A stretch of 64,000 bases of DNA from Epithemia pelagica (lineage: Eukaryota > Protista > Bacillariophyta), in assembly GCA_946965045.2 (NCBI GenBank), contig OX337237.1, positions 496,001 through 560,000 on the forward strand. Direction: 5' to 3'. Below, piece by piece: positions 1 to 64,000 of the stretch; the first letter of the stretch is position 1, and every line of letters starts with the position of its first letter. Position numbers and translations under genes: made by a program. The notes under the pieces were generated by a model that was not told the origin of the DNA, ran no database searches, and saw only the letters and a list, made by a program, of their open reading frames with translations.

Positions 1-1
1 C

Positions 2-2506
2 GCCACGACCCGTCCGTTGCACCATCCTGGTCATTGTCGTCGCCATTCCATGGTTGTCTTGTCCATGACTAGTAAATCACCGAAGGCTCCGAAGGATGAC
101 GAAACCCTCAAATACTACTACGATGAAAAACGGTGGAAAAAGGATAACCTTACGGATGGTCAAGAGAGGAGCTTAAATGTCAGTTTGGGATACCGAATTG
201 GGGATCTCAAAGAAGACAGTAATCGAGTCAATTTAATTCAAGAGGAGTTGAAGATCGACTTGCCTCACTTTTTAAAGACTGGCGAAGAAGTCCATCGTCA
301 ATCCGTCCCCTTGGACTCTTTGAGAATGGCTCCCTATGACTTTGGATTCAGCCTGCGCCTTGCTCACGACGAGGACCTGAAAGTTTTCTTGCAAGAATTG
401 GACAAGGTGAGACAATGGCACAAGGATGCCAAGATCCGTGATACATATCTTTCACCGACCTTGACAATAGTGCAATCAAGTGGAACGGGCAAATCGAGAC
501 TAATGATTGAGGCAAAGAAACAACTTGAGACAAAGAACATTGCATGCCGGACTATTTTACTATCATCGAAGGACCACGCCAACCTTGAAAAAGATACATT
601 TGATACCTCTTACTGCATTCCTGACACCCTGCCTGGAGAAGATGGTTTGAATAAAGCACGAGATATGTTTCGCAATATGATTTTCCATCAATGCGCCGAG
701 GCAATTTCAAAATCAAATCCAAATGGGGAACCGAACGAAAATGATCTGGCCGAGGTTATTCTGTTTTTCGACGAAGCACAACACCTGGCAAAGCACGGCG
801 GCTACTTGTTTCGAGTGCTGCGATGGATTCTTCGAGAGAACCCTGAAATTTCTCTCGACGAAAAGAAATATCGAATTGTTGCTGTTTTGGCGGGGACAAC
901 CACGTCATTGACCAATTTTTCCTCCGAAGTTGAGGCACAGTCGTCAGACACGAGAGTTCTTAACACCGAGGGCGCATATTTCGAGAAGGGGGAAACACCG
1001 TTTGACCCGTTCTTCATGTTCCGAACGATGGGATGTCTTGCAAACCACCCCGACGTTAGGACTCCTCAAAGCATGAGTGAAAGTGAATACGACAATATGA
1101 TTCGATATGGTCGTCCCTTGTTCGCAGCAATGCACAAGGAGAAAAGGTTGGGCAATAACGAGATCTTTGAAATTGCCAACAAGATTATCCTGGGAGATAT
1201 GACAATGCCTCTGGCGTCTTGTCTCAGTGTACTGGGAACTCGCATCCAGATGGGACAGACATCTGTTGCCATGGTGTCAAGACTAGTCTCCAAAGGCTAC
1301 GCTCACTTGACATCGTTTCAGCAGGCACCAAAGCGGTCTGACGTACCGTCTAAGGCAACATTTACGTTCTTGCCAGACCCTGTTTGCGCCCGGATCTGTA
1401 TGGCACTCATGGACAAGGACTTTGCTATCCAAGGTGGACGGAATGGGAGAGAACGTACGCTTGACGCGACTATCACTGGGAACAAGAAGACCTTTTGGTC
1501 CGCTAAGATGGGCGAGCTTTTTTCGAACAGTATATGCGAGGCCAACAAGGGGGACTACGGCGAAGTGGCATCGGCTTTGTTTTTGTTGTTTTGCGGAGAC
1601 ATTCTTCGCAAGAAGGCAGACCCTGACTACAAGACATTTTCAGTTGCCCTGGGTCAATATCTTGAACAGATTGCAAGAAATACCAATGCTACTGAGGATG
1701 ATGACCCGACGAACGTAGAATCAGGCCATGCGATATCAAATTGTCACGTGAATTTCATACAGTTGTTTCAATATAGATTCCACGTTGCATTGTCCGATCT
1801 TGGGCGGTCGGATTTTCTTGAGGGTTTGTACAACAAGGCTTGCGCAATATACTCTCCAAACAACCGGGAAGCAGCAGATTTGGTGTTTCCCTGCCGATCA
1901 ATGGCATTGTCAGGAAGGGTTGAGTACATTCCCATCTTTGTGAGTGTAAAGAATCAAGCTGAGGTGTATCCCGCGACGGCGAACGGCTTCCTGTCTGAAT
2001 CATTGAAGAAACTTCACTCAGCCGGTATCACAAAAGGTTTGTTGCTCCTGTGTCTCGTTGGACAAGATCGGGAGGATTTGAGACGGTCAGACTATAACAA
2101 TGTTCTCGGCAAGAAGAGAACCGATAGCTTGTCCTCATTGAAGTTGGACGATGAGCTAAAGAAAGCCGTATGTAGCAACGTTGACAATTTGAGAGAAAAG
2201 CTGGTTCCCAAGATGTTTTGCATTCATAAAGACGAATTTGGTATCTATGAGGCTGTTATGGCTTCCAAGTCGCAGAAAGCGTTTCAACGAGCCGATGTGT
2301 TTACAATGCACCATGAGCTTTTGCATGAGGAACAAAAAGAAAGTGACAAGAACACCCAGTTGCCGTCCTTTGTATCCTCGTTTAGGAAAGAGCCGAGGGA
2401 TTTGTATAAGAAAACGTTGGGTTGCGTGAGTAAGTATTCCACGAGACTGACTGATGTGAAGGAATCCAAGCTAGAGAAGTCTCTAGAGGATGAAGCAAAA
2501 GACTAA
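2..2506 (+). CDS. Crinkler/RHS-like P-loop NTPase + REase-fold protein, copy 1 (module A leader, 5' end cut by window edge, otherwise intact)
   Basis: Walker A IVQSSGTGKSRL, Walker B ILFFDEAQHL, sensor-like VLAGTTTSLTNF, YGRPLF, FLPDPVCA, KGDYGE, and an REase-like core ADLVFP...IPIFVSVKN. The first 60 nt match the module A leader of copies 3 and 6. The family assignment is from remembered motifs. Confidence 0.75.
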   Translation, partial: ATTRPLHHPGHCRRHSMVVLSMTSKSPKAPKDDETLKYYYDEKRWKKDNLTDGQERSLNVSLGYRIGDLKEDSNRVNLIQEELKIDLPHFLKTGEEVHRQSVPLDSLRMAPYDFGFSLRLAHDEDLKVFLQELDKVRQWHKDAKIRDTYLSPTLTIVQSSGTGKSRLMIEAKKQLETKNIACRTILLSSKDHANLEKDTFDTSYCIPDTLPGEDGLNKARDMFRNMIFHQCAEAISKSNPNGEPNENDLAEVILFFDEAQHLAKHGGYLFRVLRWILRENPEISLDEKKYRIVAVLAGTTTSLTNFSSEVEAQSSDTRVLNTEGAYFEKGETPFDPFFMFRTMGCLANHPDVRTPQSMSESEYDNMIRYGRPLFAAMHKEKRLGNNEIFEIANKIILGDMTMPLASCLSVLGTRIQMGQTSVAMVSRLVSKGYAHLTSFQQAPKRSDVPSKATFTFLPDPVCARICMALMDKDFAIQGGRNGRERTLDATITGNKKTFWSAKMGELFSNSICEANKGDYGEVASALFLLFCGDILRKKADPDYKTFSVALGQYLEQIARNTNATEDDDPTNVESGHAISNCHVNFIQLFQYRFHVALSDLGRSDFLEGLYNKACAIYSPNNREAADLVFPCRSMALSGRVEYIPIFVSVKNQAEVYPATANGFLSESLKKLHSAGITKGLLLLCLVGQDREDLRRSDYNNVLGKKRTDSLSSLKLDDELKKAVCSNVDNLREKLVPKMFCIHKDEFGIYEAVMASKSQKAFQRADVFTMHHELLHEEQKESDKNTQLPSFVSSFRKEPRDLYKKTLGCVSKYSTRLTDVKESKLEKSLEDEAKD

Positions 2507-2784
2507 GTAGAGTATTATCGCTGAGATTTTGTCTTTATTTTTCGTGAAGTGACATTTAGTGAGTTTTGAGTTCGAGCAGTATCCCGCATAGGAGGTGACG
2601 TACCGGTGTCACTTGAGGGATCGACGAGGCGCACATCCCGCAGTTGCCGCCCCGCAACTCACTCAAAGCGTGCGAGCTCTTCTAAGAAAAGCTCGATGTT
2701 GCCGTTCAGGTTGACATACATTTCTTCCCCATCGCGTCGTACTCATCTTTGGGTCCTCCTGTCTGGACAACGTGGACTGTGTGG

Positions 2785-3892
2785 TCATGAAACATCCATG
2801 CCAACTGTCCCAATGAGGTGCCACTCATGCGACCATTTGTTTTTCATCGGGATAACCATTCCTCTCATGCTGAACTCATAGTCTTGCTGGCTTTGGTTTT
2901 GCCTCCGCCGACCATAGGACAAGTCCAAATCGGCACACGTTTCCACGGATTCAGTCAAGGCTTGTTGATCGGCATTCGTCCAGGTCAAGGTGGTAGTGGC
3001 ATTGCGTAGAATGCGCCGTCGTTCTTGTTCTTAAGCGACATGCGCATATCCACATTGGAGAGCGACCATCACGACGGTATCCGGGGCCTCTGCGGTTTGG
3101 TCCACAACTTGTTGCAAGACTTGACGTCAGGCGGCTTGTTCCGTGTCATTGCAAACACGGTAGTGTGTCCAAGCCAAGAGAGTTCGATTCTTCATCTCTA
3201 GATTTATTGTGGTTGGCGACATAGGACAGGACGGTCCGCGCCGTGGTGGAATCCAGGACGGTTTCCATGAACAAGGCATGGGCGGGAGTGGCCTGACACT
3301 CCATGTACTTTTCAAGCCAGGCCGAGGGTCCAATGGCCACGGCCGCATTGTCATTGCCATTGTTGCTGCGTCGGGTCAAGGCTTTCCCTGGAGTGGTACT
3401 CTTGGTATCGTGGAGATCAAACGCGGTGCCCTGTCTCGCTCGACCCGCGGCCAAGTCCAAGCTCGTTTGGGCATCTTGTCGACTGCAGTGCGGTTGATGC
3501 GGACTCTGAATGACGCGGTGCAACAGGACACGCGTCAAATGACGGAGGGAATACTTGAACGAATCATCATATCCAGTGGCCTCAATCAAGGTAAAGCGTG
3601 TCAAGGCGGCCCGATCTTGGGTCGTTTCCACCATTTCGCAATCCAAGGCAAAAAGTTTGGGCGCTTGTTGTGGTTGTTGTTGCTCTTGTTATGATTTTAG
3701 TGTGGTTGTGGTTGTTGCAGGCCAAGATGGTGGTCAAGAGGGTGGTCAAGTCTTGCACGAGCAATTGGTGGAGGGCTCGGGTCGCTGTATGGACTTCCAG
3801 GACCACGACACATGCGACACTGACGGGATTGTGCAAACACAGCCAGGCCGGGGAAGACCCTTGTATCGAACGGCAGATGACGACGAAGCTTA
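2785..3892 (-). pseudogene. Decayed REX1/REXO5-like DEDDh RNA exonuclease relic (unit 1)
   Basis: The minus strand reads PKLFALDCEMVETTQDRAALTRFTLIE (ExoI), then YSLRHLTRVLLHRVIQSPHQPHCSRQDA (ExoIII, H-x4-D). The ExoII segment is missing. An upstream SPAWLCLHNPVSVACVVVLEV resembles the REXO5/Rex1 N-terminus. Stops and frameshifts are present. Ends are approximate. Confidence 0.7.
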
Positions 3893-5499
3893 ATGGTACG
3901 ATCGTTTCGTTCCGGGTGCCAATTTGGTGGTATCATTGATCTCGGGTGGTGTTACTGTTATGGTGGTGGATGTTGGCATGGCGAGGCTGAACAAAATATC
4001 TCCATGATGCGATCCTTCGAGCAGACGTCCTTCGGGACAACCACGTCTCCAATAAAAGGTGGCAGCCACCGTGTCGTCACTATGGTCGTCGTCGTCGTCT
4101 GCTGTAGTGGTAGTTGCATCGCCAGGGTCATCTGGTTGCTCTTGTGGTGGACCACACGGGCGTGAACGACGACGATGCCTCACCAAGGTGCGCCATTCAT
4201 ACAACTCGTGGACCGACACGAGGCCACTGACACTGGCATGTATGGCGACGGTGCTCCATCGTTTGCGCAACTTTTTGTATCGACCCTTGTCCTATTTCGT
4301 CTACCCATTTTGGTCTATGGTCGTTGTTGGGTTGTGGTGGTTTGGTTCTTGGTTCCTGGGTGCTGCGGCAGCTTCTATTCCCCCAGCAAGACGTGTGTGT
4401 ATATGTATTTGTATGTATGTATGAAGGTTGTTGTGGTTGTGGAACACAACGTTCTCGGCGGACATTCCAGTCGATGTGGTGGGCGATGCAACATGTTTCT
4501 CTTGTCGTGCTCTCGGTTGTTCTCTTCTTGTTCAATCTCTTTGTTGATCGGTTCTCTTGTTTGATCTCTTTTGCTACGCAGAATCCAGGTGCTACATGAC
4601 AATAGGACTACAAAAGTTTCAAGTTTTATGTCATGTTCTGCTCTGTTGTTTTCTTGTTGCGTGCTTGTTGCCCCGCCCCGTACAGACCATACGGACTCCT
4701 TGCAAATTCTATTTTTCAATTTTCATGGCTGCATCCCATTCCTCCACCAGTCTCAACAGACTGCTGGTGCATGCGGAGAGTCTCCCACTCTTGCTGTGAG
4801 CCTTTCAAGGACCATTGAACGGAATACCGATGTTTGGACAATCATGGTTGAAGCCCTGTGTGGTTTCTCGGGAGACATTTTTGTTTCAATTGGCATTGCT
4901 GGACGACCTACAATGTGTTTAGCTTGAAAGCAGTGCCTTCACCGAACATCCATCTAGGTAGGGAAGTATGAAACAACTGTAACACATCTCTTTCACGGGT
5001 GGCTTGGATCTGTTCTTGGAAGCCAACCGCACATGTACGATGGCGAGCGACATTTGACTAACAGCAATCATTTATCGCAAGATTTATCAAACTCTCAGTG
5101 GCACCCAATCCTTGTTAATTCCCAACAAACCAACAAATTACGTTGAGCATGAAACGCTCTTTTTCCGTTAGCAGTTGAGCGTCTCTGTGGAGGCCGTTTC
5201 CAATCGGTGCGTAAGTTTCGTGCGAACATCTTGGTTGACAAGCTTGACTCGTCCATCTGTGACCCTGAACTTACCATATAAGATGCTGTTGCGCAGATAT
5301 TTGATTTGGCAATGCTCCAGGCAAAGGCGCACAGGGCGACCCTATTTATCATTTGTCGTATGCCTCCCCCCAAGCTTTTCACAGCCAGCAATTTCCAGGG
5401 ATTCAACTTCGCTACAGACCAATATTGTGGTCGGACAAATGCCTCCAGATTGTTAGCAGGAACAATGAAAATGAACCGATCTTTGTCAAAGACAACAGG

Positions 5500-5878
5500 T
5501 GTGGCTCGTCGTCGACTTGCAATGCTTGTATTTTTTGTCGCTCTTCTTCCCAAACCTTGGATTCTTCTTCTTCTTTTTGTGCCTTGCGTCCTTTTCCTGC
5601 TTCTTCTCGACGTTTTCGTACTTCGGCCGATTTGGTCATGTTGCGACTGTGATCGTGACAGGTCCAGCGGAGGCTGCTTTCTTGTTTTTTCCTCTCCTCC
5701 TCCACACGGGCAGCGGCAGCCACTGTGGAAAAAGGATCGTGGTTGCTACATGCTGTCGTTCGTTCCTTGTCGTCGTAGTCCTCGTCATCCTCTTCATCTT
5801 CGGCCTTCGGCATTTATCGGCCTTTCCGGAATCTCCACGAGGACCAACTCCACGTTTGTTGAATCGTCCCTTGGCCAT
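5500..5878 (-). pseudogene. Possible PP28/PDAP1-like gene fragment (also near 12065-12443, 28930-29275, 43750-44131, 50315-50702)
   Basis: MAKGRFNKRG start, an acidic EDEEDDEDYDD tract and AEVRKRREEAGKGRKAQKEEEE (resembling the PP28 C-terminal RxxREEA motif), spread over two frames. Confidence 0.35.
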
Positions 5879-6233
5879 GGTGATGCTGTTGCGGGGATTG
5901 CTTTCGGTGGATAGAATGGAACGATATCTGATAGCGTTCATCTACCTGTCGTCGTGGCTGTCGTGACGATGTCGTCCGACAATGGGAGTAACTCGACTTT
6001 GTGGCTTTGAATGTCCTGATGACTGTCGTGAGAATGTCGTGATTGTCGAAAAAATGTCGTATTCGCATCGTTAACTCGTACTCAATACTCAATACTAAAC
6101 TCAGCCGTCCTTCTTGGCGGTTCAATTTTTGTTTCATTTGTGAAAAACTCTTGAAACAACCACCGAGAGCGAGTCATTTCTTTGCCATCAATGGTCAACG
6201 TTGTATCTTTGGATCCAGAGAAACCGTTCTCCC

Positions 6234-9067
6234 ATGAACCATCCATCTATCTACAATAGCGCACGGACTGCGTTACACCACCTGAGAACGAGATGGGTCG
6301 GTCCGCGAGATCTGCAGATTCCTTCTTCATCCCGTAAGTTCCAGGCTTTTCTCCTTGCGACTATTGCTGAGAATGTGTACTAGCTAGATAACCCAAGTCG
6401 TACAAAGCTCATGGCGCCTTTCGAACAGGTGCATCTGTAGATGGACCTTGTATGGAACACCGCTGTTGGACTGTTGCTCCGTATTCCGCCTAGCATTCGA
6501 ATAGGATTTGTCTTACCCTTTCCCTCACCGCTGTCTTGTGCTCCCTAGGTAATGCTTTACTGCGGAACCTTTCAAAGGCTTACGTAGCAACCACTGCTAA
6601 AATACCTGGAACGAAAGAAGCTAATGTTAGCAAATCACCGAAGGTTCCGAAGAATAACGAAACCCTCAAATACTACTACGATGAAAAACGGTGGAAAAAG
6701 GATAACCTCACGGTGCAGCAAGAGAAACGCTTAAGTGTTAATCTTGAAATGCCAATTGAGAGTCTCAATGATGAAGAAGATGACATTTTTATTGGGATTC
6801 AAAAAATGTTGAAGATCGACTTGCCTCACTTTTTAAAGACTGGCGAAGAAGTCCATCGTCAATCCGTCCCCTTGGACTCTTTGAGAATGGCTCCCTATGA
6901 CTTTGGATTCAGCCTGCGCCTTGCTCACGACGAGGACCTGAAAGTTTTCTTGCAAGAATTGGACAAGGTGAGACAATGGCACAAGGATGCCAAAATCCGT
7001 GATACATATCTTTCACCGACCTTGACAATAGTGCAATCTAGTGGAACGGGCAAATCGAGACTGATCACGGAGGCAAAGAAACAACTTGAGACAAATAAGC
7101 TTGCATGCCGAACTATTTTACTATCATCGAAGGACCACGCCAACCTTGAAAAAGATACATTTGATACCTCTTACTGCATTCCTGACACCCTGCCTGGAGA
7201 AGATGGTTTGAATAAAGCACGAGATATGTTTCGCAATATGATTTTCCATCAATGCGCCGAGGCAATTTCAAAATCAAATCCAAATGGGGAACCGAACGAA
7301 AATGATCCGACCGAGGTTATTCTGTTTTTCGACGAAGCTCAACACCTGGGAAAGCACGGCGGCTACTTGTTTCGTGTGCTGCGATGGATTCTTCGAGAGA
7401 ACCCTGAAATTTCTAATGACAAAAAGAAATATCGAATTGTTGCTGTTTTGGCGGGTACAACGACGTCATTGACCAATTTTTTCCCCGAAGTTGAGGCACA
7501 GTCGTCAGACACGAGAGTTCTTAACACCAAGGGCGCATATTTCGAGAAGGGGGAAACACCGTTTGACCCGTTCTTCATGTTCCGAACGATGGGATGTCTT
7601 GCAAACCACCCCGACGTTAGGACTCCTCAAAGCATGAGTGAAAGTGAATACGACAATATGATTCGATATGGTCGTCCCTTGTTCGCAGCAATGCACAAGG
7701 AGAAAAGGTTGGGCAATAACGAGATCTTTGAAATTGCCAACAAGATTATCCTGGGAGATATGACAATGCCTCTGGCGTCTTGTCTCAGTGTACTGGGAAC
7801 TCGTATCCAGATGGGACAGACATCTGTTGCCATGGTGTCAAGACTAGTCTCCAAAGGCTACGCTCACTTGACATCGTTTCAGCAGGCACCAAAGCGGTCT
7901 GACGTACCGTCTAAGGCAACATTTACGTTCTTGCCAGACCCTGTTTGCGCCCGGATCTGTATGGCACTCATGGACAAGGACTTTGCTATCCAAGGTGGAC
8001 GGAATGGGAGAGAACGTACGCTTGACGCGACTATCACTGGGAACAAGAAGACCTTTTGGTCCGCTAAGATGGGCGAGCTTTTTTCGAACAGTATATGCGA
8101 GGCCAACAAGGGGGACTACGGCGAAGTGGCATCGGCTTTGTTTTTGTTGTTTTGCGGAGACATTCTTCGCAAGAAGGCAGACCCTGACTACAAGACATTC
8201 TCAGTTGCCCTGGGTCAATATCTTGAACAGATTGCAAGAAATGCCAATGCTACTGAGGATGATGACCCGACGAACGTAGAATCAGGCCATGCGATATCAA
8301 ATTGTCACGTGAATTTCATACAGTTGTTTCAATATAGATTCCACATTGCATTGTCCGATCTTGGGCGGTCGGATTTTCTTGAGGGTTTGTACAACAAGGC
8401 TTGCGCAGTATACTCTCCAAACAACCGGGAAGCAGTAGATTTGGTGGTTCCCTGTCGATCAATGGCATCGTCAGGAAGGGTTGAGTACATACCCATCTTT
8501 GTGAGTGTAAAGAATCAAGCTGAGGTGTATCCCGCGACGGCGAACGGCTTCCTGTCTGAATCATTGAAGAAACTTCACTCAGCCGGTATCACAAAAGGTT
8601 TGTTGCTCCTGTGTCTCGTTGGACAAGATCGGGAGGATTTGAGACGGTCAGACTATAACAATGTTCTCGGCAAGAAGAGAACCGATAGCTTGTCCTCATT
8701 GAAGTTGGACGATGAGCTAAAGAAAGCCGTATGTAGCAACGTTGACAATTTGAGAGAAAAGCTGGTTCCCAAGATGTTTTGCATTCATAAAGACGAATTT
8801 GGTATCTATGAGGCTGTTATGGCTTCCAAGTCGCAGAAAGCGTTTCAACGAGCCGATGTGTTTACAATGCACCATGAGCTTTTGCATGAGGAACAAAAAG
8901 AAAGTGACAAGAACACCCAGTTGCCGTCCTTTGTATCCTCGTTTAGGAAAGAGCCGAGGGATTTGTATAAGAAAACGTTGGGTTGCGTGAGTAAGTATTC
9001 CACGAGACTGACTGATGTGAAGGAATCCAAGCTAGAGAAGTCTCTAGAGGATGAAGCAAAAGACTAA
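6234..9067 (+). CDS. CR-like NTPase-REase copy 2 (module B), spliced: exon 1 6234-6333, exon 2 6549-9067, 872 aa
   Basis: ATG at 6234. A phase-1 donor C|GTAAGT at 6334 and a phase-1 acceptor (ctcac...gtcttgtgctccctAG|GT) at 6548 join in frame (CGT = Arg). The ORF-track start is a TTG inside the intron. Confidence 0.8.
6334..6548 (+). other. Predicted 215-nt GT-AG intron in module B (equivalents 29731-29946 and 44586-44801)
   Basis: GTAAGT donor, ctcac branch-like motif, pyrimidine tract and TAG acceptor. Phases match in all three B copies. Confidence 0.75.
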
Positions 9068-9346
9068 GTAGAGTATTATCGCTGAGACTTTGTCTTTATT
9101 TTTCGTGAAGTGACATTTAGTGAGTTTTGAGTTCGAGCAGTATCCCGCATAGGAGGTGACGTACTGGTGTCACTTGAGGGATCGACGAGGCGCACATCCC
9201 GCAGTTGCCGCCCCGCAACTCACTCAAAGCGTGCGAGCTCTTCTAAAGAAAAGCTCGATGTTGCCGTTCAGGTTGACATACATTTCTTCCCCATCGCGTC
9301 GTACTCATCTTTGGGTCCTCCTGTCTGGACAACGTGGACTGTGTGG

Positions 9347-10455
9347 TCATGAAACATCCATGCCAACTGTCCCAATGAGGTGCCACTCATGCGACCATTT
9401 GTTTTTCATCGGGATAACCATTCCTCTCATGCTGAACTCATAGTCTTGCTGGCTTTGGTTTTGCCTCCGCCGACCATAGGACAAGTCCAAATCGGCACAC
9501 ATTTCCACGGATTCAGTCAAGGCTTGTTGATCGGCATTCGTCCAGGTCAAGGTGGTAGTGGCATTGCGTAGAATGCGCCGTCGTTCTTGTTCTTAAGCGA
9601 CATGCGCATATCCACATTGGAGAGCGACCATCACGACGGTATCCGGGGCCTCTGCGGTTTGGTCCACAACTTGTTGCAAGACTTGACGTCAGGCGGCTTG
9701 TTCCGTGTCATTGCAAACACGGTAGTGTGTCCAAGCCAAGAGAGTTCGATTCTTCATCTCTAGATTTATTGTGGTTGGCGACATAGGACAGGACGGTCCG
9801 CGCCGTGGTGGAATCCAGGACGGTTTCCATGAACAAGGCATGGGCGGGAGTGGCCTGACACTCCATGTACTTTTCAAGCCAGGCCGAGGGTCCAATGGCC
9901 ACGGCCGCATTGTCATTGCCATTGTTGCTGCGTCGGGTCAAGGCTTTCCCTGGAGTGGTACTCTTGGTATCGTGGAGATCAAACGCGGTGCCCTGTCTCG
10001 CTCGACCCGCGGCCAAGTCCAAGCTCGTTTGGGCATCTTGTCGACTGCAGTGCGGTTGATGCGGACTCTGAATGACGCGGTGCAACAGGACACGCGTCAA
10101 ATGACGGAGGGAATACTTGAACGAATCATCATATCCAGTGGCCTCAATCAAGGTAAAGCGTGTCAAGGCGGCCCGATCTTGGGTCGTTTCCACCATTTCG
10201 CAATCCAAGGCAAAAAGTTTGGGCGCTTGTTGTGGTTGTTGTTGCTCTTGTTATGATTTTTAGTGTGGTTGTGGTTGTTGCAGGCCAAGATGGTGGTCAA
10301 GAGGGTGGTCAAGTCTTGCACGAGCAATTGGTGGAGGGCTCGGGTCGCTGTATGGACTTCCAGGACCACGACACATGCGACACTGACGGGATTGTGCAAA
10401 CACAGCCAGGCCGGGGAAGACCCTTGTATCGAACGGCAGATGACGACGAAGCTTA
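9347..10455 (-). pseudogene. REX1/REXO5-like exonuclease relic (unit 2)
   Basis: Near-identical copy of 2785-3892. Confidence 0.7.
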
Positions 10456-13400
10456 ATGGTACGATCGTTTCGTTCCGGGTGCCAATTTGGTGGTATCATT
10501 GATCTCGGGTGGTGTTACTGTTATGGTGGTGGATGTTGGCATGGCGAGGCTGAACAAAATATCTCCATGATGCGATCCTTCGAGCAGACGTCCTTCGGGA
10601 CAACCACGTCTCCAATAAAAGGTGGCAGCCACCGTGTCGTCACTATGGTCGTCGTCGTCGTCTGCTGTAGTGGTAGTTGCATCGCCAGGGTCATCTGGTT
10701 GCTCTTGTGGTGGACCACACGGGCGTGAACGACGACGATGCCTCACCAAGGTGCGCCATTCATACAACTCGTGGACCGACACGAGGCCACTGACACTGGC
10801 ATGTATGGCGACGGTGCTCCATCGTTTGCGCAACTTTTTGTATCGACCCTTGTCCTATTTCGTCTACCCATTTTGGTCTATGGTCGTTGTTGGGTTGTGG
10901 TGGTTTGGTTCTTGGTTCCTGGGTGCTGCGGCAGCTTCTATTCCCCCAGCAAGACGTTTGTGTGTATATGTATTTGTATGTATGTATGAAGGTTGTTGTG
11001 GTTGTGGAACACAACGTTCTCGGCGGACATTCCAGTCGATGTGGTGGGCGATGCAACATGTTTCTCTTGTCGTGCTCTCGGTTGTTCTCTTCTTGTTCAA
11101 TCTCTTTGTTGATCGGTTCTCTTGTTTGATCTCTTTTGCTACGCAGAATCCAGGTGCTACATGACAATAGGACTACAAAAGTTTCAAGTTTTATGTCATG
11201 TTCTGCTCTGTTGTTTTCTTGTTGCGTGCTTGTTGCCCCGCCCCGTACAGACCATACGGACTCCTTGCAAATTCTATTTTTCAATTTTCATGGCTGCATC
11301 CCATTCCTCCACCAGTCTCAACAGACTGCTGGTGCATGCGGGGAATCTCCCACTCTTGCTGTGAGCCTTTCAAGGACCATTGAACGGAATACCGATGTTT
11401 GGACAATCATGGTTGAAGCCCTGTGTGGTTTCTCGGGAGACATTTTTGTTTCAATTGGCATTGCTGGACGACCTACAATGTGTTTAGCTTGAAAGCAGTG
11501 CCTTCACCGAACATCCATCTAGGTAGGGAAGTATGAAACAACTGTAACACATCTCTTTCACGGGTGGCTTGGATCTGTTCTTGGAAGCCAACCGCACATG
11601 TACGATGGCGAGCGACATTTGACTAACAGCAATCATTTATCGCAAGATTTATCAAACTCTCAGTGGCACCCAATCCTTGTTAATTCCCAACAAACCAACA
11701 AATTACGTTGAGCATGAAACGCTCTTTTTCCGTTAGCAGTTGAGCGTCTCTGTGGAGGCCGTTTCCAATCGGTGCGTAAGTTTCGTGCGAACATCTTGGT
11801 TGACAAGCTTGACTCGTCCATCTGTGACCCTGAACTTACCATATAAGATGCTGTTGCGCAGATATTTGATTTGGCAATGCTCCAGGCAAAGGCGCACAGG
11901 GCGACCCTATTTATCATTTGTCGTATGCCTCCCCCCAAGCTTTTCACAGCCAGCAATTTCCAGGGATTCAACTTCGCTACAGACCAATATTGTGGTCGGA
12001 CAAATGCCTCCAGATTGTTAGCAGGAACAATGAAAATGAACCGATCTTTGTCAAAGACAACAGGTGTGGCTCGTCGTCGACTTGCAATGCTTGTATTTTT
12101 TGTCGCTCTTCTTCCCAAACCTTGGATTCTTCTTCTTCTTTTTGTGCCTTGCGTCCTTTTCCTGCTTCTTCTCGACGTTTTCGTACTTCGGCCGATTTGG
12201 TCATGTTGCGACTGTGATCGTGACAGGTCCAGCGGAGGCTGCTTTCTTGTTTTTTCCTCTCCTCCTCCACACGGGCAGCGGCAGCCACTGTGGAAAAAGG
12301 ATCGTGGTTGCTACATGCTGTCGTTCGTTCCTTGTCGTCGTAGTCCTCGTCATCCTCTTCATCTTCGGCCTTCGGCATTTATCGGCCTTTCCGGAATCTC
12401 CACGAGGACCAACTCCACGTTTGTTGAATCGTCCCTTGGCCATGGTGATGCTGTTGCGGGGATTGCTTTCGGTGGATAGAATGGAACGATATCTGATAGC
12501 GTTCATCTACCTGTCGTCGTGGTTGTCGTGACGATGTCGTCCGACAATGGGAGTAAGTCGACTTTGTGGCTTTGAATGTCCTGATGACTGTCGTGAGAAT
12601 GTCGTGATTGTCGAAAAAATGTCGTATTCGCATTGTTAACTTGTACTCAATACGGTTCAGTGTGCATAGCCACGATTTAGGATAGTATAGTTGTGGTTGT
12701 CATCCCTTTGGGCACTCCAAACAAGACAAGGCGAGCGAGCGAGTTTCCAGAAAGCAACTGCAACAAAACAAAAATTCTCACGGCGACGAACGGCGCCTCC
12801 CCCAGCAACACTCTCTCCGACCACAACAAAGCACGCTTGCAAGCCGCCCTGGCCCGCCTCTCCCCCAGCAACCCCGACGACGCCGAAATCACCACAGGAG
12901 CCCGATTTCTTGGCCAACCGATCGGCTCCCAACCCTTTGCCCGATCCTTCATCCAGAAGCGAATTGAAAAAATCACCAAAGCCACCGCAACCCTGCGACA
13001 CTTGGACGACCTGCAGACACGGAGTATCTTGTTTAAATACTCCGCGGTCCCCGCGTTGCTCCACCTTCTTCCTACCGATATTGCCCAGGCCCATCCACAA
13101 CCCAACCAGCGGACCAGCCTATGGACCAGCCCCACCACAGAGGCGGTAGACAGGTTGATTGCTACGTTCCTCGCCCAACTGACCTCTACGCCCATGTCCG
13201 CCATCCCACCCATGGCACCACTCATAGCCTCCCTCCCTCAACGTCTGGGTGGCCTAGGTTACCACCACGCCGCAGCTTTAGCGTTCCCGTGCCTCCTGAC
13301 ACAAACCACTCGGGCCATCCGGTTGGCCCAGTCCAAAGCCACCCCGATCCCACCTTCCCACCGTCGCCAATTCCACAACTGGGAACAGAGCAAAAACCCA

Positions 13401-13788
13401 AGGCTGACACAGTTTCGACGAGGCCTTGCACTCCTGACAAAGGAGTACGCCGACGCGGCCCTCGTCACCCCACAACGATTCGACCACACAACACACCGTT
13501 GTCAGACACACCACATACTGACAACACACATCATTCCCAACCTGTTTGAGATCACACCGGCGGAACACCGCATCCACTTACCGGCCCTGTTGTCCCCGAT
13601 GACGAGTATGGCAATCCACATGCCAAGACCCTCGATCCGATTCCGCTTGGCCAACCCTGTCTTCCGCACGGCGATTCGTCGGAAACTCCGGATTCCATTT
13701 TTTCTTGCCACCACCACAACTACCCACTCCACATGCCGATGCCCTGCCCGGCGAATCCTTGACCCAGAAGGGGACCACCTGTTCAACT

Positions 13789-14546
13789 TGTTAGGATTCT
13801 CACCGAAAACTAGGTGGCGAAACCTACAACTCATCGAATGATGCTAGTATTTTATGGCATCCGATGACATTTTCCTAAAAGTGAGAAAAGAATGTCGGCA
13901 TGCTCGCGAAACTATAAATTTGGCCACGGCATGCTCGCAGTGCACGCGTTATCGGCGACCGCTCGGATATTAACTATGGCCCAACACGTGCGCGCCCAAA
14001 ACTATCAAGTGCGCGCCTCTACTATCCGAGTACGCGCATCCACGATTCGACCTAACGGTCTATGTAATCAGAGCACGAATCACGATCACGCGAGACCATA
14101 TCTCTGTTCCCACAAATCCAAGAATGCAAACAGCAACGCGCCCAGGACAAGACTTATACCACGACAAAGCAAGAGCTGTTGCATCCCATACATGTTATCC
14201 ATCACCCTATACATTCAATATACACCAATGCCGGTCTACTCCAACCAGTGAGGACCTATCACATCAGATCCATGGCCGTATACAAGAGCCAGGACTTTGG
14301 CACCATCAACCACCTTAGTTAGTAATCTTCTCACAATCATTAATATCATCATTTTAACACTCATCTTAAGACTAACCTCTTATCAGTGGACCGACTGCCC
14401 CCACCCACGGCGGACTTCGACTTGCAACTCTTCTCTGACCCGTGGAGGATTGTTGTATCGGTTGGTGATTCGATTGTCGGCTCAGCGAGCCTTTTACCTA
14501 TCCTACCTATCTGTCTAACCCCTGTTGAATCGAGAGAAGTTTATCA
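13789..14546 (+). repeat. Copia-1 5' LTR (758 bp)
   Basis: tgttaggatt...gaagtttatca. One mismatch to the 3' LTR was seen by eye (cgcgcc vs cgtgcc). Confidence 0.97.
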
Positions 14547-14557
14547 GATTAACAGTC
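14547..14557 (+). promoter_or_regulatory. Putative primer-binding site complementary to a tRNA-Asn(GUU) anticodon arm
   Basis: GATTAACAGTC directly follows the LTR. Its reverse complement GACTGTTAATC fits tRNA positions 30-40 with a GTT anticodon. Confidence 0.55.
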
Positions 14558-14584
14558 TCATCGTTTATTTCCGAGAAGCTTTCG

Positions 14585-15340
14585 ATGTCTCACGACGATT
14601 CCAACCTCTCTATTCGACACATCTTTCATTCCTTCCAACAAAGCGGGGAGGAACTCCATCCACCCGTGTCCCATCCGGGCGAGCCCTTGGTTGAAACTCC
14701 GAAACAGACCCCGACTCAGGCCAGTGCTCCGAATCCCTTCCAGACCCCGGACCAAGCGGTCCAGCCTCCTTCGATCCCGACTCAACCTTCGACTCCGCCT
14801 CGCCGTTTGAACCCTACTCGCACCCGACGTACGAGCCGTCTTCTTACTGCGCATATCCGACACTTCCGCGAGCCGACTGAGTCGACTACCGACCCCGACG
14901 TGATCCGTTCCACAACCGAACGCGAGGTCGATTTCCAGTCCGTCCAACCCGTGACTGACCTTGAGGACATCCAACGACTTCTCGACCTCTTGAACCAGTG
15001 CTCGAGACGCCGTTTCATTGTCCAAGCCCTGTTGGGCAACCCTGTGGAACCCATCCGTATTCGATTCATCTCCTTTGAACGTCCAACCAACTACTTCCAC
15101 ACCATCTGGATCGTCAACTCGACGACGAATCCGCTACCTACCCCGACTACTCGTCTCGACGAGTACGTCTCCTTTGTTCACGAGATCCATCTCTGCCAGG
15201 ATTTCCGTGCGACTATCTACCCTCTCTTCACTCAACACGTGAACCACTTGTTGGAAGACGACGACGTTGAAGAACTAGCCACTACAGTGACCGATTCCGC
15301 ATCTCGTCTTCAGTACCGAGCCGAAAGTGACCAAGAATAA
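14585..15340 (+). CDS. Extra ORF of unknown function (251 aa) between the PBS and gag of copia-1
   Basis: First ATG is at 14585 (the ORF-track start is a TTG inside the LTR). The N-half is Pro/Thr-rich and the C-half looks globular. It ends 314 nt before gag-pol. Confidence 0.6.
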   Translation: MSHDDSNLSIRHIFHSFQQSGEELHPPVSHPGEPLVETPKQTPTQASAPNPFQTPDQAVQPPSIPTQPSTPPRRLNPTRTRRTSRLLTAHIRHFREPTESTTDPDVIRSTTEREVDFQSVQPVTDLEDIQRLLDLLNQCSRRRFIVQALLGNPVEPIRIRFISFERPTNYFHTIWIVNSTTNPLPTPTTRLDEYVSFVHEIHLCQDFRATIYPLFTQHVNHLLEDDDVEELATTVTDSASRLQYRAESDQE

Positions 15341-15654
15341 GTAACTTTACGTAGTTTCTACACCAAACCAGACACAAGACCGAGTTCCGCACATCCGGGT
15401 ACCCTTGGTCGCACAACACGCCACACATTCCCGTCCAATCGCGAAAATTCGGCGAAAATTTGTTGAAACTCGGCGAAAATTTGTCGGAATCAACGGAAAT
15501 TTCCAGGAGTCGCACATCACAACACACATCCGGGTATCACATACGTGGTACATACGTGGCACACGTGGTACATCCGGGTTCCCATCACATCACACATTAA
15601 ATAAACCACATCACACCGCACATTAAATAAACATCGAACCAACCAAATAACATC

Positions 15655-18600
15655 ATGGAAACGACACCTCCCAAGACACCGTTTACTCCTCCTGAGGACA
15701 AGTCAAGTCATATAACCAACCAAGATCTCTTCGACCATATAACTAAAGGCATCTTTGGTTGTAATGATGAACGAGCCCAATCACTTCAAAAGTGGATGCG
15801 ACATCATGGTTTTGAACATATCCTTCATGTCCTCGACCATGTTGCAACTGATCCCGAGGAGACACTCAAGGATCTCATGCAATACAAGGTTGGAAAACAA
15901 GTCAACGACCTACAGACAAGTACAAGATTACAACTCAAACTAATGGCATATTGGTTACTACAACAACGGCAACTCCAACATGGAAAACTACCCCGTGCTA
16001 CATGGATGAACCTCACGAGGGACCAATATGACGATTGGAGGATCAACACCGACTTTACCAAGTCTGGTATGAACCAAGACCCAGTTTCTCCTCTGAAATC
16101 ACCTGCACACTCCGTATCATCCCGATCTCCCACTTCATCCTCTACAACATCTCAATCCATGTTAGATCTCTCTGCTTTCAAGAAAGGAACCAAAAGAGAT
16201 GCAACAGCATTTGAATCATTCAAAGACGAACGATACTTTGATTCGTTTTGGCGTGTATTCAAATCAACTGCGAAAGCACAAGGATTGTCGAATGTTCTTG
16301 ATTTCGATTACAAGGTACCCAAGGATGACGAATGCGCAGAGTTACTTTTCCGAGAACAACAAGTCTTTGTCTATTCTGTACTTGTACGTATTATCCAAAC
16401 CGACCAAGGAAGAGCATATGTTCGAGAACATGAACATGATGAAGATGCAAGAGCCGTCTTGAAGAAACTCCATGTTCTACACACTGAATCTGATCTAGCT
16501 AAGCGAGAAGTGTTACGCCTAACAAGCTACATTTCGAATCTTCGACTGGATGACTCTTGGCGTGGTACAACTCGTCAGTTTCTCCTACATTTTCAAGAAC
16601 AGCTACGACTTCTGGATAACCTTGTACCACTGTCGGATCGTATCCATGACCATACAAGGATGACCTTCCTTATGCAAGCCGTTGAAAAGGTACCTGATTT
16701 AAGACGAGTCAAGATCTTGGATAACGTTGTCAACACAAAATCTGGAGCCAAGTCTCTCTGTTATCAATCATATTTCCGCCTGCTTCTTGATGCTGCTTTT
16801 GACCATGACCAAGCTACCCGAACTTCTGCGTCTAACCGCCGTCGTCATGTAAAGCAACATGAATTTCAGTTGGATGGACCTTTTGAACCAGAGGAGCCCC
16901 CTGACTACCAGATCAACAACACGAATATCCAATCTGAAAAGTCCCCAACTTCGTCGAAAATCAGCCTTCCAAGAGATGTATGGTTTAAACTCTCTGAAGA
17001 GGATCGGCAAATCATTGTCGACTTCAATAAATCCGTCCAAGATTCCCCGACAACTCCACGCAAGGTCCAAACACATTCTCTTGACATTGATCCTGAACCG
17101 GACCCTGATCCTGATGCCAACAACATTGGTGATACCCATCAAGATGCACCAGAACAAGATCCATTCGGTACATCCTCTGATCCGGTTACCCAGTTTGTAC
17201 ACCAGGCTATTGCATCGACAGATATCAATCATCCAGCATCTGACCTCAGCAACATCTTGTCAACTTCTACGACAAAGTCAAGTCCTAAAGTCAAGTTCAA
17301 GTCTTCTGCTGATCACAAGCAAAAGGTTCATATGTCACGATATCTATTCTCCCGCAAATCCACCTTTTCTGGTAATCAACTCATCGATCGAGGTGCCAAT
17401 GGAGGCCTTGCAGGATCTGACATGCGTATCCTTGCCAAAACCGGACGTCATATTACCATCGTAGGTATTGACAATCATGAATTGACTGGCCTTCCAGTTG
17501 TTACCTGTGCTGCCAAGTTTGATACAAGTGATGGACCCATTATTGGTATCTTCAATGAGTATGCCCACTATGGAAAGGGTTTATCTATCCATGCCCCAGC
17601 GCAATTTGAACATTTCGGCCTATCTGTCGACGAACGATCCGTCAAGGTTGATGGCAAACAACGCATTACTACCCTTGATGGACGCGCATTGCCCTTACGA
17701 ATCAAGGATGGCCTTGCATACATTCAATCTCTGGGAATCCCTTCTGATGACGATATGGATAAATATCCGCATATTGTGTTCACTTCACCCCATATCTGGG
17801 ATCCTTCTGTACTTGACCATACCCATCCAGACCCCCATCAAGACCCTGCACCGAACTGGACATCTGTGGAGACTGATAGTAGTATGGAAACGTACCCCTA
17901 TGACCAATATGGGGAGTATACCGATCGCGTTGTATGCACCTTGAATCTCCTCCTTGATCTCCCATATGATCATGGCCCCGATACACCTTCCTTCTTTTCC
18001 ATCTATGCTGATCAAGATGGCAACGACTCCACACTTCATGCGTCTGTCCACAAACTCTACAAGGAACAATACGACTGGAAGAAATTTCGCCCTTTCTTTG
18101 GGTGGCAATCGGAAGACGTAATCGCCGATACGTTCAAGCATACAACTCGTCATGGACACATTTCCTTTGACCAGGATACCTTGAAGAAACACTTTAAGGC
18201 CCGGAATCCTATCCTTAACCTACCACGACGGCATGAACCCGTTGCCACTGACTCCATCTTCTCCGACACCCCGGCTGTTAACCATGGTGGCAAGATTGCT
18301 CAGATTTTTGTTGGTCGTGATACTTTGGTTACTGACATTTATGGTATCAAGTCTACCAAGCAATTCGTCAATACCCTCCAGGATAACATTCGTACACGTG
18401 GTGTCATGGAGACTTTGATCAGTGATGGTGGTTCGTCACTTATTTCCCACAAGGTCAAGGATATTCTTCGCACCCTTCTGATTGGTGAATACCGTTCCAA
18501 GCCCTATCATCAACACCAGAACAAAGCTGAGAACCGCTACCAGACCGTTAAGCGTATGACCAATGCTATCATGAATGCCTCTGGTTGCCCTGCTTCTGCA

Positions 18601-21336
18601 TGGTTACTTTGTTTAGAATATGTGTGTGACCTCCTCAATCACACTTCCTCTCCCACCCACTCTGGCCGCACCCCTCTTGAGGCTCTTACCGGTACCCCAC
18701 CCAACATAACCCATCTCCTTTTCTTTCCTTTCTGGGATGAGGTCTACTATCGTGTCGACCCTTCTGAACCTACCTCCGGTTCTTACCCTTCGTCTCCCGA
18801 CGAGAAGATTGGCCACTGGGTTGGTTTTGCCCACAATGTTGGTGATGCCTTTACTTGGAAGATCCTCACTGCCGACAACGTCATCATCTACCGTTCCGCT
18901 GTCCGTCGCGTTGCCTCCACTACCCCCAACCTTCGTGTGGATATCTCTTCAGGGGAGGAGTCGCCGCATAAACCCACTGACAAGCAAGGTGACACTGTCT
19001 TTATTCGCAGCAGAAGTGAAGACCCATCCACACCTATGCCAACAATTGACTACGACGATTTAGTTGGACGCACATTCCTTTGTGACATTGAAGAAAATGG
19101 GGAGCGCCACCGAGCACGAGTAATCAAACGAGTTGTCGACCTGGAACAAGATGCAACCAAACAAGAAGATCGACTCAAATATATCTTTCGCAAGTCTAAC
19201 TCCAATGTTGATGAGATGATCTCCTACAACCAGCTCATGGAATACATTGAAAGGGATAATCAAGCCCAAACGACAGGGGATAGTCTCTTCCGATTCAGAG
19301 ACGTTATTGCACACCAAGGACCTTTGAACTCAAGCGACCCAGACTATAAAGGGAGTAAATATAATGTCCTTGTTGATTGGGAGACTGGGGAGACGACATA
19401 CGAACCTCTATCTCTTATTGCAAATGATGACCCCATCACAGTCGCCATCTATGCCAAGAAAAATGGTTTGCTGGATCTACCTGGATGGAAACATCTCAAG
19501 CGATACGTCAAGACAAGCAAAAGACTCATTCGAGCAGCTAAACAATCCAGGATCAAACAAGTTCGTCGCTCTATCAAGTACAAGTTTGGTTTCCAAGTAC
19601 CTCGCACCTATGAAGAAGCAGTGGAACTAGACAAGCAATTTGGGAACACGAAATGGCAAGACGCAACAGAATTGGAACTTTCACAGATCCAATCGTATAA
19701 CACTTTCAAGGACCATGGAAAAGCCAAGTTCATTAATGGGAAATTGGCCAATGCACCAGAAGGATATCATAAGATAAGAGTACATCTGGTCTTTGATGTC
19801 AAGCATGACGGAAGGCACAAGGCACGACTTGTCGCAGATGGACATCTCACCAAGGAACCCGTTGAGACCATCTATTCAGGGGTTGTCTCCATTCGCAACC
19901 TTCGCGTTGCCATATTTCTTGGAACCATGAACGACATGGAAATATGGGGAGCAGATATTGGGAACGCATACCTAGAAGCATTGACAGGAGAGAAGATTTT
20001 CATCATTGCAGGACCAGAGTTCAAGGAGTTAGAAGGACATATCTTGATCATCTACAAGGCATTATATGGTCTCAAATCCTCAGGTGCTCGCTGGCATGAC
20101 AAACTGTTTGATGTTCTCATTGATATGGGATTTTCTCCAAGCAAGGCTGACCCTGATATTTGGATGAAGAAGGCTCCTGGAGAAGACTGTTATGAATATA
20201 TTGCTGTATATGTTGATGACTTAGCTATCGTTGCCATGGACCCTGAAGCTGTCTGCAAGATCTTTACAGAAAAATACAACTTCAAACTCAAAGGAGTCGG
20301 ACCTATCGAGTATCACTTGGGGTGTCGTTATACCAAAGATCCAGACGGTACACTTGTGTCTGACCCACGAAGGTACATCGAGAAGATGATGGATACCTAT
20401 GAACGATTGTTCAATGAGAAACCCAAGAAAGCAAAGCCGCCAGTCATTGCTAACGATCATCCTGAACTCGATGACTCTGAGCTCTTAGATGAAGAAGGGA
20501 CCCAGCATTTCCAGACTCTTATTGGACAACTGCAATGGCTAATTACCATTGGCCGTTTTGATGTCTTTCCTGCTACCATGACTCTATCAAGGTTCAGAGC
20601 TGCTCCAAGGATTGGTCATTTAAAGCGAGCTAAGCGCATCTATGGATACCTCATGTCATTTCCTGATGGGTCTATCAGATTCCGCACTGGGGAGCCAGAT
20701 TTATCAGCTTTACCTATCCAAGAATACGATTGGAGTCGTACCGTATACATGGACGCCAAGGAACGTATCCCTGAGGACTGTCCAACCCCACTTGGGCGTT
20801 TTGTGACAACTATACATTATGTCGACGCAAATCTCATGCATGATATGGTTACTGGGAAAGCAGTTACAGCCATCCTGCATTTTGTAAATGGTACACCCGT
20901 GGACTGGTACAGTAAGCGACAAGCCACAGTGGAGACAGCCACGTATGGATCTGAATTTGTTGCCGCAAGGACTGCAGTTGATCAGATCACGGAGCTACGC
21001 CTTACACTCCGATACTTGGGAGTCCCTCTACGAGAGAAGAGTTATATGTTTGGAGATAACCGCTCTGTCGTTATCAATAGCGCCGCACCACACTCAATCA
21101 TCTCCAAGAGGCACCATCTCCTATCCTATCACCGAGTCCGTGAAGCTATCGCTGCAAAGTACGTCGCATTCTACTGGAAAGATGGAAAGACAAACCCAGC
21201 CGATATCCTCAGTAAACATTGGGAATTCGCCGCAGTTTGGCCCATGCTCAGATCTTTGTTATTCTGGAGAGGAAAAATCCAGGAAAGTGATGAGGGAATT
21301 GACAATCCTCATTCGACGAATTGTGGGGAGTGTTAG
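15655..21336 (+). CDS. gag-pol: Copia-1 Gag-Pol polyprotein (1893 aa, intact)
   Basis: Protease LIDRGANGG; integrase TDSIFS/SDGG/NKAENRY; chromo-like VLVDWETGETTYEPL; RT KARLVADG and YIAVYVDDL; RNase H YVDAN, TYGSEF, GDNRS, NPADILSK. Confidence 0.97.
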   Translation: METTPPKTPFTPPEDKSSHITNQDLFDHITKGIFGCNDERAQSLQKWMRHHGFEHILHVLDHVATDPEETLKDLMQYKVGKQVNDLQTSTRLQLKLMAYWLLQQRQLQHGKLPRATWMNLTRDQYDDWRINTDFTKSGMNQDPVSPLKSPAHSVSSRSPTSSSTTSQSMLDLSAFKKGTKRDATAFESFKDERYFDSFWRVFKSTAKAQGLSNVLDFDYKVPKDDECAELLFREQQVFVYSVLVRIIQTDQGRAYVREHEHDEDARAVLKKLHVLHTESDLAKREVLRLTSYISNLRLDDSWRGTTRQFLLHFQEQLRLLDNLVPLSDRIHDHTRMTFLMQAVEKVPDLRRVKILDNVVNTKSGAKSLCYQSYFRLLLDAAFDHDQATRTSASNRRRHVKQHEFQLDGPFEPEEPPDYQINNTNIQSEKSPTSSKISLPRDVWFKLSEEDRQIIVDFNKSVQDSPTTPRKVQTHSLDIDPEPDPDPDANNIGDTHQDAPEQDPFGTSSDPVTQFVHQAIASTDINHPASDLSNILSTSTTKSSPKVKFKSSADHKQKVHMSRYLFSRKSTFSGNQLIDRGANGGLAGSDMRILAKTGRHITIVGIDNHELTGLPVVTCAAKFDTSDGPIIGIFNEYAHYGKGLSIHAPAQFEHFGLSVDERSVKVDGKQRITTLDGRALPLRIKDGLAYIQSLGIPSDDDMDKYPHIVFTSPHIWDPSVLDHTHPDPHQDPAPNWTSVETDSSMETYPYDQYGEYTDRVVCTLNLLLDLPYDHGPDTPSFFSIYADQDGNDSTLHASVHKLYKEQYDWKKFRPFFGWQSEDVIADTFKHTTRHGHISFDQDTLKKHFKARNPILNLPRRHEPVATDSIFSDTPAVNHGGKIAQIFVGRDTLVTDIYGIKSTKQFVNTLQDNIRTRGVMETLISDGGSSLISHKVKDILRTLLIGEYRSKPYHQHQNKAENRYQTVKRMTNAIMNASGCPASAWLLCLEYVCDLLNHTSSPTHSGRTPLEALTGTPPNITHLLFFPFWDEVYYRVDPSEPTSGSYPSSPDEKIGHWVGFAHNVGDAFTWKILTADNVIIYRSAVRRVASTTPNLRVDISSGEESPHKPTDKQGDTVFIRSRSEDPSTPMPTIDYDDLVGRTFLCDIEENGERHRARVIKRVVDLEQDATKQEDRLKYIFRKSNSNVDEMISYNQLMEYIERDNQAQTTGDSLFRFRDVIAHQGPLNSSDPDYKGSKYNVLVDWETGETTYEPLSLIANDDPITVAIYAKKNGLLDLPGWKHLKRYVKTSKRLIRAAKQSRIKQVRRSIKYKFGFQVPRTYEEAVELDKQFGNTKWQDATELELSQIQSYNTFKDHGKAKFINGKLANAPEGYHKIRVHLVFDVKHDGRHKARLVADGHLTKEPVETIYSGVVSIRNLRVAIFLGTMNDMEIWGADIGNAYLEALTGEKIFIIAGPEFKELEGHILIIYKALYGLKSSGARWHDKLFDVLIDMGFSPSKADPDIWMKKAPGEDCYEYIAVYVDDLAIVAMDPEAVCKIFTEKYNFKLKGVGPIEYHLGCRYTKDPDGTLVSDPRRYIEKMMDTYERLFNEKPKKAKPPVIANDHPELDDSELLDEEGTQHFQTLIGQLQWLITIGRFDVFPATMTLSRFRAAPRIGHLKRAKRIYGYLMSFPDGSIRFRTGEPDLSALPIQEYDWSRTVYMDAKERIPEDCPTPLGRFVTTIHYVDANLMHDMVTGKAVTAILHFVNGTPVDWYSKRQATVETATYGSEFVAARTAVDQITELRLTLRYLGVPLREKSYMFGDNRSVVINSAAPHSIISKRHHLLSYHRVREAIAAKYVAFYWKDGKTNPADILSKHWEFAAVWPMLRSLLFWRGKIQESDEGIDNPHSTNCGEC

Positions 21337-22088
21337 GATTCTCACCGAAAACTAGGTGGCGAAACCTACAACTCATCGAATGATGCTAGTATTTTATGGC
21401 ATCCGATGACATTTTCCTAAAAGTGAGAAAAGAATGTCGGCATGCTCGCGAAACTATAAATTTGGCCACGGCATGCTCGCAGTGCACGCGTTATCGGCGA
21501 CCGCTCGGATATTAACTATGGCCCAACACGTGCGTGCCCAAAACTATCAAGTGCGCGCCTCTACTATCCGAGTACGCGCATCCACGATTCGACCTAACGG
21601 TCTATGTAATCAGAGCACGAATCACGATCACGCGAGACCATATCTCTGTTCCCACAAATCCAAGAATGCAAACAGCAACGCGCCCAGGACAAGACTTATA
21701 CCACGACAAAGCAAGAGCTGTTGCATCCCATACATGTTATCCATCACCCTATACATTCAATATACACCAATGCCGGTCTACTCCAACCAGTGAGGACCTA
21801 TCACATCAGATCCATGGCCGTATACAAGAGCCAGGACTTTGGCACCATCAACCACCTTAGTTAGTAATCTTCTCACAATCATTAATATCATCATTTTAAC
21901 ACTCATCTTAAGACTAACCTCTTATCAGTGGACCGACTGCCCCCACCCACGGCGGACTTCGACTTGCAACTCTTCTCTGACCCGTGGAGGATTGTTGTAT
22001 CGGTTGGTGATTCGATTGTCGGCTCAGCGAGCCTTTTACCTATCCTACCTATCTGTCTAACCCCTGTTGAATCGAGAGAAGTTTATCA
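21331..22088 (+). repeat. Copia-1 3' LTR (758 bp)
   Basis: Direct repeat of 13789-14546. Confidence 0.97.
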
Positions 22089-23336
22089 CAACTGCGCGGC
22101 CGCGTCAAAAACGACCCTCTCCAATGCCATTCGCGACACACTTTACGACGTGCTGCGACACACGGCACCGCCCGCCAAAGTCGTTGACGGTCCGCACGAT
22201 GTCCACGTTGAACCGCCGGGTTTGACACCCGACCACAACCGCAACATCCGCCCCGCCGACGTGGGCCTCCGACTTGCTCAACCTCACATCAACGAGCCTT
22301 TTTCGTATGCCGCAATCGACATCACCGTCCCGCCGCCACAGAAAGCCGACCTTGCCCTTGACCCGTCCGACCCTCTCTCCATCGCCGCCGCTGCATCCAG
22401 GACGCATCAAGACTCCGCAAGAGCAAAATTCTGTCGCGATCCCGACACCGCCCAACATTTACTCCACAACGGCGTTTACCTTGTACCCTTCACCGTCGAC
22501 CACTTAGGATCGCTGGGTTCGTTTGCCCAGACGCTCCTCTTCCACCCCGACAAGCACCCACACCCATTCTCCACGGCCGTCCCACCATCCTGGCCCAACC
22601 CTCACTTCGGCAAGGCGCCGGCACGAAGCATCCAACACCCGGCGGCATACGTCTTGTACCAACAACTCGACCGAGCGCCGCACCACATTTTCGACAAAGC
22701 AAACACCGACACCAAATTCCGCGACTATGACGCCAATATCTTCTCCCTCTCCCATTACGCCAAGGCCTCGCTCTCTCATGCCATCATTTCCGCCCTCGCC
22801 ATCCATGCGAACAACCAAATCAGTGCCATCCGAGAATCTGCAGTACAACGGCGATTCCGCACCACCCAAATGACCAACCTGGCAACCACAAATTATGCTC
22901 CAGTGACACCAATCTACTCCCCCCGGTCCCTCTCGGAATTCTTCCCGGATACCGCCGTACCACCGCTCCTCTGCATGCCCACCGCTGAGGCGTAACCCGT
23001 AGTCTAATAACACACCGTAATAGACAGAAAATTCCAAACTCTCTTGCAACAACTACAAGAACAATAAGAACAACAACCTTCCTTGAGAGCAAAAGAACCA
23101 CTCTAAGACAACGACCAACAACGACGAGACACTGCAACCAACAAGCCAAAAGAGAATCCAACGAGTTCTCCTCCTCTCCCTCTCTTCAACGACAAACCTC
23201 CCTCCACAGAACAAAACAAGAACCACTCTCCTTCTCACCACCACCAAGAGACAAACAACGACAACGTCTTGAGATTCTCTCGAACAACAACCAACAAGTC
23301 AAGAATCTATCCACGAAAACACCGATTTCATTCATC

Positions 23337-25541
23337 ATGAATGCTTTGTTTCTTGTTTTGTCGTTTTGGACGATGCTCTTGCTTGCCGTGTCACCCTGTC
23401 ACGCTTGGCAGGGGTCGACACCACGAACCGCCACGACCCGTCCGTTGCACCATCCTGGTCATTGTCGTCGCCATTCCATGGTTGTCTTGTCCATGACTAG
23501 CAAATCACCGAAGGTTCCGAAGAATAACGAAACCCTCAAATACTACTACGATGAAAAACGGTGGAAAAAGGATAACCTTACGGATGGTCAAGAGAGGAGC
23601 TTAAATGTCAGTTTGTTATGGCGAATTGGGGATCTCAAAGAAGACAGTAATCGAGTCAATTTAATTCAAGAGGAGTTGAAGATCGACTTGCCTCACTTCT
23701 TGAAGACTGGCGAAGAAGTCCATCCTCAATCCGTCCCCTTGGACTCTTTGAGAATGGCTCCCTATGACTTTGGATTCAGCCTGCGCCTTGCTCACGACGA
23801 GGACCTGAAAGTTTTCTTGCAAGAACTGGACAAGGTGAGACAATGGCACAAGGATGCCAAGATCCGTGATACATATCTTTCACCGACCTTGACAATTGTG
23901 CAATCAAGTGGAACGGGCAAATCTAGACTAATGATTGAGGCAAAGAAACAACTTGAGACAAATAAGATTGCATGCCGGACTATTTTACTATCATCGAAGG
24001 ACCGCGCCAACCTTGAAAAAGATACATTTGATACCTCTTACTGCATTCCTGACACCCTGCCTGGAGAAGATGGTTTGAATAAAGCACGAGATATGTTTCG
24101 CAATATGATTTTCCATCAATGCGCCGAGGCAATTTCAAAATCAAATCCAAATGGGGAACCGAACGAAAATGATCCGACCGAGGTTATTCTGTTTTTCGAC
24201 GAAGCTCAACACCTGGCAAAGCACGGCGGCTACTTGTTACGAGTGCTGCGATGGATTCTTCGAGAGAACCCTGAAATTTCTAATGACAAGAAGAAATATC
24301 GAATTGTTGCTGTTTTGGCGGGTACAACGACGTCATTGACCAATTTTTTCCCCGAAGTTGAGGCACAGTCGTCAGACACGAGAGTTCTTAACACCGAGGG
24401 CGCATATTTCGAGAAGGGGGAAACACCGTTTGACCCGTACTTCATGTTCCGAACGATGGGATGTCTTGCAAACCACCCCGACGTTAGGACTCCTCAAAGC
24501 ATGAGTGAAAGTGAATACGACAATATGATTCGATATGGTCGTCCCTTGTTCGCAGCAATGCACAAGGAGAAAAGGTTGGGCAATAACGAGATCTTTGAAA
24601 TTGCCAACAAGATTATCCTGGGAGATATGACAATGCCTCTGGCGTCTTGTCTCAGTGTACTGGGAACTCGTATCCAGATGGGACAGACATCTGTTGCCAT
24701 GGTGTCAAGACTAGTCTCCAAAGGCTACGCTCACTTGACATCGTTTCCGCAGGCACCAAAGCGGTCTGACGTACCGTCTAAGGCAACATTTACGTTCTTG
24801 CCAGACCCTGTTTGCGCCCGGATCTGTATGGCACTCATGGACAAGGACTTTGCTATCCTAGGTGGACGGAATGAAAGACCACGTACGCTCGACGCGACTA
24901 TCACTGGGAACAAGAAGACCTTTTGGTCCGCTAAGATGGGCGAGCTTTTTTCGAACAGTATATGCGAGGCCAACAAGGGGGACTACGGCGAAGTGGCATC
25001 GGCTTTGTTCTTGTTGTTTTGCGGAGACATTCTTCGCAAGAAGGTAGACCCTGACTACAAGACATTCTCAGTTGCCCTGGGTCAATATCTTGAACAGATT
25101 GTACGAAATGCAAATGCTTCTGAGGATGATGGCCCGACGAACGTAGAATCAGGCCATGCGATATCAAATTGTCACGTGAATTTCATACAGTTGTTTCAAT
25201 ATAGATTCCACGTTGCATTGTCCGATCTTGGGCGGTCGGAATTTCTTGAGGGTTTGTTCAACAAGGCTTGCGCAATTTACTGTCCAAACAACCGGGAAGC
25301 AGCAGATTTGGTGGTTCCCTGCCGATCAATGGCATTGTCAGGAAGGGTTGAGTACATTCCCATCTTTGTGAGTGTCAAGAACCAAGCTAGCGTGTCTCCC
25401 GCGAAGGCGAACGGCTTCCTGTCTGAATCATTGAAGAAACTTCACTCAGCCGGTATCACAAAAGGTTTGTTGCTCCTGTGTCTCGTTGGACAAGATCGGG
25501 AGGATTTGGGACGGTCAGACTATAACAATGTTCTCGGCTAG
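23337..25541 (+). CDS. CR-like NTPase-REase copy 3 (module A, signal + transit peptide), 734 aa, truncated by a TAG; the remaining tail frame runs to 25934
   Basis: catcATG start and MNALFLVLSFWTMLLLAVSPCHA|WQG leader. AAGAAG of the other copies is TAGGAG here. Confidence 0.75.
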   Translation: MNALFLVLSFWTMLLLAVSPCHAWQGSTPRTATTRPLHHPGHCRRHSMVVLSMTSKSPKVPKNNETLKYYYDEKRWKKDNLTDGQERSLNVSLLWRIGDLKEDSNRVNLIQEELKIDLPHFLKTGEEVHPQSVPLDSLRMAPYDFGFSLRLAHDEDLKVFLQELDKVRQWHKDAKIRDTYLSPTLTIVQSSGTGKSRLMIEAKKQLETNKIACRTILLSSKDRANLEKDTFDTSYCIPDTLPGEDGLNKARDMFRNMIFHQCAEAISKSNPNGEPNENDPTEVILFFDEAQHLAKHGGYLLRVLRWILRENPEISNDKKKYRIVAVLAGTTTSLTNFFPEVEAQSSDTRVLNTEGAYFEKGETPFDPYFMFRTMGCLANHPDVRTPQSMSESEYDNMIRYGRPLFAAMHKEKRLGNNEIFEIANKIILGDMTMPLASCLSVLGTRIQMGQTSVAMVSRLVSKGYAHLTSFPQAPKRSDVPSKATFTFLPDPVCARICMALMDKDFAILGGRNERPRTLDATITGNKKTFWSAKMGELFSNSICEANKGDYGEVASALFLLFCGDILRKKVDPDYKTFSVALGQYLEQIVRNANASEDDGPTNVESGHAISNCHVNFIQLFQYRFHVALSDLGRSEFLEGLFNKACAIYCPNNREAADLVVPCRSMALSGRVEYIPIFVSVKNQASVSPAKANGFLSESLKKLHSAGITKGLLLLCLVGQDREDLGRSDYNNVLG

Positions 25542-26213
25542 GAGAGAACCGATAGCTTGTCCTCATTGAAGTTGGACGATGAGCTAAAGAAAGCCGTATG
25601 TAGCAACGTTGACAATTTGAGAGAAAAGCTGGTTCCCAAGATGTTTTGCATTCATAAAGACGAATTTGGTATCTATGAGGCTGTTATGGCTTCCAAGTCG
25701 CAGAAAGCGTTTCAACGAGCCGATGTGTTTACAATGCACCATGAGCTTTTGCATGAGGAACAAAAAGAAAGTGACAAGAACACCCAGTTGCCGTCCTTTG
25801 TATCCTCGTTTAGGAAAGAGCCGAGGGATTTGTATAAGAAAACGTTGGGTTGCGTGAGTAAGTATTCCACGAGACTGACTGATGTGAAGGAATCCAAGCT
25901 AGAGAAGTCTCTAGAGGATGAAGCAAAAGACTAAGTAGAGTATTATCGCTGAGACTTTGTCTTTATTTTTCGTGAAGTGACATTTAGTGAGTTTTGAGTT
26001 CGAGCAGTATCCCGCATAGGAGGTGACGTACTGGTGTCACTTGAGGGATCGACGAGGCGCACATCCCGCAGTTGCCGCCCCGCAACTCACTCAAAGCGTG
26101 CGAGCTCTTCTAAAGAAAAGCTCGATGTTGCCGTTCAGGTTGACATACATTTCTTCCCCATCGCGTCGTACTCATCTTTGGGTCCTCCTGTCTGGACAAC
26201 GTGGACTGTGTGG

Positions 26214-27322
26214 TCATGAAACATCCATGCCAACTGTCCCAATGAGGTGCCACTCATGCGACCATTTGTTTTTCATCGGGATAACCATTCCTCTCATGCT
26301 GAACTCATAGTCTTGCTGGCTTTGGTTTTGCCTCCGCCGACCATAGGACAAGTCCAAATCGGCACACGTTTCCACGGATTCAGTCAAGGCTTGTTGATCG
26401 GCATTCGTCCAGGTCAAGGTGGTAGTGGCATTGCGTAGAATGCGCCGTCGTTCTTGTTCTTAAGCGACATGCGCATATCCACATTGGAGAGCGACCATCA
26501 CGACGGTATCCGGGGCCTCTGCGGTTTGGTCCACAACTTGTTGCAAGACTTGACGTCAGGCGGCTTGTTCCGTGTCATTGCAAACACGGTAGTGTGTCCA
26601 AGCCAAGAGAGTTCGATTCTTCATCTCTAGATTTATTGTGGTTGGCGACATAGGAAAGGACGGTCCGCGCCGTGGTGGAATCCAGGACGGTTTCCATGAA
26701 CAAGGCATGGACGGGAGTGGCCTGACACTCCATGTACTTTTCAAGCCAGGCCGAAGGTCCAATGGCCACGGCCGCATTGTCATTGCCATTGTTGCTGCGT
26801 CGGGTCAAGGCTTTCCCTGGAGTGGTACTCTTGGTATCGTGGAGATCACACGCGGTGCCCTGTCTCGCTCGACCCGCGGCCAAGTCCAAGCTCGTTTGGG
26901 CATCTTGTCGACTGCAGTGCGGTTGATGCGGACTCTGAATGACGCGGTGCAACAGGACACGCGTCAAATGACGGAGGGAATACTTGAACGAATCATCATA
27001 TCCAGTGGCCTCAATCAAGGTAAAGCGTGTCAAGGCGGCCCGATCTTGGGTCGTTTCCACCATTTCGCAATCCAAGGCAAAAAGTTTGGGCGCTTGTTGT
27101 GGTTGTTGTTGCTCTTGTTATGATTTTTAGTGTGGTTGTGGTTGTTGCAGGCCAAGAGGGTGGTCAAGAGGGTGGTCAAGTCTTGCACGTGCAATTGGTG
27201 GAGGGCTCGGGTCGCTGTATGGACTTCCAGGACCACGACACATGCGACACTGACGGGATTGTGCAAACACAGCCAGGCCGGGGAAGACCCTTGTATCGAA
27301 CGACAGATGACGACGAAGCTTA
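26214..27322 (-). pseudogene. REX1/REXO5-like exonuclease relic (unit 3)
   Basis: Near-identical copy of 2785-3892. Confidence 0.7.
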
Positions 27323-29630
27323 ATGGTACGATCGTTTCGTTCCGGGTGCCAATTTGGTGGTATCATTGATCTCGGGTGGTGTTACTGTTATGGTGGTGGA
27401 TGTTGGCATGGCGAGGCTGAACAAAATATCTCCATGATGCGATCCTTCGAGCAGACGTCCTTCGGGACAACCACGTCTCCAATAAAAGGTGGCAGCCACC
27501 GTGTCGTCACTATGGTCGTCGTCGTCGTCTGCTGTAGTGGTAGTTGCATCGCCAGGGTCATCTGGTTGCTCTTGTGGTGGACCACACGGGCGTGAACGAC
27601 GACGATGCCTCACCAAGGTGCGCCATTCATACAACTCGTGGACCGACACGAGGCCACTGACACTGGCATGTATGGCGACGGTGCTCCATCGTTTGCGCAA
27701 CTTTTTGTATCGACCCTTGTCCTATTTCGTCTACCCATTTTGGTCTATGGTCGTTGTTGGGTTGTGGTGGTTTGGTTCTTGGTTCCTGGGTGCTGCGGCA
27801 GCTTCTATTCCCCCAGCAAGACGTGTGTGTATATGTATTTGTATGTATGTATGAAGGTTGTTGTGGTTGTGGAACACAACGTTCTCGGCGGACATTCCAG
27901 TCGATGTGGTGGGCGATGCAACACGTTTCTCTTGTCGTGCTTTCGGTTGTTCTCTTCTTGTTCAATCTCTTTGTTGATCGGTTCTCTTGTTTGATCTCTT
28001 TTGCTACGCAGAATCCAGGTGCTACATGACAATAGGACTACAAAAGTTTCAAGTTTTATGTCATGTTCTGCTCTGTTGTTTTCTTGTTGCGTGCTTGTTG
28101 CCCCGCCCCGTACAGACCATACGGACTCCTTGCAAATTCTATTTTTCAATTTTCATGGCTGCATCCCATTCCTCCACCAGTCTCAACAGACTGCTGGTGC
28201 ATGCGGAGAGTCTCCCACTCTTGCTGTGAGCCTTTCAAGGACCATTGAACGGAATACCGATGTTTGGACAATCATGGTTGAAGCCCTGTGTGGTTTCTCG
28301 GGAGACATTTTTGTTTCAATTGGCATTGCTGGACGACCTACAATGTGTTTAGCTTGAAAGCAGTGCCTTCACCGAACATCCATCTAGGTAGGGAAGTATG
28401 AAACAACTGTAACACATCTCTTTCACGGGTGGCTTGGATCTGTTCTTGGAAGCCAACCGCACATGTACGATGGCGAGCGACATTTGACTAACAGCAATCA
28501 TTTATCGCAAGATTTATCAAACTCTCAGTGGCACCCAATCCTTGTTAATTCCCAACAAACCAACAAATTACGTTGAGCATGAAACGCTCTTTTTCCGTTA
28601 GCAGTTGAGCGTCTCTGTGGAGGACGTTTCCAATCGGTGCGTAAGTTTCGTGCGAACATCTTGGTTGACAAGCTTGACTCGTCCATCTGTGACCCTGAAC
28701 TTACCATATAAGATGCCGTTGCCCAGATATTTGATTTGGCAATGCTCCAGGCAAAGGCGCACAGGGCGACCCTATTTATCATTTGTCGTATGCCTCCCCC
28801 CAAGCTTTTCACAGCCAGCAATTTCCAGGGATTCAACTTCGCTACAGACCAATATTGTGGTCGGACAAATGCCTCCAGATTGTTAGCAGGAACAATGAAA
28901 ATGAACCGATCTTTGTCAAAGACAACAGGTGTGGCTCGTCGTCGACTTGCAATGCTTGCATTTTTTGTCGCTCTTCTTCCCAAACCTTGGATTCTTCTTC
29001 TTCTTTTTGTGCCTTGCGTCTTTTTCCTGCTTCTTCTCGACGTTTTCGTACTTCGGCCGATTTGGTCATGTTGCGACTGTGATCGTGACAGGTCCAGCGG
29101 AGGCTGCTTTCTTGTTTTTTCCTCTCCTCCTCCACACGGTTGCTATATGCTGTCGTTCGTTCCTTGTCGTCGTAGTCCTCGTCATCCTCTTCATCTTCGG
29201 CCTTCGGCATTTATCGGCCTTTCCGGAATCTCTACGAGGACCAACTCCACGTTTGTTGAATCGTCCCTTGGCCATGGTGATGCTGTTGCGGGGATTGCTT
29301 TCGGTGGATAGAATGGAACGATATCTGATAGCGTTCATCTACCTGTCGTCGTGGTTGTCGTGACGATGTCGTCCGACAATGGGAGTAACTCGACTTTGTG
29401 GCTTTGAATGTCCTGATGACTGTCGTGAGAATGTCGTGATTGTCGAAAAAATGTCGTATTCGCATCGTTAACTCGTACTCAATACTCAATACTAAACTCA
29501 GCCGTCCTTCTTGGCGGTTCAATTTTTGTTTCATTTGTGAAAAACTCTTGAAACAACCACCGAGAGCGAGTCATTTCTTTGCCATCAATGGTCAACGTTG
29601 TATCTTTGGATCCAGAGAAACCGTTCTCCC

Positions 29631-32462
29631 ATGAACCATCCATCTATCTACAATAGCGCACGGACTGCGTTACACCACCTGAGAACGAGATGGGTCGGTC
29701 CGCGAGATCTGCAGATTCCTTCTTCATCCCGTAAGTTCCAGGCTTTTTCTCCTTGCGACTGTTGCTGAGAATGTGTACTAGCTAGATAGCCCAAGTCGTA
29801 CAAAGCTCATGGCGCCTTTCGAACAGGTGCATCTGTAGATGGACCTTGTATGGAACACCGCTGTTGGACTGTTGCTCCGTATTCCGCCTAGCATTCGAAT
29901 AGGATTTGTCTTACCCTTTCCCTCACCGCTGTCTTGTGCTCCCTAGGTAATGCTTTACTGCGGAACCTTTCAAAGGCTTACGTAGCAACCACTGCTAAAA
30001 TACCTGGAACGAAAGAAGCTAATGTTAGCAAATCACCGAAGGTTCCGAAGAATAACGAAACCCTCAAATACTACTACGATGAAAAACGGTGGAAAAAGGA
30101 TAACCTTACGGATGATCAAGAGACAAACTTAAAATATTTTCTTGGATGCCCAATTAAGTTATGCAGAGATAACAGTTCTCAGCGTCAGATAATTCAAGAA
30201 ATGTTGAAGATCGACTTGCCTCACTTTTTAAAGACTGGCGAAGAAGTCCATCCTCAATCCGTCCCCTTGGACTCTTTGAGAATGGCTCCCTATGACTTTG
30301 GATTCAGCCTGCGCCTTGCTCACGACGAGGACCTGAAAGTTTTCTTGCAAGAATTGGACAAGGTGAGACAATGGCACAAGGATGCCAAAATCCGTGATAC
30401 ATATCTTTCACCGACCTTGACAATAGTGCAATCTAGTGGAACGGGCAAATCGAGACTGATCACGGAGGCAAAGAAACAACTTGAGACAAATAAGCTTGCA
30501 TGCCGAACTATTTTACTATCATCGAAGGACCACGCCAACCTTGAAAAAGATACATTTGATACCTCTTACTGCATTCCTGACACCCTGCCTGGAGAAGATG
30601 GTTTGAATAAAGCACGAGATATGTTTCGCAATATGATTTTCCATCAATGCGCCGAGGCAATTTCAAAATCAAATCCAAATGGGGAACCGAACGAAAATGA
30701 TCCGACCGAGGTTATTCTGTTTTTCGACGAAGCTCAACACCTGGCAAAGCACGGCGGCTACTTGTTTCGTGTGCTGCGATGGATTCTTCGAGAGAACCCT
30801 GAAATTTCTAATGACAAGAAGAAATATCGAATTGTTGCTGTGTTGGCGGGTACAACGACGTCATTGACCAATTTTTTCCCCGAAGTTGAGGCACAGTCGT
30901 CAGACACGAGAGTTCTTAACACCAAGGGCGCATATTTCGAGAAGGGGGAAACACCGTTTGACCCGTTCTTCATGTTCCGAACGATGGGATGTCTTGCAAA
31001 CCACCCCGACGTTAGGACTCCTCAAAGCATGAGTGAAAGTGAATACGACAATATGATTCGATATGGTCGTCCCTTGTTCGCAGCAATGCACAAGGAGAAA
31101 AGGTTGGGCAATAACGAGATCTTTGAAATTGCCAACAAGATTATCCTGGGAGATATGACAATGCCTCTGGCGTCTTGTCTCAGTGTACTGGGAACTCGTA
31201 TCCAGATGGGACAGACATCTGTTGCCATGGTGTCAAGACTAGTCTCCAAAGGCTACGCTCACTTGACATCGTTTCAGCAGGCACCAAAGCGGTCTGACGT
31301 ACCGTCTAAGGCAACATTTACGTTCTTGCCAGACCCTGTTTGCGCCCGGATCTGTATGGCACTCATGGACAAGGACTTTGCTATCCAAGGTGGACGGAAT
31401 GGGAGAGAACGTACGCTTGACGCGACTATCACTGGGAACAAGAAGACCTTTTGGTCCGCTAAGATGGGCGAGCTTTTTTCGAACAGTATATGCGAGGCCA
31501 ACAAGGGGGACTACGGCGAAGTGGCATCGGCTTTGTTTTTGTTGTTTTGCGGAGACATTCTTCGCAAGAAGGCAGACCCTGACTACAAGACGTTTTCAGT
31601 TGCCCTGGGTCAATATCTTGAACAGATTGCAAGAAATGCAAATGCTACTGAGGATGATGACCCGACGAACGTAGAATCAGGCCATGCGATATCAAATTGT
31701 CACGTGAATTTCATACAGTTGTTTCAATATAGATTCCACATTGCATTGTCCGATCTTGGGCGGTCGGAATTTCTTGAGGGTTTGTACAACAAGGCTTGCG
31801 CAGTATACTCTCCAAACAACCGGGAAGCAGTAGATTTGGTGGTTCCCTGTCGATCAATGGCATCGTCAGGAAGGGTTGAGTACATACCCATCTTTGTGAG
31901 TGTCAAGAACCAAGCTAGCGTGTCTCCCGCGACGGCGAACGGCTTCCTGTCTGAATCATTGAAGAAACTTCACTCAGCCGGTATCACAAAAGGTTTGTTG
32001 CTCCTGTGTCTCGTTGGACAAGATCGGGAGGATTTGAGACGGTCAGACTATAACAATGTTCTCGGCAAGAAGAGAACCGATAGCTTGTCCTCATTGAAGT
32101 TGGACGATGAGCTAAAGAAAGCCGTATGTAGCAACGTTGACAATTTGAGAGAAAAGCTGGTTCCCAAGATGTTTTGCATTCATAAAGACGAATTTGGTAT
32201 CTATGAGGCTGTTATGGCTTCCAAGTCGCAGAAAGCGTTTCAACGAGCCGATGTGTTTACAATGCACCATGAGCTTTTGCATGAGGAACAAAAAGAAAGT
32301 GACAAGAACACCCAGTTGCCGTCCTTTGTATCCTCGTTTAGGAAAGAGCCGAGGGATTTGTATAAGAAAACGTTGGGTTGCGTGAGTAAGTATTCCACGA
32401 GACTGACTGATGTGAAGGAATCCAAGCTAGAGAAGTCTCTAGAGGATGAAGCAAAAGACTAA
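29631..32462 (+). CDS. CR-like NTPase-REase copy 4 (module B), spliced: exon 1 29631-29730, exon 2 29947-32462, 871 aa
   Basis: Same exon/intron structure as copy 2, with a different hypervariable cassette. Confidence 0.8.
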
Positions 32463-33223
32463 GTAGAGTATTATCGCTGAGATTTTGTCTTTATTTTTCG
32501 TGAAGTGACATTTAGTGAGTTTTGAGTTCGAGCAGTATCCCGCATAGGAGGTGACGTACTGGTGTCACTTGAGGGATCGACGAGGCGCACATCCCGCAGT
32601 TGCCGCCCCGCAACTCACTCAAAGCGTGCGAGCTGTTCTAAGAAAAGCTCGATGTTGCCGTTCAGGTTGACATACATTTCTTCCCCATCGCGTCGTACTC
32701 ATCTTTGGGTCCTCCTGTCTGGACAACGTGGACTGTGTGGTCATGAAACATCCATGCCAACTGTCCCAATGAGGTGCCACTCATGCGACCATTTGTTTTT
32801 CATCGGGATAACCATTCCTCTCATGCCGAACTCATAGTCTTGCTGGCTTTGGTTTTGCCTCCGCCGACCCACAGGACAAGTCCAAATCGGCACACGTTTC
32901 CACGGATTCAGTCAAGGCTTGTTGATCGGCATTCGTCCAGGTCAAGGTGGTAGTGGCATTGCGTAGAATGCGCCGTCGTTCTTGTTCTTAAGCGACATGC
33001 GCATATCCACATTGGAGAGCGACCATCACGACGGTATCCGGGGCCTCTGCGGTTTGGTCCACAACTTGTTGCAAGACTTGACGTCAGGCGGCTTGTTCCG
33101 TGTCATTGCAAACACGGTAGTGTGTCCAAGCCAAGAGAGTTCGATTCTTCATCTCTAGATTTATTGTGGTTGGCGACATAGGACAGGACGGTCCGCGCCG
33201 TGGTGGAATCCAGGACGGTTTCC

Positions 33224-33696
33224 TGTTCAAAAGATCTACGTAATCGTCCGGGAATGGACCCGGGACTCCCATTCGGAAGTAGGAGATCGGCCGAAGAAAA
33301 GATGAGCATCATTCATCTTGAGAATTTGTCCCTCAAAGGACAAGAACGACGGGCATCCAAACAAGATGCTCACGAACGATACAACAAAGACAACGCGTCA
33401 TCGTCATGAGCGTTTAGAAGTGACAAACCGGCCCAATTCAACTGATACAGGCCAAAAGAATAACTGGCATTGCCTAAAAGGAACAACGGCCAAGAACGGG
33501 CAGGAGAAACCCATTTAGGAAAACAAGATCGATGGACGATTGAACTATCGCCCAACCATCGACTCAACGCATCAAAAGGAAAGACCTCAACGCCTTAGGC
33601 TGCAACACGCTAGATTAACCAAATAAACTCACAACTTAACTTCGTTTACACGGGTTGAGCTCTTTCTCTTTTACCTACGGTAGGGAGAAAACAACA
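33224..33696 (+). repeat. Copia-2 5' LTR (473 bp)
   Basis: tgttcaaaag...gaaaacaaca. One mismatch to the 3' LTR was seen (ttacct vs ttagct). Confidence 0.96.
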
Positions 33697-33746
33697 CGCT
33701 TCCTCTGCACTGTTAACAGCTTACACGTTGTCACTCAAGAATCACC

Positions 33747-34974
33747 ATGGCCGCGAACTTCGCTCTATCTCCAGCCCACGCCAACGCCAATCAAGTGATC
33801 AACTTCACGACGGCAGGAGGCGCCAAGTTTTACAAGCAAGCGACACGTGGATTGTACGATGGTGGTGACCTCTACGACCTCAACGCAGAAGGATTGAAGA
33901 CGTTCCTAGATACCTTGCAGGATCGGATCGTGGAACAGAACTGGACGTCTATCTTTTCGATTCCAGAAGCAATCGCCGCTCCAGCAGCAAACCTTCGTAA
34001 CTTGACGTCCGAATACGGTCGCGTCTCTCTTCAACAAGTCCGAGCCTTCGTCGACCACTACAATGGGCAGAATCGTCAGACGCAGAACTCATACATGGCC
34101 TACACATGTATCATGGCTTCACTTACCGAAGACGCAAAGGCACAAGTGAATATTCGACGCGAAGATTTTACGATCAATGGCCGCGGAGCTGGACCTCTCC
34201 TTCTCAAGGTTCTCGTCTCGCTTGCTCATGTGGACACGGAAGCCACGGTTATGGTACTCCGTCAACGCCTGGCCGACTTGCACGTGTACATTATGGACAT
34301 TAACGCGGACATCGCCAAGTTCAATTTCTATGTGGACGAAACCCTTCGAGCCCTCAACGCGCGCGGCGAGCAAACTCTGGACCTCCTTCCCAACCTTTTC
34401 AAGGCGTATGAAGTTTATCCGTCGCAAGAAGAACGCATATGAAGAAGGTGACAATCCGGGATTGACCCCGCGCCAACTTATGACATTGGCACGCACCAAG
34501 TATCAGACCTTGATCGAGCAAAAGAAATGGCAGGCGCTCTCGGCACGTGACCAGAAACTGATCGCTCTCGAAGCATCCGTGAACAAACTCAAGGACTCGA
34601 AACGTAAGGCAGTGCAGACGGACCAAAAGAAACAGTCAGCAAAAGTGAAGACGGACAAGACTACGGACACTGACAAGGGATGGCTTACGATTGGTCCCAA
34701 GAGCGGGCAACCGGAGGTTAAAGAAGTTAACGGCAAGACTTGGTATTGGTGCAAATGGCACCAGAAGTGGTCAACTAACAAGAATCACACGTCTGCGACA
34801 TGCAACGGACGTGGTCTTACCGGAGACAAGAAACACGCTTATGACGAAGCTCACGGGACTGGTGACGGTGGAAGTCAAGCTGATTCATCTACCCCAGGAC
34901 TCCGCCTAGCAAGTGCCTTAGCTAACCTGTCTCCAGACGACGAAGAAGATGATGATGACAGCAACGACGAGTGA
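33747..34974 (+). pseudogene. gag: Copia-2 gag, frameshifted near 34410
   Basis: The frame of 33747-34442 (to LFKAYE) continues in the frame of 34177-34974 (KFIRRKKNAYEEG...WYWCKWHQKW...H...C). Confidence 0.8.
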
Positions 34975-35023
34975 CAACCAAACCCGGGGTGGTTCCCCGG
35001 GCTGCTTCAAGACATCAAGCAGC
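34972..35023 (+). promoter_or_regulatory. Putative gag-pol stop-codon readthrough signal (TGA CAA CCA + stem-loops)
   Basis: The stop is followed in frame by an open pol frame. It has CARYYA context, an 8-nt spacer, hairpin CCCGGGG-tggtt-CCCCGGG (34983-35001) and a second hairpin GCTGCTT...AAGCAGC (35001-35023). Confidence 0.65.
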
Positions 35024-36408
35024 TCATATACACAGTATTAGTGACGATCGTGTTATCAGGTTATACTATACTGTGTTTCGAGCTATGGTCCCCTAGACGA
35101 ACTACCATCGACTACTGGCTAAAGACCGCAAGCAACGCATGCGACCAGATGGCGACTACTATGGCGACCGCAATCAAGACGAAGAAGAAAAGACGACTCG
35201 ACCATGATAAACTACGACGACGGAGGAAGATGACCGGACTCCTAAGAGCATTATGCATGGTGACGATTCTTACTTCAACAACTGGATTAGTATCCAACAG
35301 AGCGGCCCATGACGTCGGATTCGATACCGACAGCCGCAAAGTACTCATCGACAACTGTGCCACTGCGTCCATCACCAACGACATCAACGATTGTTGCACG
35401 AAACCAGTCAAGATTAAGCGACGAGTGAAAGGAGTGGCCGGGACGTTCCACCCAGACATTTACGAGACGACGATACGATGGGATATCGAGGACGACGATG
35501 GGAAAATACATACAATCACGCTCCCCCGATCATTCTACATCCCATCAACGCCGACGCGACTCTTGTCTCCACAACACTGGGCTCAAACCGCAAAAGACAA
35601 CAAACCTGTACCGAGAGGGACTCGATGCACAACATATGGTAACAGTATCGAACTCGTGTGGGGACAAGGACACTTCAAACGAACAGTGCCGCTCAACAAG
35701 AAGGGATCAAACGTTGGAGAATTCACAACGGCCCCAGGCTTTACACGATACGAGACGTTCTGCAAGAAAGCGGGCACAACGATCGAACAAGAAGATAACA
35801 AACCACTGTTAGCTCACAACGCGAATCTTATCAAAGACGACGACGAGTCCATCATTGAACGATCTCCAGCAACGGTCGGAGAAGACGAATCGACAGACGA
35901 CGAGAGTATTTTCCAAAACGACAATCTCGACGACGAGGAAATGAGAAGTACTTTCCGAGTAGAGACGTACCGATGACTACAGAATTTCTCATCGGTCCGA
36001 ATGAAACGGTACACGTGATCCCCAACGAAGAAGAACGACTACCCGAGAGTCCAACGCTAGAGTTACTCAGGACTCACCACCGTATGGGACACCTCTCTAT
36101 GGCTAAGATCCAATCAATGGCACGCCAGGGTATACTCCCAAAACGACTGGCTAACTGCAAAATACCTGTTTGTACAGCATGCATGTACGGAAAGGCGACC
36201 AGACGCCCATGGAGAATCAAGGGTCATCGAGGTACATTGGACGTCATGACGTCACCAGGACAATGCGTATCCGTGGATCAAATGATATCCAAGACTCCAG
36301 GGTATATAGCCCACTTACGAGGGACTCCAACACGGGACCGATATAAGGTGGCTACTATCTTTGTGGATCACTATTCAGGTATAGGTTACGTTCACTTGCA
36401 GAGAACTA

Positions 36409-38389
36409 CTCCCTCCTGAAAGAAAATAGTGCACGATTTTAGAAAAAAAACGATATCTCAACGAGCGAACGTCCTTTTTTCCTAAAATTTTTTTCCCTAG
36501 AAAGCTCTACTCATTAGCTCTATATTGGTGTATAACTTATATGTTCGATTCTTGCAAGGGGATGAGATATGACCGTTCAAAAGGCGCCATTTCGAGCTTT
36601 GCTTTTCAGTGCCCACCGGTTGAGACTTCTATGGCGCCTATGAACACGTCCTCTTCAGGGCGGCCCCCCAGGGCATCAAAGTTTAAGGCTCTGCGTGAAA
36701 CAGACAAGATTCGTATTGTTTCGATGCTCAATTCCATGGTCAATCAAGGCACCTTTGGCCATGGTTCCATTGCTTTTGTTGCTCGAGAGATGGGTCTTGG
36801 CAGGTCGACCATAAGTAGGGTTTGGAGTGGCGCGCGCGTCACACGTGCCACAGGCATAATTCACTCGCCTGAATTTTCGAGGAAGTTGAGCGCGCGTGGT
36901 CGAAGGCCTAAGTTTTCACCTTCCACGATTAGATCGAGAGTAAAAGCCCTTCCGTTGATGGCACGGACCACAAGGCAAAATCTCTCCCTCGCGTTGAAGG
37001 TTTCTCACACCACGGTGAACTCGTGGGTGAAAAAAGGCATCCTTCGAAGCCACAGAAACATGTTGAAGCCTACGTTGACTGAACAAAACAAGTTGTCTCG
37101 CCTTCTCATGGCAACCTCCTTTATCAAAGAGAAAGAAGGCAAGGAAGGTGAGTATGAGTATGAGTATGAGGATATGTATGATCTGGTTCATGTGGACGAG
37201 AAGTGGTTCTATCTCTCCCAGGATGGGCAAAGATTTGTGTTGACAGACGATGAAAAAAACCCACATCGCACTGTCAAGCACAAGAGTCATGTCACCAAGG
37301 TGATGTTTCTCTGTGCCATTGCAAGGCCTCGCTTCATCCCCTATCTAAACAAGTGGTGGGATGGCAAGATTGGTATCTGGCCCATTGGTGAGTGGGTTCC
37401 TGCAAAAAGAGATTCTGCAAATCGTCGCAAGGGAACTCCTGTGTGGAAAAACACAAGCATTACAAGAGATGTCTACAGAGCTCTACTGGTTGAAAAGGTG
37501 TTGCCAGGCATTATAGAGAAATGGCCAGTCGAGGACAGGAAGGAAAGGGTGGTAAGGATCCAACAGGATGGTGCAAAATCTCACATCTCTGACGATGACC
37601 CTGAGTTTCTTGAGTTCCTAAAAGATCTGAAGAATGATGGTCAGTTGGATGCCAGTCTGTACACTCAGTCTCCCAATAGTCCAGATACCAATATCTGTGA
37701 CTTGGGGTTCTTCAGGGCCATTCAGAGTGCAAGTTTGATTGTTGGATCGTGCGAAAAGGCTTTGATTGACTCTGTGACAAAGGCTTTTGCTGAGTATCCT
37801 AGAGAAAAACTGAACAGGACCTGGTTGACACTGCAATCCTGTTTCAACAGGATTATTGAAGAAGATGGTGGGAATGACTACCAGATCCCCCACCTGAACA
37901 AGGAGGGTCTGGAGCGCAAAGGTCAGCTCCCTACTGTCTTGGATGTCACAAAGGCATTCGACCCAAACAACAATTTGCATGTAATGGAATAGGAACACTA
38001 ATGCCTAATCCTACTAAATGAATACCTGGCCGACCTCCACTTGATTCAGGAGGCGGCCAGGGGCTACGGCCAATGATTGTCATCATAGGACCCTTAATGG
38101 ATTATTTGTTGTTATGGTTGTGTTGCTCTTGTTGTGTTTTCTCGTGTGGTTGGAAGGAGACGAATGAGTTTTTCTCGCGTTAGGACACGCCGGGTTGTAG
38201 GAACTGAAGCCATGGATCAACCCTGGGGGCACGTGTCACTGGTTTATGTTCATCTACGAAATCAGGGTGGAGTTCGACTCCGAATGAGCCAGCCGTCCTC
38301 CTGTAGGTTTGTACCAGAGCCTACGAGAGTTTTTAACGCGACTAAAATAACCAAAAAAAAATCGTGCACTATTTTCTTTCAGGAGGGAG
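36409..38389 (+). mobile_element. Tc1/mariner DNA transposon related to the DD39D (plant mariner/Stowaway) group, 1981 bp
   Basis: Perfect 32-bp TIRs (CTCCCTCCTGAAAGAAAATAGTGCACGATTTT) and TA TSD (36407-36408, 38390-38391). Removing it restores the integrase frame QRTTSAKD. Confidence 0.97.
36541..37992 (+). CDS. Mariner transposase (intact, up to 483 aa; DD43D spacing)
   Basis: HTH-like N-terminus, VHVDEKWF, IQQDGAKSH and QSPNSPDTNICDLGFF. There are 43 residues between the second and third catalytic Asp. The true start may be the Met at 36631. Confidence 0.92.
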   Translation: MFDSCKGMRYDRSKGAISSFAFQCPPVETSMAPMNTSSSGRPPRASKFKALRETDKIRIVSMLNSMVNQGTFGHGSIAFVAREMGLGRSTISRVWSGARVTRATGIIHSPEFSRKLSARGRRPKFSPSTIRSRVKALPLMARTTRQNLSLALKVSHTTVNSWVKKGILRSHRNMLKPTLTEQNKLSRLLMATSFIKEKEGKEGEYEYEYEDMYDLVHVDEKWFYLSQDGQRFVLTDDEKNPHRTVKHKSHVTKVMFLCAIARPRFIPYLNKWWDGKIGIWPIGEWVPAKRDSANRRKGTPVWKNTSITRDVYRALLVEKVLPGIIEKWPVEDRKERVVRIQQDGAKSHISDDDPEFLEFLKDLKNDGQLDASLYTQSPNSPDTNICDLGFFRAIQSASLIVGSCEKALIDSVTKAFAEYPREKLNRTWLTLQSCFNRIIEEDGGNDYQIPHLNKEGLERKGQLPTVLDVTKAFDPNNNLHVME

Positions 38390-41039
38390 TACATCGGCAA
38401 AAGACACTATAGAAGCTAAAGATCGATTCGAAGCATGGGCCGATACGCATGGAGTTGCAATTCGTCATTACCATGCCGATAACGGTATCTTCGCTGACAA
38501 CAAGTTCCGAGAAGCCGTCCAAGCGAAAGGCCAACGCCTTACCTTCAGCGGGGTCAACGCACACTTCCAGAGCGGTATGGCCGAACGCCGCATTCGGGAC
38601 CTACAAGAATCAGCACGAACCATGCTAATTCATGCACAGAGACGCTGGCCGTCCACCATAACGACGAACCTATGGCCCTACGCCATAAGATACGCCAACG
38701 ACATGTTCAACGAAGCACCTATGAAGAAACAGAAAGACAAAACTCCAATGGAGTTATTCACTGGTTCAACAGTTCGGTTCAATACAAGACTAGCCCATAC
38801 GTTCGGGTGTCCCGCTTACGTGCTTGACAACGATCTCCAGAGTGGAACACCTATCCCGAAATGGTCAGAACGCGCTCGGGTTGGCATTTTCTTGGGATAC
38901 TCTCCGCAACATTCTAGAACCATTGGGCTTATTCTATCACTATCATCCGGATTGACGTCACCTCAGTTCCATGTGCAGTACGACGACGCTTTCGAAACAC
39001 TAAGGGCGAGTTTTGGAGAAGCCCCGCCAGTATCACAATGGCAGTACAAAGTAGGATTTACGAAAAGAGCCCCACGAATGAGGGAGACAGCAAGTGTACC
39101 TCAACTCGGAAGCACAGCGACGTCACCAAGGAGAACAAGAATCGCAAACGACGTGCCGCATGACAACGACGTATCACATAATGAAGAACCGTCCTCGGAC
39201 ACTATGCATCCTACCTTAGATGAGGGAGAAACGCTACCCCAACATGAGGGAGCTAGGCGGTCGCAACGTACAACCCGTCGGACTCAGAGGTATCAGGACT
39301 ATTTGACATCGCTACAAGACGAAAACGACGCCATTGCAGAATTAGCTATCACTGCTAAACCAGCGATTACGGTCAAGACAGCCCAAGCAAACAGTAACCC
39401 AGATGTAATGTACTGGCATGAAGCTATGAAACAGAAGGATCGAGAAGAGTTCATCAAAGCCGCTCAGAAAGAAGTACAAGATCATAGCGACAATGGCCTA
39501 TGGGAAGTTGTCAAAAGGAAGGATATTCCGAAAGGAGCATTGATTTCACGCGGAGTATGGAGCTGTGTTCGAAAACGAAGACTCAAAACAAGAGAAGTCT
39601 ATAAATGGAAATCAAGGCTCGCTTACGACGGGTCTATGCAAGAAAAGGGAGTCAACTACTGGGAAACATATGCCCCAGTTATTCAATGGCCGGTCGTCCG
39701 TTTTGTCTTAACTATGGCACTTACTCAAGGATGGCATATCAAGCAAGTTGATTACGTCTTGGCGTATACGCAAGCAGTGGCGGAGACCGACATGTACATG
39801 GAGGCGCCAAGGAGCTTTACATTCGACACCAAAGGCAATCAACGAGCCGAGGATTACGTGCTCAAAATCAAACAAAATTATTACGGCCAGAAACAAGGAG
39901 CCTGAGTATGGAACCAGCACTTGGTCAAGCGGCTGAAAGACGTGGGTTTCCAACAGAGTGCATATGATGAATGCCTCTTTTACCACGGAAAGTGCGTGTA
40001 CATTTTGTACACTGATGACTCTCTCTTGATGGGCCCAGACCAAGACGAGCTAAACAGGTTGATTGTCACAATGGAAGAAAGTGGATTGAAGATGACGTAC
40101 GAGGACGGAGTAAATGATTTTCTCGGAGTCAACGTTGAAAAGAAAGACGATGGAACCATCCATTTGACCCAACCACATTTGATCGACTCGATCCTCCACG
40201 ACCTTCACTTGGCCGACGAAACAACCAAGACAAAAGACACACCGGCACCCACAACGGTACGACTAAGACAAGATCAGGACGGGAAGCCTTTTGACGGACA
40301 CTTCCATTATCGAGCCGCAATAGGGAAACTGAATTTTCTGGAAAAGAGCACTCGGCCAGATATCAGCTTCGCCGTTCACCAATGTGCAAGATTTTGTGAG
40401 AATCCACGAGCGATTCATGGCAAAGCAGTAAAACACATTGCACGTTACCTTGCTGCCACAAAGAAGAAGGGGATCATCCTCAACCCAGACGAGACACAGT
40501 CGTTCCAAGTCTTCGCAGACGCCGACTTCGCAGGCAATTTCAATAAGCTGGACCAGCCGAATCGGGACATGGCACGATCGAGAACAGGGTTTGCAGTCAT
40601 CTATGCTGGTTGTCCCATCCTGTGGCAATCCAAATTGCAGTCAGAGATCGCATTATCAACAACGGAAGCCGAGATTATAAGCCTCTCGCATGCATTACGT
40701 ACCGTGATCCCATTGATGTCCATCACTCGAGAGATGAAGGAATTGGGTTTCCCAGTACTATCCACAACGCCACAAGTCCACTGCAAGGCATTCGAAGATA
40801 ACAGTGGCGCTGTGGAATTAGCAACAGTACACAAGTATCGCCCTCGAACACGATATCTCTGCACCAAGTTGTTCCACTTCAAATCTTTTGTGGAACGAAA
40901 GGAAATCGAGATCCTCCCATGCGCGACAGACGACCAGACGGCAGATATCTTCACAAAATCTCCTAGTACGACGCCCTTCGAGAAACACCGCAAGAAACTT
41001 CAAGGATGGTAGCATCATCTTTCCCCGTCCGTGAGGGAG

Positions 41040-41512
41040 TGTTCAAAAGATCTACGTAATCGTCCGGGAATGGACCCGGGACTCCCATTCGGAAGTAGGA
41101 GATCGGCCGAAGAAAAGATGAGCATCATTCATCTTGAGAATTTGTCCCTCAAAGGACAAGAACGACGGGCATCCAAACAAGATGCTCACGAACGATACAA
41201 CAAAGACAACGCGTCATCGTCATGAGCGTTTAGAAGTGACAAACCGGCCCAATTCAACTGATACAGGCCAAAAGAATAACTGGCATTGCCTAAAAGGAAC
41301 AACGGCCAAGAACGGGCAGGAGAAACCCATTTAGGAAAACAAGATCGATGGACGATTGAACTATCGCCCAACCATCGACTCAACGCATCAAAAGGAAAGA
41401 CCTCAACGCCTTAGGCTGCAACACGCTAGATTAACCAAATAAACTCACAACTTAACTTCGTTTACACGGGTTGAGCTCTTTCTCTTTTAGCTACGGTAGG
41501 GAGAAAACAACA
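41040..41512 (+). repeat. Copia-2 3' LTR (473 bp)
   Basis: Direct repeat of 33224-33696. Confidence 0.96.
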
Positions 41513-44485
41513 GTTTCCATGAACAAGGCATGGGCGGGAGTGGCCTGACACTCCATGTACTTTTCAAGCCAGGCCGAGGGTCCAATGGCCACGGCCGCAT
41601 TGTCATTGCCATTGTTGCTGCGTCGGGTCAAGGCTTTCCCTGGAGTGGTACTCTTGGTATCGTGGAGATCAAACGCGGTGCCCTGTCTCGCTCGACCCGC
41701 GGCCAAGTCCAAGCTCGTTTGGGCATCTTGTCGACTGCAGTGCGGTTGATGCGGACTCTGAATGACGCGGTGCAACAGGACACGCGTCAAATGACGGAGG
41801 GAATACTTGAACGAATCATCATATCCAGTGGCCTCAATCAAGGTAAAGCGTGTCAAGGCGGCCCGATCTTGGGTCGTTTCCACCATTTCGCAATCCAAGG
41901 CAAAAAGTTTGGGCGCTTGTTGTGGTTGTTGTTGCTCTTGTTATGATTTTTAGTGTGGTTGTGGTTGTTGCAGGCCAAGAGGGTGGTCAAGAGGGTGGTC
42001 AAGTCTTGCACGAGCAATTGGTTGAGGGCTCGGGTCGCTGTATGGACTTCCAGGACCACGACACATTCGACACTGACGGGATTGTGCAAACACAGCCAGG
42101 CCGGGGAAGACCCTTGTATCGAACGACAGATGACGACGAAGCTTAATGGTACGATCGTTTCGTTCCGGGTGCCAATTTGGTGGTATCATTGATCTCGGGT
42201 GGTGTTACTGTTATGGTGGTGGATGTTGGCATGGCGAGGCTGAACAAAATATCTCCATGATGCGATCCTTCGAGCAGACGTCCTTCGGGACAACCACGTC
42301 TCCAATAAAAGGTGGCAGCCACCGTGTCGTCACTATGGTCGTCGTCGTCGTCTGCTGTAGTGGTAGTTGCATCGCCAGGGTCATCTGGTTGCTCTTGTGG
42401 TGGACCACACGGGCGTGAACGACGACGATGCCTCACCAAGGTGCGCCATTCATACAACTCGTGGACCGACACGAGGCCACTGACACTGGCATGTATGGCG
42501 ACGGTGCTCCATCGTTTGCGCAACTTTTTGTATCGACCCTTGTCCTATTTCGTCTACCCATTTTGGTCTATGGTCGTTGTTGGGTTGTGGTGGTTTGGTT
42601 CTTGGTTCCTGGGTGCTGCGGCAGCTTCTATTCCCCCAGCAAGACGTGCGTGTATATGTATTTGTATGTATGTATGAAGGTTGTTGTGGTTGTGGAACAC
42701 AACGTTCTCGGCGGACATTCCAGTCGATGTGGTGGGCGATGCAACATGTTTCTCTTGTCGTGCTCTCGGTTGTTCTCTTCTTGTTCAATCTCTTTGTTGA
42801 TCGGTTCTCTTGTTTGATCTCTTTTGCTACGCAGAATCCAGGTGCTACATGACAATAGGACTACAAAAGTTTCAAGTTTTATGTCATGTTCTGCTCTGTT
42901 GTTTTCTTGTTGCGTGCTTGTTGCCCCGCCCCGTACAGACCAAACGGACTCCTTGCAAATTCTATTTTTCAATTTTCATGGCTGCATCCCATTCCTCCAC
43001 CAGTCTCAACAGACTGCTGGTGCATGCGGAGAGTCTCCCACTCTTGCTGTGAGCCTTTCAAGGACCATTGAACGGAATACCGATGTTCGGACAATCATGG
43101 TTGAAGCCCTGTGTGGTTTCTCGGGAGACATTTTTGTTTCAATTGGCATTGCTGGACGACCTACAATGTGTTTAGCTTGAAAGCAGTGCCTTCACCGAAC
43201 ATCCATCTAGGTAGGGAAGTATGAAACAACTGTAACACATCTCTTTCACGGGTGGCTTGGATCTGTTCTTGGAAGCCAACCGCACATGTACGATGGCGAG
43301 CGACATTTGACTAACAGCAATCATTTATCGCAAGATTTATCAAACTCTCAGTGGCACCCAATCCTTGTTAATTCCCAACAAACCAACAAATTACGTTGAG
43401 CATGAAACGCTCTTTTTCCGTTAGCAGTTGAGCGTCTCTGTGGAGGCCGTTTCCAATCGGTGCGTAAGTTTCGTGCGAACATCTTGGTTGACAAGCTTGA
43501 CTCGTCCATCTGTGACCCTGAACTTACCATATAAGATGCCGTTGCCCAGATATTTGATTTGGCAATGCTCCAGGCAAAGGCGCACAGGGCGACCCTATTT
43601 ATCATTTGTCGTATGCCTCCCCCCAAGCTTTTCACAGCCAGCAATTTCCAGGGATTCAACTTCGCTACAGACCAATATTGTGGTCGGACAAATGCCTCCA
43701 GATTGTTAGCAGGAACAATGAAAATGAACCGATCTTTGTCAAAGACAACAGGTGTGGCTCGTCGTCGACTTGCAATGCTTGCATTTTTTGTCGCTCTTCT
43801 TCCCAAACCTTGGATTCTTCTTCTTCTTTTTGTGCCTTGCGTCCTTTTCCTGCTTCTTCTCGACGTTTTCGTACTTCGGCCGATTTGGTCATGTTGCGAC
43901 TGTGATCGTGACAGGTCCAGCGGAGGCTGCTTTCTTGTTTTTTCCTCTCCTCCTCCACACGGGCAGCGGCAGCCACTGTGGAAAAAGGATCGTGGTTGCT
44001 ACATGCTGTCGTTCGTTCCTTGTCGTCGTAGTCCTCGTCATCCTCTTCATCTTCGGCCTTCGGCATTTATCGGCCTTTCCGGAATCTCTACGAGGACCAA
44101 CTCCACGTTTGTTGAATCGTCCCTTGGCCATGGTGATGCTGTTGCGGGGATTGCTTTCGGTGGATAGAATGGAACGATATCTGATAGCGTTCATCTACCT
44201 GTCGTCGTGGTTGTCGTGACGATGTCGTCCGACAATGGGAGTAACTCGACTTTGTGGCTTTGAATGTCCTGATGACTGTCGTGAGAATGTCGTGATTGTC
44301 GAAAAATGTCGTATTCGCATCGTTAACTCGTACTCAATACTCAATACTAAACTCAGCCGTCCTTCTTGGCGGTTCGATTTTTGTTTCATTTGTGAAAAAC
44401 TCTTGAGACAACCACCGAGAGCGAGTCATTTCTTTGCCATCAATGGTCAACGTTGTATCTTTGGATCCAGAGAAACCGTTCTCCC

Positions 44486-47319
44486 ATGAACCATCCATCT
44501 ATCTACAATAGCGCACGGACTGCGTTACACCACCTGAGAACGAGATGGGTCGGTCCGCGAGATCTGCAGATTCCTTCTTCATCCCGTAAGTTCCAGGCTT
44601 TTTCTCCTTGCGACTGTTGCTGAGAATGTGTACTAGCTAGATAGCCCAAGTCGTACAAAGCTCATGGCGCCTTTCGAACAGGTGCATCTGTAGATGGACC
44701 TTGTATGGAACACCGCTGTTGGACTGTTGCTCCGTATTCCGCCTAGCATTCGAATAGGATTTGTCTTACCCTTTCCCTCACCGCTGTCTTGTGCTCCCTA
44801 GGTAATGCTTTACTGCGGAACCTTTCAAAGGCTTACGTAGCAACCACTGCTAAAATACCTGGAACGAAAGAAGCTAATGTTAGCAAATCACCGAAGGTTC
44901 CGAAGAATAACGAAACCCTCAAATACTACTACGATGAAAAACGGTGGAAAAAGGATAACCTTACGGATGATCAAGAGACAAACTTAAAATATTTTCTTGG
45001 ATGCCCAATTAAGTTATGCAGAGATAACAGTTCTCAGCGTCAGATAATTCAAGAAATGTTGAAGATCGACTTGCCTCACTTTTTAAAGACTGGCGAAGAA
45101 GTCCATCCTCAATCCGTCCCCTTGGACTCTTTGAGAATGGCTCCCTATGACTTTGGATTCAGCCTGCGCCTTGCTCACGACGAGGACCTGAAAGTTTTCT
45201 TGCAAGAATTGGACAAGGTGAGACAATGGCACAAGGATGCCAAAATCCGTGATACATATCTTTCACCGACCTTGACAATAGTGCAATCTAGTGGAACGGG
45301 CAAATCGAGACTGATCACGGAGGCAAAGAAACAACTTGAGACAAATAAGCTTGCATGCCGAACTATTTTACTATCATCGAAGGACCACGCCAACCTTGAA
45401 AAAGATACATTTGATACCTCTTACTGCATTCCTGACACCCTGCCTGGAGAAGATGGTTTGAATAAAGCACGAGATATGTTTCGCAATATGATTTTCCATC
45501 AATGCGCCGAGGCAATTTCAAAATCAAATCCAAATGGGGAACCGAACGAAAATGATCCGACCGAGGTTATTCTGTTTTTCGACGAAGCTCAACACCTGGC
45601 AAAGCACGGCGGCTACTTGTTTCGTGTGCTGCGATGGATTCTTCGAGAGAACCCTGAAATTTCTAATGACAAGAAGAAATATCGAATTGTTGCTGTGTTG
45701 GCGGGTACAACGACGTCATTGACCAATTTTTTCCCCGAAGTTGAGGCACAGTCGTCAGACACGAGAGTTCTTAACACCAAGGGCGCATATTTCGAGAAGG
45801 GGGAAACACCGTTTGACCCGTTCTTCATGTTCCGAACGATGGGATGTCTTGCAAACCACCCCGACGTTAGGACTCCTCAAAGCATGAGTGAAAGTGAATA
45901 CGACAATATGATTCGATATGGTCGTCCCTTGTTCGCAGCAATGCACAAGGAGAAAAGGTTGGGCAATAACGAGATCTTTGAAATTGCCAACAAGATTATC
46001 CTGGGAGATATGACAATGCCTCTGGCGTCTTTTGTCTCAGTGTACTGGGAACTCGTATCCAGATGGGACAGACATCTGTTGCCATGGTGTCAAGACTAGT
46101 CTCCAAAGGCTACGCTCACTTGACATCGTTTCAGCAGGCACCAAAGCGGTCTGACGTACCGTCTAAGGCAACATTTACGTTCTTGCCAGACCCTGTTTGC
46201 GCCCGGATCTGTATGGCACTCATGGACAAGGACTTTGCTATCCAAGGTGGACGGAATGGGAGAGAACGTACGCTTGACGCGACTATCACTGGGAACAAGA
46301 AGACCTTTTGGTCCGCTAAGATGGGCGAGCTTTTTTCGAACAGTATATGCGAGGCCAACAAGGGGGACTACGGCGAAGTGGCATCGGCTTTGTTTTTGTT
46401 GTTTTGCGGAGACATTCTTCGCAAGAAGGCAGACCCTGACTACAAGACGTTTTCAGTTGCCCTGGGTCAATATCTTGAACAGATTGCAAGAAATGCCAAT
46501 GCTACTGAGGATGATGACCCGACGAACGTAGAATCAGGCCATGCGATATCAAATTGTCACGTGAATTTCATACAGTTGTTTCAATATAGATTCCACATTG
46601 CATTGTCCGATCTTGGGCGGTCGGAATTTCTTGAGGGTTTGTACAACAAGGCTTGCGCAGTATACTCTCCAAACAACCGGGAAGCAGTAGATTTGGTGGT
46701 TCCCTGTCGATCAATGGCATCGTCAGGAAGGGTTGAGTACATACCCATCTTTGTGAGTGTAAAGAATCAAGCTGAGGTGTATCCCGCGACGGCGAACGGC
46801 TTCCTGTCTGAATCATTGAAGAAACTTCACTCAGCCGGTATCACAAAAGGTTTGTTGCTCCTGTGTCTCGTTGGACAAGATCGGGAGGATTTGAGACGGT
46901 CAGACTATAACAATGTTCTCGGCAAGAAGAGAACCGATAGCTTGTCCTCATTGAAGTTGGACGATGAGCTAAAGAAAGCCGTATGTAGCAACGTTGACAA
47001 TTTGAGAGAAAAGCTGGTTCCCAAGATGTTTTGCATTCATAAAGACGAATTTGGTATCTATGAGGCTGTTATGGCTTCCAAGTCGCAGAAAGCGTTTCAA
47101 CGAGCCGATGTGTTTACAATGCACCATGAGCTTTTGCATGAGGAACAAAAAGAAAGTGACAAGAACACCCAGTTGCCGTCCTTTGTATCCTCGTTTAGGA
47201 AAGAGCCGAGGGATTTGTATAAGAAAACGTTGGGTTGCGTGAGTAAGTATGCCACGAGACTGACTGATGTGAAGGAATCCAAGCTAGAGAAGTCTCTAGA
47301 GGATGAAGCAAAAGACTAA
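44486..47319 (+). pseudogene. CR-like NTPase-REase copy 5 (module B), frameshifted near 46030
   Basis: gcgtcttttgtctc versus gcgtcttgtctc in the other copies (+2 nt). This could be a sequencing error. Confidence 0.75.
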
Positions 47320-47597
47320 GTAGAGTATTATCGCTGAGTTTTTGTCTTTATTTTTCGTGAAGTGACATTTAGTGAGTTTTGAGTTCGAGCAGTATCCCGC
47401 ATAGGAGGTGACGTACTGGTGTCACTTGAGGGATCGACGAGGCGCACATCCCGCAGTTGCCGCCCCGCAACTCACTCAAAGCGTGCGAGCTGTTCTAAGA
47501 AAAGCTCGATGTTGCCGTTCAGGTTGACATACATTTCTTCCCCATCGCGTCGTACTCATCTTTGGGTCCTCCTGTCTGGACAACGTGGACTGTGTGG

Positions 47598-48707
47598 TCA
47601 TGAAACATCCATGCCAACTGTCCCAATGAGGTGCCACTCATGCGACCATTTGTTTTTCATCGGGATAACCATTCCTCTCATGCCGAACTCATAGTCTTGC
47701 TGGCTTTGGTTTTGCCTCCGCCGACCCACAGGACAAGTCCAAATCGGCACACGTTTCCACGGATTCAGTCAAGGCTTGTTGATCGGCATTCGTCCAGGTC
47801 AAGGTGGTAGTGGCATTGCGTAGAATGCGCCGTCGTTCTTGTTCTTAAGCGACATGCGCATATCCACATTGGAGAGCGACCATCACGACGGTATCCGGGG
47901 CCTCTGCGGTTTGGTCCACAACTTGTTGCAAGACTTGACGTCAGGCGGCTTGTTCCGTGTCATTGCAAACACGGTAGTGTGTCCAAGCCAAGAGAGTTCG
48001 ATTCTTCATCTCTAGATTTATTGTGGTTGGCGACATAGGACAGGACGGTCCGCGCCGTGGTGGAATCCAGGACGGTTTCCATGAACAAGGCATGGGCGGG
48101 AGTGGCCTGACACTCCATGTACTTTTCAAGCCAGGCCGAGGGTCCAATGGCCACGGCCGCATTGTCATTGCCATTGTTGCTGCGTCGGGTCAAGGCTTTC
48201 CCTGGAGTGGTACTCTTGGTATCGTGGAGATCAAACGCGGTGCCCTGTCTCGCTCGACCCGCGGCCAAGTCCAAGCTCGTTTGGGCATCTTGTCGACTGC
48301 AGTGCGGTTGATGCGGACTCTGAATGACGCGGTGCAACAGGACACGCGTCAAATGACGGAGGGAATACTTGAACGAATCATCATATCCAGTGGCCTCAAT
48401 CAAGGTAAAGCGTGTCAAGGCGGCCCGATCTTGGGTCGTTTCCACCATTTCGCAATCCAAGGCAAAAAGTTTGGGCGCTTGTTGTGGTTGTTGTTGCTCT
48501 TGTTACGATTTTTAGTGTGGTTGTGGTTGTTGCAGGCCAAGAGGGTGGTCAAGAGGGTGGTCAAGTCTTGCACGAGCAATTGGTGGAGGGCTCGGGTCGC
48601 TGTATGGACTTCCAGGACCACGACACATGCGACACTGACGGGATTGTGCAAACACAGCCAGGCCGGGGAAGACCCTTGTATCGAACGGCAGATGACGACG
48701 AAGCTTA
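47598..48707 (-). pseudogene. REX1/REXO5-like exonuclease relic (unit 5)
   Basis: Near-identical copy of 2785-3892. Confidence 0.7.
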
Positions 48708-50912
48708 ATGGTACGATCGTTTCGTTCCGGGTGCCAATTTGGTGGTATCATTGATCTCGGGTGGTGTTACTGTTATGGTGGTGGATATTGGCATGGCGAG
48801 GCTGAACAAAATATCTCCATGATGCGATCCTTCGAGCAGACGTCCTTCGGGACAACCACGTCTCCAATAAAAGGTGGCAGCCACCGTGTCGTCACTATGG
48901 TCGTCGTCGTCGTCTGCTGTAGTGGTAGTTGCATCGCCAGGGTCATCTGGTTGCTCTTGTGGTGGACCACACGGGCGTGAACGACGACGATGCCTCACCA
49001 AGGTGCGCCATTCATACAACTCGTGGACCGACACGAGGCCACTGACACTGGCATGTATGGCGACGGTGCTCCATCGTTTGCGCAACTTTTTGTATCGACC
49101 CTTGTCCTATTTCGTCTACCCATTTTGGTCTATGGTCGTTGTTGGGTTGTGGTGGTTTGGTTCTTGGTTCCTGGGTGCTGCGGCAGCTTCTATTCCCCCA
49201 GCAAGACGTGTGTGTATATGTATTTGTATGTATGTATGAAGGTTGTTGTGGTTGTGGAACACAACGTTCTCGGCGGACATTCCAGTCGATGTGGTGGGCG
49301 ATGCAACACGTTTCTCTTGTCGTGCTTTCGGTTGTTCTCTTCTTGTTCAATCTCTTTGTTGATCGGTTCTCTTGTTTGATCTCTTTTGCTACGCAGAATC
49401 CAGGTGCTACATGACAATAGGACTACAAAAGTTTCAAGTTTTATGTCATGTTCTGCTCTGTTGTTTTCTTGTTGCGTGCTTGTTGCCCCGCCCCGTACAG
49501 ACCATACGGACTCCTTGCAAATTCTATTTTTCAATTTTCATGGCTGCATCCCATTCCTCCACCAGTCTCAACAGACTGCTGGTGCATGCGGAGAGTCTCC
49601 CACTCTTGCTGTGAGCCTTTCAAGGACCATTGAACGGAATACCGATGTTTGGACAATCATGGTTGAAGCCCTGTGTGGTTTCTCGGGAGACATTTTTGTT
49701 TCAATTGGCATTGCTGGACGACCTACAATGTGTTTAGCTTGAAAGCAGTGCCTTCACCGAACATCCATCTAGGTAGGGAAGTATGAAACAACTGTAACAC
49801 ATCTCTTTCACGGGTGGCTTGGATCTGTTCTTGGAAGCCAACCGCACATGTACGATGGCGAGCGACATTTGACTAACAGCAATCATTTATCGCAAGATTT
49901 ATCAAACTCTCAGTGGCACCCAATCCTTGTTAATTCCCAACAAACCAACAAATTACGTTGAGCATGAAACGCTCTTTTTCCGTTAGCAGTTGAGCGTCTC
50001 TGTGGAGGCCGTTTCCAATCGGTGCGTAAGTTTCGTGCGAACATCTTGGTTGACAAGCTTGACTCGTCCATCTGTGACCCTGAACTAACCATATAAGATG
50101 CCGTTGCCCAGATATCTGATTTGGCAATGCTCCAGGCAAAGGCGCACAGGGCGACCCTATTTATCATTTGTCGTATGCCTCCCCCCAAGCTTTTCACAGC
50201 CAGCAATTTCCAGGGATTCAACTTCGCTACAGACCAATATTGTGGTCGGACAAATGCCTCCAGATTGTTAGCAGGAACAATGAAAATGAACCGATCTTTG
50301 TCAAAGACAACAGGTGTGGCTCGTCGTCGACTTGCAATGCTTGCATTTTTTGTCGCTCTTCTTCCCAAACCTTGGATTCTTCTTCTTCTTTTTGTGCCTT
50401 GCGTCTTTTTCCTGCTTCTTCTCGACGTTTTCGTACTTCGGCCGATTTGGTCATGTTGCGACTGTGATCGTGACAGGTCCAGCGGAGGCTGCTTTCTTGT
50501 TTTTTCCTCTCCTCCTCCACACGGGCAGCGGCAGCCACTGTGGAAAAAGGATCGTGGTTGCTACATGCTGTCGTTCGTTCCTTGTCGTCGTAGTCCTCGT
50601 CATCCTCGTCATCCTCTTCATCTTCGGCCTTCGGCATTTATCGGCCTTTCCGGAATCTCTACGAGGACCAACTCCACGTTTGTTGAATCGTCCCTTGGCC
50701 ATGGTGATGCTGTTGCGGGGATTGCTTTCGGTGGATAGAATGGAACGATATCTGATAGCGTTCATCTACCTGTCGTCGTGGTTGTCGTGACGATGTCGTC
50801 CGACAATGGGAGTAACTCGACTTTGTGGCTTTGAATGTCCTGATGACTGTCGTGATAATGTCGTGATTGTCGAAAAAATGTCGTATTCGCATTGTTAACT
50901 CGTACTCAATAC

Positions 50913-52949
50913 GGTTCAGTGTGCATAGCCACGATTTAGCATAGTATAGTTGTGGTTGTCATCCCTTTGGGCACTCCAAACAAGACAAGGCGAGCGAGCG
51001 AGTTTCCAGAAAGCAACTGCAACAAAACAAAAATTCTCACGGCGACGAACGGCGCCTCCCCCAGCAACACTCTCTCCGACCACAACAAAGCACGCTTGCA
51101 AGCCGCCCTGGCCCGCCTCTCCCCCAGCAACCCCGACGACGCCGAAATCACCACGGGAGCCCGATTTCTTGGCCAACCGATCGGCTCCCAACCCTTTGCC
51201 CGATCCTTCATCCAGAAGCGAATTGAAAAAATCACCAAAGCCACCGCAACCCTGCGACACTTGGACGACCTGCAGACACGGAGTATCTTGTTTAAATACT
51301 CCGCGGTCCCCGCGTTGCTCCACCTTCTTCCTACCGATATCGCCCAGGCCCACCCACAACCCAACCAGCGGACCAGCCTATGGACCAGCCCCACCACAGA
51401 GGCGGTAGACAGGTTGATTGCTACGTTCCTCGCCCAACTGACCTCCACGCCCATGTCCGCCATCCCACCCATGGCACCACTCATAGCCTCCCTCCCTCAA
51501 CGTCTGGGTGGCCTAGGTTACCACCACGCCGCAGCTTTAGCGTTCCCGCGCCTCCTGACACAAACCACTCGGGCCATCCGGTTGGCCCAGTCCAAAGCCA
51601 CCCCGATCCCACCTTCCCACCGTCGCCAATTCCACAACTGGGAACAGAGCAAAAACCCAAGGCTGACACAGTTTCGACGAGGCCTCGCACTCCTGACAAA
51701 GGAGTACGCCGACGCGGCCCTCGTCACCCCACAACGATTCGACCACACAACACACCGTTGTCAGACACACCACATACTGACAACACACATCATTCCCAAC
51801 CTGTTTGAGATCACACCGGCGGAACACCGCATCCACTTACCGGCCCTGTTGTCCCCGATGACGAGTATGGCAATCCACATGCCAAGACCCTCGATCCGAT
51901 TCCGCTTGGCCAACCCTGTCTTCCGCACGGCGATTCGTCGGAAACTCCGGATTCCATTTTTTCTTGCCACCACCACAACTACCCACTCCACATGCCGATG
52001 CCCTGCCCGGCGAATCCTTGACCCAGAAGGGGACCACCTGTTCAACTGCGCGGCCGCGTCAAAAACGGCCCTCTTCAATGCCATTCGCGACACACTTTAC
52101 GACGTGCTGCGACACACGGCACCGCCCGCCAAAGTCGTTGACGGTCCGCACGATGTCCACGTTGAACCGCCGGGTTTGACACCCGACCACAACCGCAACA
52201 TCCGCCCCGCCGACGTGGGCCTCCGACTTGCTCAACCTCACATCAACGAGCCTTTTTCGTATGCCGCAATCGACATCACCGTCCCGCCGCCACAGAAAGC
52301 CGACCTTGCCCTTGACCCGTCCGACCCTCTCTCCATCGCCGCCGCTGCATCCAGGACGCATCAAGACTCCGCAAGAGCAAAATTCTGTCGCGATCCCGAC
52401 ACCGCCCAACATTTACTCCACAACGGCGTTTACCTTGTACCCTTCACCGTCGACCACTTAGGATCGCTGGGTTCGTTTGCCCAGACGCTCCTCTTCCACC
52501 CCGACAAGCACCCACACCCATTCTCCACGGCCGTCCCACCATCCTGGCCCAACCCTCACTTCGGCAAGGCGCCGGCACGAAGCATCCAACACCCGGCGGC
52601 ATACGTCTTGTACCAACAACTCGACCGAGCGCCGCACCACATTTTCGACAAAGCAAACACCGACACCAAATTCCGCGACTATGACGCCAATATCTTCTCC
52701 CTCTCCCATTACGCCAAGGCCTCGCTCTCTCATGCCATCATTTCCGCCCTCGCCATCCATGCGAACAACCAAATCAGTGCCATCCGAGAATCTGCAGTAC
52801 AACGGCGATTCCGCACCACCCAAATGACCAACCTGGCAACCACAAATTATGCTCCAGTGACACCAATCTACTCCCCCCGGTCCCTCTCGGAATTCTTCCC
52901 GGATACCGCCGTACCACCGCTCCTCTGCATGCCCACCGCTGAGGCGTAA
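50913..52949 (+). mobile_element. Uninterrupted 5'-truncated CRE-like LINE fragment (665-codon open frame 50952-52949)
   Basis: Same motifs as 12654-22995, with the empty copia-1 target site. Confidence 0.78.
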
Positions 52950-53290
52950 CCCGTAGTCTAATAACACACCGTAATAGACAGAAAATTCCAAACTCTCTTG
53001 CAACAACTACAAGAACAAAAAGAACAACAACCTTCCTTGAGAGCAAAAGAACCACTCTAAGACAACGACCAACAACGACGAGACACTGCAACCAACAAGC
53101 CAAAAGAGAATCCAACGAGTTCTCCTCCTCTCCCTCTCTTCAACGACAAACCTCCCTCCACAGAACAAAACAAGAACCACTCTCCTTCTCACCACCACCA
53201 AGAGACAAACAACGACAACGTCTTGAGATTCTCTCGAACAACAACCAACAAGTCAAGAATCTATCCACGAAAACACCGATTTCATTCATC

Positions 53291-55495
53291 ATGAATGCTT
53301 TGTTTCTTGTTTTGTCGTTTTGGACGATGCTCTTGCTTGCCGTGTCACCCTGTCACGCTTGGCAGGGGTCGACACCACGAACCGCCACGACCCGTCCGTT
53401 GCACCATCCTGGTCATTGTCGTCGCCATTCCATGGTTGTCTTGTCCATGACTAGCAAATCACCGAAGGTTCCGAAGAATAACGAAACCCTCAAATACTAC
53501 TACGATGAAAAACGGTGGAAAAAGGATGGCCTTACGGATGGTCAAGAGAGGAGCTTAAACGTCAGTTTGGGATACCGAATTGGGGATCTCAAAGAAGACA
53601 GTAATCGAGTCAATTTAATTCAAGAGGAGTTGAAGATCGACTTGCCTCACTTCTTGAAGACTGGCGAAGAAGTCCATCGTCAATCCGTCCCCTTGGACTC
53701 TTTGAGAATGGCTCCCTATGACTTTGGATTCAGCCTGCGCCTTGCTCACGACGAGGACCTGAAAGTTTTCTTGCAAGAATTGGACAAGGTGAGACAATGG
53801 CACAAGGATGCCAAAATCCGTGATACATATCTTTCACCGACCTTGACAATTGTGCAATCAAGTGGAACGGGCAAATCTAGACTAATGATTGAGGCAAAGA
53901 AACAACTTGAGACAAATAAGATTGCATGCCGGACTATTTTACTATCATCGAAGGACCGCGCCAACCTTGAAAAAGATACATTTGACACCTCTTACTGCAT
54001 TCCTGACACCCTGCCTGGAGAAGATGGTTTGAATAAAGCACGAGATATGTTTCGCAATATGATTTTCCATCAATGCGCCAAGGCAATTTCAAAATCAAAT
54101 CCAAATCGGGATCCGCACGAAAATGATCCGACCGAGGTTATTCTGTTTTTCGACGAAGCTCAACACCTGGCAAAGCACGGCGGCTACTTGTTACGAGTGC
54201 TGCGATGGATTCTTCGAGAGAACCCTGAAATTTCTAATGACAAGAAGAAATATCGAATTGTTGCTGTTTTGGCGGGTACAAAGACGTCATTGACCAATTT
54301 TTTCCCCGAAGTTGAGGCACAGTCGTCAGACACGAGAGTTCTTAACACCGAGGGCGCATATTTCGAGAAGGGGGAAACACCGTTTGACCCGTACTTCATG
54401 TTCCGAACGATGGGATGTCTTGCAAACCACCCCGACGTTAGGACTCCTCAAAGCATGAGTGAAAGTGAATACGACAATATGATTCGATATGGTCGTCCCT
54501 TGTTCGCAGCAATGCACAAGGAGAAAAGGTTGGGCAATAACGAGATCTTTGAAATTGCCAACAAGATTATCCTGGGAGATATGACAATGCCTCTGGCGTC
54601 TTGTCTCAGTGTACTGGGAACTCGTATCCAGATGGGACAGACATCTGTTGCCATGGTGTCAAGACTAGTCTCCAAAGGCTACGCTCACTTGACATCGTTT
54701 CAGCAGGCACCAAAGCGGTCTGACGTACCGTCTAAGGCAACATTTACGTTCTTGCCAGACCCTGTTTGCGCCCGGATCTGTATGGCACTCATGGACAAGG
54801 ACTTTGCTATCCAAGGTGGACGGAATGGGAGAGAACGTACGCTTGACGCGACTATCACTGGGAACAAGAAGACCTTTTGGTCCGCTAAGATGGGCGAGCT
54901 TTTTTCGAACAGTATATGCGAGGCCAACAAGGGGGACTACGGCGAAGTGGCATCGGCTTTGTTTTTGTTGTTTTGCGGAGACATTCTTCGCAAGAAGGCA
55001 GACCCTGACTACAAGACGTTTTCAGTTGCCCTGGGTCAATATCTTGAACAGATTGCAAGAAATGCCAATGCTACTGAGGATGATGACCCGACGAACGTAG
55101 AATCAGGCCATGCGATATCAAATTGTCACGTGAATTTCATACAGTTGTTTCAATATAGATTCCACGTTGCATTGTCCGATCTTGGGCGGTCGGAATTTCT
55201 TGAGGGTTTGTACAACAAGGCTTGCGCAATTTACTGTCCAAACAACCAGGAAGCAGCAGATTTGGTGGTTCCCTGCCGATCAATGGCATTGTCAGGAAGG
55301 GTTGAGTACATTCCCATCTTTGTGAGTGTCAAGAACCAAGCTAGCGTGTCTCCCGCGAAGGCGAACGGCTTCCTGTCTGAATCATTGAAGAAACTTCACT
55401 CAGCCGGTATCACAAAAGGTTTGTTGCTCCTGTGTCTCGTTGGACAAGATCGGGAGGATTTGGGACGGTCAGACTATAACAATGTTCTCGGCTAG
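53291..55495 (+). CDS. CR-like NTPase-REase copy 6 (module A), 734 aa, same TAG truncation as copy 3
   Basis: Signal and transit leader identical to copy 3. TAG at 55493-55495; the tail frame runs to 55888. Confidence 0.75.
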   Translation: MNALFLVLSFWTMLLLAVSPCHAWQGSTPRTATTRPLHHPGHCRRHSMVVLSMTSKSPKVPKNNETLKYYYDEKRWKKDGLTDGQERSLNVSLGYRIGDLKEDSNRVNLIQEELKIDLPHFLKTGEEVHRQSVPLDSLRMAPYDFGFSLRLAHDEDLKVFLQELDKVRQWHKDAKIRDTYLSPTLTIVQSSGTGKSRLMIEAKKQLETNKIACRTILLSSKDRANLEKDTFDTSYCIPDTLPGEDGLNKARDMFRNMIFHQCAKAISKSNPNRDPHENDPTEVILFFDEAQHLAKHGGYLLRVLRWILRENPEISNDKKKYRIVAVLAGTKTSLTNFFPEVEAQSSDTRVLNTEGAYFEKGETPFDPYFMFRTMGCLANHPDVRTPQSMSESEYDNMIRYGRPLFAAMHKEKRLGNNEIFEIANKIILGDMTMPLASCLSVLGTRIQMGQTSVAMVSRLVSKGYAHLTSFQQAPKRSDVPSKATFTFLPDPVCARICMALMDKDFAIQGGRNGRERTLDATITGNKKTFWSAKMGELFSNSICEANKGDYGEVASALFLLFCGDILRKKADPDYKTFSVALGQYLEQIARNANATEDDDPTNVESGHAISNCHVNFIQLFQYRFHVALSDLGRSEFLEGLYNKACAIYCPNNQEAADLVVPCRSMALSGRVEYIPIFVSVKNQASVSPAKANGFLSESLKKLHSAGITKGLLLLCLVGQDREDLGRSDYNNVLG

Positions 55496-56682
55496 GAGAG
55501 AACCGATAGCTTGTCCTCATTGAAGTTGGACGATGAGCTAAAGAAAGCCGTATGTAGCAACGTTGACAATTTGAGAGAAAAGCTGGTTCCCAAGATGTTT
55601 TGCATTCATAAAGACGAATTTGGTATCTATGAGGCTGTTATGGCTTCCAAGTCGCAGAAAGCGTTTCAACGAGCCGATGTGTTTACAATGCACCATGAGC
55701 TTTTGCATGAGGAACAAAAAGAAAGTGACAAGAACACCCAGTTGCCGTCCTTTGTATCCTCGTTTAGGAAAGAGCCGAGGGATTTGTATAAGAAAACGTT
55801 GGGTTGCGTGAGTAAGTATTCCACGAGACTGACTGATGTGAAGGAATCCAAGCTAGAGAAGTCTCTAGAGGATGAAGCAAAAGACTAAGTAGAGTATTAT
55901 CGCTGAGATTTTGTCTTTATTTTTCGTGAAGTGACATTTAGTGAGTTTTGAGTTCGAGCAGTATCCCGCATAGGAGGTGACGTACTGGTGTCACTTGAGG
56001 GATCGACGAGGCGCACATCCCGCAGTTGCCGCCCCGCAACTCACTCAAAGCGTGCGAGCTCTTCTAAAGAAAAGCTCGATGTTGCCGTTCAGGTTGACAT
56101 ACATTTCTTCCCCATCGCGTCGTACTCATCTTTGGGTCCTCCTGTCTGGACAACGTGGACTGTGTGGTCATGAAACATCCATGCCAACTGTCCCAATGAG
56201 GTGCCACTCATGCGACCATTTGTTTTTCATCAGGATAACCATTCCTCTCATGCTGAACTCATAGTCTTGCTGGCTTTGGTTTTGCCTCCGCCGACCCACA
56301 GGACAAGTCCAAATCGGCACACATTTCCACGGATTCAGTCAAGGCTTGTTGATCGGCATTCGTCCAGGTCAAGGTGGTAGAGGCATTGCGTAGAATGCGC
56401 CGTCGTTCTTGTTCTTAAGCGACATGCGCATATCCACATTGGAGAGCGACCATCACGACGGTATCCGGGGCCTCTGCGGTTTGGTCCACAACTTGTTGCA
56501 AGACTTGACGTCAGGCGGCTTGTTCCGTGTCATTGCAAACACGGTAGTGTGTCCAAGCCAAGAGAGTTCGATTCTTCATCTCTAGATTTATTGTGGTTGG
56601 CGACATAGGACAGGACGGTCCGCGCCGTGGTGGAATCCAGGACGGTTTCCATGAACAAGGCATGGGCGGGAGTGGCCTGACA

Positions 56683-56958
56683 TGTTGGAATCAAGAATTG
56701 AATCGCTCTTCACGTCATAAGTCGGTCGCACATATGATCTTTGGGATAGAAACCGCATGGGAGGCGGTTATAGCTCACCTAGATCTTGGACGATTACGAT
56801 CACAACTGGCACAACAACAACTCCCATCTTGGACATTACTCTAGTCGTAACTCTCACTCTCTTAAGATTGAACATTTTGCAAACCATTCATCTACGTTTA
56901 TAACTGTATTACTTCTGTGCACAGGAGACCCCATTTGGGCCAATCTAGTGATCCAACA
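56683..56958 (+). repeat. Putative copia-3 5' LTR (about 276 bp)
   Basis: TG...CA with near-inverted ends. The partner LTR is not in the window, so the right boundary is inferred. Confidence 0.5.
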
Positions 56959-57184
56959 TACTAGCTAGTATCGGCGATTGCTCTATTGGTCCTTTGTTGC
57001 AAGAAAGAGAGAAACGAAGCTCACGGGAACAAGAAGAATCAAGGAACTGAGTCGAAACCTTGGATTGTTGAATCAAAATCGGGACAGAACGACCATTACC
57101 GCAAAGGTTTGGGATCGTTGATCGTGTATTGTTGTGTTGTTATCCATCTTGTCTAACTCCAAATCATCTATCAATCTCATCATC

Positions 57185-58321
57185 ATGGAAACCACAAACG
57201 GAGACAAGACAGCAACGGCGGTCAAGGTTCCGTCCTTCTCAGGCAAAAAGGCCGACTATCCCATTTGGTGGATGCGCTTTCGTTCGCATGCACGCGTATA
57301 TAACTTTATCCAAGCTCTGTCTGATACTCCCGATCCTGATCTGCCGGGAACAGAAGACGCAGTCATTGATGATACCACCGATTCAGGAAAGAAACAGAAG
57401 AAGGTATTACATCGAAATGCAATGGCTGTATCGTGTTTGAGTATGGCTCTCCAAGCCGATGACGACCTCAAGCTCGTCATGAAGTCCATTACAAGCGATT
57501 GGCCAGGAGGACAAGCCCACATCATTATCAAGGGGTTGCTTCGCAATTATACGAGTGAGAATATCGCGGCCAAAACGCGAATTCGGCAAGACATCAACAA
57601 GATCAATATGACAGACACCATGAACCCCAAGATTCTTCGTGAGAAGATTTCACAGATTGAAAACAGACACAGTCATGAATTGGGAGACGACGATCTTGTC
57701 GCCATTGTCATCGAGAAGGCTGCTCCGATCGATAGCACGATTGTTGCTGCTGAGCAACGTGCGAAAGGAAGTCAAGTCACTGCCGATGACTTGATCGATG
57801 CAATGATGACTCAATGGAACTTACATCATGATGAAGATGACGACGGCGAAGATGTGACCGAATCGAGCATCGACAGTGGTGGATTGTCGCTTCAGGTGAC
57901 TCCTGCTGTCAAGAATGTCCCTGTTTGCCAAGCTGTTGGCTCTGGTGAACCTCCGAATCCTCAAGTCGTGTGCAACTTCTGTCAGGAACCAGGCCATGGG
58001 TACTACCAATGCCTTTTGCGCCAACAACAACAGAACCAACAGAATCAAGGCACTGCTCTTGCTACACCACAGCAATCATATCATCCGCCAATACATGGGG
58101 GTGGACAGTATCAACGTCCGTATGATCCCAATCGACCACGTCCATACTGCGAAGACTGCAAGGTTTACGGTCATTCAACCAATCGCTGTTGGGAGAATCC
58201 TCAGAACGCACATTTGCGCCCTCCAAATTGGACTAGCCGTCGACAACCAGCACCACAAGCACCACAAGCTCCAACACAGTCTGCACCTCGACAACCAGCA
58301 CCACAAGCACCACACATCTAA
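57185..58321 (+). CDS. gag: Copia-type Gag with two CCHC zinc knuckles
   Basis: VPSFSGKKADYPIWWMRF, RNAMAVSCLSMAL, DWPGGQAH, CNFCQEPGHGYYQC and CEDCKVYGHSTNRC. First ATG is at 57185. Confidence 0.85.
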   Translation: METTNGDKTATAVKVPSFSGKKADYPIWWMRFRSHARVYNFIQALSDTPDPDLPGTEDAVIDDTTDSGKKQKKVLHRNAMAVSCLSMALQADDDLKLVMKSITSDWPGGQAHIIIKGLLRNYTSENIAAKTRIRQDINKINMTDTMNPKILREKISQIENRHSHELGDDDLVAIVIEKAAPIDSTIVAAEQRAKGSQVTADDLIDAMMTQWNLHHDEDDDGEDVTESSIDSGGLSLQVTPAVKNVPVCQAVGSGEPPNPQVVCNFCQEPGHGYYQCLLRQQQQNQQNQGTALATPQQSYHPPIHGGGQYQRPYDPNRPRPYCEDCKVYGHSTNRCWENPQNAHLRPPNWTSRRQPAPQAPQAPTQSAPRQPAPQAPHI

Positions 58322-59035
58322 GGAGGGAAATGGGCCCCGGCGCTTGATTTCCACCCCCAAAAGCGAATTTCTAGAAAAAATTCGCCGAATTAAAATTTTT
58401 TATGCGCAGTTTATTTTTATATGCGCAGTTTTTAACTATAATCCTGCTTTCCCAACTAAATCTGCAAATCTAGGTCTAACAATGCACATTTCTCTAGCTA
58501 GTTCTAGAGATCGAGCTGACTATCACGCGCATGCCACAATTTTAATGCGCACAAGCCCGCGATCAAACCACGAATAACGCGCGCCACACTCCGATAATGC
58601 GCACTACAACTATCTGGCGCGCTCGACCCCCCGAGACGCGCATGACGCAACCCTCATGCGCAAGCGTCTGTCCCCTCACCTTTGAATCACGAATTTCCAC
58701 TCCCACCACATCACACAGCAGCTGCCAGAAAGACTGACGCACATGGATGTCCCAAAGAATGTCTCAGATGGATCCTCCTTCCCAATCACCCAAACCGCGG
58801 GGATTACCAACTCGACACTCTGATCCATCGAACAAAACCGAACAACTTAGCATACTAGTCATTCAACAATCAACGACCACCAGAATCGATGCTCATTCAT
58901 CTCCCTCCACCTCCACCCAACACACCACAACAAACAACAACAACAGCAGCAGCAACAACAACAATCGATCACCCAACGCTATCGAGATTCCCCTGTTCAA
59001 TCCCATTATCTATCCAGCTTCTTTCATCAACCTAA

Positions 59036-59945
59036 CAGCTCTGCCATTCCAATCACGCTACAATTAAAGCGGCTTGGGGCATCTGTCTGATTGTTTCTTG
59101 GTTCCTTTTCAGCCACCTTTTTGTTGCTTGCTTTCTCTCTGCCGAGATTCCCTTTTCAATCCTTTCACCTATCCAACTTCTTTCATCAACCTAACAGCTC
59201 TGCCATTCCAATCACGCTACAATTAAAGCGGCTTGGGGAATCTGTCTGATTGTTGCTTGGTTCCTTTTCAGCCACCTTTTTGTTGCTTGCTTCCTCTTCA
59301 GCCACCTTCACTCCAAAACCGCTGCACCAGAAGAAGAGGAAGAGGAACTCAAGCACGGCCAGAGCATTCGAGACATTGACACTTGCACTATCTTGCAGCT
59401 CTGCCATTCCAATCACGCTACAATTAAAGCGGCTTGGGGCATCTGTCTGATTGTTGCTTGCTTCCTTTCAACCACGACCTTCACTCCAAAACCGCTACAA
59501 CACTTCACTCCAAAACCGCTGCACCAGAAGAAGAGGAAGAGGAACTCAAGCACGGCCAGAGCATTCGAGACATTGACACTTGCACTATCTTGCAGCTCTG
59601 CCATTCCAATCACGCTACAACTAAAGCGGCTTGGGGCATCTGTCTGATTGTTGCTTGCTTCCTTTCAACCACGACCTTCACTCCAAAACCGCTACAACAG
59701 GAAAACAAGAAGAAGAGGAACCCAAGAAGAAGAACGACTACCAGAGCATTCGAAATATTGTCGACATTTGTCCTATCTTTGACACTTGCACTATCTTGCA
59801 GCTCTGCCATTCCAATCACCACGCTACAATTAAAGCGGCTTGGGGCATCTGTCTGATTGTTGCTTGTTTCACTCAGCTCTGTCCTTCACTCCAATCACGC
59901 TATTACAATTGAAGCGGTTTCGGGCTATCTGTTAGATTGTTTATC
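59036..59945. repeat. Imperfect tandem repeat: a conserved ~65-bp core separated by drifting ~90-140 bp spacers
   Basis: The core cagctctgccattccaatcacgctacaattaaagcggcttggggcatctgtctgattgtt starts at 59036, 59195, 59396, 59593 and 59799, with a degenerate copy at 59874. Confidence 0.9.
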
Positions 59946-60367
59946 AAGAACCCTCCTGTCCTCGTGATACTCGGACTTGAATAGAACAGACCCAAAGCAA
60001 GCAGTGTGACACGGTGGTAGCCAGTTGCTTCTGTTCTATTCTTGTCGCGAGATTGCTTGGACAACCAACCAACCCCTGGTTTTGGAGTAGCAAATTCTGG
60101 CACCGATTGTTGGATCACAACGAACAAGACGCTACACATAAAGCGCGTCGTAGTGTATTCCTTCGATTTGGTTGTTGTTTTGTTACCACCAGAGTTCAGG
60201 ACCAAACCAAAGACGCTACACAATTCAGCGCACACTTTTTACTGTTTAGACAAGTACACAAGGTTGTCTCAAAGACGCTACAATTAAAGCGCTTCCTCGA
60301 CTACCCTTGTTGTTGTTGTTGTTGAAACAAAGACGCTACACAAAAAGCGCATCGTGACAAGTACAAA

Positions 60368-63300
60368 ATGGCGGGCAACCGCATCAAGGGCCCTCGCTAC
60401 AAAAAACCACCGACCGCCAAGAATCCTGGTGACCCTTCTTCAATGAATGATGAAGTGCGAAACAAAAGAAAGGACGTGTCGACTATGATTGTTTCTGGTA
60501 CCAATCATACACTTCGAACACACACAAGCGAGGAATCTCACTACACCGGTATTATGCCCATTACATACGAAAGTGTCCTCAATTGGTATGAAAGTGTTTT
60601 CCAAGACAAATCAGGAAAATGGACAACAGTGGAGGTACCACATGACGGCCATTATGTGAAGATATTCCTACCAATCTGTTATTCGCCTGCATTCCAAGAT
60701 ATCATCTGTCACTCCGTTTTCTGTTTCACAAGAATTAAGAACGAGATGGATGATGATGACAAGTTGACTCCAATGGTTGCTCGACTGTTGTTCAAAAAGA
60801 CTCTCTACAGTCCTGTTTCCAATATTTGGAATCAGGCATTTGGGACGACAGTGATAGACGGTGCTGAGAATCTGAGACAAACCATTATCAGATTTCTTTC
60901 CTCTCATGGCTTAGTCTCTAAGAAGACACGCAAGGGGATCGGTGGGATTGGAGAAGCATTGAAACGATACCTTCTAGATGATTCCTCCCTTTACAGGAAA
61001 CCGCGTCTCGTACCTGTTGGTAAAATCGCATGGGTTATCGAACATATGGTGGCCATACACCGTTTCATCTCAGAATCGACATCGGACGAGAACATGGACG
61101 TGATTTCCAATATCCAAATGGAGAAAGCACTGTTGTATACGATGCCTGACACATGGTTCAAGATGTACCTTGAAGAAAGAGATTCTTTGGTACAATATGG
61201 AAGAAACGGAGACGATGGCGGTATGTTCTACGATCTACTGCATTATATAGAAAAACAAGAGGTACTGTCTGCCAGGAAATCGAAAGAAATTGCCGTGCAA
61301 CGTCGGAGTATAGACTCGCCGGCAAAAAAGAGACAGAAGGTCGTCGCTGGTAATGATCCTACTGACGAGAAAAAGGATCAAGTACTACCAACTTCCATTA
61401 CAACGTCGAACCAAGTTGCCCTCAAATCAGACCGTGTGGAAGAGGTCAGGAAGATTATAAGCGACGACAATGAAAAAACCGCAGACAACGAGGTAAGATG
61501 TTCGAGCGACTTGCCAAGAATCGAGAAGGATTAGACAATCTCAAAAATGATTGATCTCTTTGTCTTAGAGACGTTGTGCTTCCATAAACAAGGGAATTGA
61601 GGAGACAGGTGATGGTGTGGTACCACAGCCTTTCATTGAAATTCCACACGTTCTTGATCCTATAGTAAACCAGAAGAGAAGAAAAGACTCATGGGACTCG
61701 AATGAATCAATCGACAACATTGGTGACGGTTACTTGGACAAGTTTGCGGAAAAACAAACTAACAGAAACAACGAGAACATCAAGTCGGCCATGAAGCTAG
61801 CAACCCAGTATGCTAAGAGTATGGGGAAGGACAACACGCATGTCGAAATCAAGACATTATTTAGGTGCACACTATGCATGTCTTACAGTGGGTTGATGAA
61901 TGACCAGGACCCTACAACGCGTGTTTTGCATATCCCACATAGACATCGTCGGAGAGATCTTTGCTACAACACTTCAAGGACGGGCATGCCGATTGAGTCT
62001 TTCTATACTTGTTTGAAATTGATGGTCCATCACAACCATCAGAACCTAGTATATGTTGACAAAGTAACATTCGATGAAGCAAACAGGAACCCATTTCCTA
62101 AGAAAATTCCTATGTCATCATGGAGACAACAGGATCCGAACACACTGATATTGGCGATCATTGCCTTGACAACAGCAACTGATGTCAGCGACCCAGCTTT
62201 ATTGGCTTTCGAAATCGACAAAAAGATACTTCATATCTACGAACCAATACATAATCGATCAGACCAATACTGGGAAGGAACGACGCGTCATGTACTACGG
62301 AAATGGGACCTGGTCAATACGTCAAAAGGTGCCCCGCCTGTCAGTCTATGTTATGACCCATCATTAGTGGAAGAAGATGAAACAACACATGATACAAACA
62401 AGGAATGTAACAAGTGGCGATATCGCATTGTGAAAATGCCAGAACCTAAGAAGGATACTCCAAAGCCAATGCCACAAGCTATTGTGATCAGAATGCTTGG
62501 AAACATAATGAGTAGTCGACCAAACCCGGGTCGGAAAGAAGGTCAGATAGACAAGAGTATGACGATATCCAATTGTTTTTCGAGTAATCAAATACGGTAC
62601 AATAATGAATTTTCGAGAGGACTAGAGCATGCTGTTGAAGGCAATTCGATTTCTCCTTTGGTGTTGGGACCTGACAATTTCGATGGCAACAGCGACGACG
62701 ATCCTGTTGAAGTGGGGTTTTCACGTGGTACCGATAAATACGAATACCAGGAGAACGTCGATCTATCTGATGGTGGGTGTTCAGAGACGTGGACTACGGA
62801 TGGTGACATATTGTTCATACCGTGCCCGAGGGTGGGATTAGAACCCAAGGAGGTGTTACTTGACTCCAAACTTTCCAAGAGAGATATAAATCGATTGCTA
62901 CCGACCGTTGTATATTGTCCAGATTCTTGTGTATGCTGTAACAGGGCATTGAAAACAGATACAGACAGCGAAGTCTGTACCCTCATCCCATGTGGACATC
63001 TGGTTCACGGAAATTGCTTACGAATACGGTTCAAGTATCATAATGTATGGTGTCCCCAGTGTGGACAAAAGATCAAGAGTAACATCCACATGTTTGGTGC
63101 GGAGAAGATAGAGGGACACAAGAAAACAGCGGAAGACACTACAACTACGAGCGAGGGATTCCCTCAAGAGGGACATAGGAAAACAGTCAAAGACACTACA
63201 ACTACGATTGAGGGACGCCCTGAAGAATCATCAAAAAAAACACCCGTGAGTAACAAGCCATCAACACTAGAACAAAGAGGAGTTGAGACAAAATACAAGC

Positions 63301-64000
63301 CCGAGGTTTGTTCGATTTGTATGACCAGAAAAGTGGATTGCGAACTGTTTCTTTGTAGACATACATTTTGTCGGGAATGTGTTGGAGATTGGATGCAGCG
63401 GGGCCACAACACATGTATGGTGTGCAGCCAGGATATTCAAAGTCTATTGTACTTCTGTCCTATGACACGTTCTGTTCAAAGAACATATACTCATCCTTCT
63501 GAACACAAAGCAATCTATCAGTCACCAGAGGGTGAGAAGCCTAAATACCAGCAATGGGGAGGAAATAACTCATCACGTTCCGTTGCAATGCCTGCGAATT
63601 GGGGTAACCGGAGTGAGCTGCCTGAAGAAAGACATAGAACAGAGCAAACCCAACATGATAACGAAAGAACCAAGGACAAGAGAGAGAATCCACATGGGCT
63701 GTGGGGAGGACGGAATCAGAACAACGTCCTATCGACAACTCGAAGCCCCAGAACAAATGAGTGGGGTTCGCTACCTGAACATGACAGACCAGTGTATTGT
63801 AAGCATGGACAGAATCGATTCAATGATGATCATCCAGGATCGAGAGGATCTAATACATCGGATTATCATGGGTCTCGTCATTCACATTTCGATCAAGATA
63901 ACCAACAAACTAGAAGAGGAGTCATTGAACGACAAGACCAACATGGATACCATGATAACCACCAAGACGAGTCTAGAGGGAGAAGAGATCAAATCATGGA
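60368..64000 (+). CDS. Large spliced gene (exon 1 60368-61492, exon 2 61569 to beyond 64000) with RING-H2 and C3HC4 RING fingers and a possibly gag-like N-terminal domain
   Basis: I translated the frame from 61569 to the window end by hand and found no stop (about 810 codons). A phase-0 intron AG|GTAAGA...ctctttgtctTAG joins it to the 60368 ORF. RING-H2 at 62928-63062; RING-HC at 63309-63425. Confidence 0.72.
61493..61568 (+). other. Predicted 76-nt GT-AG intron
   Basis: GTAAGA donor, pyrimidine tract and TAG acceptor, phase 0 on both sides. Confidence 0.7.

Follow-up and report, generated by a model that had tools for sequence, protein, structure and literature searches.

On a stretch of nuclear DNA from the diatom Epithemia pelagica, two non-homologous 5′ modules were exchanged at exact points on one and the same gene body. 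The stretch analysed (64,000 nt, contig OX337237.1, positions 496,001 to 560,000; hereafter the window) holds six units of a recently amplified, transposon-invaded tandem array. This modular exchange is real. Its best explanation, which we hold with a probability of about 0.7, is a young leader-swapped NTPase-nuclease array of the conflict or defence type in which the alternative 5′ ends are structural variants.

The six units measured about 6.0 kb each and had exact common break points, in the order CTCAATAC, module A or module B, and TAGCAAATCA. The first motif, CTCAATAC, ended at positions 6088, 12653, 29485, 44340 and 50912; it occurred eight times in the window, where 1.5 copies were expected, and a count of eight was reached in no shuffle. 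The second, TAGCAAATCA, started at 6628, 23498, 30026, 44881 and 53452, giving five copies against 0.17 expected. The start of the sixth body, at position 70, was placed by aligning 70-6088 with 6628-12653. In a self-BLAST, the stretches 70-6088, 6628-12653 and 44881-50912 matched one another at ~98%, and the alignment ends fell exactly on the break points. The motif counts and the self-BLAST bore out an earlier claim, made from the letters alone (the sequence-only reading), that the units split and rejoin at exact points. The module order that it gave, A,B,A,B,B,A, was also correct; the first A was seen only as positions 1-69, the last 69 bp of leader A in unit 1, which align with 23429-23497 and 53383-53451, the remainder lying outside the window. 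All modules, bodies and transposons described here lie on the forward strand. Module B was 539 bp long in unit 2 (6089-6627) and 540 bp in its two copies (29486-30025 and 44341-44880). The size of 2539 bp claimed for module A held at 50913-53451 but not at 12654-23497, which spans 10.8 kb because a Copia-type LTR retrotransposon lies inside module A. The 3.6-kb spacer of unit 1 (2507-6088), ending in CTCAATAC, contained no recognisable gene; spacer ORFs had no match in Pfam, and the spacers diverged by only 0.25-0.6% between units. Unit 6 broke off at 56682, and gag-like debris was found on the flanks of the array. Four ORFs in the window were identical to the proteins P0127, P0122, P0116 and P0124 of ctg1316l (ENA ERZ21939226).

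Module A had been described as encoding a leader, which applied only to its last 161 bp; the module is a composite, and ~78% of it is a 5′-truncated non-LTR retroelement. In unit 6 it begins with the 5′ part of a segment that we call A′ (50913-51010), 88% identical to positions 9463-9559 of a separate locus, L010. An RVT_1-type fragment follows at 51011-52991, with protein relatives that carry PF00078. The 3′ part of A′ consists of a C/A-rich, 5′UTR-like stretch (52992-53290), free of ATG by eye and 96.7% identical to L010, and of leader A (53291-53451), 53 codons in frame with the body. The fragment holds the C-terminal 665 codons of the element ORF, with a Cys/His knuckle and then an RPAD…IDITV stretch, followed by a 3′UTR of ~35 bp and an A-rich tail. 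Homology to a full-length copy, L004, began abruptly at 51014, two more copies of this LINE ended at ~52985, before A-runs, and the LINE stretch was absent from an empty site in L010. With relatives that bear a reverse transcriptase, a truncated 5′ end, an A-rich 3′ end and an empty site, the fragment was classed as a non-LTR insertion; its target duplication was ambiguous (CAGAAA-like), and a search of the full-length relative against PDB sequences found nothing.

The same arrangement was interrupted in unit 3. There the 5′ part of A′ (12654-12751, matching L010:9463-9559 at the LINE-free locus) was followed by the first part of the non-LTR fragment (12752-13788, 95% identical to L004:9944-10820), a nested Copia-type LTR retrotransposon (13789-22088), the second part of the fragment (22089-23037) and the 3′ part of A′ (23038-23497), a C/A-rich 5′UTR-like stretch, ATG-free by eye, with leader A starting at an ATG at 23337. 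The nested element ended in TG…CA and was bounded by a 5-bp target duplication (CAACT); its 758-bp LTRs were 99.9% identical, and its 1893-codon ORF carried RVT_2 and rve; LTRs, ends, target duplication and the combination of RVT_2 with an integrase identified it as Ty1/Copia. A second LTR retrotransposon, with LTRs of ~480 bp and a 5-bp target duplication (TTTCC), was found in the spacer of unit 4 (33224 to ~41512). Between 23038-23497 and the 466-bp segment 52986-53451 only one position differed (53019), and leader A was identical. Module A was also considered as a LINE with a 3′-transduced flank, and this was rejected, since the 466-bp and ~98-bp pieces are contiguous at the LINE-free L010 and no A-tail is present at 53451.

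At the LINE-free empty site in L010, the same leader A heads an intact 866-codon gene, located at L010:9860-12457. For this reason the comparison of the two loci demonstrates, at the level of sequence, that A′, a 5′UTR-like stretch with a 53-codon leader of the signal-peptide type, is a real, older 5′ end. The change may have run from A′ to B or from B to A′: B retains some ancestral coding sequence (~33 bp, …KEANV) not present in A′. Both leader peptides translated as the sequence-only reading had given them. Leader A has a hydrophobic core (a 12-residue window with a mean hydropathy of 2.36), Cys at -3, Ala at -1 and, after …SPCHA, Trp at +1, in agreement with the requirement for F, W, Y or L; the 30 residues past the site hold no D or E, at least three R or K and at least five S or T, within an acid-free tail rich in R, S, T, P and H. 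Among 1597 open ATG-peptides from the same DNA this was the only one with the whole feature set (0 of the 1596 others). Leader A thus resembles the bipartite presequences of diatoms (ASAFAP) in a core like that of a signal peptide, in the small residues at -3 and -1, in Trp at +1 and in a net-positive, acid-free, S/T-rich tail, and the paralogs and some relatives carry the canonical form with Phe after the small residue. Unlike a typical presequence of this kind, it reached a transit score of only 1.46, below the high-confidence cut-off of 2, when the ASAFind matrix (Table S2, PMC4329603) was summed by hand over positions +1 to +20. Trp is rare at +1 and has a matrix weight of 0.15 versus 3.25 for Phe (PMC4329603). 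The call of a plastid-type leader therefore stood as far as the qualitative rule goes and fell short in the score, and plastid targeting of leader A is predicted with low confidence at best. The leader copies were nearly identical, differing by two replacements between loci and by none inside the array, so selection on them is beyond measurement. A phmmer search with the 866-aa query gave, in the best 150 matches, no donor gene covering residues 1-53. The possibility that A′, B and the 5′ regions of the paralogs are diverged homologues was dismissed, as their local alignments scored like shuffles.

The gene in the array is one of a large family, almost confined to diatoms, with 446 cluster representatives at 50% identity and homologues from Nitzschia, Cylindrotheca and Seminavis; the only matches outside diatoms in a profile search were weak ones in Agaricomycete fungi. 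A hydrophobic N-terminal run was present in 11 of 119 representatives, nine of which also had a site with F, W, Y or L after a small residue, and these nine had Phe at +1 in five cases (up to eight on alternative sites), scattered on the tree. These numbers bear on a first alternative, in which A′ and the small-residue-Phe leaders of the closest paralogs would be bipartite presequences leading to the plastid only (or periplastid/ER only), where the protein would act on plastid DNA, and B would be a derivative that has lost targeting. By hand sums over the same matrix, the paralog leader (…VAG↓FSARPP) scored 4.24, P0010 (…SGA↓FVAP) 4.40 and P0020 4.49, ASAFind accepts Trp at +1, and leader A does head an intact gene. 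However, N-termini are acidic or NLS-like in most members of the family, among them MMETSP transcripts labelled as complete, the gene calls of the paralogs start at a downstream ATG so that the upstream leader may be 5′UTR, and leader A falls in the low-confidence class of ASAFind (specificity 0.82, PMC4329603). We give this alternative a fairly low probability.

The ~810-residue core of the encoded protein consists of a mosaic N-terminal patch, a P-loop NTPase, a helical region and a C-terminal PD-(D/E)xK-like domain. In unit 2 the variable N-terminal patch lies at ~6700-6810, and the Walker A and Walker B motifs read GTGKS and FFDEAQ; the mosaic patch is common to paralogs at other loci. GTGKS and hhhhDEAQ were nearly invariant, and Pfam gave a weak match to AAA_22. 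In an AF2 model with a pLDDT of 86, the N-terminal half matched the folds of ORC/Cdc6, CED-4, NLRC4, NRC and Avs4. The C-terminal part was modelled with a pLDDT of 86.5, and its top fold matches in the PDB, EcoO109I, Mus81, AgeI, BbvCI, Hef and MspJI, were all restriction-fold nucleases, at weak scores (Foldseek E 1.5e-3, TM 0.24). Among 55 sequences this domain conserved a pattern E…D…S-x-K (SVK in unit 2), with E in 50, D in 54, S in 52 and K in 45, and with Ser where D or E is expected. In the Cfr10I/NgoMIV/AgeI group of type II restriction enzymes, S-x-K takes the place of (D/E)-x-K. The body is like that group in its motif (…D…S-V-K with a separate conserved Glu) and in having AgeI and EcoO109I among the best fold matches; it is unlike it in that the fold scores were marginal (TM 0.2-0.24) and the sequences showed no relationship. 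For the C-terminal domain, searches of Pfam, of PDB sequences and with profiles returned no nuclease family. The models thus suggest a STAND/ORC-like NTPase joined to a weakly REase-like C-terminal domain. For the NTPase-nuclease body proposed earlier, the P-loop NTPase was confirmed by fold and motifs, and the restriction fold was seen only as weak fold matches.

Three of the six copies in the window are already pseudogenes. The bodies of units 1, 2 and 4 were intact. In unit 1 (70-2506) the A-type body runs through 811 codons without a stop to the normal stop, and its first ~64 residues (to KIDL), the part that was compared, agree with the start of the 818-aa protein P0119 of ctg1316l. The B-type bodies of unit 2 (6628-9067) and unit 4 (30026-32462) correspond to P0127, if read from a TTG at 6536, and to P0116. 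In unit 3 (23498-25541) a premature stop at 25539-25541 shortens the body by ~130 codons, and P0122 corresponds to it from an internal Met; unit 6 (53452-55495) has the same stop, at 55493-55495, so both A copies with a visible leader are truncated. The B-type body of unit 5 (44881-47320) is frameshifted by a 2-bp insertion near 46030 and corresponds to the 436-aa P0124. The broken copies, together with one LINE and two LTR elements within the units, the gag-like debris and the lack of a contiguous ATG in module B (see below), could also speak for a second alternative, namely that segmental duplication in a region rich in transposons left the array behind without a function and that both leaders are junction sequence of no meaning. 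Yet dN/dS between units was 0.2-0.6 and not ~1, further full-length intact copies exist elsewhere in the assembly besides the three in the window, and leader A, which stands well apart from random peptides, is retained at a second locus. Such complete decay is unlikely.

Module B, found here only in the array, has no in-frame ATG contiguous with the body (a stop lies at 6491-6493), so its start codon can be reached only through an intron. In the proposed model, exon 1 (6234-6333, with the ATG at 6234) and exon 2 (6549-6627) would flank a putative intron of 215 nt (6334-6548; GTAAGT…polypyrimidine…CTAG). Of 156 possible models, the intron of the sequence-only reading alone combined a consensus donor with a long pyrimidine tract, and the proposed exon-2 boundary coincided with a homology boundary at two further loci, L007 and L008. 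An out-of-frame upstream ATG at 6191 overlaps the proposed start, and only the last ~33 bp of B aligned with paralogs. The body-1′ copy at L007/L008 would have proved the intron if it were a spliced retrocopy, but this reading was discarded, exon 1 being absent upstream. Leader B is Arg-rich, with no hydrophobic core and one acidic residue within the first 50 positions. A similar composition occurred in 61 of 1597 open peptides from the same DNA (3.8%) and is non-discriminating. The tentative "mitochondrial" call for B draws on this composition and depends on the putative intron. At the end of the array, the very same bond joins module B to an unrelated NTPase body (body 2), and a 78-bp repeat that matches the proposed exon 2 exactly flanks this joint. 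The 90% cluster of body 2 holds Nitzschia inconspicua proteins named "Crinkler (CRN) family protein" by UniRef, and its native N-terminus is NLS-like. Ordinary illegitimate recombination does not explain one bond in three different joints.

Oomycete CRN or "CR" (Crinkler-RHS-type) proteins carry exchangeable N-terminal headers on C-termini made of NTPase, HTH and REase (Zhang et al. 2016, as summarised in PMC5289972). That a header exchange of this kind takes place here was upheld by the junction of module B, at the same bond, to a second NTPase body; the statement that no such system had been described was too strong, given that the summary in PMC5289972 describes N-terminal exchange on NTPase-REase bodies as a CRN pattern. 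The array shares with CRN/CR proteins the succession of a P-loop NTPase, a helical region and a restriction-fold-like domain, the multi-copy and fast-evolving genes, the exchange at a fixed junction (B on two bodies, A′ or B on one, at the same bond) and a neighbouring body with the UniRef name. In contrast to them, the array body has no Crinkler/Ubl header, no LFLAK-HVLVxxP motif and no Pfam domain N-terminal of the NTPase, the host is a free-living alga, and the exchanged pieces are short low-complexity leaders of 53-65 residues and not folded domains. A word-limited profile search found no sequence similarity to named CRNs, with distant homology still possible, and hhalign against the CRN-named body 2 aligned only Walker A (probability 15%). 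The NTPase fold, with its matches to CED-4, NLRC4, NRC and Avs4, is also like that of STAND NTPases (bacterial Avs, animal and plant NLR), and the tandem array with pseudogenes, chimeras and gene conversion is like NLR clusters; unlike STAND NTPases with nuclease effectors, the array body has no repeat-type sensor and carries its nuclease-like domain at the C-terminus. Nothing specific was found in the literature on diatom Crinkler arrays or plastid-targeted P-loop nucleases.

A more far-reaching version would have a large, unrecognised diatom STAND-NTPase/restriction-fold family re-addressed by the exchange of short leaders at a single preferred junction (to nucleus or cytosol, complex plastid and perhaps mitochondrion), with the array as a conflict or defence system able to bring a nuclease into DNA-containing organelles and 6627/6628 as a recombination-prone joint analogous to the CRN header junction, and this we consider improbable. 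The slimmest chance goes to the dual delivery of the sequence-only reading, in which one nuclease is sent to both organelles by A as plastid and spliced B as mitochondrial presequence: the fit of leader A to the qualitative rule, unique among the 1597 peptides, the best of 156 intron models with its exon-2 edge at a homology boundary, the Arg-rich B with its single early acidic residue and the repeated changes of N-terminal address across the family stand against the commonness of the B composition, the upstream ATG at 6191, relatives among which a recognisable N-terminus of mitochondrial type was not noticed in passing, the transit score below 2, the stop-truncated A copies and frameshifted B copy, and the presence of B on a body with an NLS-like native N-terminus, which fits an accidental fusion better than designed targeting.

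In this young leader-swapped array, A′ has gained the 1.98-kb 5′-truncated LINE ~300 bp upstream of its ATG, and one copy has also taken the nested Copia element. B is a 539-bp replacement whose start codon is supplied only through the 215-nt putative intron, and it has also become joined at the identical phosphodiester bond to the unrelated CRN-named NTPase body at the end of the array. Leaders, N-terminal patches and bodies were then mixed as blocks were duplicated, crossing-over was unequal and paralogs underwent gene conversion. The alternation of A and B is a product of block duplication with unequal exchange and does not represent a targeting programme. A′-type proteins would probably enter the ER and may then go on to the complex plastid or be released by secretion; for B-type proteins, residence in the cytosol or nucleus, or else poor translation, is most likely. 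From these sequences we infer that the family is a fast-turnover intracellular NTPase-nuclease of the conflict or defence type, with an N-terminal address that has been repeatedly gained, lost and exchanged.

At this locus, exons or leaders have been shuffled at one bond, a 5′ end has been remodelled in association with a LINE while its empty site survives at another place in the genome, and dispersed diatom paralogs have undergone gene conversion. The family, with almost none of its 446 representatives named, is a sizeable blind spot of diatom annotation. Should the leaders prove functional, we would know of no earlier case in which a secondary plastid receives a CRN-like NTPase-nuclease, and the array would be a natural experiment on the gain, loss and swapping of targeting signals on one body.

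The six ~6.0-kb tandem units were found to diverge and reconverge at exact points, as the sequence-only reading had proposed. On the + strand the octamer CTCAATAC was counted eight times, where 1.5 would be expected, with ends at 6088, 12653, 29485, 44340 and 50912; TAGCAAATCA was counted five times, where 0.17 would be expected, with starts at 6628, 23498, 30026, 44881 and 53452. In a self-comparison, 70-6088, 6628-12653 and 44881-50912 were mutually ~98% identical, and the alignments ended precisely at CTCAATAC or TAGCAAATCA. Between the joints lies either module B, which measures 539-540 bp (6089-6627, 29486-30025 and 44341-44880), or module A, which spans 2539 bp in unit 6 (50913-53451) and 10.8 kb in unit 3 (12654-23497) because an LTR retrotransposon is nested inside; the window begins, in unit 1, with the final 69 bp of another module A. 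The module order A,B,A,B,B,A and both proposed leader translations were confirmed. Module B has the heptamer TCAATAC twice in tandem at its 5′ joint (6081-6095, 29478-29492 and 44333-44347), and A-type joints have it once; the doubling may be a microhomology footprint of replacement. Proteins called on the 753-kb contig ctg1316l in the ENA assembly ERZ21939226 match four of the window's reading frames identically. From these identities, the diatom relatives of the body and a neighbouring gene family of the array that clusters at ≥90% with Nitzschia inconspicua proteins, the window is nuclear DNA of N. inconspicua or a close relative, and the earlier assignment to a diatom is right.

Module B was also found in front of a second body. 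In ctg1316l (L007) and its partner haplotig ctg1308l (L008), the spacer and module B continue to the base equivalent to 6627 and then pass in frame into a different P-loop protein of ~750 residues, here called body 2. This fusion (L007:5082-7427; L008:10001-12346) is an inserted segment between 78-bp direct repeats that correspond to window 6550-6627, and after it follows an older copy (95-96%) of the arrayed NTPase and restriction-fold-like core, body 1. Body 2 duplicates, at 99.4% identity, the native gene of locus L009, and the N-terminus of that gene is rich in Ser and Pro and contains a KRQ(K/R) motif. The 90% cluster of body 2 includes N. inconspicua KAG7372969.1 and KAG7340313.1, to which UniRef gives the name 'Crinkler (CRN) family protein', and in a profile comparison of the two bodies the Walker A alone aligned. 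Since module B joins two bodies and A′, the LINE-free form of module A, shares the body 1 joint, the bond 6627|6628 occurs in three joints: B to body 1, A′ to body 1 and B to body 2. Microhomology at these joints is at most 1-2 nt, and the shared bond may go back to a single complex rearrangement, to a fragile site or to an exon boundary of old date. The earlier structural claim, one body with exchangeable leaders at exact joints, is correct and can be extended.

Module A of unit 6 contains a 665-codon frame (50952-52949), and in the relatives of this frame an RVT_1 reverse transcriptase precedes the region that matches. A full-length copy in locus L004 (95% identical DNA) begins to match module A only at 51014, and in two further copies the match ends at ~52985, directly before A-runs. 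The abrupt start and the ends before A-runs show that 51011-52991 is a 5′-truncated non-LTR retroelement, lying ~300 bp upstream of the leader-A ATG. After an RT-thumb-like part, the element's ORF carries a Cys-x2-Cys…His…Cys knuckle (51990-52300) and then an RPAD…IDITV stretch; this region is reminiscent of the R2-type restriction-like endonuclease and gave no Pfam or PDB sequence match. In unit 3 a Copia-type element lies within the LINE fragment at 13789-22088; it has LTRs of 758 bp, TG…CA ends, a CAACT target duplication, RVT_2 and rve. The decisive control is L010 (ctg1359l), an empty site, which carries two tandem copies of the arrayed gene; in these, the ~98 bp that precede the element in the array run directly into the 460 bp that follow it. 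In the first copy an unbroken frame of 866 codons extends from the ATG of leader A to the usual stop, and the second copy is frameshifted. Because of this empty site and intact frame, the true counterpart of module B is A′, ~560 bp long, with a C/A-rich 5′UTR-like stretch, in which no ATG was seen by eye, followed by the 53-codon leader A. A′ is an established 5′ end of the arrayed gene and not a by-product of the array. Ahead of each LINE-free A′-type gene in L010 lies a 294-codon ORF (L010:7910-8794 and 14365-15249) with a weak PLDc_2 (PLD-like) match (E 8e-4).

Within module B, a stop at 6491-6493 ends the upstream reach of the body frame and no in-frame ATG follows it, so a B-type gene must be spliced, start at a non-AUG codon or start at an internal Met. 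The previously proposed 215-nt intron, which goes with an ATG at 6234, donor GTAAGT (6334) and acceptor …CTCCCTAG (6548), alone among 156 possible ATG/GT…AG models combined a consensus donor with a long pyrimidine tract. Independent support for the predicted exon boundary comes from L007 and L008, where homology of the older body copy begins at the position equivalent to 6550, the first base of the direct repeat flanking the inserted segment. No spliced retrocopy or transcript of module B was found. An out-of-frame upstream ATG at 6191 opens a 22-codon ORF (6191-6259) that overlaps the proposed ATG. The window copies of module B differ at five positions, none of them in exons, and the L007 and L008 copies show three exon substitutions. 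Leader B had been read as a mitochondrial presequence. However, its composition (six or more Arg, no more than one acidic residue and no hydrophobic core) recurs in 61 (3.8%) of 1597 distinct peptides that start with ATG and stay open for 60 codons or more, taken from all six frames of the window and of six loci, and is therefore of little weight. Neither the mitochondrial assignment nor the proposal of one system serving both organelles was supported.

The bodies are intact in units 1, 2 and 4, whereas units 3 and 6, both A copies with a visible leader, share a premature stop ~130 codons ahead of the normal end, and unit 5 has a 2-bp insertion. Full-length A-type genes are present elsewhere in the assembly. 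Pairwise dN/dS between units, with the variable patch excluded and from small counts, was 0.2-0.6, which speaks against wholesale neutral decay. Long blocks such as 3258-13788 and 41510-52047, which are 98.9% identical, show array growth via multi-unit duplications, which explains the irregular A/B order. Of ~156 variable sites in the body, 70 fall in the first ~300 bp, and an N-terminal patch (6700-6810 and equivalents) exists in three versions. Those of units 1/3/6 and units 4/5 each resemble a paralog elsewhere (P0111/113/114 and P0002), and unit 2 has exactly the version found in P0123, the LINE-free A′ gene. Because the versions are shared with paralogs at other loci and are uncoupled from leader type, the pattern indicates probable ectopic gene conversion. 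Synonymous divergence of the bodies was 1-5%, compared to 0.25-0.6% for the spacers (70-2506 vs 2507-6088, all units), consistent with conversion importing paralog sequence. A second LTR retrotransposon (33224-41512) with ~480-bp LTRs and a TTTCC target duplication lies in the unit 4 spacer; a relative was seen in L003, in opposite orientation and at another array site. The array ends at 56682, and 56683-64000 is transposon debris: a gag-like zinc-knuckle ORF at 57134-58321, then an imperfect ~200-bp tandem repeat at 59195-59894, and an unassigned ORF of 388 codons at 60368-61534.

The sole Pfam match of the 813-residue core was a weak one to AAA_22. An AlphaFold model of the body from a 55-sequence alignment had a pLDDT of 86 and a pTM of 0.85, and its N-terminal half matched ORC/Cdc6, CED-4, NLRC4, NRC resistosomes, Avs4 and SAMD9 in the PDB, which places it among the STAND/AAA+-type P-loop NTPases. 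The C-terminal 309 residues, modeled separately (pLDDT 86.5), gave EcoO109I, Mus81, AgeI, BbvCI, Hef and MspJI as best matches, all PD-(D/E)xK folds with marginal scores (best E 1.5e-3, TM 0.24), and sequence profile searches did not link this domain to any nuclease family. The order E…D…S-x-K is conserved in the family (Glu 50/55, Asp 54/55, Ser 52/55, Lys 45/55); Cfr10I-type enzymes employ S-x-K, which here is a lead and not a test. An NTPase with a restriction-fold domain is a reasonable reading, with the nuclease part weakly supported. The family comprises 446 representatives at 50% identity with E ≤ 0.001, very few of them named among the matches listed, with relatives in Nitzschia, Cylindrotheca closterium and Seminavis robusta. 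By fold, the nearest known kind is the STAND NTPase-nuclease defence proteins, and by architecture and modular exchange it is the CRN/CR class, in which N-terminal modules are exchanged on NTPase-REase bodies (PMC5289972). The array likewise swaps N-terminal modules on NTPase-REase-like bodies, but its pieces are short leaders and those of CRNs are folded headers. CRN-class membership of the body is not established, because no CRN header domain was found on the arrayed protein, no homology of the body to named CRNs was detected and the REase fold scores were marginal.

The hydrophobic core of leader A averages a hydropathy of 2.36 across 12 residues; Cys occupies -3, Ala -1 and Trp +1, and the next 30 residues lack Asp and Glu and abound in Arg, Ser, Thr, Pro and His. 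Qualitatively leader A resembles a plastid-type presequence. As a rough base rate, it was the only one of the 1597 open peptides with these features, an upper bound on the surprise as the criteria were set after seeing it; even so, it clearly stands apart from typical random peptides. In contrast, a hand sum over positions +1 to +20 with the ASAFind matrix (Table S2, PMC4329603) gave 1.46, under the cut-off of 2. At +1 this matrix weights Trp 0.15 and Phe 3.25, and leader A would at best belong to the 'low confidence' class, with a specificity of 0.82 (PMC4329603). The plastid reading of leader A is thus plausible at low confidence.

The three closest paralogs (86% DNA identity to the arrayed gene) lie in ordinary gene neighbourhoods and have an in-frame upstream ATG that opens M(T/M)RTRVLL…VAG|FS(A/V)RPPY…RRR, with an ASAFind sum of 4.24. 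At L001:9860-10000, L002:9860-10000 and L002:19100-19230 the gene caller starts these paralogs at a downstream Met, and the upstream ATG adds a signal-peptide|Phe leader; public N-termini of the body family are therefore unreliable. A hydrophobic N-terminus was found in 11 of 119 full-length representatives, nine of them with a small residue and then F/W/Y/L (for example SGA|FVAP, CNA|FTVF, AEG|FAAS and ADA|FVSY), and P0010 and P0020 reached ASAFind sums of 4.40 and 4.49. This context strengthens the plastid idea for the body family, not specifically for leader A. Because the members with hydrophobic leaders are dispersed over the family tree, and most others, including MMETSP transcripts marked complete, have an acidic or NLS-like N-terminus, the N-terminal addresses in this family have changed repeatedly.
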